A DNA stretch of 32,000 nt from Candidatus Hermodarchaeota archaeon (GTDB lineage: Archaea > Asgardarchaeota > Heimdallarchaeia > Hodarchaeales > Hodarchaeaceae): positions 60,001 to 92,000 of the forward strand of contig JBHLKY010000009.1 in the NCBI GenBank assembly GCA_048886185.1. The letters are read 5' to 3'. Shown here piece by piece: positions 1 to 32,000 of the stretch. The translations under genes were made by a program, and so were the position numbers. Under the pieces are notes generated by a model that saw only the letters and a list, made by a program, of their open reading frames with translations, was not told where the DNA came from and did no database searches. Numbering within the stretch: position 1 is the stretch's first letter; the number at the start of each line of letters is the position of its first letter.

Positions 1-807
1 GCCTGTACAGTGATCATCTGTAACAAAAGTTGCTCCTAAATCTTCAACCATTGATATAAATTCAGTATCATCATCTTCAGAACCCAAAATCATCAATCTC
101 TCACCTGGAGCCTTAATATTTCTTGAAGGAAGCTCTTGAAGCAGTAATTCCAGAGCTCGATTGTGTTCCTTTTTATCAGTCATTTGACTCGAAACAACCA
201 TATACATTGCTTCAAGGCCTGTCAGAGGTGGATTTGCACCCTTTCTAAGATCATAAACTTGCTGTATAAGCCGTCTGTTTGTGTTCATGAGCTCGATTCC
301 TCGTTTAAGATCATCATCAGTAATGGGTCGGCCTATCCATTTTTCTACGGAAGCCTTGAATTGAACTAGTTCCTCTCGTAAATAGGGGATAGCACGAGGA
401 CTTTGAACATGCATTGGATGGGGTAAATAATAGCTATAATCGGTCGGGATATGAATATCCCAGCTAGTGAATGCTTGTCTGATATGAAGGCAGCTCTGAG
501 CGATCATTATCCCATCAAGATAATCAAAACGTCCTTTTAAACCCTGTGCTAAGCAGTCACGACAAAAAGGGCAAAACATAGCAAAAATATGTGGTTCAGT
601 AACATCTTGCGGTTCATGACTCCCTAGAATGCGAACAGGAAGGATATCTGCAGCATATAATATTTCTTCAGGGACATAGGTACAAAAGTACCCCATTACT
701 TTACCTCCAGTACGCTTTTTCCATGTCATTGCGTAGTCATGTCGGTTCTTGTACCAATCCTTAAATTGGTCAAACAGGCCTGATTTTTCTTTTTGTACAA
801 GTTCCAT
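1..807 (-). CDS. bzdN: Benzoyl-CoA reductase, bzd (Azoarcus)-type, subunit N (BcrC/2-hydroxyacyl-CoA dehydratase-like); 3' end runs off the window start
   Basis: Manual translation of the minus strand from ATG 807 (AGGTG RBS upstream) is open to base 1: MELVQKEKSGLFDQFKDWYKNRHDYAMTWKKRTGGKVMGYFCTYVPEEILYAADILPVRILGSHEPQDVTEPHIFAMFCPFCRDCLAQGLKGRFDYLDGIMIAQSCLHIRQAFTSWDIH...LMILGSEDDDTEFISMVEDLGATFVTDDHCTG. The FCTYVPEE, CPFCRDCLAQGL and SCLHIRQ motifs match BzdN as I know it. Not in the ORF track because the stop is outside the window. Confidence 0.9.
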   Translation of the reverse strand, partial: MELVQKEKSGLFDQFKDWYKNRHDYAMTWKKRTGGKVMGYFCTYVPEEILYAADILPVRILGSHEPQDVTEPHIFAMFCPFCRDCLAQGLKGRFDYLDGIMIAQSCLHIRQAFTSWDIHIPTDYSYYLPHPMHVQSPRAIPYLREELVQFKASVEKWIGRPITDDDLKRGIELMNTNRRLIQQVYDLRKGANPPLTGLEAMYMVVSSQMTDKKEHNRALELLLQELPSRNIKAPGERLMILGSEDDDTEFISMVEDLGATFVTDDHCTG

Positions 808-837
808 CAATTTGAACACCTTTCAATGTTTGATTCT

Positions 838-1293
838 TTACAACTCCTTCATTAGAGTGATAAATCCACTTTTTTTCATTCCCAAAGTCTTGAAGAACTC
901 GAGAAGATCACTAGAAGTCCAATCAACAGTTGTATAAACAATATTGATTCCACGGGATTTGAAGTCCTTAAGGAGTCTTTCTCCGAGTTTTTTTCCAACC
1001 CCTTTTGCTGTATGTGAGGGATCCACACCTAACATTTCGATCCACCCTCCGTTCTCGACACCAAATAGCCAAGGATGGATGGTTGCCATCATAAATCCTA
1101 CAACATTACCCCCAATTTCAGCAATTAGATTAATACTTTCAGGTCGACTAAGATAATGTTGAACTTGTGATTTCCACATAATTGGACGGTGAGTACGAGT
1201 GATTTTCTCATCAATAGCTACAACTGAAGAAATATCGTTTTCTACCATTTTCCTAACAAAGATATTATCTTCAGTTATGTTCATTGTAAACAT
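838..1293 (-). CDS. GNAT-family N-acetyltransferase
   Basis: 151 aa with GNAT pattern: VRKMVENDISSVVAID, LIAEIGGNVVGFM, WIEMLGVDPSHTAKGVGKKL (motif A), LLEFFKTLGM (motif B). Confidence 0.88.
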   Translation of the reverse strand: MFTMNITEDNIFVRKMVENDISSVVAIDEKITRTHRPIMWKSQVQHYLSRPESINLIAEIGGNVVGFMMATIHPWLFGVENGGWIEMLGVDPSHTAKGVGKKLGERLLKDFKSRGINIVYTTVDWTSSDLLEFFKTLGMKKSGFITLMKEL

Positions 1294-1305
1294 CTCTTGA
1301 CTTTT

Positions 1306-1533
1306 TCATTTTTTTTCCTTGTTTTGGTCATTCCTTTTCTTCTTGGAAACACGTATTATCTTAACACGAGAACCTATCCAATCCCTTGGTAAATACACAC
1401 GCCCAGTATTACCACTTTGTCTCACTTCCCGATCAAGCATTTCAAAGCCGAAAACCTTGAACTCAGAAGGCTGATCCTCAACTTTAAGCTCAGATGAGTG
1501 GTCTTCACTGGATTCGCTCAAAAGAAACACCAA
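1306..1533 (-). CDS. DUF2080-family small protein (AbrB-like swapped hairpin)
   Basis: Core FKVFGFEMLDREVRQSGNTGRVYLPRDWIGSRVKIIRV matches the DUF2080 pattern (SGNxGRVYLPxxWxGxxVKIIR). 12 nt upstream of the GNAT start. Exact start uncertain. Confidence 0.8.
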   Translation of the reverse strand: MVFLLSESSEDHSSELKVEDQPSEFKVFGFEMLDREVRQSGNTGRVYLPRDWIGSRVKIIRVSKKKRNDQNKEKK

Positions 1534-1962
1534 ATATTAGCCCAAGATTGATAATTTTTGCGAACACTTGGGAAAAAACTGTTAAAGCTTCTAATCTGTA
1601 ATTCAAAGAATAATTAAAAAGATTTTGTTATACTAAGTTATGTTATAATTACAATGGATTATAATTGGATTATGAATCAGCCACTTTATTAAAAAGGATG
1701 GTATAACTGAGTCTCTCTGGAATCATAAAAACAGATCCCTATTCACTGTAAGTGGCTATTTATATTAAATTCAGTCTGTGTGGCTTTGTAGTGAGTATCT
1801 AAAAGAAAGAAGTTGGATTTACTAGGAAATCGCCTTTGTATCTTCGATTAGACTGTCAAAGACTCTCATCAAAGTTGAAAGAGATGATATTGGACTCAAG
1901 AAAGTTTCCTCATTTTGAGCAATTCTTATATTTTTAAGACAAAAAGGAAAGCTTCGAGACTT

Positions 1963-2244
1963 ATGGTTGGAAAATTAAAGATACTTTTTCATGCAACCTT
2001 TAGAGAAGTTGCTGGAAAAAGAGAAATTGAAGAAAAACTTAACAAAAAGACTACTGTGTATGATGTCATCGATAATTTAGCTAAAAAATATGGAAAGGAT
2101 TTCAATGACATAATCGATCCAGAAACAAATAAAATTTCTACTGAAGTTTTAGTCCTGCTTAATGGGCGAGGTATTAGAACGACAGATTTAATACTTAAAG
2201 ATCAAGATGTTTTAATAATTACGCTTCCTCTTGGCGGTGGTTAA
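1963..2244 (+). CDS. moaD: MoaD/ThiS/SAMP-type ubiquitin-like sulfur carrier
   Basis: LKILFHATFREVAG N-terminus, VLVLLNGR and C-terminal LPLGGG. ATG 1963 preferred over the track start at 1915. Confidence 0.88.
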   Translation: MVGKLKILFHATFREVAGKREIEEKLNKKTTVYDVIDNLAKKYGKDFNDIIDPETNKISTEVLVLLNGRGIRTTDLILKDQDVLIITLPLGGG

Positions 2245-2264
2245 GAGAGAAAGGTGATTATATT

Positions 2265-2408
2265 TTGAATGAAGTTAGATGTTTAAACTGTTTGAAACAC
2301 TTTGAGGTTCAATTAATGGCTGAAGAGGCTGCTTGTCCCAACTGTAAGACTCGGTATCGGATTTCTTGGCCCAGACCAGATCAACCTAAGATTCGTGGGT
2401 CAGTCTAG
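2265..2408 (+). CDS. 47-aa zinc-ribbon/rubredoxin-like microprotein (not in ORF track)
   Basis: AGGTGA RBS (2252-2257), TTG start: MNEVRCLNCLKHFEVQLMAEEAACPNCKTRYRISWPRPDQPKIRGSV*. Two CxxC pairs, and it fills the gap between moaD and the AOR gene. Confidence 0.8.
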   Translation: MNEVRCLNCLKHFEVQLMAEEAACPNCKTRYRISWPRPDQPKIRGSV

Positions 2409-2430
2409 TTAAACGCTTGAGGCGAAATAG

Positions 2431-4332
2431 ATGGTTTGGAAAAAGAAAGTAGCTTTTATAGATTTATCAACAGGAAAAATAACTGAGAAAATAATTCCTA
2501 AATCATTCAGGAAGCAATATCTAGGTGGCCGAGGGATAAATGCACACTATATGTACAATCGAATACCACCTGGAATTGATCCATTAGGACCACAAAATGC
2601 TTTACTTATTGGTACTGGGTTACTTACAGGAATTCCCGCTCTTGGCGCTGGTAGATGTGATATTGCAGCAAAATCCCCATTGACAGGAGCAGTTGGAGAC
2701 TCTAATATAGGGGGATTTTTCGCGCCTGAAATGAGATTGGCTGGTTTTGATCATTTAGTTATAACCGGGAAGGCAGAAAAACCTGTTTACCTCTGGATTC
2801 ATGATGGAGAGATAGAAATCTCCAATGCAAGCCATCTTTGGGGAAGTGACACATTTAAAACACAAGATCAGATCCGTTCCGATCATAATGATGAAGAAAT
2901 CAAGAGTCTAGTAATTGGTATAGCAGGTGAAAAGCTTGTACGTTATGCTAACGTAAGAACTGGCATGAAAAACTCTGCTGGGCGGACTGGAATGGGCTGT
3001 GTCATGGGTTCCAAGAATTTAAAAGCTGTTGCAGCTCGTGGAACAATGGATATTGAATTCTCATATCCCGAGGAATTATTAGATTATTGTGCTGCAATGA
3101 ATGAGATGATTACGAATTCTCGATGGGCAAGGGCACAATCAAAATGGGGTACACTTATTATTTATAGTAATACAAATACAACAGGATTGATCCGTACACG
3201 AAACTTCCAAAAGAATCTGTTAGAGGATGGGGAAGATCTAGAACCCGAAAATATGGACCGATATACGATTGGTATGTCTGGGTGTTATGGTTGTAGTGTT
3301 CATTGTCGCCACCGATATGTGTTGGAAGATGGGCCTCATGCTCATTTTGGAGAAGGACCTGAATATACCTCTTTAGGTGCTTTCGGAACAATGGTTGATT
3401 GTAAAAAAATGGAAACAGTCTTGGCTGCAAATCACCTAGTAAATAAGTATGGGATAGATACACTTGAAGTTGGGGGGATCATTGCATGGGCCATGGAGCT
3501 CTGGGAAAAAGGGATCCTAACTGAAAAAATAACCGATGGGTTGACACTCGAGTGGGGAAATGAAGACATTCTTTTTGAGCTTATTCGCAAAATATCCTAT
3601 AGAGAGGGCCTAGGGAACATCCTTGCCGATGGATTCAAACCAGCTATCGCGAAGATTGGTAAAAACTCAAAATATTACGCTATGCAGATAAAAGGTATGA
3701 GTAATCTACACTCTGATGAACGTCCGACACCTAGCTTGGCTTTGAACATCGCTACTGCGACACGGGGTGCAGATCACCTAAGAAGTAGACCAGCTATTGA
3801 CCTTTATGGATTACCTGAAAATCTCTTAGAGGAGATATATGGTGCACCTGTTTCATCTGATTACACTTCATATGAAGGTAAAAGTCGCATGGTTTGGTGG
3901 CAAGAACTTTTATATGCTGTGACTGATTCAATTGGGACATGTAAATTTCAAACGGTCTTCTGTGCCGTTCACGCACCCAAATGGGATGAATTTTCCAAAC
4001 TCATATATCTAACTTCAGGGTTAAACATAGCTAAATCGCAACTTATGGAAATTGGGGAGAGAATTACAACAACTGAACGCTTATTTAACATTCGTGAAGG
4101 ATTCTCCAGAAAGGATGATAACCTTCCAGAACGCTTCTTTAAGGAACCAACACCTATTGGATTTCCTATTGCAAAAAACAAGAAAATTAATAGAGACAAA
4201 TTCAATACAATGTTGGACGAATACTATGCCCTTCATGAATGGGACATAGATGGAGTTCCAACCAAAGAGACCGTTCAGAAACTTGGATTGAAGAATAAGG
4301 ATTCTTTTAAACTAAAGAACGGAGAACTATAA
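2431..4332 (+). CDS. aor: Aldehyde:ferredoxin oxidoreductase family (tungstopterin) catalytic subunit
   Basis: YLGGRG, KSPLTG, GRTGMGCVMGSKNLKAVAARG, CYGCSVHC (Fe-S), GPEY, RGADH, GTCKF, ERLFNIREG...DDNLPERFF, LDEYYALHEWDIDGVP. Confidence 0.93.
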   Translation: MVWKKKVAFIDLSTGKITEKIIPKSFRKQYLGGRGINAHYMYNRIPPGIDPLGPQNALLIGTGLLTGIPALGAGRCDIAAKSPLTGAVGDSNIGGFFAPEMRLAGFDHLVITGKAEKPVYLWIHDGEIEISNASHLWGSDTFKTQDQIRSDHNDEEIKSLVIGIAGEKLVRYANVRTGMKNSAGRTGMGCVMGSKNLKAVAARGTMDIEFSYPEELLDYCAAMNEMITNSRWARAQSKWGTLIIYSNTNTTGLIRTRNFQKNLLEDGEDLEPENMDRYTIGMSGCYGCSVHCRHRYVLEDGPHAHFGEGPEYTSLGAFGTMVDCKKMETVLAANHLVNKYGIDTLEVGGIIAWAMELWEKGILTEKITDGLTLEWGNEDILFELIRKISYREGLGNILADGFKPAIAKIGKNSKYYAMQIKGMSNLHSDERPTPSLALNIATATRGADHLRSRPAIDLYGLPENLLEEIYGAPVSSDYTSYEGKSRMVWWQELLYAVTDSIGTCKFQTVFCAVHAPKWDEFSKLIYLTSGLNIAKSQLMEIGERITTTERLFNIREGFSRKDDNLPERFFKEPTPIGFPIAKNKKINRDKFNTMLDEYYALHEWDIDGVPTKETVQKLGLKNKDSFKLKNGEL

Positions 4333-4333
4333 A

Positions 4334-4816
4334 ATGCTGAAGATATTATTTGTTGATCCAGAAAAATGTACAGGATGCAAAATCTGTGAAAGTGTGTGTT
4401 CCATTCATCAGGAAAAGGTTCTTAATCCCGTTCGAGCTAGAATCCATGTTATAAAATGGGATAACTCCGGTATATACATTCCTATGATTTGTCAGCAATG
4501 TGAGACACCAATTTGTGAATCGGTGTGTCCTATGCGTGCCATACATAGAGATGAGAATAAGGCTCTCATTATTGATTATAATGCATGTGTTGGGTGTAAA
4601 TTATGTGTTACCTTTTGTCCTTTTGGTGGCGTAGGAATAGACAATAAAGGCAAAGTTATCAAGTGTGATCTATGTAATGGTGAACCTCAGTGTGTCAAGA
4701 GGTGTGAACCTAATGCATTACAGTATATTGAAGCAACTTCAATCAATATAAGAAAAAGAAGAGCTGCTGCTGAAAAATTCTCCGAATTATTTAAGAAAAT
4801 ATTGATAGCCACGTAA
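4334..4816 (+). CDS. 4x[4Fe-4S] polyferredoxin electron-transfer subunit (AorA/DmsB/CooF-like)
   Basis: CTGCKICESVC, CQQCETPICESVCP, CVGCKLCVTFCPFG, KCDLCNGEPQCVKRC. Starts 1 nt after the AOR stop. Confidence 0.92.
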   Translation: MLKILFVDPEKCTGCKICESVCSIHQEKVLNPVRARIHVIKWDNSGIYIPMICQQCETPICESVCPMRAIHRDENKALIIDYNACVGCKLCVTFCPFGGVGIDNKGKVIKCDLCNGEPQCVKRCEPNALQYIEATSINIRKRRAAAEKFSELFKKILIAT

Positions 4817-4930
4817 TTTCTTTTATTTTTAAAATTCGTTAATAGAACCAAATAAGAAATAATGAAACAAGTCTATCTAGCTAGATATGGAAAATTTTTA
4901 ATAATTAAGAATTCAGAAGAGAGGATTCTT

Positions 4931-5323
4931 ATGAACAATAAATTAAAACCTCAAATTCGTATGAAAATTAACTCATGTCACTGGGACATTATTCTTAATG
5001 GTTCTAGTCCGAAAACTGGGTCTCAAATTCTTAATCTCTTACCAATTGAAAGTGAAGTGAGAACATGGGGAGAGGAAATATACTTTTCAATCCCTTTAAA
5101 TATGCCAGAAGAAAATTCAAAGAGTACTGTGGCGTTACGTGATGTTGCATATTGGCCAGAAGGGCAATGTTTCTGTGTGTTCTTTGGAAAGACCCCCTTA
5201 ACTTCTACATTAGATGAAATAAAACCTGCGTCACCTGTTAATGTATTTGGAAAGATTTTAGGAGATTTAGAGAGTTTAAAGTTTATTAAATCTGGTTTTA
5301 AGGTTTTTTTGGAACAGATATGA
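4931..5323 (+). CDS. Cyclophilin-like fold protein (DUF369/TM1367-like)
   Basis: TWGEEIYFSIP, DVAYWPEG..FCVFFGKTP, ASPVNVFGKI. ATG 4931 after GAGGA preferred over 4862. Confidence 0.85.
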   Translation: MNNKLKPQIRMKINSCHWDIILNGSSPKTGSQILNLLPIESEVRTWGEEIYFSIPLNMPEENSKSTVALRDVAYWPEGQCFCVFFGKTPLTSTLDEIKPASPVNVFGKILGDLESLKFIKSGFKVFLEQI

Positions 5324-5465
5324 CGATAAAATAAGTTAATACAAGCTTAATCATTATTTGAAGGTACTTTTAACACATGAGAGCTTAAAGATATTTCATT
5401 CGAAAGGAAATTAAAATTTCTGATTATTTATTGAATTTCATAACAGAACGTAATTTGGGATTAAA

Positions 5466-5945
5466 ATGATTAAACAGAAGAAATTTGACGATATTCTAAC
5501 GAGAGCATATAAAAGGATGCACCGATATACTTGTGCAGAAGCCTCACTTCAAGCATTACTAGAATTATGGGATTTGCCTATCGATTCATATTCTTGGGCA
5601 ACTGCGGGCTATTTAGGGGCAATTGGATCAGGAAATACTACATGTGGACTTTTGATTGGAAGTAGTATTGCAATTGGTTTTCAATGCGGACAAGAGATGC
5701 AAGGAGTACCAGAAGAAAATGAGGATGCACGAGAAAAAGCCATTCAGACGATTAATGAGGTGTACAGCGAATTTTTAGAAAAATTTGGGAGTACGGACTG
5801 TAAAACGATTAACAAGGTCGACTTTCGAAATGGAGAAGAGATATCGAAGTGGATGACGCAAAAAGGATGGAAACAAACCTGTGATCTTTTTTTGAATTTT
5901 ACAATGAGAAAATGTCTATCAATGATGGAAGATGGAAAATTATAA
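5466..5945 (+). CDS. C_GCAxxG_C_C family putative redox protein
   Basis: TCAEA, GAIGSGNTTCGLLIG, FGSTDCKTI, QTCDLF. Confidence 0.85.
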   Translation: MIKQKKFDDILTRAYKRMHRYTCAEASLQALLELWDLPIDSYSWATAGYLGAIGSGNTTCGLLIGSSIAIGFQCGQEMQGVPEENEDAREKAIQTINEVYSEFLEKFGSTDCKTINKVDFRNGEEISKWMTQKGWKQTCDLFLNFTMRKCLSMMEDGKL

Positions 5946-6167
5946 ATTGTTACTTTGATGTTTATTTATACTTGACAATAATTTGTGATTTACTGCTTAT
6001 ACTAATTTATTTGTAATAAGTGTCAAGATAATAAGTAAATATGTAAAAAGATATACATGTTCTTCAAAACTCATTAAATTTACATCTTCTTTCTAAAGAT
6101 ATTTAACTAAATTCTCCAAAATGTAATCTCTATAAGAATTGATTTTATTTTTGAATTATATCTGATT

Positions 6168-7526
6168 TTGGTTGATAAAAATATGGTTGCAATTTTAGAG
6201 CTGTTGATTGCTTCTTTTTTCGTGCTTACTCTCTTGCTAATTATTTTTGAGAGAACCCATAAAACATTAGCAGCAATGCTTGGAGCAGGCCTTTCTCTTC
6301 TAGTAGCAATAACTCCTGGGAGTGCTTCTGAAGGTGAGGCTTTGATTCCTGATGTTGAACATTTACTTGAACTTGTTGAGATCGATCTCATTCTTGTCAT
6401 AATTGGAATTACCCTAATGGTGGGAGTGGCTCGTACAACAGGAATTTTTGATTATATTACTATTGTTTTGTTAAAGAAAAGCGGAGATAACCAATATAAA
6501 CTATTAATTGCTTTCTCAATTCTTACTATGTTATTTTCCGCTTTTCTTGACGCTTATATGGCAATTCTACTAATGGGTTCAATAACAATTGTAGGTTGCG
6601 ATGCTTTAGATATTAATCCTAAACCATTCATCCTTGCAGAGGCAATTTTCAGTAATCTAGGGGGTACAATGACCCGTATTGCCTCTCCTCCAAACCTAAT
6701 AATTGGAGGGCATTTTGATATTGATTTCATAACCTTTCTATCATTAACTGCTCCGTTTGTGCTTATTTCAGCTGTTTTCACAATCATTATTTGGAGTATT
6801 CTCTTCCGGAAGGACCTGTCACAAGGAATATCGAAACTAAGCTATAACGAGGTTTTACTAATTGATGAAAGAGCTGTGATCCAAGATCCAAGAGGATTTA
6901 AAATTGCCACATTGATAATGTCTTTAACAATTATTGGCTTTGCCATCACTTCATTTCTTCCTTTTAAGCTTGAATTAGGGTACGTTGCAATGGCTGGTGG
7001 TTTCCTTATGGTTGGTTTCGTTAGTCATGATGTTGAGAAATCACTTGAAAAGGTTGAATGGCCTGTAGTTTTCTTCTTAATTGGGCTTCTAATAATCGTT
7101 GGTATTGCAGAAAAAGCCCAATTATTAGATTTATTGATACTTCCTGTTGAGGCTTTATTTAAAGTTGATTTTCTGTTTGGAGTTTTTTCTCTTCAATGGA
7201 TAACTGCAATTACATCTTCTATATTGGATAACGTTCCAGTCGCTTCTATAATGACTGCTATCATGGATTCACTCGTAGAGCATTATCCAACATCCAGCTT
7301 TAATAGCCTTTTAGTAGCAGTGGTGATAGGTACAAATCTCGGAGGAAATATTACACCAATCGGTTCTGCCTCTTCTGTTCAGGCAATTACAATACTCAAA
7401 AGATCTGATAATCTAGAGGCAAAAACTACGTTCATTGAATTCATGAAGTTCGGAACTATAGTAACATTAGCACATTTAATAGTTGGAACGTTTTATATTT
7501 TATTCTTATGGGTGTTTGGAATTTAA
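6168..7526 (+). CDS. ArsB/NhaD (ion transporter superfamily) permease
   Basis: About 11-12 hydrophobic segments; SNLGGTMTRIASPPNLII, SSILDNVP, GTNLGGNITPIGSAS motifs. Confidence 0.88.
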   Translation: MVDKNMVAILELLIASFFVLTLLLIIFERTHKTLAAMLGAGLSLLVAITPGSASEGEALIPDVEHLLELVEIDLILVIIGITLMVGVARTTGIFDYITIVLLKKSGDNQYKLLIAFSILTMLFSAFLDAYMAILLMGSITIVGCDALDINPKPFILAEAIFSNLGGTMTRIASPPNLIIGGHFDIDFITFLSLTAPFVLISAVFTIIIWSILFRKDLSQGISKLSYNEVLLIDERAVIQDPRGFKIATLIMSLTIIGFAITSFLPFKLELGYVAMAGGFLMVGFVSHDVEKSLEKVEWPVVFFLIGLLIIVGIAEKAQLLDLLILPVEALFKVDFLFGVFSLQWITAITSSILDNVPVASIMTAIMDSLVEHYPTSSFNSLLVAVVIGTNLGGNITPIGSASSVQAITILKRSDNLEAKTTFIEFMKFGTIVTLAHLIVGTFYILFLWVFGI

Positions 7527-7548
7527 AATTATGTCTTGGTGAAATTAG

Positions 7549-8454
7549 ATGGTAGATCTTGATAATGCATTGAATAGATTTCGTCAGATATTTGATCAAT
7601 CTAAAATTCTTGAGAGTCCTGACTTGAAGAATATATTAATTGTACTTGATGAAACAAAAGATCGTGAAAAATTCATTTTTCACTTGATAAAACAGTTCCA
7701 TGAACGATGGGGCATTAAGGTAACCTTTACTTTTCTTTTGGCGGTAAGAGGTTATCTTGATCAAGCAAAAGAAGCTAACATTGAGCTTGAAACTCTTCCA
7801 GATTTAATTGAAAAAGTGAAAGAGGAATTTCAAGGTGAAGATGAGCTTTTTAGCGTTGCTTTTTTTACAGATGAAGAAAAATCTCCTTTTTATCGCATTG
7901 AGGAGGTGTTGAATCAACGAAAAATTGATTTTATTATTATTCCCGTCCCTTTTACTTTATTTGCTTTGGAGGAAAAACAATCCAATATTAGCTTAGGAAC
8001 TACAATTGATAATGTGGTGAATAAATGTTTAATGGAGAATTCTATCCCAATATGTTTAATTCGTCAATCCCAAAAAATCCCCTTTGAGAACATTAAGGTA
8101 CTTGTTAGAGAACCAATGTTTAGGAAAGATTTCTTAGGATGGCTATTTGCCCTCATAGCAGGAGATGCAAAAGTCACTTTATACCTTTCAGAATTATCTG
8201 AAAAGAAAATTGAGAGAATTAAAACCTACATGGAAATTATTGAAGAAAAACTAAAAAACATCACTGAAGAAATCAGTATTGAATTTATGGATGGCCAATT
8301 TAATTTAATGGAATTCTGTAATTTAATGTCAAAAGAATCTGATGCATTAATTGTGTTTCAAGCAATGAGAACTATTGAGAATGATGCTCAAAGAATCATT
8401 CTTTCTTTATGTAATCAAACATCAAATGTATTAATTTTTCCTCCATTAGATTAG
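7549..8454 (+). CDS. Hypothetical protein, probably tandem universal-stress-protein (USP)-like domains
   Basis: NILIVLDE, IDFIIIP, SLGTTIDNVV...IPICLIR resemble USP strand/helix order. GGTGA RBS, 22 nt after the permease. Confidence 0.55.
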   Translation: MVDLDNALNRFRQIFDQSKILESPDLKNILIVLDETKDREKFIFHLIKQFHERWGIKVTFTFLLAVRGYLDQAKEANIELETLPDLIEKVKEEFQGEDELFSVAFFTDEEKSPFYRIEEVLNQRKIDFIIIPVPFTLFALEEKQSNISLGTTIDNVVNKCLMENSIPICLIRQSQKIPFENIKVLVREPMFRKDFLGWLFALIAGDAKVTLYLSELSEKKIERIKTYMEIIEEKLKNITEEISIEFMDGQFNLMEFCNLMSKESDALIVFQAMRTIENDAQRIILSLCNQTSNVLIFPPLD

Positions 8455-8925
8455 ATTATACTAGAATTATTATTGTAATTCCTTGCATTTAAAGTAAAAC
8501 AAGCTTCAATAGTTAGGAATCTTCGAGAAAATTTACAGGATTAACCCATTTTTTGAATTAGATAAGATAACAGGAAAATTCATTATTAGAGATCGTCTTG
8601 ATTAAAATTTTGTTTAGTTTTATTGGTTCTTTCTTGCTTTTAGGGAACATCTTCCACGATATGATGTTTGAGGAGAGTAGCATTGCATTATCAGCTGAAC
8701 ATAAGTTGTTTTGGAACAGATTCTGGCCGTCTTACAATACGTCATGATGTCTTGCAAAGGTAAGAGGAAATTTTGTAGGATCGTATGTCAATAAAAATAA
8801 TTTCGAATAAGGATCAATTGGAAAATTTAGGAAATAATGCGAAGAGATTATTGTTACCAAACTGAATTGCTGTTAATCTGTTTAATTTCATGTTGATCCT
8901 GAATAACAAGAATTTTCAAGGAGAA

Positions 8926-10461
8926 TCAAAGATACATTGCTGCTTCTATTATTTCAGCTATATCTTTAATTTCTAGCGGTATAGATTTCTTTCGTGCAGT
9001 AATGTAGAAATTCATTTGACACTGAGGACAAGCAGTCGTCAAGAGATCCACATTAACTGAAGAAAAGTCTTCCTTTAATCTCATATGAGCAGAATTCATG
9101 CTTACATTATGGTTGTATGTCCAAAGACCTCCTCCTCCACCACAACAACGCGATTTATTCCTGTTAAAAGGCATTTCAACTAGTTTTAGTTCTGGTATGG
9201 CTTTCAAAACATTCCGTGGAGCATCAAACACATTACTGTGTCGGCCTAAGGAACAGGGGTCATGATAAGTTATCTTCTGTTTTAACTCCCTTAGTTCTAT
9301 CTGGCCATTCTTAATCATTTTTTCAAGGAATTGAGTTGAATGAAATGTTTTACAGGGAACAGAAACATCAAGGATCTCAGGATATAACCTTGTAAAAGTA
9401 TAATAACATCCTGCACACGGTGTAATTACTGAATCAGCTTTAGTTTTTTCAATTCTATTGATAAGCTCATTTGCAGCTTGTTTTGCTTCATCCCATAACC
9501 CTGAAGCAAGTAAAACATAGCCACAACACCCTTCATCTTTTCCTAATGTAGTAAAATTTTGTTTTGTATTAGTTAAGATATTAAAGAAAGCTCTAGCTGT
9601 ATTTGGGGTTCGATTCGCAACCACACAGCCAATGAAATAGAGATGATCAGCGTGTTTTGGAAGTTTTGTTATAGGGACATTCTTAGTCCAAGCAAGTCGT
9701 CGCTCTATAGGAACAGCGCTAGGATCTCCAAATTCTAAGATATTATTTGCAGTGGAATAAAATACTTCTGGAGCCATGTTATTTTCGACAATATGCCGTC
9801 TCATATGAACAATTGCCTCATGAAGATCTGATTTTTGAAAACATTCTCCAAAACAGCGTCCACACTTACTACAAGTATATAAAATATCAGTAATTTTGTT
9901 TGTAAGATCCAGCTCTCCTTTCATAACTCCTTTAATCAATAATCCTCTGCCTCTGGCAGAATAACTTTCGATTCCGTTAAAAAAAGGAGTTACAGTACAA
10001 TAATCACTACATATAGAAGATTGGAGGCAGGTGTTTCCGAATTTTTGTAGAAACAGTGTTTGTACAGCTAAAGCGAAATTTCGATAGGTTCCATGGCTAA
10101 TTCGAAGAAGTTTAAACAAATTGTTATGTAAATCTGATTTTTCTCGATTCTTCGTGATCTTATTATCTGGTGTGGGAATTTTTACATCATCTAACAGAAT
10201 TATTATGTTCGAGCTTGTGAAAGTAGAAGATTGATGATTGCCTCTTTGAATTAATGTTACATTCTCTTTATCAGCTGTTTCTAAAACTTTTTTTTTCTGA
10301 TCCGCTGAATATACTTTAACCACAATATCAGGCATTGGATAAGCCTGATCCATGAAAATTTGTTCAAAGGAATAAACGTATCGGTCTTCTGAGTCGGTAA
10401 GGACTTGAATTTTTGATGAAATCTGTTTTAGTTGTTCAATCAATATCTTCTGAAGCACCAT
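8926..10461 (-). CDS. Fe-S oxidoreductase (GlpC/HdrD-like): ferredoxin-like domain plus two CCG domains, with a degenerate FAD-binding-like N-terminus
   Basis: CSKCGRCFGEC, YFIGC, EGCCG, PCAGC, YHDPCSLGR, RCCGGGGG, ACPQC. Confidence 0.88.
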   Translation of the reverse strand: MVLQKILIEQLKQISSKIQVLTDSEDRYVYSFEQIFMDQAYPMPDIVVKVYSADQKKKVLETADKENVTLIQRGNHQSSTFTSSNIIILLDDVKIPTPDNKITKNREKSDLHNNLFKLLRISHGTYRNFALAVQTLFLQKFGNTCLQSSICSDYCTVTPFFNGIESYSARGRGLLIKGVMKGELDLTNKITDILYTCSKCGRCFGECFQKSDLHEAIVHMRRHIVENNMAPEVFYSTANNILEFGDPSAVPIERRLAWTKNVPITKLPKHADHLYFIGCVVANRTPNTARAFFNILTNTKQNFTTLGKDEGCCGYVLLASGLWDEAKQAANELINRIEKTKADSVITPCAGCYYTFTRLYPEILDVSVPCKTFHSTQFLEKMIKNGQIELRELKQKITYHDPCSLGRHSNVFDAPRNVLKAIPELKLVEMPFNRNKSRCCGGGGGLWTYNHNVSMNSAHMRLKEDFSSVNVDLLTTACPQCQMNFYITARKKSIPLEIKDIAEIIEAAMYL

Positions 10462-10575
10462 GTTAGTGAAGTTTAAGAGTAGAAGGTTTTTATTAGTTTC
10501 CTGAATTCAATGTGAAAACCTGTAAGTCATTCTTGATTCATAAATAGGAGTTAAAATCTCATTATTTGTAAATTT

Positions 10576-10604
10576 TGAGGGAATTATAAATTATTATACC
10601 CTCA
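10576..10604. promoter_or_regulatory. 29-bp imperfect palindrome (candidate operator) overlapping a TATA-like element in the divergent promoter upstream of dch
   Basis: TGAGGGAATTATAAATTATTATACCCTCA: 12 of 14 arm positions pair, including the outer TGAGGG/CCCTCA. Confidence 0.55.
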
Positions 10605-10638
10605 TGAAAGAATTTACACAAAGTTATGGTGATAATAA

Positions 10639-11406
10639 ATGGTAGATGATCTAATTCAAGTTGAGAAAAGTAATAATATTGGAAAAATAACATTTAACAA
10701 TGGAGACTGGAATATTTTAAATATTGCAATGATGAAGCAGATTAATGAAGCACTTGAGGGCTTTGTTAATGACCAATCTCTTAAAGCAGTCGTTATTGAC
10801 CACACTGGAAGATCATTTTCAGCAGGAGTCGATGTGGGTGAGCATATGGGTGATTTAGCTCCCAAAATGCTGAAAGAATTTCATACTATGTTTAAAAAGC
10901 TCAACCGATTGAATTGTCCAACAATTGCCAGTGTTAAGGGAGCTGCTCTCGGTGGGGGTTGCGAAGTGGCAATATTTTGTGACATTGTCCTTGCGTCCGA
11001 AAAAGCGAAGTTTGGCCAACCCGAAATAAAAGTAGGAGTCTTTCCACCTGTATCAGTAATCATATTTCCATTTCTCACTGGTAGCAAGAAAGCTTACGAA
11101 CTTCTGCTTCAAGGCGAAACTATCAGTGCAAATGAGGCACATAGTCTCGGTTTAGTCAATCATGTTTTTCCAGTTGAGGCATATGAATATGAATTTAACC
11201 AATTTCTTGAGAGATTTAGCAAATTAAGTACAGTTGTATTGCACCATACCAAAAAAGCGATTCGATTAGGAATGGCTGACAAATTCGATTCTCAAATCGA
11301 TAAAGTTGAACAATATTACCTAAATGAGCTCATGAAAACATATGACGCAAATGAGGGACTACAGGCGTTTGTTGAAAAACGATCTCCTAAATGGGAGAAT
11401 CGGTAA
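10639..11406 (+). CDS. dch: Crotonase-family enoyl-CoA hydratase, probably cyclohexa-1,5-diene-1-carbonyl-CoA hydratase
   Basis: FSAGVDVGEH, ALGGGCE, GQPEIKVGVFPP and the C-terminal VEQYYLNELMKTYDANEGLQAFVEKRSPKWENR, which closely resembles characterised Dch. The benzoyl-CoA context supports the call. Confidence 0.78.
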   Translation: MVDDLIQVEKSNNIGKITFNNGDWNILNIAMMKQINEALEGFVNDQSLKAVVIDHTGRSFSAGVDVGEHMGDLAPKMLKEFHTMFKKLNRLNCPTIASVKGAALGGGCEVAIFCDIVLASEKAKFGQPEIKVGVFPPVSVIIFPFLTGSKKAYELLLQGETISANEAHSLGLVNHVFPVEAYEYEFNQFLERFSKLSTVVLHHTKKAIRLGMADKFDSQIDKVEQYYLNELMKTYDANEGLQAFVEKRSPKWENR

Positions 11407-11468
11407 GAAAAAAAATGTCGTAAGAATTAAAAACACAATTTAATTTTACAATAAATCAAGGGATTAAC

Positions 11469-12515
11469 ATGAAAGCGGCTGTTTTTGAAAAAGTAGAAAC
11501 CCCGATGAAAATTGATGAAAATTATCCTTCTCCTGATATCACTGGGAAGTCAGGGCAAGTAATACTAAACATTGAGGCGTGTGGTGTTTGTCACACTGAT
11601 TTAGGATTTCTAGACCATGGTGTTCCAACAGGAAAAGCTCCACCATTGATTTTAGGGCATGAAATGTCAGGAATAGTAAGTGAGATGAGTGATGATGTTA
11701 CTTCCTTCAAACAAGGCGACCATGTTCTTGTTCCTGCTGTGATATCTTGTGGTAATTGTTTCTATTGCCGAACTGGACGCGAAAATATCTGTTCAAATCA
11801 GACATTTTTTGGCAGCAATGTTGATGGAGGTTTTGCACAGGAGATAATGGTTCCAGCTAAAGATATCTTTCATCTTCCTTCCGAAATTCCCTTAGAAGAA
11901 GGGTGTATCATTTCAGATGCTGTATCAACTCCTTATCATGCTGTTAAGAATCGGGGCCAGGTAAGACCAGGTGATTGGGCTGTTGTGATTGGATGTGGCG
12001 GAATAGGATTAAATGTTGTACAAAATATTAAAGCAGCTGGTGGATTGCCCATTGCTCTTGATATTATACCTAAGAAATTGGAAGTTGCTGAACGACTTGG
12101 AGCCGTTGAAGTTATTTTAACAAAAGATTTAGATAAAAGAGATATTGTTAGTAAAATAAGAAAGATAACTGGTGGAGGAGCAGATGTCGCTTTTGAAGCA
12201 ATAGGACACCCTGCAACTTTTGCTCAGGCTTTCGATAGTCTGAGAAAAGGAGGAAGACTGGTAGCAGTTGGTTATTCTCCGAAGCGATGGGATGGTTTTA
12301 ATATTGGGAGAGTAATGTTTTATGAAATGGAATTAGTAGGAAGTTTAGGTTGTCGTACTGTAGATTATCCACGCATTATTGAGTTGGTTAAAAACAAAAC
12401 TTTAGTTGTCGAACCTTTAGTAACAGGAAAATACCCTCTCTCTAAAATAAATGAAGCTTTTGATGTCATGCGGCGTGGTGAGGGTATTCGTACAGTTATA
12501 TTATGTCAAAAGTAA
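11469..12515 (+). CDS. had: Zn-dependent MDR dehydrogenase, probably 6-hydroxycyclohex-1-ene-1-carbonyl-CoA dehydrogenase
   Basis: CGVCHTDL, GHE, CGNCFYCRTGRENIC, GCGGIG, GSLGC. Directly follows dch. Confidence 0.72.
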   Translation: MKAAVFEKVETPMKIDENYPSPDITGKSGQVILNIEACGVCHTDLGFLDHGVPTGKAPPLILGHEMSGIVSEMSDDVTSFKQGDHVLVPAVISCGNCFYCRTGRENICSNQTFFGSNVDGGFAQEIMVPAKDIFHLPSEIPLEEGCIISDAVSTPYHAVKNRGQVRPGDWAVVIGCGGIGLNVVQNIKAAGGLPIALDIIPKKLEVAERLGAVEVILTKDLDKRDIVSKIRKITGGGADVAFEAIGHPATFAQAFDSLRKGGRLVAVGYSPKRWDGFNIGRVMFYEMELVGSLGCRTVDYPRIIELVKNKTLVVEPLVTGKYPLSKINEAFDVMRRGEGIRTVILCQK

Positions 12516-12557
12516 TTACTTTCTCACCTTTCTTACAGTTTTAGGATTTGAGATATA

Positions 12558-13700
12558 ATGAAAGTAGGTATTATCGGTATTGGACACAGTAGATTTGGAA
12601 GACGTGACGATGTGACAGTCCAAGAGCTTGCATTTGAGCCTTTTGTAGAAGCTTTAAATGATGCAGAAATTCAACGACAAGATATTGATGCGACAATTAT
12701 TGGAGCCTCACCTGTCTATATGACACAACGAAGTATTGCGGGACCTATCACTGAATATCTTGGTTTAAACCCACAACCTGTTTGGTTAACAGAGGCAGCT
12801 TGCAGCAGTTCTGCAGTAGCTTTGCGAACTGCATATGCCTTAATTTCTTCAAGAATGCACGAAATAGTATTGGTTTTAGGTGTGCAGAAGATGCTAGAAA
12901 ATCCAACATCAGAAGTCCTGAAGATTATGGGACGTAGTGGAGATGTTCAGTGGGAAGCTCCCTATGGGACAACTTTTGCTAATTACTATGCAATGTATGC
13001 GAACTCCCATATGGCAAAATATGGTACTACATCAGAACAACTTGCTGCTGTGGCTGTTAAAAATCATCATTATGGGTCAATGAACCCGCTAGCAATGTTT
13101 CAAAAGGAGATTAACATACAAACAGTTTTAGAATCAAGGATCATTGCCTCTCCACTGCATCTTTATGATTGTTGTGCTAATGCTGATGGTTCTGCTGCTC
13201 TTATTGTTGTGAATGAGGAAAAAGCTAAACAACTGTCTGATGCACCAATTTGGATTTCTGGTTTAGGTGCCGCCACTGCACCTTTCTCTCTTCTAACTCG
13301 TCCTGAACTAGCAACTTTATCCAGTGCTGTTGAGGCCTCACGAATGGCTTATGATCAGGCAAAAATTAACTCAGGTGATATAGATGTTGCAGAAGTTCAT
13401 GATTGCTTTACGATTGCTGAAATCATGGCATATGAGGATTTAGGATTCACAGAAAGAGGGAAAGGAGGAGAATTTGTAGAGGAAGCTTATGTTGGTGGAA
13501 AGATTCCAGTTAACGTCGATGGTGGACTGAAAGCTAAGGGACATCCTGTTGGAGCTACTGGTTGTTCTCAGGTTGTTGGGATCGTCAAACAACTTCGTGG
13601 AGACGCAGGAAAAAGTCAAGTCGATGGCGCTGAGATTGGATTGACACATAATGTAGGTGGACATGGTCAATACTGTGTAGTACATATTTTTTCTAAGTGA
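12558..13700 (+). CDS. Archaeal/SCP2-type thiolase
   Basis: EAACSSSAVA (catalytic Cys), EVHDCFT, GGLKAKGHPVGATG, HNVGG. Confidence 0.92.
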   Translation: MKVGIIGIGHSRFGRRDDVTVQELAFEPFVEALNDAEIQRQDIDATIIGASPVYMTQRSIAGPITEYLGLNPQPVWLTEAACSSSAVALRTAYALISSRMHEIVLVLGVQKMLENPTSEVLKIMGRSGDVQWEAPYGTTFANYYAMYANSHMAKYGTTSEQLAAVAVKNHHYGSMNPLAMFQKEINIQTVLESRIIASPLHLYDCCANADGSAALIVVNEEKAKQLSDAPIWISGLGAATAPFSLLTRPELATLSSAVEASRMAYDQAKINSGDIDVAEVHDCFTIAEIMAYEDLGFTERGKGGEFVEEAYVGGKIPVNVDGGLKAKGHPVGATGCSQVVGIVKQLRGDAGKSQVDGAEIGLTHNVGGHGQYCVVHIFSK

Positions 13701-13711
13701 GGTGCGAAACA

Positions 13712-14923
13712 ATGAAGCAATTTGGGTACAAAGATTATATTTCTCAATCAAAGATTGGCGCACGCTTTCTGAAAGCTTTGAGAGAAGGAAGATTAGAGGG
13801 AACCAAATGTAATAAATGTTCTACCCTTTATTATCCTCCTAGAGCTAATTGTAAAGAATGTCTTACCGATAAATTTATAGAACCCGTAGAATTTTCCGGA
13901 GAAGGGAAAATTTTATCTTTCTCTGAAGTTCATGTTCCTCCCGCTGGTTTTGAGCGTTTTGCTCCGTACACAGTTACAGTTATTGATTTAAAGGAAGGCG
14001 GGAGATTAGTAGCTTGGGTAGATGACGTTACGGAACCACTTAAGATTGGTGAGGATGTCTTGGTTAAGCCAGAGATTGTTGAGGGTGATAGGGTGATTTA
14101 TAGGGTTCTGAGAGGAGAAGAAATATCTGTCCTCTTTGAAGAGATTTCTGTGACGAAAGAGGCTTTAGTTAAACCAAAAAGATTGCTGGGAAAAGTGGCT
14201 ATTGTCACAGGAGCAGGGAAAGGAATTGGTAGAGAAATTGCTTTGGAATATGCGAGAGAGGGAGCCAAGGTTGTAGTTGCAGCGAGGACACAATCAGATA
14301 TTGATTCCCTAGTAGCAGAGATTTCAGAATTAAGGAGCGAAGCTTATGCTATTCCCTGTGATGTTTCTAAGGTTGAAGATGTACAACGCTTGGTTACAAG
14401 AGCACTAAATAAATTTCAAAGGATAGACATTCTCGTAAACAATGCTGGTATCTCTCGAAGTGCTTTAATTTCCAAAATGTCGGATGAACTGTGGAATTCA
14501 GTTATTAACGTTAATTTGACAGGCACATTCAATTGTGTTCGGGCGATATCTTCTCATTTCATGGAGAAAAGACCTCTCGGTGGAAAAATCATAAATTTTA
14601 CATCTACAGCTGCAAAGTACGGTAATCTAGGTCAAGCTGCATATGCTGCATCCAAATGGGGAATTATTGCATTTTCAAAAACCGCGGCCCGAGAATTAGC
14701 TCGTTATAAAGTCAATGTTAATTGTATAATGCCAGGATACATTGAAACAGCAATGACTGCAGATACTCCCTCTGTTTACAAGGAACAAACCATTGCTCAA
14801 ATTCCCCAAATGCGAATTGGCTATCCAACGGATGTAGCAAAAGTAGCAGTGTTCCTAGCGTCAGAAGAATCTGATTACATGACAGGTGGAGTGGTTCAAG
14901 TCGATGGTGGATTAAGAATGTGA
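13712..14923 (+). CDS. DUF35 (Zn-ribbon + OB-fold) fused to a FabG-like short-chain dehydrogenase
   Basis: N-terminal CNKCSTLYYPPRANCKEC...GKILSFSEVHVPP...APY; C-terminal TGAGKGIG, NNAG, YAASK, PGYIETAMT, VDGG. ATG 13712 after GAGGTG. Confidence 0.9.
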   Translation: MKQFGYKDYISQSKIGARFLKALREGRLEGTKCNKCSTLYYPPRANCKECLTDKFIEPVEFSGEGKILSFSEVHVPPAGFERFAPYTVTVIDLKEGGRLVAWVDDVTEPLKIGEDVLVKPEIVEGDRVIYRVLRGEEISVLFEEISVTKEALVKPKRLLGKVAIVTGAGKGIGREIALEYAREGAKVVVAARTQSDIDSLVAEISELRSEAYAIPCDVSKVEDVQRLVTRALNKFQRIDILVNNAGISRSALISKMSDELWNSVINVNLTGTFNCVRAISSHFMEKRPLGGKIINFTSTAAKYGNLGQAAYAASKWGIIAFSKTAARELARYKVNVNCIMPGYIETAMTADTPSVYKEQTIAQIPQMRIGYPTDVAKVAVFLASEESDYMTGGVVQVDGGLRM

Positions 14924-14935
14924 GTAATGTTCCCA

Positions 14936-15361
14936 TTACAGAGTTACTCGTGACACCAGTTGTATCGAGAGATATTTTATTCCTTGAATAGCACGAAACT
15001 TCTTTACCAATGATCGAATATTTATTGCTTCATCACTAACAATAAGATTCTCTAAACACTCATTTGATTGAATGTGGTGATGATAGGAGTACGAGAGATT
15101 CAAATCATGTTGAGCTTCTATAAATTGGGAGATTGTAGCTAAATCATGGTGATTATAAACAACAGATATAATTACTGTTATTTTTACTGAATCATGTATA
15201 GTCTCCAGTCCTTTTTCTGACTCAAAGAAATTTTGGAGAGCATCTCGTATCATCTGTGATTTATTCTGGTATCCAAATTCTTTTACCTTAGTAGATATTA
15301 GCTCTTTAAACTCTGGATCACATGAAAATGTAATTGTTTCACGTACGCCTCTTCCTGCCAT
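14936..15361 (-). CDS. nikR: Nickel-responsive regulator (RHH + ACT-like)
   Basis: RHH N-terminus TITFSCD...KSQMIRDAL; QH and HHHIQSNEC fit the NikR His/His-x-His-x5-Cys Ni site. Confidence 0.82.
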   Translation of the reverse strand: MAGRGVRETITFSCDPEFKELISTKVKEFGYQNKSQMIRDALQNFFESEKGLETIHDSVKITVIISVVYNHHDLATISQFIEAQHDLNLSYSYHHHIQSNECLENLIVSDEAINIRSLVKKFRAIQGIKYLSIQLVSRVTL

Positions 15362-15385
15362 TAAAATCCCTTTCTTGGTTAATAA

Positions 15386-16159
15386 TTAGTTTATTTTGAA
15401 TTCTTGTTGATAAAATTCTTCAAATGAAGAAAAATCACCTTTTATCTGCCCTTCTTTAAGTAACACAATTCTATCAGCAATTTTCATCATTTCAAAATCC
15501 TGTGAAATAACTATAACTGTTCTTTTTTTTCTAAATGATTCAATTATTGATACCATTTTGGGTTTAGACCAGGGATCAATACCAATGGTTGGTTCATCTA
15601 GCACAATTACCTCTGGTTCCATTGCTAACATCCCCGCAAAAGCTACTTTTTTTTTCTCCCCAAAAGATAAGTTAAAAGTTATTCTATCTCGTAGATGAGT
15701 GATATTGACTTCTTCTAATACTCTCTCCACTCTTTCTTTCACGTCACTTTCAGGAAGTTTCATATTTCTAGGGCCAAAAGCGATGTCATCATATACTTTA
15801 GGATAGAATATTTGCTCATCTGGATTTTGAAATACCAATCCAACTGATTTTTGAACTAATTTTCTATTTTTCCGAGTAATAGAATTCCCTAAAACAATTA
15901 CTTCTCCCTCTTGAGGTAGAGTTAAACCATTAAAGTGTTTCATCAAAGTTGTTTTTCCAGATCCATTGGGCCCAGCAATAACCGTTAAGGCATTTTTAGC
16001 AAACTTTACTGAAATGTCACTTAATACTAGAGGCTCTTTCTTAACGTAACGGAAAGACAAATTATGCACTTCAATGATACTATCTGACAAAAATTTCTCA
16101 TTATTTTCCTTTATGATTATCATTTTAGTAACCACAGACTCTTTATTCGAAATCACCAA
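15386..16159 (-). CDS. cbiO: ECF transporter ATPase (CbiO/NikO)
   Basis: GPNGSGKTT, VFQNPDEQ, LSFGEKKK, LDEP. Confidence 0.92.
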   Translation of the reverse strand: MVISNKESVVTKMIIIKENNEKFLSDSIIEVHNLSFRYVKKEPLVLSDISVKFAKNALTVIAGPNGSGKTTLMKHFNGLTLPQEGEVIVLGNSITRKNRKLVQKSVGLVFQNPDEQIFYPKVYDDIAFGPRNMKLPESDVKERVERVLEEVNITHLRDRITFNLSFGEKKKVAFAGMLAMEPEVIVLDEPTIGIDPWSKPKMVSIIESFRKKRTVIVISQDFEMMKIADRIVLLKEGQIKGDFSSFEEFYQQEFKIN

Positions 16160-16941
16160 TCCAAGCTGACTATCATAATTAATAGGGTAAGAATCAGGAT
16201 TATCGTAAGAAAAATGATTCCATTTGATCTCCAGGGTATTCTAGGGTGTGGAATTTTTCCTGAAAATCCTCTTGCGGAAAGAGTGGCTGAAATATGTTCA
16301 GCTCTTTTGAATGATCGTGCTAATGCTGAACCAATAATGTTTCCTGTAATTTTCAAGGAATTAAAATTTAAAAACAGTTTTTGACCATAAAAACGGTTTG
16401 ATCTGGCTTCTAGAACTCGTTTAAACTCTTCTTCCATGAGGAAGAAAGATCTATAAGTTAGAAAGGTCAAATTAGTTAAAAAACTAGGTAAAAACAAATC
16501 ATTCAAACCGTAAATTGTCTCAAAAAATGTTTCCTCTGAATTTATCATTGTTAAAACAAAGAATACGATTAATAAGCTTCGGGCTCCTGAAAAAATTGCA
16601 AAAGAAACATTAGTATGCGTTGTAGTATATAATACAGTCTTATACACTGTTATAGAAGGATTAAAAGAAAGAAATGATATTACAGTCAGAGAAAGAATTA
16701 TAGGTGTCGCTAAGATACTATATTTCAACATTCTTCTTCTTGGTTTGAATACTAGTAAAAATATTAAGAAAATCAGAAAGAACCAAAAAAGCTGTTGTAG
16801 ATTTACTATTAGGGAACATGCAAGAACAACAATAAATGTAGCTAATATCTTACTCCGAACATCGACTAGCTGGCTTTTTTCTTCTTCAAAAGGATAATGA
16901 GTGTGTGATTGCTGATTGTGTATATCCTTTCCCTCTATCAA
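16153..16941 (-). CDS. cbiQ: ECF transmembrane T component (CbiQ/NikQ)
   Basis: DVRSKI, TM helices, ARS and ARGF (Ala-Arg-X) motifs. Confidence 0.85.
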   Translation of the reverse strand: MIEGKDIHNQQSHTHYPFEEEKSQLVDVRSKILATFIVVLACSLIVNLQQLFWFFLIFLIFLLVFKPRRRMLKYSILATPIILSLTVISFLSFNPSITVYKTVLYTTTHTNVSFAIFSGARSLLIVFFVLTMINSEETFFETIYGLNDLFLPSFLTNLTFLTYRSFFLMEEEFKRVLEARSNRFYGQKLFLNFNSLKITGNIIGSALARSFKRAEHISATLSARGFSGKIPHPRIPWRSNGIIFLTIILILTLLIMIVSLDW

Positions 16942-16963
16942 AGAATGGTCGTATTAACAAATG

Positions 16964-17278
16964 TTAATTGGAAGTTTCAGTTGATTTTTTGTGTCGTACA
17001 ATAGCGATTGGAATAAGTAAGACTCCCATTACAAATAATATTCCTATAAGACCTGAAAAAATTATAGATAATTGTTCATTGCCTATCAATTGGAAAAGTA
17101 GGGAGTTTTTTGACCCATAATCACTAAGTATACCTAAATCAAATACGTTTCCTTCAGATGCATAATCATCAGCAGCACTTTCAAGGCCATCTGGATTGGG
17201 ATCTGCAAAAGGGGCTAATAGAAGAAAAATCGTCAATATAGTAATAACTCCAATTGTCAACTTCGTTTTTGATTTCAT
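16964..17278 (-). CDS. PDGLE-domain accessory membrane component (NikN-like)
   Basis: NPDGLES motif flanked by two TM segments, lying between the M and Q genes. Confidence 0.85.
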   Translation of the reverse strand: MKSKTKLTIGVITILTIFLLLAPFADPNPDGLESAADDYASEGNVFDLGILSDYGSKNSLLFQLIGNEQLSIIFSGLIGILFVMGVLLIPIAIVRHKKSTETSN

Positions 17279-17282
17279 AAAA

Positions 17283-17969
17283 TCATCTCTTTGTGTTTGA
17301 GATTTTAGGAAATGGTTTTGTTACCGCCAGAAAGACGTTCATTTCAATTGTATTGAAGTATATCACAATGAAAGTTGTAATAAAGCCTTCAGCAATCCCA
17401 ATTAACGTGTGATAGAAAAGAATAGTTGGTAATGTGACCGTAAAAGGGATTGTTGCTAGATTATTAAAAATAGGTATTCCTATTTCTATAGCAGCAAAGA
17501 ATGAACCCATTAAAACAGATAAAAAAGCACCAAGAAAGACACCACCATAATAGCGTATCTTATGGGCTTCAGGCTCAATATTAAGCATTAATTGTCGGAT
17601 TATAATGTATCCAACTAAAACTCCAACTATAGCCATATTGAAAATGTTAGCACCAAGAGCTATTATTCCTCCATCGGCAAAAAGAAGAGCTTGGATTAAG
17701 AGAACAATTGTAATTACTAAAATTCCCCCCCATGGACCCACAATGGAGGCAGCTAATGCTCCACCCAGTAAATGCCCAGAAGTTCCCCCAATAATCGGAA
17801 AATTTAACATCTGAGCTGCAAAGATGGTTCCTCCTAATACAGCCATATAAGTGATTCTAGTTTCGTCAAAATCTCGCGTTTTATATAGACATAGTACTAA
17901 TACAGATACCGTTATAATCCATGTTACAAGTAAGAATGCAGGATCCACCCAACCATCAGGAATATGCAT
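17283..17969 (-). CDS. cbiM: ECF S component CbiM/NikM
   Basis: MHIPDG N-terminus (NikM-type), FAAQMLNFPI, GTSGHLLGG, GANIFNM, HTLIGIAEG. Confidence 0.92.
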   Translation of the reverse strand: MHIPDGWVDPAFLLVTWIITVSVLVLCLYKTRDFDETRITYMAVLGGTIFAAQMLNFPIIGGTSGHLLGGALAASIVGPWGGILVITIVLLIQALLFADGGIIALGANIFNMAIVGVLVGYIIIRQLMLNIEPEAHKIRYYGGVFLGAFLSVLMGSFFAAIEIGIPIFNNLATIPFTVTLPTILFYHTLIGIAEGFITTFIVIYFNTIEMNVFLAVTKPFPKISNTKR

Positions 17970-18047
17970 AAACTTTAAACCTCGTTGAGGTCTTGTTTCT
18001 AAAAGGGAACTTACTTTTTAGGTTCACAATACAAGAAATATCTATTT

Positions 18048-18076
18048 GTCTTACAGATACATACGTTTTGTAACAA
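18048..18076. promoter_or_regulatory. Candidate NikR operator upstream of nikM/cbiM
   Basis: GTCTTAC-N15-GTAACAA with a perfect inner TTACA-N13-TGTAA. It lies just downstream (minus strand) of a TATAAAAA element near 18083-18090. Confidence 0.5.
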
Positions 18077-18368
18077 CTATTTTTATATTTTATCTACGAA
18101 TGCATGTAGAGAATCATTCTAGCATTATTTACTTTGATTCCCCCAAAAAATTTACACTCAATTCCATTCTCTAGATATTGTAATTGTTGTCAAATCGAAA
18201 AAGGGATAATAAAAAAAGAGAGAGATAAAGCTTATGTTTTTTCAGGAATAGCTCTTTCATTTCTATTTGGAATTTGATAAATAGATAGAGAAGAGCTGAT
18301 AATATAGGTAAAGAATACATAGTTCACTGGATTTTGTTATATATCGGTTTATCTCTAGAAGAAAGTTT

Positions 18369-18503
18369 TTATCCTCGCATCATCAGAATTGGGCACTTCT
18401 GTGGATCATTCAAGTCTAAACAAGGTTTTTGCATGCCTTTATAAAACTTCTGGCCAAGTTCCATACACTTTTGTTCTTTCTCATTGAAGTGGGGACAAAC
18501 CAT
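18369..18503 (-). CDS. 44-aa four-Cys small protein
   Basis: AGGAG RBS 8 nt before ATG 18503: MVCPHFNEKEQKCMELGQKFYKGMQKPCLDLNDPQKCPILMMRG*. The track gives a longer 62-aa version. Confidence 0.5.
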   Translation of the reverse strand: MVCPHFNEKEQKCMELGQKFYKGMQKPCLDLNDPQKCPILMMRG

Positions 18504-18655
18504 GAAATCATCTCCTATTCTTACATTTTGAAATAGATAAACTTCAGTAATAGTCATTTCTCGACTTCTTATTTATTAAACATTGCTAATGTTCGTAACT
18601 TAATGAGAAATTAATAAAAAAAAATACTCAGTCAAAAAGTTAAAGGTGTTCTCAC

Positions 18656-19525
18656 TTGTGTAAATGGTGTCTTAAACATGGTGCTGGTGGGAAATGGTAC
18701 CTTAATGCTCAGAATTATTTAAAGGAGACATCTAAGGATTATAATGATTCTCGTGAATATTTAGAAGTTCTTTGGGGAAATCTTGAACGAATCTATTTGG
18801 GTAAAACCTATGGAATGTCTATTAACAACATGATATCCTATCGTCTTAAGTTACCAATTATCGGTAGGATGATCAGATGGGTGGTCAATAAAAAGATCGA
18901 GAAAGAAAAAAATCCTAATCCTCAAATTGCAGAAGGACACTTTGGTCAGGTTATTCCCCTAGAAGAAGCTAAAATCATCGTATCTGATCTAGCAGATGTT
19001 AATGCGAAAGTTATATGTCCTTGCCGATATATGCACCGTGGAATTAGAATTGATAATTGTTTAGGGTTCAGTGCTCTCGCAGAAGTGTTTCCCAAGCTCC
19101 CTCGTTCAATTCCTGAAAATGGAATTGAGGTTTTAGATTCAGGTAAAGCTGAATCATTTTTAGATGAGATGAATCAGGAAGGCAAAGTACATGTAATTTG
19201 GTGGGGGCCAATTCCCTATATGGCTGCTTTGTGTTCTTGTGAATATCCCCAATGTATGGGTTTACGAACACGAATGGATTTTGATATCAATACCGTATAT
19301 AAAGGAGAATATATTGCCTTAATAGATCCCAACAAGTGCATTGGTTGCGGTAAATGTGTTACAAGATGCCAATTTGGAGCCATAAACTTTGGTTCATCTA
19401 TAAATAGACCAATAATTGATGCAAAAAGATGTTTTGGATGTGGATTATGCAAGGAAATATGTGAAGAACAAGCGATAAACCTAATTGATCGTGATGAAAT
19501 TCCAATTACAAAAGGGATGTATTGA
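18656..19525 (+). CDS. Fe-S protein with Cys-rich N-terminal domain and C-terminal 2x[4Fe-4S] ferredoxin
   Basis: CKWCLKHG, CPCR, CSCEYPQC, then CIGCGKCVTRCQF and CFGCGLCKEIC. AAGGTG RBS. Confidence 0.85.
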   Translation: MCKWCLKHGAGGKWYLNAQNYLKETSKDYNDSREYLEVLWGNLERIYLGKTYGMSINNMISYRLKLPIIGRMIRWVVNKKIEKEKNPNPQIAEGHFGQVIPLEEAKIIVSDLADVNAKVICPCRYMHRGIRIDNCLGFSALAEVFPKLPRSIPENGIEVLDSGKAESFLDEMNQEGKVHVIWWGPIPYMAALCSCEYPQCMGLRTRMDFDINTVYKGEYIALIDPNKCIGCGKCVTRCQFGAINFGSSINRPIIDAKRCFGCGLCKEICEEQAINLIDRDEIPITKGMY

Positions 19526-19749
19526 TGCGAAAAATAAAGATAGATATCGATTATTCAAAATGTGTTACTCCTGAAAATTGTAGAATGTGCATCAATGTTT
19601 GTCAACCAGTAGTTTTAATCCTCACTTTTTCCGACAGTGATTTTTATGATCCGAAAGATTGGAAAATAGTGCCTGTATTTCCCTCATTATGCATTAATTG
19701 TAAATTATGCGTTGATCAATGCCCCAAAGGTGCAATAAGCATTTTTTGA
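19522..19749 (+). CDS. 2x[4Fe-4S] ferredoxin
   Basis: CVTPENCRMCINVC and CINCKLCVDQCP. 4-nt overlap with the upstream gene. Confidence 0.85.
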   Translation: MMRKIKIDIDYSKCVTPENCRMCINVCQPVVLILTFSDSDFYDPKDWKIVPVFPSLCINCKLCVDQCPKGAISIF

Positions 19750-19879
19750 AAATCTATTAACGCTATCTTATTTTCTAATGACCCAAAAGTAAGTTGACCT
19801 TCTTCGATAAAATCTGCTTCCTTAAATGGAGTGGAATCAATAAATTTCTTGAAACTTTCCTCATCATAAAATTTAGAAT

Positions 19880-21097
19880 TCACTCCAACTTCAAACCACT
19901 TGTGCATTCTTTTGGTAATTCTTTATGTAATATCTTTGCTAATCTTTTCATTCCTTCAATTATTTTGGATTCAGTCATGTTTGAAAAGTTCAGGCGAATA
20001 GAGTTTTCATGACCACCATTGGGGTAAAAACATTCGCCTGGGACAAAAGCTACTTTTTCTTCCTGAGCTTTTTCCAACAGTTCCCGTCCATTAATATTTT
20101 TTGGAAATTCTAGCCATATAAAGAAACCACCTTCAGGGGTTGAAAATTTAACTTCTGGTGGGAAATGTTCTTTCATAATCTTGATCATTAGGTCCCTACG
20201 TTGTTTATATACTTGAGTTATTCTTTTAATATTAGCGTCGATATCAAATTCTTCTAGAAATAATGCAACTTCTCTTTGTGCTATTGTATTACATTGTAAA
20301 TCTGCGACTTCTTTTAGCATGACATATTTTTTTATTACTTCTCTATCTGCACATATCCAGCCTATTCTAAGCCCTGGACAAAGAATTTTAGAGAATGTCC
20401 CTAAAAAAACCACTCTACCTTCTGTATCAAAAGCTTTAATGGGAGGAATTCTCTCTCCTTCAAATCTGAGCTCTCCGTATGGGTTATCTTCTATAACAGG
20501 TAAATTAAATTTGTTAACTATATCTAAGAATTCTTTACGTCTTGTTTCTGACCAACTAATTCCTGTAGGATTTTGAAAATCAGGTGTTACATAAATCATT
20601 TTTGCTTTAGGTGTCTTAGCTAACACTCTCTTCAGTTCATTCAGAATCATCCCGTCATTATCTATTGGAATCTCAATAAATTGTGCCTGATATGACCTGA
20701 ATGCCCCTATTGCTCCCAAATAACTTGGTTTTTCACATATAACAACATCACCTGGATTTAAGAACAGTTTTCCACTGAAGTCTATCCCTTGTTGGGATCC
20801 ATTTATGATTAGAATGTTCTCTAGTGATGTTTTGACTCCTAGGTTTCGCATTCGTTCAGCTATTTTCTGTCGTAACGGAGGATAACCATCTGTTGGAACG
20901 TATTGTAGTGCTGATGCCCCATTTTCCTCTAAAACCTTAACTGAAATTTGTTTCAATTCTTCGACAGGAAATAATTCAGGGGCAGGTAATCCACCAGCAA
21001 ACGATATTATACCTGGTTTACCTATGAACTTGATGATTTCTCGTGTTTCTAAACCTTTTACTTGTTGCATGCGATCTGCATATTTTAATTTCATCAT
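19880..21097 (-). CDS. PLP-dependent class I aminotransferase (LysN/aromatic aminotransferase-like)
   Basis: ISFAGGLPAPELFP, GSQQGID, FQNPTG, EDNPYGEL, GTFSKILCPGLRIGW, GGFFIW, IRLNFS. ATG 21097 preferred. Confidence 0.9.
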   Translation of the reverse strand: MMKLKYADRMQQVKGLETREIIKFIGKPGIISFAGGLPAPELFPVEELKQISVKVLEENGASALQYVPTDGYPPLRQKIAERMRNLGVKTSLENILIINGSQQGIDFSGKLFLNPGDVVICEKPSYLGAIGAFRSYQAQFIEIPIDNDGMILNELKRVLAKTPKAKMIYVTPDFQNPTGISWSETRRKEFLDIVNKFNLPVIEDNPYGELRFEGERIPPIKAFDTEGRVVFLGTFSKILCPGLRIGWICADREVIKKYVMLKEVADLQCNTIAQREVALFLEEFDIDANIKRITQVYKQRRDLMIKIMKEHFPPEVKFSTPEGGFFIWLEFPKNINGRELLEKAQEEKVAFVPGECFYPNGGHENSIRLNFSNMTESKIIEGMKRLAKILHKELPKECTSGLKLE

Positions 21098-21381
21098 GAA
21101 GGCACCATAGAATGTTAGAACTAATTTTTTATGATAATTGTTAAATTTAAGCAAATTTAGTAAAAAATCACTTGTTTATTAAAAATTCCTTTTAATAATG
21201 GGCTGTATTGATCTCTTTGATATGCCTTTTTAGTTTAAGATTTAGTAGGTGGTTCTAAAAGCTCATTAATGATTGAATTTCTTCGCACTTTACGTAAGCC
21301 TCTAGGATAAAAACCAAATATATTCGTGAAACGATTCATAATAGGCTTTTTAATAAAAAAATTCAAAAAATGGTGTATCTT

Positions 21382-22575
21382 ATGGCTTTTGAGTTCGACG
21401 AAGAGCAAGAAATGTTCAGAGAAAGTGTAAGAGAATTTTGTGATAGGAAAATTGTCCCCCTTGGTCTCACAATAGAGGAAACCAAGGAGATTCCGAAGGA
21501 AATAAAGAAAGGTATGGCCGAGCTCGGTCTTCTTGCGTGTACAGCTTCCCCAGATTACGGAGGTTCTGGCTTGAATGCTGTAAGCGCAGGTGTTATAGCA
21601 GAAGAACTGGGTAGAGCGGATCCAACGGGCTCAATTCCCGTTTTCTATCTCGTTCAAGCATCTTGGGGTTTTTTACTAAACAAATATGGTACTGAAGAAG
21701 CTAAAAAAGAAATATTTCCAAAAGTAGTTAGTGGAGACTGGTTTCTTGGAATTGCTACGACTGAAGCAGATGCTGGTTCGGATGTCGTTGGTACTTCAAT
21801 GACAATAAAGAAAGTATCTGACGGATTTATTGTTAATGGTGAAAAGATGTATATCAGTGGGGTGCGGGAAGCTGCAACTGGTGGTGGTGGCCATGTTACA
21901 ATTGCACATCAGACACCAGAGCGTGGTAGTAGAGGTATGACAGTCTTCTATTTCCCCTTAACCGCTGAAGGAGTCACACCTACTTATATTTCAGACCTAG
22001 GTAGAGAGGGAATCTCTTGTGGTGGTTTTACTGCTGACAATGTGAAGATTCCCAGTCATTATATCATTGGAGAAGAAAATCGTGGTTTTAATATCATTCA
22101 TGAAGGCTATGAGTTTGCTAGAGCATTAATCGCAGTAATTTGTGCATCATCGGGTTTAAAATCCCTAGAAAATGGTATGAATTATATAAAAGAAAGAAAA
22201 GTCTTTGGAACTGCTATTGGAAAGTTTGAAGAAATTAATTTCAGATTAGCAGAGCACTATACAAGGCTTTGTGCTCTAAAAGATATGGGTTATAAGGCTT
22301 TATGGCTTATTGACAGAGAACAGGAAGGAAAAGCAGGTAGATTTGAAGTTAGTAAAGCTGTTGCCATGGCCAAAATGTTTGCCTCTGATTGGGCCTGTAA
22401 TGCAATAAATGATGTCATGCAGTGGCAAGGCGCATTCGGCTATTCAAGAGAATGCACTGATCAGGCTGCATGGAGAGCTGTCAGATCATTCGCGCTTGCA
22501 GAAGGATCTAGAGAAGTTATGAAAATGATTGTAGCCAGAGAACTCCTTGGTAAAGACTTTATCGCATATAAATGA
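21382..22575 (+). CDS. Acyl-CoA dehydrogenase
   Basis: TTEADAGSD, NGEKMYISG, ERKVFG, QWQGAFGY, EGSREVMK. ATG 21382 after GGTG. Confidence 0.9.
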   Translation: MAFEFDEEQEMFRESVREFCDRKIVPLGLTIEETKEIPKEIKKGMAELGLLACTASPDYGGSGLNAVSAGVIAEELGRADPTGSIPVFYLVQASWGFLLNKYGTEEAKKEIFPKVVSGDWFLGIATTEADAGSDVVGTSMTIKKVSDGFIVNGEKMYISGVREAATGGGGHVTIAHQTPERGSRGMTVFYFPLTAEGVTPTYISDLGREGISCGGFTADNVKIPSHYIIGEENRGFNIIHEGYEFARALIAVICASSGLKSLENGMNYIKERKVFGTAIGKFEEINFRLAEHYTRLCALKDMGYKALWLIDREQEGKAGRFEVSKAVAMAKMFASDWACNAINDVMQWQGAFGYSRECTDQAAWRAVRSFALAEGSREVMKMIVARELLGKDFIAYK

Positions 22576-22617
22576 AGTTCACTTTCCTTTACTCATAGTT
22601 TAAGAAAAAAACACAAC

Positions 22618-23412
22618 GTGATAATTGTGAGATTCATAGTTTGTGTAAAACAGGTTCCTGATACTACAGAGGTAAGAGTCGACCCTAAAACCAACACATT
22701 GATCAGAGAAGGGGTTCCATGCATATTAAATCCTTTCGATCAATTTGCGCTTGAAGAGGCAGTCAGAATAAAAAAAGAGGGGGATGAAATTGTTGTTATT
22801 TCGATGGGTCCTCCTCAAGCAAAAAAAGAGCTGATGAAATGTCTTGCATTAGGTGCTGACAAGGCAATATTGTTAAGTGATAGAGTCCTTGCAGGGGCAG
22901 ACACTTGGGCTACATCTTACACTCTTGCTCAGGCTGTCAAAAAGATTGGTGACTTCGATATAATATTTTGTGGATATCAAGCTATCGATGGAGATACAGC
23001 TCAAGTCGGGCCTGAACTTGCAGCGCAACTTGGAATACCTCAAATCACATATATTGAAAGTGTTGAAGAATTAAGCAAAAAAAAATTGATTGCAAAATCT
23101 CAAACAGATGATGGTTACAAAATAGTGGAAGTTAAACTTCCAGTTCTTTTGACAGGAATAACCCCATCTGGATTTATACCTAGAAGTCCACCATTACCTA
23201 ATATAATAAAAGCAAAGCAAAAACCGTTCTCCACTTGGAACGTAGAGGATCTTGGGGGTGAAAAAGACAAGTACGGTTTGGGGGGGTCATTGACACAGGT
23301 CATAAAAGTCTATGCTCCGCCCACACGCAAGAAAGGTGCTATAATAACTGATGAACCAAATGTTGCAGTTGAGAAATTGATGGAAAAGTTAACCGAAGAT
23401 AAGGTGATTTGA
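22618..23412 (+). CDS. etfB: Electron transfer flavoprotein beta subunit
   Basis: VCVKQVPD, NPFD, GADTWATS, QAIDGDTAQVGP. Confidence 0.94.
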   Translation: MIIVRFIVCVKQVPDTTEVRVDPKTNTLIREGVPCILNPFDQFALEEAVRIKKEGDEIVVISMGPPQAKKELMKCLALGADKAILLSDRVLAGADTWATSYTLAQAVKKIGDFDIIFCGYQAIDGDTAQVGPELAAQLGIPQITYIESVEELSKKKLIAKSQTDDGYKIVEVKLPVLLTGITPSGFIPRSPPLPNIIKAKQKPFSTWNVEDLGGEKDKYGLGGSLTQVIKVYAPPTRKKGAIITDEPNVAVEKLMEKLTEDKVI

Positions 23413-24599
23413 TGATAACTGTCAAGGAAGAACTTTGTAATCACTGTGGAAGCTGTGTTAAAGCATGCCCTTTCGGTGCTATAAAAATTATTAATCAAAT
23501 TACTGCCATTGGAGAAGAATGTACACTCTGTGGAGCTTGTGCTCAGGTTTGCAAACCCTGTGCTATAGAAATTGAAAAGAAAGAGATAAAAGATATTGAC
23601 TTTTCCCGCTACAAAGATATTTGGGTTTTTACTGAGATTAAAGACGAAAAAATAAGAAATGTAACATTTGAGTTACTTGGAAAAGCAAGAAAATTGGCAG
23701 ATGAACTAGAACAGGACGTTTGCGCGGTTATTCTTGGAAAAGATGTCAAAAAATTATGTAAAGATCTCTCTGTTTATGGTGCAGACAGAATATTCGTTGC
23801 TGAAGATGAAATTCTAAAGAATTACTACACAGATCCTTATACCTCTGTTCTTGTCGGATTGATATTGAAGTATAAACCAAATATTGTAATTTATCCAGCT
23901 ACAAAAATTGGTAGAGATTTAGCACCCAGGGTCGCTGCAACCTTGGAAGTGGGTCTTACAGCAGATTGTACTGGATTATCTATACAGAATGGAAGATTAC
24001 TTCAATCCAGACCTGCTTTCGGTGGTAACATAATGGCTGACATAATTTCTGTGACTAGACCTCAAATGGCTACGATTAGACCAAACGTGATGAAAAAGAG
24101 TCCTCCAAACTACGATAGAGTCACTGAAATCCTAGAGATACCTGTAAAAATAGATCTTAAGGGAATTAGAACAGTGATAAAAGAAGTTATCAGCACTAAA
24201 TCCTATGTTACAGTTCCACTTGATGAAGCAGAAATTATTGTCTCAGGTGGTAGAGGAGTTGGTAGTAAAGAGAATTTCAAAATCATTGAGGATCTAGCAA
24301 ATGTACTTAATGCATCAGTAGGAGCAAGTCGCTCTGCAGTTGATTTGGGCTGGAAACCAAAATCATTTCAGGTTGGACAAAGTGGGACTACAGTTTCTCC
24401 GAAAATATACATTGCGTGTGGCATAGCAGGGAAAATTCAGCATCTTGTCGGAATGTCTGGATCTGATACGATAATTGCAATAAATAAAGACCCGGAAGCT
24501 CCGATATTTAATGTGGCTGATTATGGTATTGTTGGTGATCTAAATAAAGTTGTACCACTATTGACAGAAGCATTAAGGAAGGAATTTGCTTCACGATGA
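23412..24599 (+). CDS. etfA: Electron transfer flavoprotein alpha subunit with N-terminal 2x[4Fe-4S] ferredoxin domain
   Basis: CNHCGSCVKACP, CTLCGACAQVC, then GLTADC, RPAFGG, SGGRG, GASRSAVD, QVGQSG, QHLVGM, INKDPEAPIF. Confidence 0.94.
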   Translation: MITVKEELCNHCGSCVKACPFGAIKIINQITAIGEECTLCGACAQVCKPCAIEIEKKEIKDIDFSRYKDIWVFTEIKDEKIRNVTFELLGKARKLADELEQDVCAVILGKDVKKLCKDLSVYGADRIFVAEDEILKNYYTDPYTSVLVGLILKYKPNIVIYPATKIGRDLAPRVAATLEVGLTADCTGLSIQNGRLLQSRPAFGGNIMADIISVTRPQMATIRPNVMKKSPPNYDRVTEILEIPVKIDLKGIRTVIKEVISTKSYVTVPLDEAEIIVSGGRGVGSKENFKIIEDLANVLNASVGASRSAVDLGWKPKSFQVGQSGTTVSPKIYIACGIAGKIQHLVGMSGSDTIIAINKDPEAPIFNVADYGIVGDLNKVVPLLTEALRKEFASR

Positions 24600-24660
24600 A
24601 ATCTTCTAGAAACATATTTTTCGAATTTAATCTAGTCAAATTAAATTGAGGTGGAACCTT

Positions 24661-25848
24661 ATGGATTTTGAATTATCTGATGAACATGAGATGCTAAGAT
24701 CGTCAGTTAGGGAATTTGTTGATCGTGAAATAATACCCAAGATTAAAGAATATGATAGAAATGAAGAATTTCTCCCCCCTCTGGATATAATGGGAAAGAT
24801 GGGGTTGTTAGGTATATGTTTTCCCGAAAAGTATGGAGGTGCGGGAATGGATTACCTCGCACTAGCAATAGCATGTGAAGAGCTTGAAAGAGGGGATATA
24901 TCACTCCGAACTGTCCTCTCTGTACACGTTGCTTTGACTTCCTGTACGATTTATCAATGGGGCAATACTAAACAAAAAGAAAAGTATTTCATACCTCAAA
25001 ATCATGGGAGAATGATTGGAACGACTGCAATGACTGAACCATCATGTGGCTCAGATGTGGCAAATGTTACAACCCGTGCAGAGAAACAAGGTAGCCATTA
25101 TATTGTTTCTGGTCAAAAAACTTGGATCTCTCTAGCTGATATCGCCGATAATTTTCTTGTTCTGGCACGAACGGGAGAATCTGGTTATAAGGGGCTTTCT
25201 TTATTTATTATTGAACGAGATTTTACTGGTGTAACCACTACTTCTTTGCATCATAAATTAGGGACTCGTGCAGGAAACACAGGAGAGCTTTTTCTCGAAA
25301 AAGTGGAAGTTCCTGAAGAAAATCTTCTTGGACATGAGGGTGAGGGTTTCAAGATTTGCATGTCAGCACTGGATAATGGTCGTTTTACTGTCGCTGCAGG
25401 TGCAGTAGGGACAATTAAAGCAGCTCTTGAATCGTCAGTAAAATATTGTCATGAAAGAAAGGCGTTTGGTCAAGAAATTGGGAGATTTCAGTTGATTCAA
25501 GAACATCTAGCTCATATGCAAGCTGCTTATGACGCTTCCCAATTATTAGTGTATAAAGTGGCATGGATGAAAAATCAAGGTAAACGAAATACACGTGAAA
25601 CAAGTATGGCAAAGTGGTTTGCCACCACCCATGCTCTTGATGCAGCCAATAGAGCTATTCAAATACACGGTGCATATGGGTATACCAGTGATTATCCCGT
25701 TGAAAGGTTATGGCGGAATGTACGGGGAGCTTGCATTTATGAAGGAACAAACGAGATTCAAAAGTTGATTCAAGGATCTTACATTATGGGGTATCGAAAG
25801 TATAGGCCTCTACGTTGCGAGATGCCTCCTTATGACCCATTAAGCTAA
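24661..25848 (+). CDS. Acyl-CoA dehydrogenase (glutaryl-CoA dehydrogenase-like by context)
   Basis: TEPSCGSD, GQKTWIS, IQIHGAYGY, YEGTNEIQ. GAGGTGG RBS. Substrate is inferred. Confidence 0.88.
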   Translation: MDFELSDEHEMLRSSVREFVDREIIPKIKEYDRNEEFLPPLDIMGKMGLLGICFPEKYGGAGMDYLALAIACEELERGDISLRTVLSVHVALTSCTIYQWGNTKQKEKYFIPQNHGRMIGTTAMTEPSCGSDVANVTTRAEKQGSHYIVSGQKTWISLADIADNFLVLARTGESGYKGLSLFIIERDFTGVTTTSLHHKLGTRAGNTGELFLEKVEVPEENLLGHEGEGFKICMSALDNGRFTVAAGAVGTIKAALESSVKYCHERKAFGQEIGRFQLIQEHLAHMQAAYDASQLLVYKVAWMKNQGKRNTRETSMAKWFATTHALDAANRAIQIHGAYGYTSDYPVERLWRNVRGACIYEGTNEIQKLIQGSYIMGYRKYRPLRCEMPPYDPLS

Positions 25849-25874
25849 AAGTTTGAATAATAACTAGTGATAAT

Positions 25875-27569
25875 TTATTCTGAGTCTGTACCTATACTCA
25901 TAATCTTTGTTATATTTATTCCTTTAATTTCTGAACTTGATGTTAACTTATCTTTGCCCATTTGAAATAGTACTTCATGAATAATGCGAGCAGCAAGGGA
26001 AATAGAGCGGTACCCACCAATAATAAATCCCAAAGACTCTAAATTCATTTGAGACGATATGAGGTAAATTAACTCCTTAACTGATATGGTTTGTGAAATT
26101 TTAGTATGGTATACAATTCTATTCTCACAGTATAATGTTAAGTAAACAAGGTTTCTAACCAAATTGGCTTTAAATCCCAATCCTTTAGTATTAGGGAGAT
26201 CTATAATTCCCTCAATAACCTCAACTTCAGTGGAAGGTGTTTTCAGACTAGTTTTTAAGGGTTTTTCTGGTTGTTTTTGAGCTTTAACCTTAGTTTTTGT
26301 TAAATATCTGGCAATAATCTCATCTATGCTCATTTTATATCGTTTTGCCGCGAAAATAAGACAATTAAAAACATCATCTTGAGATACTGATCCTCGTAAA
26401 TATGCTGAAAAAAGATCTAGCAACCGTTCTAGGGTTAAGTATTGAATATCGAATCCCTTAGATATAAGGAAGGGGATATATTTAATGATAACATCACTAA
26501 CAAGATTTATTGGTACACCCGCAGTCGCTGCCATTTTGAATAAACTGGTATATCCAGAATTCACGATTTCTATGGCTAATTCTGTATCTAAGCCGTAATG
26601 ATCAATTAAAGAACTTATTTCTCTGTTAATTATTATGTTTTCGTGAGAGTCTTGTACAATATTGAGAGGTTGAGTGGATGATTGGTCTTCAGAAGAAGAA
26701 ATGTGAATTAATTCTGATTCTTCAATTACTTCTTCTGCGATTACCTCTCTTAATGTAGATTGAGATGTCAACGGTTTTATAGACTGGTCAACCATAGATC
26801 CACGCATTAAATCCTGTATTCGTTTTAAATAGATTGGATCTTCTTCTACCTCTATTTTTATGACTTTTTCTTTTTCTGGTTTGCTAATTTCCTCTATAGA
26901 GAGGGGTTTGATAACATGAAGGGTTTTTTCGCTATATTCCTCAATTTCACCAATAGTTTGACCATCAACTAATTCACTATGACTTAAATCGGGCATTGAA
27001 ATTTCTATAATTCTCCCAAAACTCCTTGTTACCGACTCTGGATTAAAAATTGTTGTTCTAAAAAAACAAATACTTTTCATACATTCTACTTGGAATTCTT
27101 CCTTCATTATATCGTGAATCGTCTCATAATTAGGCCAACTCTCTACTAGATCATTTTTATGTAAAAAAACAAATATTTTAGCATCTGGGGAATATTTATC
27201 GAGTTTTTCAACGCATGCTTTAAAATATTGAATTGAATTATTTCTCATTGTTCTATTTGAAACATCTATTAGATAGACAAGACTGACAACTGAACTAAAA
27301 ATAAAGGGACTAAAAGTGGTTAGAAAACGTTTTAGGAAAATTTTTTGCCCTCCAAGATCAAGAATTGTAATTGGGGTATTTTTTATAGTAGTTGATAATC
27401 TTTCATAACTTAGAGTAGCTGAAAGACCATTTACTTCTTCAGTTGTATGTTTAAGGAAAAAAAGACGTTTAACTGCGGTCTTCCCTGCTTCAGCTAAACC
27501 CGCGATTAGTATCTTGTAACCAAGGCGAGCCTCAATATCCGACTTTTTAATCCATCCTTTATCAATCAT
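25875..27569 (-). CDS. Rag/Arf-like small GTPase domain fused to a ~370-aa C-terminal extension of unknown function
   Basis: G1 GLAEAGKT, G2 SAT, G3 DLGGQ, G4 HKND, G5 RTTIF. Confidence 0.85.
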   Translation of the reverse strand: MIDKGWIKKSDIEARLGYKILIAGLAEAGKTAVKRLFFLKHTTEEVNGLSATLSYERLSTTIKNTPITILDLGGQKIFLKRFLTTFSPFIFSSVVSLVYLIDVSNRTMRNNSIQYFKACVEKLDKYSPDAKIFVFLHKNDLVESWPNYETIHDIMKEEFQVECMKSICFFRTTIFNPESVTRSFGRIIEISMPDLSHSELVDGQTIGEIEEYSEKTLHVIKPLSIEEISKPEKEKVIKIEVEEDPIYLKRIQDLMRGSMVDQSIKPLTSQSTLREVIAEEVIEESELIHISSSEDQSSTQPLNIVQDSHENIIINREISSLIDHYGLDTELAIEIVNSGYTSLFKMAATAGVPINLVSDVIIKYIPFLISKGFDIQYLTLERLLDLFSAYLRGSVSQDDVFNCLIFAAKRYKMSIDEIIARYLTKTKVKAQKQPEKPLKTSLKTPSTEVEVIEGIIDLPNTKGLGFKANLVRNLVYLTLYCENRIVYHTKISQTISVKELIYLISSQMNLESLGFIIGGYRSISLAARIIHEVLFQMGKDKLTSSSEIKGINITKIMSIGTDSE

Positions 27570-27839
27570 TATCTGATCACTTTTTATAGATATAAATTCT
27601 ATAATTCACATAGTCTTTAAAAAAAATACTTTTTTAAAATTATGTGAATCATGCTAATCATTACTTACACTAATCAATCCTCATAAATGGTTACTTTTCA
27701 ATAATTCAGGAATCTGGAAAAGCAAGTTTAGAATCTTGAAATACTTCTAAACAAACAATTTAAATCGATTTTTCAGGAAAAAATTATTTTAAATGATTAG
27801 TAACCTTGATTCACTCGTCATTTTAGTTATTTTATCAAG

Positions 27840-27859
27840 AGTCAGGGTACACCCTGACT
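27840..27859. promoter_or_regulatory. 20-bp palindrome between the two divergent GTPase genes
   Basis: AGTCAGGGT-AC-ACCCTGACT with perfect 9-bp arms, GC-rich in an AT-rich spacer. Confidence 0.5.
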
Positions 27860-28148
27860 TATAATAGAGTCTTTCTCTTAGCATGCTAGAATCAGCTCAA
27901 AGCTTCAAGTCAAAATAAAGCAAATCTTCTAGTAACATGGTCACTTGGTCTTGTCAACACATGAATCCATTAAATAGCGAATAACAAAAGAGGATGAATT
28001 GTGATGAGGTCATTTAAAAACAATTTGAGAAAATTAATTTTGAGTAAAAACTGAATAAAGCTACTAATAAAAGACCTAATATCAATATAATACACATCTT
28101 AAAAATCTGCCTCATTTTTTTATCTAAGCAGATAAAAAGTGAATAGAA

Positions 28149-29051
28149 ATGGCAGCACCTGATGTAACGAAAAAATTACTATTAATGGGGCTTGGGGCTA
28201 GTGGTAAAAGTAGTATACGGGCTGTAGCTTTTGAAGGTAAATCTCCTGAAGATGTCAAAGATTATAAAGCCACCATCAATTATACTCGATCAATGAAAAC
28301 GATTATTCGTAATCCATTTCAAATCTTTGATTGTGGTGGGCAAGAAAGTTTCATTTCAGTTTTTGTGGGAGAACAAGCTGAATTAATTTTTACTGATGTA
28401 GCCGTTTTAGTCTGGGTTGTTGATCTTTCGGATTTTGATCAAGTTTCTACTAGTAAATTTTATTTTAACCATGCTACTGCTAAGCTAGCGCAGTATGCTC
28501 CAAATGCAGTCATTTATTGTCTATTTCATAAAATAGATCTAGTATTACCAGATACAAGAGAAGAAGTTATAGAAACTCTAAAACAATTTTTTACCCCTTC
28601 TGAAGAAATTGATATTTATTACCGTAGTACATCAATTTTTGAGAAATCAATATACATTGTAACCGCAGAGATTGTACGATCTTTAATTATGAAAAGTTCC
28701 TCGGCACAGACCATCTCTGAAGTTCTACAGAAATTCATCGAAAGTACCGAGGAGCTTTCAGGTATTGCTTTATATACAGATGAAGGCTTACCTGTTTTTG
28801 AGGAGGGAGATCTTGCTGACTCAATTTTAATACCCGCAAATCTTTGGTTAAGCAATTTAGATCGCATCCAAGACGAATTCGCTACTTCAACCACATACAA
28901 AACTTATCTTGAAACAGACGATTTAATTTTTGTCTGTGAAAAGCTTAAGTCTGAAATTATCCTTACAGGAATTGCAAAAAAGGTTGCCCCACTTCAGTAC
29001 ATTCTTATAAAAATGGAAGAAGTAGCTGATGCCCTGAAAGGGATCATCTAA
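28149..29051 (+). CDS. Gtr1/RagA-like GTPase with C-terminal roadblock domain
   Basis: KKLLLMGLGASGKSSIR, ATIN, FDCGGQ, CLFHKID, STSIF, followed by a roadblock-like tail (ELSGIALYTDEGLPV...YLETDDLIFVCEKL...ILTGIA). Confidence 0.88.
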   Translation: MAAPDVTKKLLLMGLGASGKSSIRAVAFEGKSPEDVKDYKATINYTRSMKTIIRNPFQIFDCGGQESFISVFVGEQAELIFTDVAVLVWVVDLSDFDQVSTSKFYFNHATAKLAQYAPNAVIYCLFHKIDLVLPDTREEVIETLKQFFTPSEEIDIYYRSTSIFEKSIYIVTAEIVRSLIMKSSSAQTISEVLQKFIESTEELSGIALYTDEGLPVFEEGDLADSILIPANLWLSNLDRIQDEFATSTTYKTYLETDDLIFVCEKLKSEIILTGIAKKVAPLQYILIKMEEVADALKGII

Positions 29052-29075
29052 TGGGTTTAAGATGAATAAGATTAG

Positions 29076-32000
29076 ATGGCGGTTCATAGGGTGATGATAT
29101 TTTTGAAATCATTATTAAGAATCTACCACAGAATCAGAAGCTTTTTATTAATTGGCATTTTTTTTATCAGCTTCTTTGTTGCAGATAGTTCCATTCAAGC
29201 TGATAAACCGCAAGAATCATCCAATATTTTAGGTAAGCTTATGCACAATATTGGATTAGTAAAACAAAATATAGAAGAGCCCATTATAATTTCAAAAAGT
29301 AAATCTCGTCTTATTAGTACAGAAGTAGGAAAACAAACATCTAAAAATAACGAGTCCTTTCCTAGTAGAATGACTGCCAAAATAGTCGGTTCACAAGAAG
29401 ATTTTGTCGATAATAATATATCAAATATTGATGGAGTAGCAGATAAAGGAACTCATTTAAATTTTCAAAATCAAAAAGCTGGCCCAGATAGCCTAAATGA
29501 TACTTTGACAGAAGAGGATATCAATACAATAAATCAAATTAGCTTGGAAGTTGACTCGTGGGAAATTACTAGAAATAAATGGGCGAAAACAGGAGCCTCA
29601 CCTTATTTAGATAATCAAACACAGCCAGAAGTAAATGAAGTCCATGGTGTAGCGAATGCAGTTGGAAGTAAAAACGGAGATGAGATGGGAGATTTTGGGT
29701 TTCAAGATATAAATATCCTTGGGACATTAGCATCAGTCAAATTGCGTGTTTATGGCCATGCTAGCCCTTCTTATCCTACAGAAACTTATTTTTCTGTTCA
29801 TTTGTGGAATGGAAGTGCCTGGAATGAGGTGATGGATTTCTCAAATGAACCAAATTTCATATGGAAAGAAGTAGATGTCAGTACATACATAAATACATGG
29901 GCAAAAGTTAATAGTTCAAAGATTTTTTTAAGAACTGAAGATCCTGGAGGAAATAAATATGGAGAACAGCTCTGTGACATTGCAATTCTTCAAGTTAACT
30001 ATTTTCCAGAACCAAATTATAATTTCGATGCTGAAGTTCAATGGGTATCTGCTGATTTTACGAAATCAAATGCTACACTGGCTATCTATACTGGTAATTT
30101 AGGAATAGAGGCATTAAAAGTTGATGTGTGGAATGGATCATGGAATACGATTATTCCTAACCTGGTAGCCAATTCATGGAATAATATTAGCGTAGTGAAT
30201 TATTTAACAACTTCAACTTTCACTATTAGATTCAAAGGTACGAATGAAAGCTCAGATACAACCCAGGATCAATGGAATATTGATGTGACACTACTCCACA
30301 CTTGGGATAATGATGAAACTCCTCCAATGATAAATGATTTTTTCGTTGATGATCTAGGTACAGGTATCGGAATTTTTTGGGCGAATGTCACAGATTCTCA
30401 ATCTGAGGTTGCAGAAGTAGATCTTGAAGTAAATTCAGTTGAATATTCTATGAACTATAATGGATCTTTATGGGTCAAACAAATCTCAGTCAATTATGGC
30501 CAATATTATGAATTCCAAGTCATAAACGCTTCAGACTCAGAAAACTATATTCTCTCTCCCTCCGAAATAAGAAATCACACATTTGACTATGATTCCACAA
30601 TTCCAACGGTTGAAAATTGGGAATATTATCCAAATATTGGTATTAATGGAACTTTTAAAGCGAATGTCTCTGATACTTGGGGTGAAATAGACACTGTTCT
30701 TGTGAATGTTACAGAGGTTGATGGGATTCCTCGTAATGATTTATGGGCGATAATGGGTTTAACAGCCTCGGGTTACATCAACAATACACTTTTTTTGAAT
30801 AAGAATAAAGTATTCAACTTTACTATCTTTGTTAATGATACTTCAGGAAATTCATATACATCATTAAAGCATACTGGAAGTGGTCCCAACCATCCTCCAC
30901 AAGCATCTAATCTCTCTCTAACAATCGATCCAAGAACTAATGAATCTTTAATAGCAAATTGGACATTCTCCGATGTAGATGGAGACGATGAGCCTTTGAA
31001 TAGTTGGATTATACGCTGGTATAAATCTGGAGTACTTCAGGACTTATATAATAACCTAAAGATAATTCCCTCTACAGCAACTTCAAAAGGAGAAATATGG
31101 AATTATACACTTCAGGTATCTGATGGAGACAAGTACTCACTTCAATACAATTCACCGCCTACAACTATTATTAACACCCCTCCTGAAGCAATTAATGTAA
31201 CAATTACTTCTAAACCAACAAGTAGTGATGAATTAGTAGCAGGATGGACCGCGAGCGATATAGATGGGGATAATCCAGATAATTATCTACATGTTACCAT
31301 AATCAGATGGTATCTTTGGACTGGAAGTTGGACTGAAATTCCGGGATTAATGAACTCTACTTATGTTACAGCAGGTAATTTAACACGGAGTCAAACTTAT
31401 CGCTTTAAATTAGAGCTTTTTGATGGAGAGGAGTACTCGAAGGTCTATATTTCTCCAAATACGACAATATTAAACTCATTGCCAATTTTAACGGCTACAC
31501 CGACTTTTAATAAAACTACAGATATATTTCCAACAGATAATATAAATATCACATACTCATATAGTGATCCAGATGGCGATCTAGAAGAGACTACTCAACG
31601 AATTGTGTTATGGTATTGGAATGGTGAACTAAATTCGTCAAAAACAAATAATGTGACTTTATTAAGCTCTGAGACATCCTCGGGAGAGACTTGGCAATAT
31701 CGACTACAAGTTTATGACGGATTCAATTATAGCATAATTTACACATCAATTTTAATTTCAATTGGTGCTTATACAAATAATATACCTGAAGTTCAGAATA
31801 TTACATTAACTGGGGGGATAAATACAACCACTGTCGATCTTGTTGCCAGTTATGATTTTTTTGATCTTGATGGGCATCAAGAAGTTGAAAAAGAAATAAT
31901 TTGGTTTATGAATGGTGATATACAACCTGATCACAATAACTCATTGATAATTGGTTCTAGCTTCACAGTTAAAGGTCAAATTTGGAATTTCACCATCAAA
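29076..32000 (+). CDS. Large secreted/membrane-anchored surface glycoprotein with tandem Ig/cadherin-like repeats; partial, runs off window end (not in ORF track)
   Basis: Manual translation from ATG 29076 (alternative start 29091/29094) is open for 975 codons to base 32000. N-terminal hydrophobic segment FLLIGIFFISFFVA, many N-x-S/T sequons and repeated domains. Confidence 0.88.
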   Translation, partial: MAVHRVMIFLKSLLRIYHRIRSFLLIGIFFISFFVADSSIQADKPQESSNILGKLMHNIGLVKQNIEEPIIISKSKSRLISTEVGKQTSKNNESFPSRMTAKIVGSQEDFVDNNISNIDGVADKGTHLNFQNQKAGPDSLNDTLTEEDINTINQISLEVDSWEITRNKWAKTGASPYLDNQTQPEVNEVHGVANAVGSKNGDEMGDFGFQDINILGTLASVKLRVYGHASPSYPTETYFSVHLWNGSAWNEVMDFSNEPNFIWKEVDVSTYINTWAKVNSSKIFLRTEDPGGNKYGEQLCDIAILQVNYFPEPNYNFDAEVQWVSADFTKSNATLAIYTGNLGIEALKVDVWNGSWNTIIPNLVANSWNNISVVNYLTTSTFTIRFKGTNESSDTTQDQWNIDVTLLHTWDNDETPPMINDFFVDDLGTGIGIFWANVTDSQSEVAEVDLEVNSVEYSMNYNGSLWVKQISVNYGQYYEFQVINASDSENYILSPSEIRNHTFDYDSTIPTVENWEYYPNIGINGTFKANVSDTWGEIDTVLVNVTEVDGIPRNDLWAIMGLTASGYINNTLFLNKNKVFNFTIFVNDTSGNSYTSLKHTGSGPNHPPQASNLSLTIDPRTNESLIANWTFSDVDGDDEPLNSWIIRWYKSGVLQDLYNNLKIIPSTATSKGEIWNYTLQVSDGDKYSLQYNSPPTTIINTPPEAINVTITSKPTSSDELVAGWTASDIDGDNPDNYLHVTIIRWYLWTGSWTEIPGLMNSTYVTAGNLTRSQTYRFKLELFDGEEYSKVYISPNTTILNSLPILTATPTFNKTTDIFPTDNINITYSYSDPDGDLEETTQRIVLWYWNGELNSSKTNNVTLLSSETSSGETWQYRLQVYDGFNYSIIYTSILISIGAYTNNIPEVQNITLTGGINTTTVDLVASYDFFDLDGHQEVEKEIIWFMNGDIQPDHNNSLIIGSSFTVKGQIWNFTIK
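30888..32000 (+). repeat. Protein-level tandem repeats of 95-102 aa
   Basis: Units start at 30888, 31173, 31473 and 31779 (N-x-x-P). Each carries D-x-DG[D/H] (DVDGD, DIDGD, DPDGD, DLDGH) and W[Y/F]; the three complete units also carry DG-x-x-YS. Confidence 0.85.

Follow-up and report, generated by a model that had tools for sequence, protein, structure and literature searches.

A 32,000-nucleotide stretch of archaeal DNA (the window) forms the middle of a catabolic island of about 52 kb in G000, the metagenome-assembled genome of a sediment archaeon from the Hodarchaeales (Asgard group); on its gene content, the island probably specifies a benzoyl-CoA pathway of class I with a Bzd-type, ATP-dependent reductase. 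This genome measures 4.84 Mb and is 96% complete, and the island lies at C9:53.7-105.7 kb, C9 being a 215-kb contig. The genes bzdNOPQ, dch, had and oah are present in one copy each in the genome, all inside 43 kb. A preliminary description of the window had proposed that this lineage degrades aromatic rings anaerobically with an ATP-dependent reductase. The gene families it listed were all recovered in place with Pfam and NCBIfam models (Table 1), and the proposal itself is borne out by further reductase subunits on the same contig, by Oah and by synteny of the island in G065, a sister species of the same genus.

Table 1. Features of the window and its surroundings (window positions, or contig positions where prefixed C9).
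Feature	Position	Strand	Basis or remark
bzdN 5' part (N-terminal 273 aa, HGD-D family)	1..819	-	best model TIGR03190
bzdO, bzdP, bzdQ, ferredoxin, bzdV-like gene	C9:53696-59647, left of window	same as bzdN	contiguous after bzdN
GNAT acetyltransferase, head of bzd operon	838..1293	-	Pfam PF00583
Module of MoaD/ThiS-like protein, 47-aa CxxC microprotein, AOR and 4Fe-4S partner	1915..4816	+	Pfam for AOR
Tungsten-type aldehyde:ferredoxin oxidoreductase (AOR)	2431..4332	+	Pfam AFOR_N, AFOR_C
4Fe-4S partner of AOR	4334..4816	+	directly after AOR
Soluble HdrD/GlcF-like CCG iron-sulfur oxidoreductase, divergent from dch	8926..10461	-	two Pfam CCG domains, Fer4_8
Candidate cyclohexa-1,5-diene-1-carbonyl-CoA hydratase (Dch), crotonase	10639..11406	+	best model TIGR03189
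Candidate 6-hydroxycyclohex-1-ene-1-carbonyl-CoA dehydrogenase (Had), Zn-ADH family	11469..12515	+	best model TIGR03201
SCP-x/archaeal-type thiolase	12558..13700	+	syntenic in G065
DUF35(Zn-ribbon/OB)-SDR fusion	13697..14923	+	Pfam zf-ChsH2, OB_ChsH2_C, adh_short
Ni/Co uptake operon, nikR + cbiO-cbiQ-PDGLE-cbiM (cbiMNQO-nikR)	14936..17969	-	Pfam
Class I/II aminotransferase	19880..21154	-	Pfam PF00155; syntenic in G065, 76% identity
ACAD1, divergent acyl-CoA dehydrogenase	21370..22575	+	best models far under cut-offs
EtfB	22618..23412	+	best PDB match CarD, 6FAH, 254 bits
EtfA with N-terminal 4Fe-4S ferredoxin domain	23409..24599	+	best PDB match CarE, 6FAH, 380 bits, full length
ACAD2, short-chain acyl-CoA dehydrogenase	24646..25848	+	NF045552 GDH_Des 364.7 bits, cut-off 470
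Rag/Gtr-family GTPase	25875..27569	-	PF04670
Rag/Gtr-family GTPase	28149..29051	+	PF04670
2131-aa giant protein, start in window	29076 to C9:95471		
oah	C9:95829-96938, 3.8 kb right of window		564 bits, cut-off 464

The reductase and its electron supply

The window begins inside bzdN, whose complete form (C9:59656-60819, 387 aa) scores 489.3 bits on its best model against a cut-off of 453.8. Looking to the left of the window, as had been suggested, we found the other reductase genes, the ferredoxin gene and the bzdV-like gene directly next to bzdN; oah, which had been expected on the same side, turned up beyond the right edge. BzdO and BzdQ exceed their NCBIfam equivalog cut-offs (696 bits against 449 and 410 against 380, respectively), the bzdP product matches the BcrAD_BadFG ATPase family, and the BzdV-like protein is an 843-aa Fer2/NuoG/GltD fusion of the ferredoxin-reductase type. 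The cluster ligands and catalytic residues of crystallised BzdNO (8S02/8S1T/8S2R) are named in PMC11971306 (Nat Commun 2025). Aligned to 8S02, BzdN keeps Cys36/73/100/263/293/327, Arg53/267/290 and His330, and BzdO keeps Cys95/128/380, Glu65, His131 and Trp46. Both proteins side with the crystallised enzyme (BzdO, 675 bits; BzdN, 475 bits to 8S02_B) rather than with the 2-hydroxyisocaproyl-CoA dehydratase HadBC (105 and 155 bits). Judged by these matches, BzdN is the [8Fe-9S] subunit of a class I Bzd-type benzoyl-CoA reductase, and the operon is predicted to encode a four-subunit BzdNOPQ enzyme with all the FeS ligands and Glu/His/Trp catalytic residues of the crystallised one. The GNAT gene at its head has homologues upstream of bzdN in Asgard loci of the Hod type, one of two Asgard types described below (59-68% identity), and in Aminicenantes/Thermoplasmata loci (35-51%).

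In Hod-type loci the AOR module (79-84% identity) keeps its place between bzdN and dch, and its AOR best matches genuine AORs in the PDB (9mqx, 365 bits; 1aor, 348 bits), with BamB (4z3w) at 254 bits. The gene for the HdrD/GlcF-like protein, in which no hydrophobic segments were found, also stands beside dch in Hod-type loci (49-76% identity). The island further encodes a thioesterase, a CitF-like CoA-transferase and IorAB (658 bits; cut-off, 651), and a gene for an ADP-forming acyl-CoA synthetase lies close by. The probable source of the low-potential electrons that ring reduction requires would be ferredoxin-reducing enzymes of the island itself: the AOR, IorAB and the BzdV-like protein, and possibly the ACAD-Etf module. 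No protein reaches the benzoate-CoA ligase cut-off (best score, 234 bits against 375). The best candidate for forming benzoyl-CoA would be the island's acyl-CoA ligase, whose orthologue adjoins dch-had-bzdN in Loki-type Asgards.

Dch, Had, Oah and the lower pathway

The Dch and Had candidates fall under the equivalog cut-offs of their best models (186.7 bits against 292.5 and 223.3 against 338.65, respectively), and no characterised close relative of either was found. In Loki-type Asgard loci, Dch orthologues (61-67% identity) immediately precede had-bzdN, and in Planctomycetota (48-51%) they stand beside bzdN; Had orthologues abut bzdN in the Loki-type loci (72-75%), and homologues at 54-57% are found close to the bzd operons of Gemmatimonadota, Zixibacteria and Acidobacteriota. 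The order ECH-Dch-Had-BzdNOPQ-Fd-BzdV recurs in about 20 Loki-type Asgard loci, and Planctomycetota show Oah-SDR-Dch-BzdNO. Class-wide, the Dch candidate is confined to its own genus (16 of 22 genomes), where it co-occurs with oah and bzdO. From the best-model matches, the cross-phylum synteny and this co-occurrence, we infer that the crotonase is Dch and the Zn-ADH is Had. Oah is bona fide by sequence. Within the genus, bzdO, oah, dch and had occur together in 11 genomes and are all missing from four, and genomes with partial sets are 70-94% complete. One genome, G062 (94% complete), holds oah, had and dch and no bzdO above the cut-off, suggesting that other substrates, too, may be processed by the lower pathway.

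The thiolase and the DUF35-SDR fusion are the candidate thiolase and 3-hydroxyacyl-CoA dehydrogenase for 3-hydroxypimeloyl-CoA; NF004720 gives 479.7 bits here (cut-off 420), and both genes are syntenic in G065 at 86-92% identity. A glutaryl-CoA dehydrogenase, which had also been proposed, could not be upheld: both ACADs score under the model cut-offs and neither is assignable, the 96%-complete genome yielded no ACAD above the cut-off for glutaryl-CoA dehydrogenase and no beta subunit of a glutaconyl-CoA decarboxylase. The top model for ACAD1 is cyclohexanecarboxyl-CoA dehydrogenase (205 bits against 575; GDH_Des, 191 bits), and its orthologues (76-80% identity) stand with EtfBA just past the bzd operon in Loki-type Asgard loci. 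ACAD2, the genome's best GDH_Des match, scores 352 bits on the AcrC model and matches both Bcd (4L1F, 310 bits; 5OL2_C, 292 bits) and GDH_Des (3MPI, 291 bits) in the PDB; it is a candidate glutaryl-CoA or butyryl-CoA dehydrogenase, two functions that its sequence does not separate. By its matches EtfAB is of the electron-bifurcating, CarDE-like type: after CarD and CarE the next four PDB matches are bifurcating ETFs too, and non-bifurcating ETFs reach at most 99 bits for EtfB and 182 bits for EtfA.

Genomic setting and distribution

G065 carries the entire island in synteny on a contig of 410 kb, and other Asgard and bacterial genomes carry tighter versions of the gene cluster; together with the single gene copies inside 43 kb, this argues that the clustering is not due to chance. 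Asgard signature genes flank the island on both sides, and a closed 4.94-Mb chromosome from the same GTDB genus (CP070695.1, 'Candidatus Heimdallarchaeota archaeon bin6') carries the bzd operon with a syntenic left flank. With the G065 contig, this confirms the Asgard origin that the preliminary description had thought probable. Its view of the genes as clustered rather than scattered holds here and in G065, whereas in the closed genome of the congener the pathway genes are scattered.

The island region also holds unrelated genes, such as a CitMHS transporter, the Ni/Co uptake operon, the aminotransferase and a cyclophilin-like protein. The Ni/Co operon, missing from the syntenic island of G065, looks like lineage-specific cargo outside the pathway. 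The two Rag GTPases (104 and 132.5 bits; cut-off, 22) and the 2131-aa protein make up a block of about 10 kb that splits the island between ACAD2 and oah. Rag-like genes do directly follow ACAD2, as had been described, but the neighbourhood is not conserved. The block is absent from G065, in which only 1.9 kb separate ACAD2 from oah; Rag paralogues, found in 19 of the 22 genus genomes, adjoin the pathway in no other, the nearest case being in G062, where 33 kb lie between oah and a paralogue of 59% identity; and the closest orthologue (82% identity) belongs to a genome without the pathway, G054. Because the block is missing from the syntenic island, the adjacency is incidental and without functional meaning. 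The Rag GTPases are an insertion that has nothing to do with the pathway.

BzdO occurs in 57 of 400 Asgard species genomes. In the BzdO tree the Asgard sequences, 83-92% identical, form a single clade (SH-aLRT 100) that divides into a Hod-type and a Loki-type subclade, and the closest non-Asgard relatives of the island's BzdO in this tree are those of Aminicenantes and Thermoplasmata. The pathway has been known in Asgard archaea since 2021 and is not new with this island: it was reported in Hermod-, Loki- and Heimdallarchaeota (Zhang et al., 2021, ISME J, PMC8163825), with Bcr in three Heimdall-, three Loki- and four Hermodarchaeota genomes and contigs holding Bcr subunits with BzdV, ferredoxin, Dch and Had. 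The Hermodarchaeota clusters belong to the same enzyme clade as the island's BzdO. The island differs from the published clusters in belonging to the Hod-type subclade, in being looser and larger (about 52 kb versus a compact dch-had-bzdNOPQ operon) and in having oah and a complete lower pathway on the same contig, and its host genus has a haem-copper oxidase as well.

In the Aromatoleum/Azoarcus sp. CIB bzd cluster (bzdNOPQ-bzdM ... bzdV, plus homologues of dch, had and oah) the reductase is likewise built of four subunits, and the genes stand in the same order, N-O-P-Q and then a ferredoxin and a BzdV-like reductase. Identity to the Aromatoleum enzyme is about 70% for BzdO and about 60% for BzdN, with all [4Fe-4S]/[8Fe-9S] ligands kept alongside the catalytic residues. 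Unlike that cluster, the island has an archaeal host, a GNAT gene at the operon head, an embedded AOR, HdrD-like protein and bifurcating-type ETF, and Dch and Had from a divergent, largely Asgard-specific clade below the TIGR cut-offs, and it gave no BzdA-type benzoate-CoA ligase match. By description, Ferroglobus placidus is a comparable archaeon: this hyperthermophile of the Archaeoglobi, which respires Fe(III), has a Bzd-type reductase driven by ATP, with Dch, Had and Oah acting after it. It has been named as an anaerobic benzoate degrader (PMC6500515). With the CarCDE caffeyl-CoA reductase-Etf complex of Acetobacterium woodii (6FAH), the island shares the N-terminal ferredoxin domain of EtfA, in a full-length alignment, and the flanking of ETF genes by ACADs; the match of these ACADs to CarC is a general, family-level one (145-250 bits), and bifurcation in the island is putative.

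Alternative readings and a proposed route

The same enzymes could instead form a module that ferments aryl acids or aldehydes stemming from aromatic amino acids or lignin, rather than mineralise benzoate or hydrocarbons. Benzoyl-CoA would then be an internal intermediate or electron sink, as it is when Syntrophus forms cyclohexanecarboxylate by fermentation, and the two ACADs and the bifurcating ETF would act on cyclohexene-/cyclohexane-carboxyl-CoA or crotonyl-CoA, not glutaryl-CoA. The aminotransferase, AOR, IorAB, thioesterase, CoA-transferase and nearby acyl-CoA synthetase fit such a module, as do the missing ligase match, the top model of ACAD1, the CarDE-like ETF and the [NiFe] hydrogenases of the genome, in which a single, weak molybdopterin-oxidoreductase match means that no nitrate-reductase-type respiration is seen. 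We nevertheless consider it unlikely. Every ACAD assignment is far under its cut-off, no PadBCD-type molybdoenzyme that would join phenylacetyl-CoA to benzoyl-CoA was found, Oah and the full beta-oxidation set favour ring opening over mere ring reduction, and the presence of haem-copper oxidase subunit I indicates an organism that does not live by fermentation alone.

It is very improbable that BzdNOPQ acts on another aryl- or heteroaryl-CoA, such as a substituted benzoyl-CoA. Class I reductases of altered specificity do exist, for example the 3-methylbenzoyl-CoA reductase MbdONQP (PDB 9G87), and the entry ligase of the pathway is without assignment; yet the matches to MbdO and MbdN are weak (39.5 and 94.7 bits, against 675 and 475 to BzdO and BzdN), the residues named for benzoyl-CoA reduction (Trp46, Glu65 and His131) are kept, and Oah exceeds its equivalog cut-off. 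A cluster foreign to the Asgard genome, through mis-binning or a chimeric contig, is effectively refuted by the length and flanks of the contig and by the two congeneric assemblies, even though the operon has been mis-binned in other cases: three short G023 contigs and one contig of a 'Halanaerobiales' bin carry Loki-type BzdO. The same holds for BzdN/O as a 2-hydroxyacyl-CoA dehydratase: real dehydratase-like HGD-D pairs occur on C17 and at C9:47.6 kb, but BzdN/O exceed the equivalog cut-offs and match HadBC 4-6 times more weakly.

For the preferred reading, a class I benzoyl-CoA pathway, family membership suggests how the lower route may run. 3-Hydroxypimeloyl-CoA would be shortened by the thiolase, the DUF35-SDR, Hbd and thiolase-2, the short-chain ACAD with the bifurcating-type EtfAB may take glutaryl-CoA, crotonyl-CoA or both, and ADP-forming acyl-CoA synthetases would cash in the acetyl-CoA.

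The reductase operon

The contig under study, C9, is 215 kb long and belongs to a Hodarchaeales metagenome-assembled genome of 4.84 Mb in 75 contigs (completeness 96%, contamination 5%). Using an ORF listing together with Pfam and NCBIfam scans, we found all gene families named in the preliminary description where it had placed them. These are collected in the table, together with other features of the ~52-kb catabolic island (C9:53.7-105.7 kb) of which the window is the middle part, and of its surroundings.

Features of the island and its surroundings. Coordinates are those of the window unless prefixed by a contig (C9, C17).
Feature	Location	Strand	Assigned by
HGD-D protein, best model bzdN	cut by left window edge		NCBIfam
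GNAT acetyltransferase	838-1293	-	
47-codon ORF with two CxxC pairs	2265-2408	+	
AOR and 4Fe-4S partner	window		Pfam/NCBIfam scans
HdrD/GlcF-like protein	8926-10461	-	
Crotonase, best model dch	10639-11406		NCBIfam
Zn-ADH, best model had	11469-12515		NCBIfam
Thiolase (archaeal type)	window		Pfam/NCBIfam scans
DUF35-SDR fusion	13697-14923	+	Pfam/NCBIfam scans
nikR and cbiO-cbiQ-PDGLE-cbiM	14936-17969	-	
ACAD1	21370-22575	+	Pfam/NCBIfam scans
EtfB and EtfA (ferredoxin domain fused), between the two ACADs	22618-24599	+	Pfam/NCBIfam scans
ACAD2	24646-25848	+	Pfam/NCBIfam scans
Two Gtr1/RagA-domain GTPases and start of 2131-aa giant protein	25875-32000		Pfam (GTPases)
Oah	C9:95829-96938		
Thiolase, 3-hydroxybutyryl-CoA dehydrogenase, acyl-CoA ligase, IorA, IorB, thioesterase, CitF-like protein	right of Oah		
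HGD-D proteins more HadB/HadC-like than Bzd, and lone activase	C9:47575-48807, C9:50315-51142; also C17:12.3-14.6 kb		

If the bzdN-like gene encodes part of an ATP-dependent benzoyl-CoA reductase, as the preliminary description proposed, then the other subunits should lie beyond the left edge of the window. We looked for them there and found them contiguous with bzdN and on the same strand, in the order bzdN, bzdO, a BcrAD/BadFG ATPase gene of the bzdP type, bzdQ, a ferredoxin gene and a gene for a BzdV-like fusion. Full-length BzdN (TIGR03190, 489.3 bits against a cut-off of 453.8), BzdO (TIGR03191, 695.7 against 448.6) and BzdQ (TIGR03192, 409.8 against 380.2) all exceed NCBI's curated equivalog thresholds. 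BzdP matches PF01869 and TIGR00241, with no bzdP-specific model among its matches. Among 80 related loci, nearly all those that extend far enough also encode the two products found 3' of bzdQ here, a 95-aa 2x[4Fe-4S] ferredoxin and an 843-aa fusion of the Fer2/NuoG/GltD type.

BzdN and BzdO might instead have been subunits of a 2-hydroxyacyl-CoA dehydratase, and indeed 2-hydroxyisocaproyl-CoA dehydratase does match them, at 155 and 105 bits, respectively. In the same PDB search, however, the crystallised BzdNO of Aromatoleum (8S02) reaches 475 bits with BzdN and 675 bits with BzdO; Thauera-type MbdO/N gives 94.7 bits with BzdN and 39.5 bits with BzdO. In the characterised enzyme, Cys95, Cys128 and Cys380 of BzdO ligate the [4Fe-4S] cluster, Glu65, His131 and Trp46 are catalytic, and Cys36, Cys73, Cys100, Cys263, Cys293 and Cys327 of BzdN ligate the [8Fe-9S] cluster (PMC11971306). 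HMMER alignments to 8S02_A and 8S02_B show that every one of these residues is kept, with Ser44 of BzdO replaced by Gly in the host sequence. This conservation, together with the equivalog and PDB scores, therefore excludes the dehydratase alternative. A class II benzoyl-CoA reductase, in which the AOR and ferredoxin pair would act as a BamB-type W-enzyme, can also be ruled out, as the AOR is nearer to true AORs (365 bits for 9mqx and 348 for 1aor) than to BamB (4z3w, 254 bits). By its genes, residues and ferredoxin partner, the operon belongs to the class I Bzd-type benzoyl-CoA reductases, with ATP-dependent conversion of benzoyl-CoA into cyclohexa-1,5-diene-1-carbonyl-CoA as the activity predicted from sequence.

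Several neighbouring genes deserve mention. The GNAT acetyltransferase gene lies directly upstream of bzdN and is kept across phyla (loci L086-L116), at 59-68% identity in the Hod-type Asgards, one of two Asgard subclades of BzdO and their loci, and at 35-51% in Aminicenantes, Thermoplasmata and 'Eubacteriales' bins. It is missing from loci of the other subclade, the Loki-type, where dch-had hold that position, and it may belong to the bzd operon as a conserved gene with a regulatory or accessory role. The HadB/HadC-like HGD-D genes and the activase gene are found on C17 and, on C9, at a distance of 5-12 kb to the left of bzdNOPQ; these additional HGD-D proteins are likely 2-hydroxyacyl-CoA dehydratases for amino-acid fermentation. 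The 47-codon ORF sits between a MoaD/ThiS-like gene and the AOR gene.

Candidate Dch and Had, Oah, and the clustering of the pathway

For the Dch candidate, the top model is TIGR03189 at 186.7 bits, 21 bits over generic enoyl-CoA hydratases and below the equivalog cut-off of 292.5. For the Had candidate (6-hydroxycyclohex-1-ene-1-carbonyl-CoA dehydrogenase), it is TIGR03201 at 223.3 bits, 37 bits over AdhP and below the cut-off of 338.65. These two assignments rest on genomic context. Searching the contig for oah, we located it 3.8 kb beyond the right edge of the window; the match runs over the full length and scores 564.5 bits against an equivalog cut-off of 464.45. Among the 120 best homologues of the Dch-like protein, all uncultured Asgard sequences, there was no characterised close relative. 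These homologues carry generic names from NCBI, and the name 'Dch' comes from JGI automatic annotation.

About 20 Loki-type Asgard loci share the order ECH-Dch-Had-BzdN-O-P-Q-Fd-BzdV, and their proteins are 61-67% (Dch) and 72-75% (Had) identical to those of the window. In Planctomycetota the order is Oah-SDR-Dch-BzdN-O, and Had homologues of 54-57% identity occur near bzd operons in Gemmatimonadota, Zixibacteria and Acidobacteriota. Among 83 species genomes of the class, the Dch orthologue and Oah are restricted to the window's own genus. There, bzdO, oah, dch and had occur together in 11 genomes and none of the four in 4, and the genomes with partial sets are 70-94% complete. As these genomes are kin rather than independent samples, we count their co-occurrence as supportive only; the synteny across phyla is the stronger argument for Dch and Had. 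In one member of the genus (G062, 94% complete), we found orthologues of oah, had and dch and no BzdO above the cut-off, so that either its reductase operon is unassembled or its lower pathway also serves alicyclic substrates.

The preliminary description took the contig to be probably Asgard, and this is borne out. The closest BzdO homologues, 87-92% identical, are titled 'Candidatus Hodarchaeota', 'Hodarchaeales', 'Hodarchaeum mangrovi' and 'Heimdallarchaeota B3_Heim/bin6'. In G058, a closed chromosome of the same genus (CP070695.1), synteny with C9 extends over the bzd operon and its left flank, and in G065 (JBHLMN010000002.1, 410 kb) it takes in the whole island, with protein identities of 75-95%. 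Chimerism is therefore excluded. The proposal that the genes are clustered rather than scattered holds here and in G065 but fails in G058, where dch and had lie at 3.92 Mb and oah at 4.05 Mb, away from the bzd operon; thus, the pathway is not always clustered.

The Rag GTPases that follow ACAD2 are genuine, with Gtr1_RagA domains scoring 104 and 132.5 bits against a gathering cut-off of 22. Their adjacency to the pathway, which the preliminary description had singled out, is real but appears incidental. In G065, ACAD2 and oah are separated by 1.9 kb, with no Rag genes, giant protein or cbiMNQO-nikR between pathway genes. Rag paralogues occur in 19 of the 22 genomes of the genus and adjoin pathway genes in no other genome; the nearest case is G062, where oah and a 59%-identical paralogue share a contig at a distance of 33 kb. 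G054, a genome without the pathway, has the closest orthologue (82% identity). With linkage conserved in no other genome of the genus, a functional link between the GTPases and the pathway is unsupported.

Other parts of the island vary as well. The nikR and Ni/Co uptake operon is missing from the syntenic G065 island, where the AOR module and the HdrD-like gene are about 15 kb apart, with a homologue of the giant protein in between. It seems that different cargo is accepted at the island junctions. The HdrD/GlcF-like protein is soluble, with two CCG domains, one dicluster, no hydrophobic segments and an N-terminal stretch of ~130 aa without domain assignment; its gene adjoins dch in Hod-type clusters (49-76% identity).

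Candidate lower pathway, electron carriers and substrate entry

The island holds a candidate gene for every step from 3-hydroxypimeloyl-CoA to acetyl-CoA, assigned at the level of families. The 3-hydroxybutyryl-CoA dehydrogenase right of Oah scores 421 bits against a cut-off of 408. In the DUF35-SDR fusion, a Zn-ribbon and OB fold are joined to a FabG-like SDR, and the reading frame overlaps the stop codon of the upstream thiolase gene; in Planctomycetota, the bzd loci have SDR homologues (43-45% identity) encoded between oah and dch.

An acyl-CoA dehydrogenase of the window had been called a glutaryl-CoA dehydrogenase (GDH), and we could not confirm this for either ACAD, as both score below cut-off. 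No protein of the genome scores higher than ACAD2 with the non-decarboxylating GDH model NF045552 (364.7 bits against a cut-off of 470), but ACAD2 is equally close to butyryl-CoA dehydrogenases of bifurcating complexes. ACAD1 is divergent; its top model, cyclohexanecarboxyl-CoA dehydrogenase, gives 205 bits where 575 are required. A search of the 96%-complete genome for glutaconyl-CoA decarboxylase (OAD_beta/GcdB, PF03977) gave no match, and a search of the open literature returned no residues that separate decarboxylating from non-decarboxylating GDH.

The ETF is clearer. The best PDB matches of EtfB and EtfA are CarD and CarE (6FAH), and for each subunit the five best are all bifurcating ETFs (254-199 bits for EtfB, 380-265 for EtfA), whereas non-bifurcating ETFs reach at most 99 and 182 bits, less than half of the best. 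The N-terminal ferredoxin domain of EtfA matches that of CarE. By these features the ETF is of the electron-bifurcating CarDE or Bcd-EtfAB type, with bifurcation as its predicted activity. In Hod-type and Loki-type lineages alike, the ACAD-EtfAB module is a neighbour of the bzd operon; ACAD1-EtfB-EtfA orthologues follow the operon in several Loki-type loci and in none of the bacterial loci examined. One can imagine, though we think it improbable, that in Asgards a dedicated ACAD and CarDE-like EtfAB would feed reduced ferredoxin to the class I reductase and, with AOR and IOR, would make a self-contained aromatic-fermentation island in which the ring is reduced without detectable nitrate-type anaerobic respiration. 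Judged by sequence, the island may either carry out complete oxidation of aromatics or be part of a fermentative scheme.

How substrates would enter is suggested by gene order. No protein in the genome reaches the benzoate-CoA ligase cut-off (TIGR02262, 375 bits), the best scoring 234 bits and the island's own acyl-CoA ligase 163. The island ligase, at C9:99134-100837, is nevertheless the best candidate activating enzyme, because its orthologues (64-66% identity) sit directly upstream of dch-had-bzdN in Loki-type loci. Entry from phenylalanine through phenylacetyl-CoA to benzoyl-CoA would need a PadBCD-type molybdoenzyme, and none was found in the genome. With one weak match to the molybdopterin-oxidoreductase family (PF00384), both the Pad-type route and nitrate respiration are therefore unsupported. 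The genome also encodes [NiFe] hydrogenases, a haem-copper oxidase subunit I (450 bits) and several homologues of ADP-forming acyl-CoA synthetases.

Distribution among Asgard archaea and significance

In a tree of 79 BzdO sequences, 41 form an Asgard clade (SH-aLRT 100) that consists of the Hod-type subclade, which holds the host sequence, and the Loki-type; its neighbours are Aminicenantes and Thermoplasmata. BzdO exceeds the cut-off in 57 of 400 Asgard species genomes (about one in seven), mostly in three families (13 of 22, 10 of 19 and 31 of 135 genomes). A search for sequencing runs that contain the host sequence gave DNA runs from sediment and estuaries and no RNA run; the four best of them may come from the source sample. 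Short contigs of the 'Heimdallarchaeota 7H_bin003' genome G023 (C341, C373 and C388) and a 'Halanaerobiales' bin (L069, DAOVRZ010000160.1) carry BzdO that falls inside the Loki-type subclade; in both cases, faulty binning is a more probable cause than gene transfer. In one Asgard family of small genomes (f12; G093, G099, G103, G104, G106 and G107; 2.2-2.7 Mb), one in-frame stop codon, TAG or TAA, is present in several of the BzdO matches that pass the cut-off. These stops recall the recoding of stop codons that is reported in some Asgard lineages (PMC9723677).

The identification of the pathway in the preliminary description is thus correct and well supported, and this kind of pathway was already known in Asgard archaea. 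In Hermodarchaeota, Zhang et al. (2021) found Oah as well as contigs with Bcr, BzdV, ferredoxin, Dch and Had, and by their count three genomes each of Heimdall- and Lokiarchaeota have Bcr genes (PMC8163825). Public Hodarchaeales proteins already bear the NCBI pipeline name 'benzoyl-CoA reductase, bzd-type, subunit O'; three papers on Hodarchaeales in culture or in surveys (10.1101/2025.02.26.640444, 10.1101/2024.07.04.601786 and 10.1101/2025.11.08.687404) mention neither benzoyl-CoA nor benzoate. Given the 2021 report, the NCBI naming and the presence of BzdO in about one-seventh of Asgard species genomes, the accepted view is unchanged.

Our data place this pathway in the archaeal order commonly regarded as nearest to the eukaryotes. 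Most species of one Hodarchaeales genus have, as genetic potential, a complete route, apparently functional, by which the aromatic ring would be broken down anaerobically. With Hodarchaeales in culture and a system for expressing BzdNO at hand, BzdNO, Dch, Had, the island ligase and the ACAD-Etf module are targets for biochemistry. Standing beside a haem-copper oxidase and hydrogenases, the potential for ring breakdown adds to the picture of these archaea as versatile sediment heterotrophs.

What the first reader, a model, noticed from the sequence alone, without database searches (positions are those of the whole stretch)
838..1533. DUF2080 (AbrB-like) + GNAT pair heading the benzoyl-CoA reductase operon: candidate undescribed aryl-CoA-sensing regulatory module
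Seen: DUF2080, GNAT and bzdN on one strand with gaps of 12 and 30 nt and no transposase nearby, although DUF2080 is labelled transposon-associated. Established: GNAT folds bind acyl-CoA; the Rhodopseudomonas bad cluster contains the acetyltransferase BadL; GNAT toxins can pair with small DNA-binding antitoxins. Inference: the pair may be a two-part regulator in which the GNAT senses or transfers benzoyl/acetyl-CoA and the swapped-hairpin protein binds DNA. No BzdR/BadM-type regulator is visible in the window.
Basis: partly seen in the sequence, partly recalled or inferred. Interest (0 to 1): 0.68.

Follow-up and report, generated by a model that had tools for sequence, protein, structure and literature searches.

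The report
DUF2080-GNAT cassette heading ring-reductase operons
A tiny DNA-binder-like protein and a small acetyltransferase-like protein open the benzoyl-CoA reductase operon of this Asgard archaeon; the same two-gene cassette sits in front of both known, unrelated kinds of ring-reducing enzyme in many anaerobic archaea and bacteria, so it is probably an uncharacterised control module for anaerobic breakdown of aromatic rings.

Summary
On the minus strand lie a DUF2080 gene (1306-1533), a GNAT gene (838-1293) and bzdN (from 819), with gaps of 12 and 18-30 nt. bzdOPQ, a ferredoxin gene and a BzdV-like gene follow, left of the window.

In the host genus (Hodarchaeales) every bzdN locus seen carries the cassette, and two species carry it before BcrC/BcrB-like genes instead. 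Of the 80 public loci closest to this DUF2080, 73 have the same GNAT subfamily directly downstream. 25 of the 80 continue into bzdN (Asgard, Thermoplasmatota) and 30 into bamB, the class II reductase gene (Desulfobacterota). In an even draw of 251 Desulfobacterota genomes, 33 of 37 DUF2080-positive genomes have BamB, and in 23 of them bamB lies at most 730 nt downstream.

A second, reductase-independent copy of the pair exists in this genome. Phased 11-bp repeats are enriched upstream of the cassette.

Function remains inferred: most likely a transcription switch analogous to BadM/BadL, with DUF2080 in place of the Rrf2 repressor. AbrB/MazE likeness is only weakly supported, and binding between the two proteins is untested.

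This scan has already reported the same cassette in other genomes.

The parts
1306..1533 (-). DUF2080 microprotein gene (longest ORF 75 codons, TTG start; conserved core about 1348-1467)
   Evidence: NF033496 at 60.1 bits. It is 68% identical to the genome's second copy. The core is 45-73% identical to 77 homologues from Asgard archaea, Thermoplasmatota and Desulfobacterota. Conservation with orthologues starts at residue 18.
838..1293 (-). GNAT-fold protein gene (151 aa; database orthologues start at the ATG 9 nt downstream, giving 148 aa)
   Evidence: PF00583 E=5e-14. AF2 model has pLDDT 92 and all listed Foldseek hits are GNATs. It belongs to a distinct subfamily with invariant G98, G100, W84, W125, D129, F133-F134 and S142.
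1..819 (-). 5' part of bzdN, first catalytic gene of the Bzd-type class I benzoyl-CoA reductase operon; the operon continues left of the window
   Evidence: TIGR03190 gives 489 bits for the whole gene. bzdO scores 696 bits and bzdQ 410 bits. A second activase gene, a ferredoxin gene and an 843-aa BzdV-like oxidoreductase gene follow.
1294..1305 (-). 12-nt spacer between DUF2080 stop and GNAT start
   Evidence: Read from the sequence. In 73 related loci this spacer is mostly -8 to +40 nt, which is consistent with co-translation.
1534..1963 (.). divergent intergenic region between the cassette and the moaD-like/AOR operon; presumed promoter and operator region
   Evidence: No ORF of 50 aa or more except the extended reading of the moaD-like gene. 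The region is AT-rich. A block aligning to window 1625-1665 is conserved in congeneric loci.
1655..1673 (-). two exact ATAATCCA octamers at 11-bp spacing, 122-140 nt upstream of the DUF2080 ORF; candidate operator half-sites
   Evidence: this is the only exact tandem in the 32-kb window. Across 80 related loci, a period of 11 stands out for adjacent repeats upstream of DUF2080. In this window the evidence is modest: 9 of 11 positions match, in AT-rich DNA.

Best explanation
The DUF2080 and GNAT genes form a conserved two-gene leader cassette of operons for benzoyl-CoA (aryl-CoA) ring reduction, and most probably act as a transcription switch.

Shown: the cassette is co-oriented and tightly spaced. 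It is inherited together with the reductase genes. It recurs in front of Bzd-type and Bcr-like class I reductase genes in archaea and in front of bamB (class II) in Desulfobacterota.

Inferred:
- The roughly 45-residue DUF2080 core is a MazE/AbrB-like oligomeric DNA binder. It would sit on phased 11-bp direct repeats in its own promoter and autoregulate the operon.
- The GNAT supplies the metabolic input. It would use an acyl-CoA either to make a small acylated effector, as BadL does for BadM, or to acylate or bind the microprotein. Either way, reductase expression would be coupled to substrate or acyl-CoA status.
For: 1. Anatomy: gaps of 12 and 18-30 nt, one strand, first genes of the operon.
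2. Genus level: all 12 bzdN loci seen in the genus carry DUF2080-GNAT upstream. Four genomes without bzdN have only the other copy. Two species carry the cassette before BcrC/BcrB-like genes.
3. Of the 80 public loci closest to this DUF2080, 73 have the same GNAT subfamily directly downstream. 25 of the 80 continue into bzdN and 30 into bamB; the bamB identification rests on 1020-1270 bits to the solved BamB structure 4Z3W.
4. Even draw of 251 Desulfobacterota genomes: 78 are BamB-positive, 37 DUF2080-positive and 33 both. Of 58 DUF2080 copies, 35 have the GNAT within -1 to +45 nt. In 23 genomes bamB starts at most 730 nt downstream on the same strand.
5. In three bamB loci the DUF2080 gene remains without a GNAT, which fits DUF2080 being the promoter-proximal core element.
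6. The microprotein shares the G-R-x-x-x-P hairpin signature with MazE/AbrB domains: hhalign probability 88% over 14 columns, and sub-threshold PF04014 hits in 7 of 9 proteins.
7. A period of 11 stands out for adjacent direct repeats upstream of DUF2080. 15 of 80 loci reach 90% identity or more, against 0-4 loci for periods 8-10 and 12-14. The window has ATAATCCA twice at 11-bp spacing.
8. Precedent: the GNAT BadL makes acetamidobenzoates that release the repressor BadM from the benzoyl-CoA reductase promoter, and such GNAT-regulator pairs recur in Geobacter and Magnetospirillum (PMC6191541). The G. metallireducens bam cluster holds an N-acetyltransferase gene, bamK, induced 21.8-fold on benzoate (PMC1924859).
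9. The GNAT keeps the invariant G-x-G of the CoA-binding motif.
Against: - No DNA binding, enzyme activity or expression data exist for any member.
- The AbrB/MazE relation covers only 14 columns. The AF2 monomer is mediocre (pLDDT 69) and matched no solved fold.
- A 45-residue core has no obvious ligand pocket, so a BadM-like effector mechanism does not transfer directly.
- A second, paralogous pair in this genome has the opposite gene order and lies beside a peptidase and a HEAT-repeat gene, not beside aromatic genes.
- Many bzdN and bamB loci lack the cassette: Asgard families f14 and f17, and 55 of 78 BamB-positive Desulfobacterota genomes.
- The cross-domain conservation of the microprotein (45-73% identity) is unusually high for a transcription factor and could instead reflect a conserved protein partner.
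- The repeat evidence in this particular window is weak.
- Related genomes are not independent samples.
Confidence: 0.5

Rival explanations
1. The GNAT is an accessory enzyme of the reductase pathway and not a regulator. It might acetylate the reductase, the aryl-CoA ligase or another pathway protein post-translationally. Or it might act as a safety valve that moves the benzoyl group from benzoyl-CoA to an amine and so frees CoA. DUF2080 would then be its adaptor, specificity factor or substrate.
For: The closest structural matches of the GNAT model are N-terminal and protein acetyltransferases (Naa60, RimI, NatC, Hpa2) and small-molecule acetyltransferases. The very high conservation of the microprotein across domains suits a protein-protein partner. 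DUF2080 copies without a GNAT sit inside metabolic operons: AMP-ligase, xanthine-dehydrogenase-family, disulfide-oxidoreductase and carboxyltransferase genes. A hotdog thioesterase gene lies just upstream of the cassette in several bamB loci. Lysine acetylation of aryl-CoA ligases in R. palustris is established knowledge that I recall from memory and did not check here.
Against: The pair always occupies the leader position of the operon and is preceded by phased repeats, which is typical of autoregulators. The cassette serves two non-homologous reductases, so it would need a common protein target other than the catalytic subunits. No DUF2080-GNAT or GNAT-BzdN fusion was found. In the ORM2a benzene degrader the two proteins were not detected in proteomes where the Bam proteins were abundant (PMC13101534).
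Confidence: 0.25
2. The pair is a type II toxin-antitoxin-like module, with a GNAT toxin and a MazE/AbrB-like antitoxin. It merely persists in, or stabilises, catabolic islands.
For: A DUF2080-domain protein has been validated as an antitoxin of a nuclease toxin (PMC10440598). CalpT joins a MazF-like domain to a DUF2080 domain (bioRxiv 10.1101/2024.05.08.593097). GNAT toxins paired with small DNA-binding antitoxins are a known kind (established knowledge). The pair has a small bicistronic layout with tiny or overlapping spacers. In the sister family of the host, DUF2080 is followed by an overlapping 61-66-aa ORF in varying neighbourhoods.
Against: Both copies are syntenic and vertically kept across about 20 species of the genus. 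Across two domains and two unrelated reductase classes the pair is always co-oriented directly upstream of the catalytic genes. It is gained and lost with the reductase genes. The GNAT shows no sequence or fold preference for TacT, AtaT or KacT-type toxins. The partner is not an RHH/DUF1778 antitoxin. No mobile-element genes lie nearby.
Confidence: 0.1
3. The adjacency has no joint function: two unrelated small genes happen to be carried along with horizontally transferred reductase operons.
For: The bzd operon has clearly moved between Asgard archaea and Thermoplasmatota (BzdN 58-73% identical), so linked passengers would travel with it.
Against: The same pair precedes bamB, which is not homologous to bzdN. 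It also occurs in this genome without any reductase gene. The two genes stay together in 35 of 58 copies in an unbiased sample. Both show strong purifying conservation.
Confidence: 0.03

Closest known systems
BadM/BadL of Rhodopseudomonas palustris, with the Rrf2+GNAT pairs reported in Geobacter metallireducens and Magnetospirillum magneticum (PMC6191541)
   Same: A small GNAT gene is paired with a small DNA-binding regulator gene inside a benzoyl-CoA pathway cluster. In that system the GNAT product controls expression of the benzoyl-CoA reductase operon.
   Different: The partner here is a roughly 45-residue DUF2080 core, not a roughly 150-aa Rrf2 repressor, and no Rrf2 gene is found in this genome. 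The cassette here is the leader of the reductase operon itself. The effector is unknown.
GNAT-type type II toxin-antitoxin systems (TacAT, AtaRT, KacAT, ItaRT) and the DUF2080-domain antitoxin of the NetFlax network (PMC10440598)
   Same: A bicistronic pair of a GNAT and a small DNA-binder-like protein, with precedent for DUF2080 as a neutralising partner domain. Autoregulation by the complex would be a natural mechanism.
   Different: Known GNAT toxins pair with RHH/DUF1778 antitoxins. This GNAT has no detectable affinity to them. The locus is syntenic, not mobile, and is tied to catabolic operons.
AbrB / MazE / SpoVT swapped-hairpin DNA-binding domains (Pfam PF04014)
   Same: It shares the Gly-Arg-x-x-x-Pro hairpin signature (hhalign probability 88%), the small size and the expected oligomeric mode. 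AbrB-type proteins contact one face of DNA, which would fit 11-bp phased repeats.
   Different: The match covers only 14 columns. The part after the signature is a single strand, where the known domains have a helix plus a hairpin. No structural match was obtained.
bamK (Gmet_2077), the N-acetyltransferase gene of the G. metallireducens bam cluster (PMC1924859)
   Same: An acetyltransferase gene inside a class II benzoyl-CoA reductase cluster, induced 21.8-fold on benzoate.
   Different: It lies downstream of bamI and not upstream of bamB. Whether it belongs to this GNAT subfamily, or is the GmBadL of PMC6191541, could not be checked here.

Membership tests
DUF2080 (NCBIfam NF033496 / Pfam PF09853) | Profile match above the curated cut-off | tested here: met
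   NF033496 scores 60.1 bits against a cut-off of 22. Pfam PF09853 scores 19.1 against 21.5, just below, for the window's copy, while homologues pass at 25-31 bits.
DUF2080 (NCBIfam NF033496 / Pfam PF09853) | Association with a transposase, as the family name says | tested here: not met
   No transposase was hit among the ORFs annotated in the window or in the left flank. None was found among the annotated neighbours of DUF2080 copies that lack a GNAT in Desulfobacterota.
AbrB/MazE/SpoVT swapped-hairpin superfamily | Sequence-profile relation to PF04014-type domains | tested here: inconclusive
   hhalign gives probability 88.5% but over only 14 aligned columns. PF04014 E-values are 0.005-0.24, below threshold.
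AbrB/MazE/SpoVT swapped-hairpin superfamily | Swapped-hairpin beta-barrel fold formed by a dimer | tested here: inconclusive
   The AF2 monomer has pLDDT 69 with two strands. There was no Foldseek or VIA match and no PDB sequence match. A homodimer was not modelled.
AbrB/MazE/SpoVT swapped-hairpin superfamily | Sequence-specific DNA binding | not testable with these tools
   The only evidence is indirect: phased 11-bp repeats upstream.
GNAT acyltransferases (PF00583) | GNAT profile match, GNAT fold and the acyl-CoA-binding G-x-G motif | tested here: met
   PF00583 scores 53 bits. The AF2 model has pLDDT 92, with 500 or more GNAT structures at E<=0.001. G98 and G100 are invariant in 69 homologues.
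GNAT toxin - antitoxin systems (TacAT/AtaRT/KacAT) | RHH/DUF1778 antitoxin partner and a toxin-clade GNAT | tested here: not met
   The partner is DUF2080. No toxin family appears among the NCBIfam or PDB sequence hits or among the listed best fold hits.
GNAT toxin - antitoxin systems (TacAT/AtaRT/KacAT) | Patchy, mobile distribution; growth arrest by the GNAT that the partner relieves | tested here: not met
   Distribution: the pair is syntenic in the genus and linked to reductase operons. Toxicity cannot be tested with these tools.
BadM/BadL regulatory pair | Rrf2-family repressor encoded next to the GNAT | tested here: not met
   No PF02082 match in the 96%-complete genome, while the same search hit all 14 control genomes.
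BadM/BadL regulatory pair | GNAT orthologous to BadL that acetylates aminobenzoates | not tested
The enzyme activity cannot be tested here.
Bzd-type class I benzoyl-CoA reductase operon (context) | bzdN, bzdO and bzdQ equivalogs above cut-off, followed by a second activase, a ferredoxin and a BzdV-like gene | tested here: met
   Scores against cut-offs: bzdN 489.3 vs 453.8, bzdO 695.7 vs 448.6, bzdQ 409.8 vs 380.2. The second activase scores 217 bits on TIGR00241.

The most novel reading that the evidence does not exclude
The cassette is a direct acyl-CoA-reading switch. The GNAT would use benzoyl-CoA (or another aryl-CoA) itself as donor and acylate a conserved lysine of the DUF2080 microprotein, or lock onto it. 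That would release the microprotein from phased 11-bp operator repeats. Ring-reductase expression in archaea and bacteria would then be set by protein benzoylation, not by a ligand-binding repressor. The reductase-independent copy in Hodarchaeales would be a general acyl-CoA-responsive regulator in the archaeal lineage nearest to eukaryotes (the placement is recalled, not checked here).
Probability: 0.12. Interest if true: 0.85.

Novelty: new variant of a known kind. Interest (0 to 1): 0.62.

Why it matters
Benzoyl-CoA reduction is the central and most costly step of anaerobic aromatic degradation. Its regulation is known only for a few Proteobacteria (BzdR, BadR/BadM/BadL, BamVW, BgeR), and nothing is known for archaea.

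A single small cassette that heads Bzd-type, Bcr-like and Bam-type reductase operons in Asgard archaea, Thermoplasmatota and Desulfobacterota would be the most widespread candidate controller of this step. It would also be a marker for finding aryl-CoA reductase operons in metagenomes.

It gives a function-testable context to DUF2080, which is currently mislabelled as transposon-associated. It offers a minimal two-protein system (about 50 aa plus about 150 aa) for studying how acyl-CoA status is coupled to gene expression. Cultured carriers exist for experiments: Desulfosarcina alkanivorans PL12 and Dethiosulfatarculus sandiegensis.

Tried and rejected
- Co-folding of the GNAT with DUF2080 residues 18-75 at 1:1: no verdict (score 0.00, controls not run). 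This is evidence neither for nor against binding.
- Structural identification of DUF2080: Foldseek against the PDB, VIA-align wide, and phmmer/hmmsearch against PDB sequences all returned nothing.
- Rosetta-stone fusions: the long ORFs that seemed to join DUF2080 to the GNAT (L085, L089) or the GNAT to BzdN (L081) are out-of-frame read-throughs, not fusions.
- Search for the ATAATCCA tandem in other promoters of the window, including 10462-10638: no second exact copy, and the 3-mismatch matches are at chance level. Tandem Repeats Finder found nothing in 1500-2000.
- A profile search of the 5.8-billion-protein set with the GNAT alignment returned only Asgard proteins, because of its word limits, so it could not place Geobacter BamK or BadL.
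- I first guessed that BamJ of Geobacter might be a DUF2080 protein. The literature instead describes Rrf2+GNAT pairs there, so I dropped the guess. No paper with 'bamJ' was found.
So I obtained no closer orthologue for promoter footprinting and no RNA evidence for co-transcription.
- The window's AOR (2431-4332) was considered as a BamB. I rejected this: it scores 365 bits to true AORs against 254 bits to BamB.
Full report
**What is in the window.** Three co-oriented minus-strand ORFs occupy 1-1533.
- The ORF at 1306-1533 (75 codons from a TTG) matches NCBIfam NF033496, the DUF2080 family, at 60.1 bits against a cut-off of 22. It is just under the Pfam gathering score (19.1 against 21.5).
- The ORF at 838-1293 is a 151-aa GNAT (PF00583, E=5e-14).
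- The ORF from 819 downwards is bzdN.
- The gaps are 12 nt, and 18 nt (GTG at 819) or 30 nt (ATG at 807).

The window is G000:C9:60001-92000. Left of it the operon continues with bzdN (489 bits), bzdO (696 bits), an activase gene, bzdQ (410 bits), a ferredoxin gene and an 843-aa BzdV-like NAD(P)/FeS oxidoreductase gene.

To the right, divergently, lie a moaD-like gene and a true aldehyde:ferredoxin oxidoreductase gene (365 bits to solved AORs against 254 bits to BamB) with its FeS partner. Further on are dch-, had-, thiolase-, SDR-, acyl-CoA dehydrogenase- and ETF-type genes.

Names attached to homologues and to congeneric contigs place the organism in Hodarchaeales (Heimdallarchaeia, Asgard).

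**The pair is a unit, and it is duplicated.** The genome holds exactly two DUF2080 genes.
- The second (contig C6, locus L005 6627-6773, 48 aa) lies 20 nt downstream of another GNAT gene (L005 6133-6606).
- The two GNATs are 31% identical over their full length (E=4e-24). The two microproteins are 68% identical.
- That 'type A' locus (M28 peptidase, GNAT, DUF2080, convergent HEAT-repeat gene) has nothing aromatic around it. It is syntenic in every genome of the genus where it was seen.
- So the two genes travel together independently of the reductase, in either order.

**Linkage to ring reductases inside the genus.** Of 21 congeneric species genomes, most have two DUF2080 copies.
- Every bzdN locus recovered from the genus (12 genomes including this one) has DUF2080 then GNAT directly upstream on the same strand. 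GNAT identity is 59-68% while BzdN is 81-90% identical.
- Genomes G005, G009, G011 and G018 have no bzdN hit and carry only the type A copy.
- G001 and G016 also lack bzdN. There the cassette (GNAT 54% identical) stands in front of genes whose best matches are BcrC and BcrB of the Thauera-type class I reductase, at 249 and 273 bits, below the equivalog cut-offs.
- Other Asgard families with bzdN (f14, f17) do not have the cassette within 1.5 kb upstream.

**Linkage across domains.** A scan of one genome per species (185,579 species) with the DUF2080 alignment found 475 relatives, and the best 80 were fetched.
- In 73 of them a member of the same GNAT subfamily starts downstream of the DUF2080 stop, mostly within -8 to +40 nt. 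One further locus is the type A arrangement.
- All 13 Thermoplasmatota-type loci continue into bzdN (58-73% identical).
- 12 of the 15 Asgard loci continue into bzdN and 2 into the Bcr-like genes.
- Of the 52 bacterial loci (Syntrophaceae, Syntrophorhabdaceae, Desulfobacterales, Desulfarculia, Syntrophobacteraceae and others), 30 continue into a gene 64-100% identical to the Desulfosarcina alkanivorans protein. That protein scores 1270 bits against the solved class II reductase subunit BamB of Geobacter metallireducens (PDB 4Z3W). A bamC-like FeS gene follows.
- Three bamB loci have DUF2080 but no GNAT.
- The remaining bacterial loci lie beside SDR and enoyl-CoA hydratase genes, a phenylacetate-CoA ligase gene, fdhD, or a GlcD-like flavoenzyme gene.
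- In Syntrophobacteraceae a second DUF2080 gene sits between the first one and the GNAT gene.

**An unbiased sample.** The top-80 list is biased towards close relatives, so I took an even draw of 251 Desulfobacterota genomes.
- 78 have BamB (E<=1e-150), 37 have DUF2080, and 33 have both. The odds ratio is about 31, but kin are not independent.
- Of the 58 DUF2080 copies, 35 have the GNAT directly downstream.
- In 23 genomes bamB starts 95-730 nt downstream on the same strand.
- The copies without a GNAT score lower. They lie next to pyridine-nucleotide-disulfide oxidoreductase plus metallo-beta-lactamase genes, a xanthine-dehydrogenase-family gene, AMP-ligase genes and a carboxyltransferase gene. 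No transposase gene was seen.
- The cassette is therefore common but not universal before bamB (23 of 78 genomes).

**Phylogeny.** A maximum-likelihood tree of 69 GNATs gives these groups:
- Type A is a long separate branch (support 100/100).
- The Asgard reductase-linked GNATs form one clade (96/97), with the Bcr-like-linked one nested inside it.
- The Thermoplasmatota GNATs form several lineages.
- All bacterial GNATs fall on one branch (94/91).

The class I against class II association thus follows the archaea/bacteria split. The cassette kept its position while the reductase behind it changed kind at least twice.

**What the proteins look like.**
- The GNAT folds confidently (pLDDT 92). 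It resembles generic N-terminal, protein and small-molecule acetyltransferases, and no GNAT toxin appears among the listed hits. Its subfamily has invariant G98 and G100 (CoA motif), W84, W125, D129, F133-F134 and S142.
- The microprotein has a core of about 40 residues that is 45-73% identical from Asgard archaea to Desulfobacterota, with invariant G, E, G-x-x-G-R-x-Y-L-P, W and I-R.
- Its only detectable relation is to MazE/AbrB domains. PF04014 appears below threshold in 7 of 9 proteins. An hhalign comparison with 17 MazE/AbrB domains from related genomes gives probability 88% over 14 columns, the G-R-x-x-x-P hairpin.
- The monomer model is mediocre (pLDDT 69) and matched nothing.

**Upstream DNA.** The 430-nt divergent intergenic region contains two exact ATAATCCA octamers at 11-bp spacing (1655-1673, minus strand). 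This is the only such tandem in the window.
- In the 260 nt upstream of DUF2080 across 80 loci, a period of 11 stands out. Mean best identity of adjacent units is 0.75, against 0.58-0.72 for periods 8-10 and 12-14. 15 loci reach 0.9 or more, against 0-4 for the other periods.
- Some bacterial loci have clear three- or four-fold arrays, for example TATAGTT-type units in L114.
- Congeneric loci have CACTTAYAATA repeats at the matching place.
- This fits an oligomeric binder on one face of the helix, but in this window the signal is modest.

**Literature.**
- DUF2080 has been validated once as an antitoxin domain (PMC10440598). It is also the C-terminal domain of CalpT (bioRxiv 10.1101/2024.05.08.593097).
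[quoted passage not shown] They were dismissed because they were not seen in proteomes (PMC13101534).
- The G. metallireducens bam cluster holds bamK, an N-acetyltransferase gene induced 21.8-fold on benzoate (PMC1924859).
- In R. palustris the GNAT BadL acetylates aminobenzoates. The products release the Rrf2 repressor BadM from the reductase promoter. Rrf2+GNAT pairs also occur in Geobacter and Magnetospirillum (PMC6191541).
- This genome has no Rrf2 gene.

**Interpretation.**
- Shown: a conserved, co-inherited two-gene leader cassette of aryl-CoA ring-reductase operons of three kinds, in two domains.
- Inferred: it is a transcription switch in which DUF2080 binds the phased repeats and the GNAT provides an acyl-CoA-dependent input. 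This would be analogous to BadM/BadL but with a different, minimal DNA binder.
- I put this at about 0.5. An accessory-enzyme or adaptor role gets 0.25, a toxin-antitoxin-like module 0.1, and no joint function 0.03.

**Earlier work in this scan.** Earlier notes show that the same cassette was already followed up in several other genomes with the same conclusion. My tests here were run independently on this window and its relatives.

Noticed in passing
G000 contig C6, locus L005 6133-6773: A second GNAT-DUF2080 pair exists in the same genome, in the opposite gene order with a 20-nt gap, between an M28 peptidase gene and a convergent HEAT-repeat gene. It is syntenic across the genus. Its 48-aa microprotein is 90-100% conserved in the genus and close to the deltaproteobacterial consensus.
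   Followed up: partly
L025 1441-1838 and L027 1450-1859 (sister family of the host): Here DUF2080 (70 aa) is followed by an overlapping 61-66-aa ORF with no family match, not by a GNAT. The neighbourhoods differ (moaC in one, citrate synthase in the other). This layout looks more like a toxin-antitoxin pair.
   Followed up: partly
L090 2914-3909 (Syntrophobacter sp. SbD1) and similar Syntrophobacteraceae loci: Two tandem DUF2080 genes precede the GNAT gene; the middle 86-aa ORF is itself DUF2080 (E=6e-4). This suggests a heteromeric binder. The loci are divergent from SDR and enoyl-CoA hydratase genes.
   Followed up: partly
L142 and L210 (Desulfosarcina alkanivorans PL12 chromosome, about 7.18-7.19 Mb): One DUF2080 gene lies 95 nt before bamB without a GNAT. 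A second DUF2080+GNAT pair lies about 8 kb away on the other strand. This is a cultured strain suitable for experiments.
   Followed up: partly
L048 (G063, a genome assigned to another Asgard family, 9% contamination): It carries the Hodarchaeales-type DUF2080-GNAT-bzdN arrangement, with BzdN 80% identical. This could be a mis-binned contig or a recent transfer.
   Followed up: no
window 1915-5945: A divergent operon holds a moaD-like gene, a true tungsten-type AOR gene (633 aa), a 4Fe-4S protein gene, and cyclophilin-like and C_GCAxxG_C_C genes. Seven of the 11 congeneric bzdN loci in the set show the same AOR gene divergent from the cassette, so the shared intergenic region may control both units.
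   Followed up: partly
L202, L211, L223, L225, L227, L183 (Desulfobacterota): DUF2080 copies without a GNAT sit as small genes inside metabolic operons: pyridine-nucleotide-disulfide oxidoreductase plus metallo-beta-lactamase, xanthine-dehydrogenase-family, AMP-ligase and carboxyltransferase genes. None is next to a transposase gene.
   Followed up: partly
L071/L229 and L072/L230: NCBI titles call these MAGs Thorarchaeota and Heimdallarchaeota, yet the genome collection places them in the same genus as the window's organism. Public labels for this group are inconsistent.
   Followed up: no

Follow-up and report, generated by a model that had tools for sequence, protein, structure and literature searches.

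In the window, by which we mean the whole 32,000-nucleotide stretch of DNA that was analysed, a gene joining a DUF35 domain to an SDR lies directly behind a thiolase gene. The locus raises the question of whether this is a genuine fusion and, if so, which step of acyl-CoA metabolism the two proteins serve, in which direction, and on which substrate. The features that bear on it are listed below by position in the window.

1..819, minus strand: BzdN (benzoyl-CoA reductase), N-terminal part (TIGR03190, 327 bits on the partial protein)
8926..10461, minus strand: HdrD-like CCG/Fe-S oxidoreductase, divergent neighbour of the operon (Pfam, two CCG domains and Fer4_8)
10639..11406, plus strand: Dch-like hydratase (ECH/crotonase; top NCBIfam model TIGR03189, 187 bits, cut-off 292)
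11469..12515, plus strand: Had-like dehydrogenase (MDR; top NCBIfam model TIGR03201, 223 bits, cut-off 339)
12558..13700, plus strand: archaeal-type (SCP2-like) thiolase, 380 aa, predicted docking partner of DUF35 (Pfam Thiolase_N/Thiolase_C_1, NCBIfam PRK06064)
13712..14923, plus strand: DUF35::SDR fusion gene, 403 aa plus stop (Pfam, homologue alignment, AlphaFold2)
13712..14122, plus strand: DUF35 domain, residues 1-137, Zn ribbon (C33, C36, C47, C50) and OB fold (Pfam, PDB matches)
14123..14182, plus strand: acidic/Lys-rich linker of about 20 residues (alignment columns about 160-190; pLDDT below 50 at residues 139-153)
14183..14920, plus strand: classical FabG-like SDR domain, residues 158-403, with NADP-type signature (adh_short, 215 bits)
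21370..25848, plus strand: ACAD, EtfB, EtfA (with N-terminal ferredoxin domain) and ACAD (Pfam)

A DUF35::SDR fusion downstream of a thiolase gene

The sequence-only reading had described a DUF35 domain, a linker and a FabG-like SDR in one open reading frame, 11 nt past the thiolase stop, and both the open reading frames and the Pfam matches agree with this description. Three Pfam domains exceeded their gathering cut-offs: zf-ChsH2 (PF12172) at residues 21-54 (E 5.6e-10), OB_ChsH2_C (PF01796) at residues 59-116 (E 8.4e-16), and adh_short at residues 161-352 (E 5.9e-64). The gene starts at a conserved ATG at 13712, with GAGGTG about 7 nt 5' of it and an 11-nt spacer separating it from the thiolase TGA (13698-13700). 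An in-frame GTG at 13697 was considered as the start and found to be unsupported, as the homologues all begin with MK.FGY.

The N-terminus displays the build of a DUF35 protein, namely a four-ligand rubredoxin-like Zn ribbon (CxxC...CxxC, with C33, C36 and C47 invariant in 29 homologues) and then an OB fold, together spanning about 130 aa, and it aligns end to end with stand-alone DUF35 proteins of 133-142 aa. Its matches in the PDB were 6esq_E (E 3.7e-17), the DUF35 domain of ChsH2 (6ok1_B) and BbsA (7pxp_A). AlphaFold2 returned two confident domains connected by the low-confidence linker, the DUF35 domain consisting of beta strands with a pLDDT of roughly 65-90. In a 29-member alignment (52-89% identity) both domains and the junction stay in frame, and the linker is variable in sequence and near-constant in length. 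A stop or frameshift between the domains was found neither in this sequence nor in 15 other species genomes. The fusion of a complete DUF35 domain to an intact SDR in one reading frame is thus confirmed, and lies far beyond chance, since the architecture is kept in about 70 protein clusters (clustered at 90% identity; 51-89% identity), all labelled Asgard.

The fusion was present in 16 of 400 Asgard species genomes, and in the SDR tree its SDR domains are monophyletic (SH-aLRT 96). In one genome of a sister family (G078), KT, DUF35 and SDR are three genes with overlapping stop and start codons, beside a Bzd-like set. Direct ancestry of the fusion from adjacent genes of this type was not supported, the stand-alone SDRs of G078 and of a further genome (G291) forming long unresolved branches. 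Two proteins of 64-66% identity (P0072 and P0073) are possible stand-alone SDR orthologues; P0073 starts inside the linker of a fused relative, and both may be truncated gene calls. The ESM Atlas yielded plain SDR clusters only and no fused cluster of at least 50 members. No description of a DUF35-SDR fusion, and nothing usable on bzdZ or on a DUF35/auxin link, was found in the literature searched.

The predicted thiolase partner and the SDR cofactor signature

The thiolase scored 480 bits with PRK06064 (cut-off 420). Its best relatives in the PDB were 7yvy, 6esq_A (the thiolase of the thiolase/HMGCS/DUF35 complex of M. thermolithotrophicus) and BbsB (7pxp_C); it has an HDCF motif, and its nucleophile, Cys82, falls on the Cys of 7yvy in the alignment. 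The arrangement seen here, an archaeal/SCP2-type thiolase gene with DUF35 immediately behind it, recurs in 11 related loci, and the 11-nt spacing is conserved. In this genome three thiolase genes are each succeeded by a gene that encodes a DUF35 domain. One could suppose that the DUF35 domain serves the SDR itself (e.g., in CoA binding or oligomerisation) and that the adjacency of the thiolase is merely operonic, as the thiolase is the more conserved of the two across the genus (84-92% identity in the related loci, against 69-89% for the fusion). We consider this highly unlikely: every DUF35 characterised to date binds a thiolase-fold partner, archaeal thiolases of this type usually come with a DUF35 gene and the fusion is the only one next to the operon thiolase, and the spacing of the two genes is conserved.

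The SDR domain carries the TGxxxGxG motif (here TGAGKGIG) and the N-S-Y-K tetrad of classical SDRs; TGAG[KR]GIG, A191-R192-T193, N268, S298, Y311 and K315 are invariant in the 29-member alignment. Equally invariant is an NADP-type signature, K/R170 together with R192, beta-2 ending without an acidic residue; at the position of A191 the NADH-dependent FabG 4nbu carries Asp. FabG and acetoacetyl-CoA reductase models of NCBIfam gave 200-277 bits on the fusion, and most of the equivalog models listed fell below their cut-offs, among them the FabG models NF004198 (277 against 296) and TIGR01830 (270 against 298). The FabG-named subfamily model NF009466 (231.6 against 222) and a glucose 1-dehydrogenase subfamily model did pass. 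The domain does not qualify as a true FabG, an acyl-ACP enzyme; the operon and its island encode enzymes of CoA esters. The NADP-type signature and the likeness to FabG and acetoacetyl-CoA reductase are more typical of reductive enzymes, and count against a catabolic role.

A bzd-type island and the step proposed for the pair

The operon encodes, in this order, the Dch-like hydratase, the Had-like dehydrogenase, the thiolase and the fusion. The Dch-like gene is by far the best match to TIGR03189 in the genome (next, 101 bits), and the Had-like gene the best to TIGR03201 (next, 117 bits); both score below the TIGRFAM equivalog cut-offs, which counts against a place in the benzoyl-CoA pathway. 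Of the 11 related loci examined, most have the HdrD-like gene at this place too. Upstream of the window the island continues with a true BzdO (696 bits, cut-off 449), a BzdP-like protein, a true BzdQ (410 bits, cut-off 380) and a BzdV-like protein; BzdN is a true member as well. A true Oah (564 bits, cut-off 464) is encoded on the same contig, 21 kb downstream of the operon, with a classical thiolase (thiolase II) directly after it, and the genome has a separate Hbd (421 bits, cut-off 408 of the 3-hydroxybutyryl-CoA dehydrogenase model). In Ca. Hodarchaeum mangrovi the order ECH-MDR-KT-DUF35::SDR-Oah-thiolase II is contiguous. The best NCBIfam models of the ACAD proteins, glutaryl-CoA dehydrogenase Acd and cyclohexanecarboxyl-CoA dehydrogenase, both remained below cut-off, and the ACAD-Etf genes are candidates for glutaryl-CoA or alicyclic acyl-CoA dehydrogenation. 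Judged by this gene content, the locus is part of a bzd-type anaerobic benzoyl-CoA island, with the genetic linkage to Bcr/Bzd, Dch, Had and Oah, and the joint occurrence with them, that mark the lower benzoyl-CoA pathway. An AOR with a 160-aa ferredoxin was considered as BamBC and rejected, since the AOR had one sizeable match alone, to a generic model of aldehyde:ferredoxin oxidoreductase, with a score far short of the cut-off. A PHA-precursor module, by analogy with the haloarchaeal PhaA alpha/beta plus PhaB, was likewise discarded, as the 96%-complete genome yielded no class III PHA synthase.

A true Oah is also present in 16 of the 400 Asgard genomes, 15 of which are fusion carriers, an almost perfect overlap; the two genomes that depart from it have a completeness of 89% and 70%. 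Essentially two lineages stand behind this co-occurrence, which is therefore no statistical proof. The single fusion carrier outside the genus (G397) also has a true Oah and a true BzdO, and its thiolase/fusion pair does not adjoin the bzd genes. Architecture, conservation, operon position and pathway co-occurrence are seen directly in the genomes.

Unrelated to the Asgard locus are 80 metagenome contigs with an Oah orthologue. Seventeen of them have a thiolase paired with DUF35, in most cases about 1 kb or less from Oah, and 11 have the full SDR-thiolase-DUF35 triad, which is fused in none of the 11; the triad loci range from 33 to 65% in G+C. As at the fusion locus, the same three parts are found with Oah as a neighbour, often with Dch/Had and BzdNOPQ as well, and the SDRs are of the NADP type, with basic residues after beta-2. 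The triads differ in their SDR-thiolase-DUF35 order, in being three separate proteins, and in their SDRs, which are 38-46% identical to that of the fusion, contain ...NYRKH[DE]... and end in ...DGGQYI versus ...DGGLRM. These belong to another SDR subfamily, and are therefore analogues of the fusion SDR, not orthologues. No description of such a module beside oah/bamA was found in the literature searched.

The sequence-only reading had proposed that the fusion tethers a 3-hydroxyacyl-CoA dehydrogenase to the thiolase, plausibly for the conversion of 3-hydroxypimeloyl-CoA by way of 3-oxopimeloyl-CoA, and the comparative-genomic context lends support to this proposal: the thiolase and the fusion probably constitute one complex of the lower benzoyl-CoA pathway, converting 3-hydroxypimeloyl-CoA to glutaryl-CoA and acetyl-CoA. 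The catabolic direction is supported because unfused triads adjoin Oah, the fusion and Oah co-occur, and the operon sits in a bzd/oah island. We infer the physical complex, its substrate, its cofactor and channelling as follows. The N-terminal DUF35 domain would dock onto the thiolase, as stand-alone DUF35 proteins do, and the linker would hold the SDR active site beside that of the thiolase. The SDR would take up 3-hydroxypimeloyl-CoA, which Oah forms, and oxidise it to 3-oxopimeloyl-CoA, with NADP+ as the probable cofactor; the thiolase would at once cleave the 3-oxopimeloyl-CoA with CoA. As the 3-oxoacyl-CoA is energetically uphill from both sides, proximity would lower its free level and pull the unfavourable oxidation.

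The opposite direction, ACP-independent chain elongation, had also been suggested from the sequence; it would make the pair a unit comparable to the archaeal fatty acid synthase of S. acidocaldarius. The thiolase and DUF35 would then condense an acyl-CoA with acetyl-CoA, and the tethered SDR, as an NADPH-dependent ketoacyl-CoA reductase, would pull this endergonic condensation. Dehydration would fall to the crotonase and reduction of the enoyl-CoA to the MDR; the one operon indeed covers the four reaction types that an elongation cycle needs. In a variant of this scenario the pimeloyl branch would be reversed, glutaryl-CoA and acetyl-CoA yielding 3-hydroxypimeloyl-CoA, as in the formation of cyclohexanecarboxylate by Syntrophus. 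The invariant NADP-type signature (K/R170, R192) speaks for elongation, as do the best NCBIfam matches of the SDR (FabG and acetoacetyl-CoA reductase) and the NADPH-specific SDR bound by the KT/DUF35 of S. acidocaldarius. Elongation is nevertheless less well supported and we regard it as unlikely, as the operon lies inside the bzd/oah island and co-occurs with Oah, and Asgard genomes that lack Oah also lack the fusion. In addition, the MDR is nearer to Had (223 bits) than to the archaeal acryloyl-CoA reductase (163 bits), the crotonase is nearest to Dch, and no MaoC dehydratase is present at the locus, the three of the genome being on contigs C7, C15 and C1.

A further scenario keeps the catabolic direction and changes the substrate: the pair would serve the C4 round, or both rounds, running 3-hydroxybutyryl-CoA through acetoacetyl-CoA to two acetyl-CoA, and Hbd with the classical thiolase would take 3-hydroxypimeloyl-CoA. 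This would suit the classical thiolase gene directly following Oah, the closeness of the operon thiolase to archaeal acetoacetyl-CoA thiolases and the resemblance of the SDR to acetoacetyl-CoA reductases. It is rather unlikely given that Hbd passes the cut-off of the 3-hydroxybutyryl-CoA dehydrogenase model, and that on many unrelated contigs it is the SDR-thiolase-DUF35 triad, and not Hbd, that adjoins Oah. Since Hbd and the classical thiolase beside Oah can take the C4 round, the C7 round is left to the thiolase/fusion pair; the two dehydrogenase/thiolase pairs would thus be assigned to their rounds by elimination only.

3-Hydroxypimeloyl-CoA dehydrogenase (EC 1.1.1.259) was listed as "unknown", with no sequence linked, in a 2022 curation of the pathway (PMC9007349). 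A bolder and more doubtful extension of the C7 assignment is that the fusion is this sequence-orphan enzyme within a hard-wired channelling complex, possibly an SDR tetramer with four DUF35 arms clamping two thiolase dimers. The NADP+ specificity of the SDR would then serve a purpose: NADPH from its step would pass to the BzdV-like protein beside bzdNOPQ, acting as an NADPH:ferredoxin oxidoreductase, and from there to the ATP-dependent ring reductase, so that the lower pathway would refuel ring reduction. The unfused triads beside oah/bamA would then be a general, so far unrecognised, solution of anaerobes for the 3-hydroxypimeloyl-CoA step.

The fusion is a concrete, clonable candidate for the 3-hydroxypimeloyl-CoA dehydrogenase of anaerobic benzoate degradation, and the unfused triads are likely to represent a general module. 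Among archaea, Hodarchaeales are at present placed nearest to eukaryotes, and a clearer picture of their acyl-CoA metabolism helps in judging claims of Asgard fatty acid synthesis that derive from counts of thiolase/DUF35 pairs; at least the pair of this operon looks catabolic.

Comparison with known DUF35-thiolase systems

Enzyme-thiolase complexes mediated by DUF35 are already known, and the SDR-DUF35 fusion itself is new to the literature searched. In S. acidocaldarius, KT/DUF35 binds an SDR ketoacyl-CoA reductase and a MaoC dehydratase, described as an "archaeal fatty acid synthase" (bioRxiv 10.1101/2024.07.05.601840); the preprint makes no mention of an SDR-DUF35 fusion. In both systems the gene right behind that of an archaeal thiolase encodes DUF35, and a classical NADP-type SDR is assigned to the 3-oxoacyl-CoA/3-hydroxyacyl-CoA step. 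The reductase on KT/DUF35 is NADPH-specific and (R)-specific; in the fusion the NADP-type signature is invariant. The SDR sits on the thiolase/DUF35 core in Sulfolobus and is predicted to do so here. In S. acidocaldarius the SDR is a separate protein whose gene lies at another place in the cluster, the complex works in synthesis, and MaoC is also bound; in the Hodarchaeales locus the SDR is covalently fused to DUF35, the context is that of benzoyl-CoA catabolism, MaoC is absent from the locus, and the MDR matches Had better than the archaeal acryloyl-CoA reductase. A natural fusion is the strongest evidence obtainable from sequence that an SDR works attached to a thiolase/DUF35 core, and it backs the biochemically reported Sulfolobus interaction with an independent case, from another lineage and another pathway.

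The thiolase/HMG-CoA synthase/DUF35 complex of Methanothermococcus thermolithotrophicus (6ESQ/6ET9) supplies the best solved relative of the DUF35 domain and one of the closest solved thiolases. As an adaptor, its DUF35 recruits another enzyme to the thiolase, which is the design proposed for the fusion. There the partner is HMG-CoA synthase, unfused, in isoprenoid synthesis, and this enzyme is absent from the Hodarchaeales operon.

The same design principle is found in the catabolic ChsH1-ChsH2/Ltp2 and Shy/Sal systems (6OK1, 9MYR; PMC11321319, PMC12329534), in which DUF35 binds a thiolase-fold protein and is joined in one chain to an enzyme of the neighbouring pathway step. In ChsH2 and Shy a MaoC hydratase is N-terminal and DUF35 C-terminal, and the partner is a retro-aldolase with repurposed thiolase residues; in the fusion DUF35 comes first and is followed by an SDR, and the predicted partner has retained Cys82 and HDCF. 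With no MaoC domain, the fusion belongs to a different family. Finally, the BbsAB thiolase (BbsA being its DUF35) and the BbsCD SDR of anaerobic toluene degradation (7PXP, 7PCS) catalyse consecutive beta-oxidation steps from one operon, and the thiolase, DUF35 and SDR of the locus all match their structures. They differ in being separate proteins with a benzylsuccinate-derived substrate, and the Hodarchaeales thiolase reached 187 bits with the BbsB model, against a cut-off of 750.

Architecture and conservation of the fused family

The fusion, in which an N-terminal DUF35 domain is joined through a linker to a FabG-like SDR, is encoded in one operon with three other genes, and Pfam places three domains, all above the gathering cut-off, within it.

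Operon genes and Pfam domains of the fusion
10639-11406, +, crotonase (ECH), first of four tightly spaced genes
11469-12515, +, Zn-type MDR dehydrogenase, second of the four
12558-13700, +, thiolase (KT), third of the four; TGA stop at 13698-13700
13712-14923, +, DUF35::SDR ORF of 403 codons, fourth of the four; ATG at 13712
Fusion residues 21-54, zf-ChsH2
Fusion residues 59-116, OB_ChsH2_C
Fusion residues 161-352, adh_short

These data confirm the ORF description and coordinates of the sequence-only reading, in which one 403-aa product combines both domains 11 nt behind the thiolase stop; the spacer contains GAGGTG, and KT keeps the nucleophile Cys82 and the HDCF motif. The distribution search suggested by that reading returned, from 5.8 billion proteins, ~70 full-length relatives (385-425 aa, 51-89% identity), all sharing the three-domain architecture; those that bear a name were each labelled as Asgard archaea, among them Ca. 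Hodarchaeum mangrovi FT_5_011 and Heimdallarchaeota B3_Heim. Below ~50% identity, only stand-alone FabG-like SDRs, mostly bacterial, were found. When the DUF35 part was used as the query among proteins of 221-706 aa, only the Asgard fused family was retrieved. With the same part as query, HMMER run index-free against 1.84 billion representatives yielded one fused cluster and otherwise stand-alone DUF35 proteins (100-180 aa), of which the closest was 45% identical to it; two longer matches were duplicated DUF35 modules without an SDR. No large fused cluster was found in the ESM Atlas.

In an alignment of 29 members of the family (52-89% identity), the Zn-ribbon residues C33, C36 and C47, the Gly motif (position 170 being K or R), A191-R192-T193 after strand beta-2 and the catalytic N268, S298, Y311 and K315 were invariant, while the inter-domain segment was variable in sequence and nearly constant in length. 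At the C50 column, Asp replaces Cys as the fourth Zn-ribbon ligand in P0054-P0060 (motif CTKND...; some labelled Kariarchaeaceae), and in other fused subgroups this Cys is moved by one position. AlphaFold2, run with the same alignment, gave two well-defined domains at a mean pLDDT of 78, dropping below 50 in the linker at residues 139-153. In the SDR tree the fused domains group in a single clade (SH-aLRT 96), a result compatible with one fusion event.

The benzoyl-CoA island and co-occurrence with Oah

The window spans 60001-92000 of contig C9 in a genome of 4.84 Mb (96% complete), which carries true bzd-type benzoyl-CoA reductase genes directly upstream of the window; further candidate pathway genes lie downstream on the same contig.

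Genes of the island outside the operon
Just upstream of the window, BzdO, 696 bits (cut-off 449)
Just upstream of the window, BzdQ, 410 bits (cut-off 380)
1-819, BzdN, partly within the window
Among the bzd genes at the window's upstream edge, second activase-type subunit
Among the same genes, BzdV-resembling GltD-like Fe-S protein, 843 aa
Downstream, classical thiolase
Downstream, 3-hydroxybutyryl-CoA dehydrogenase (Hbd), 421 bits versus 408
Downstream, acyl-CoA ligase

Neither the crotonase nor the MDR of the operon reaches its TIGRFAM cut-off (Dch and Had, respectively), yet each is by far the genome's best match to that model (186 bits, next 101, and 223 bits, next 117). The window also encodes an ACAD-EtfB-EtfA-ACAD unit, an HdrD-like Fe-S oxidoreductase and Rag/Gtr1-like GTPases. 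Convergent to the fusion gene, on the minus strand, is a nikR-cbiO/Q/N/M cassette (Ni/Co ECF-type uptake, 14936-17969), beyond which come a giant surface protein and the genes of the Rag-like GTPases; cassette, GTPase genes and surface protein put 21 kb between the operon and oah, the gene of the ring-opening hydrolase that yields 3-hydroxypimeloyl-CoA. The window's genes for an AOR-family tungsto/molybdoenzyme and a 160-aa poly-ferredoxin (2431-4816) are found again beside the operon in two relatives or more, and also accompany Oah on some metagenome contigs. Comparable Asgard benzoyl-CoA clusters have been published, with the steps past 3-hydroxypimelyl-CoA given to generic 'Hadh' and 'Fad' genes only (PMC8163825).

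Most of the related loci fetched, some of which end at contig ends, share the order HdrD-like (divergent)/ECH-MDR-KT-DUF35::SDR; in Ca. Hodarchaeum mangrovi the operon runs straight into Oah and then a classical thiolase. Among 400 Asgard species genomes, the fusion was present in 16, namely 15 of the 22 of the window's genus (its own included) and G397, a genome of another family; true Oah was likewise present in 16 (15 of the genus and G397). The two occurred together in 15 genomes. The one genome with the fusion and no Oah is 89% complete and has the fusion at a contig end; the one with Oah and no fusion is 70% complete. Because these genomes are kin, from about two lineages, the co-occurrence is taken as support and not as a statistic.

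The G397 locus (L030, C7:34000-50000) holds the KT-fusion pair only, as an isolated two-gene unit (thiolase 84%, fusion 70% identical) amid unrelated genes (PIN, MtrH, PmbA/TldD), with true Oah and BzdO elsewhere in the genome. This suggests that the pathway was transferred from one Asgard lineage to another, or else that the binning is at fault.

Predicted pathway step and cofactor

DUF35 proteins are adaptors, binding thiolase-fold proteins and recruiting a second enzyme. This role, invoked in the sequence-only reading, is documented in thiolase/HMGCS/DUF35 (6ESQ/6ET9), Sulfolobus KT/DUF35, ChsH2-DUF35/Ltp2, Shy/Sal, BbsAB and PhlABC. The fusion's DUF35 domain matches several solved DUF35 proteins, best that of 6ESQ (E 3.7e-17). 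All functional statements here are based on homology, gene context and co-occurrence. In the simplest reading, the DUF35 domain would clamp on the thiolase and the linker would tether the SDR to it, so that SDR and thiolase could handle an unstable, low-concentration 3-oxoacyl-CoA between them.

The KT-fusion pair was assigned, as predicted enzymes, to the C7 round (3-hydroxypimeloyl-CoA to 3-oxopimeloyl-CoA to glutaryl-CoA plus acetyl-CoA) because of its pathway position and because Hbd and the classical thiolase are free for the C4 round; that the pair takes the C4 round instead is unlikely. A 2022 curation of catabolic pathways lists 3-hydroxypimeloyl-CoA dehydrogenase as unknown (PMC9007349).

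The fused SDR is predicted to use NADP(H), since K/R170 and R192 are basic and beta-2 does not end in an acidic residue. By the Kallberg/Persson rules for classical SDRs, a basic Gly-motif residue and a second one just after beta-2, with no acid at the beta-2 end, indicate NADP(H). The NADH-dependent FabG 4nbu has Asp, Phe and Asn at the positions of A191, R192 and K170. NADP(H) is unusual for a catabolic dehydrogenase. One possible explanation, which we infer, is that the BzdV-like oxidoreductase could pass the NADPH's electrons back to ferredoxin and on to the ring reductase. The Had-like MDR (11469-12515) displays, as read by eye only, an NAD-type pattern, with Asp ending Rossmann beta-2 (…IALD…); as the SDR pattern is NADP-type, the operon's two dehydrogenases probably differ in cofactor.

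The NADP signature, and an operon holding all four reaction types, would also suit a reductive, fatty-acid-synthase-like role of the KT-fusion pair, but the benzoyl-CoA island context, the affinities of the neighbours to Had and Dch and the absence of a MaoC gene from the locus argue against it; moreover, Asgard genomes without Oah are also without the fusion, save one 89%-complete genome. We consider this role quite improbable, and retain the C7 assignment. A PHA-precursor role was dropped, as a PHA synthase was not found in the 96%-complete genome. Two more thiolase/DUF35 pairs occur in this genome, at C26:6943-9198 (L031) and on contig C4 (L032), in one, a 241-aa ORF that matches no Pfam model lies ahead of a 117-aa DUF35; in the other, an acetyl-CoA-synthetase-like ligase comes after a DUF35 of 221 aa. 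The two pairs may serve, for example, the mevalonate pathway.

Unfused counterparts and known systems

Eighty metagenome contigs with Oah orthologues (65-87% identical) were fetched and scanned with a DUF35 HMM (143 proteins) and the window's proteins. The available flank contained a DUF35 gene in 21 contigs, a thiolase+DUF35 pair in 17 (mostly within ~1 kb of Oah) and a contiguous SDR-thiolase-DUF35 triad in 11, often with Dch-like and Had-like genes and once with BzdNOPQ; a fused DUF35::SDR was found at none of these Oah-adjacent loci. Where at least 5 kb was available on both sides, the triad was present in 6 of 25 contigs. With 11 of the 80 Oah contigs carrying the triad, at a G+C of 33-65%, the ring-opening hydrolase of diverse anaerobes repeatedly has an SDR plus a thiolase/DUF35 pair as its neighbour; in the Hodarchaeum lineage this set occurs in fused form. 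The triad SDRs form another subfamily (38-46% identity, with a C-terminal motif different from that of the fused SDR), also have basic residues after beta-2, and may be the 3-hydroxypimeloyl-CoA dehydrogenase that anaerobes generally use. Their marks (L083-L162) are …[IL][NT]YRKH[DE]… after beta-2 and a C terminus …DGGQYI.

In G078, a Hodarchaeales genome of a sister family, KT, DUF35 and an NAD-type SDR are three genes with overlapping stop and start codons, adjoining a distant Bzd-like gene set. At this locus (L073, C54:1-14000) a GNAT gene and AOR+ferredoxin precede the three genes; the set that follows shares no more than 25-41% identity with BzdNOPQ and may constitute a separate system for reducing a ring or an acyl-CoA, or for dehydration.

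A literature search brought up no description of a DUF35::SDR fusion; enzyme-DUF35 fusions and the non-covalent association of KT/DUF35 with an SDR were known beforehand. ChsH2 and Shy each join an enzyme domain to a DUF35 by which they dock to a protein of the thiolase fold, whereas in Sulfolobus KT/DUF35 the SDR reductase and the MaoC dehydratase are bound non-covalently, unlike the covalent SDR described here. Because these systems precede it, DUF35::SDR is a variation on a known principle.
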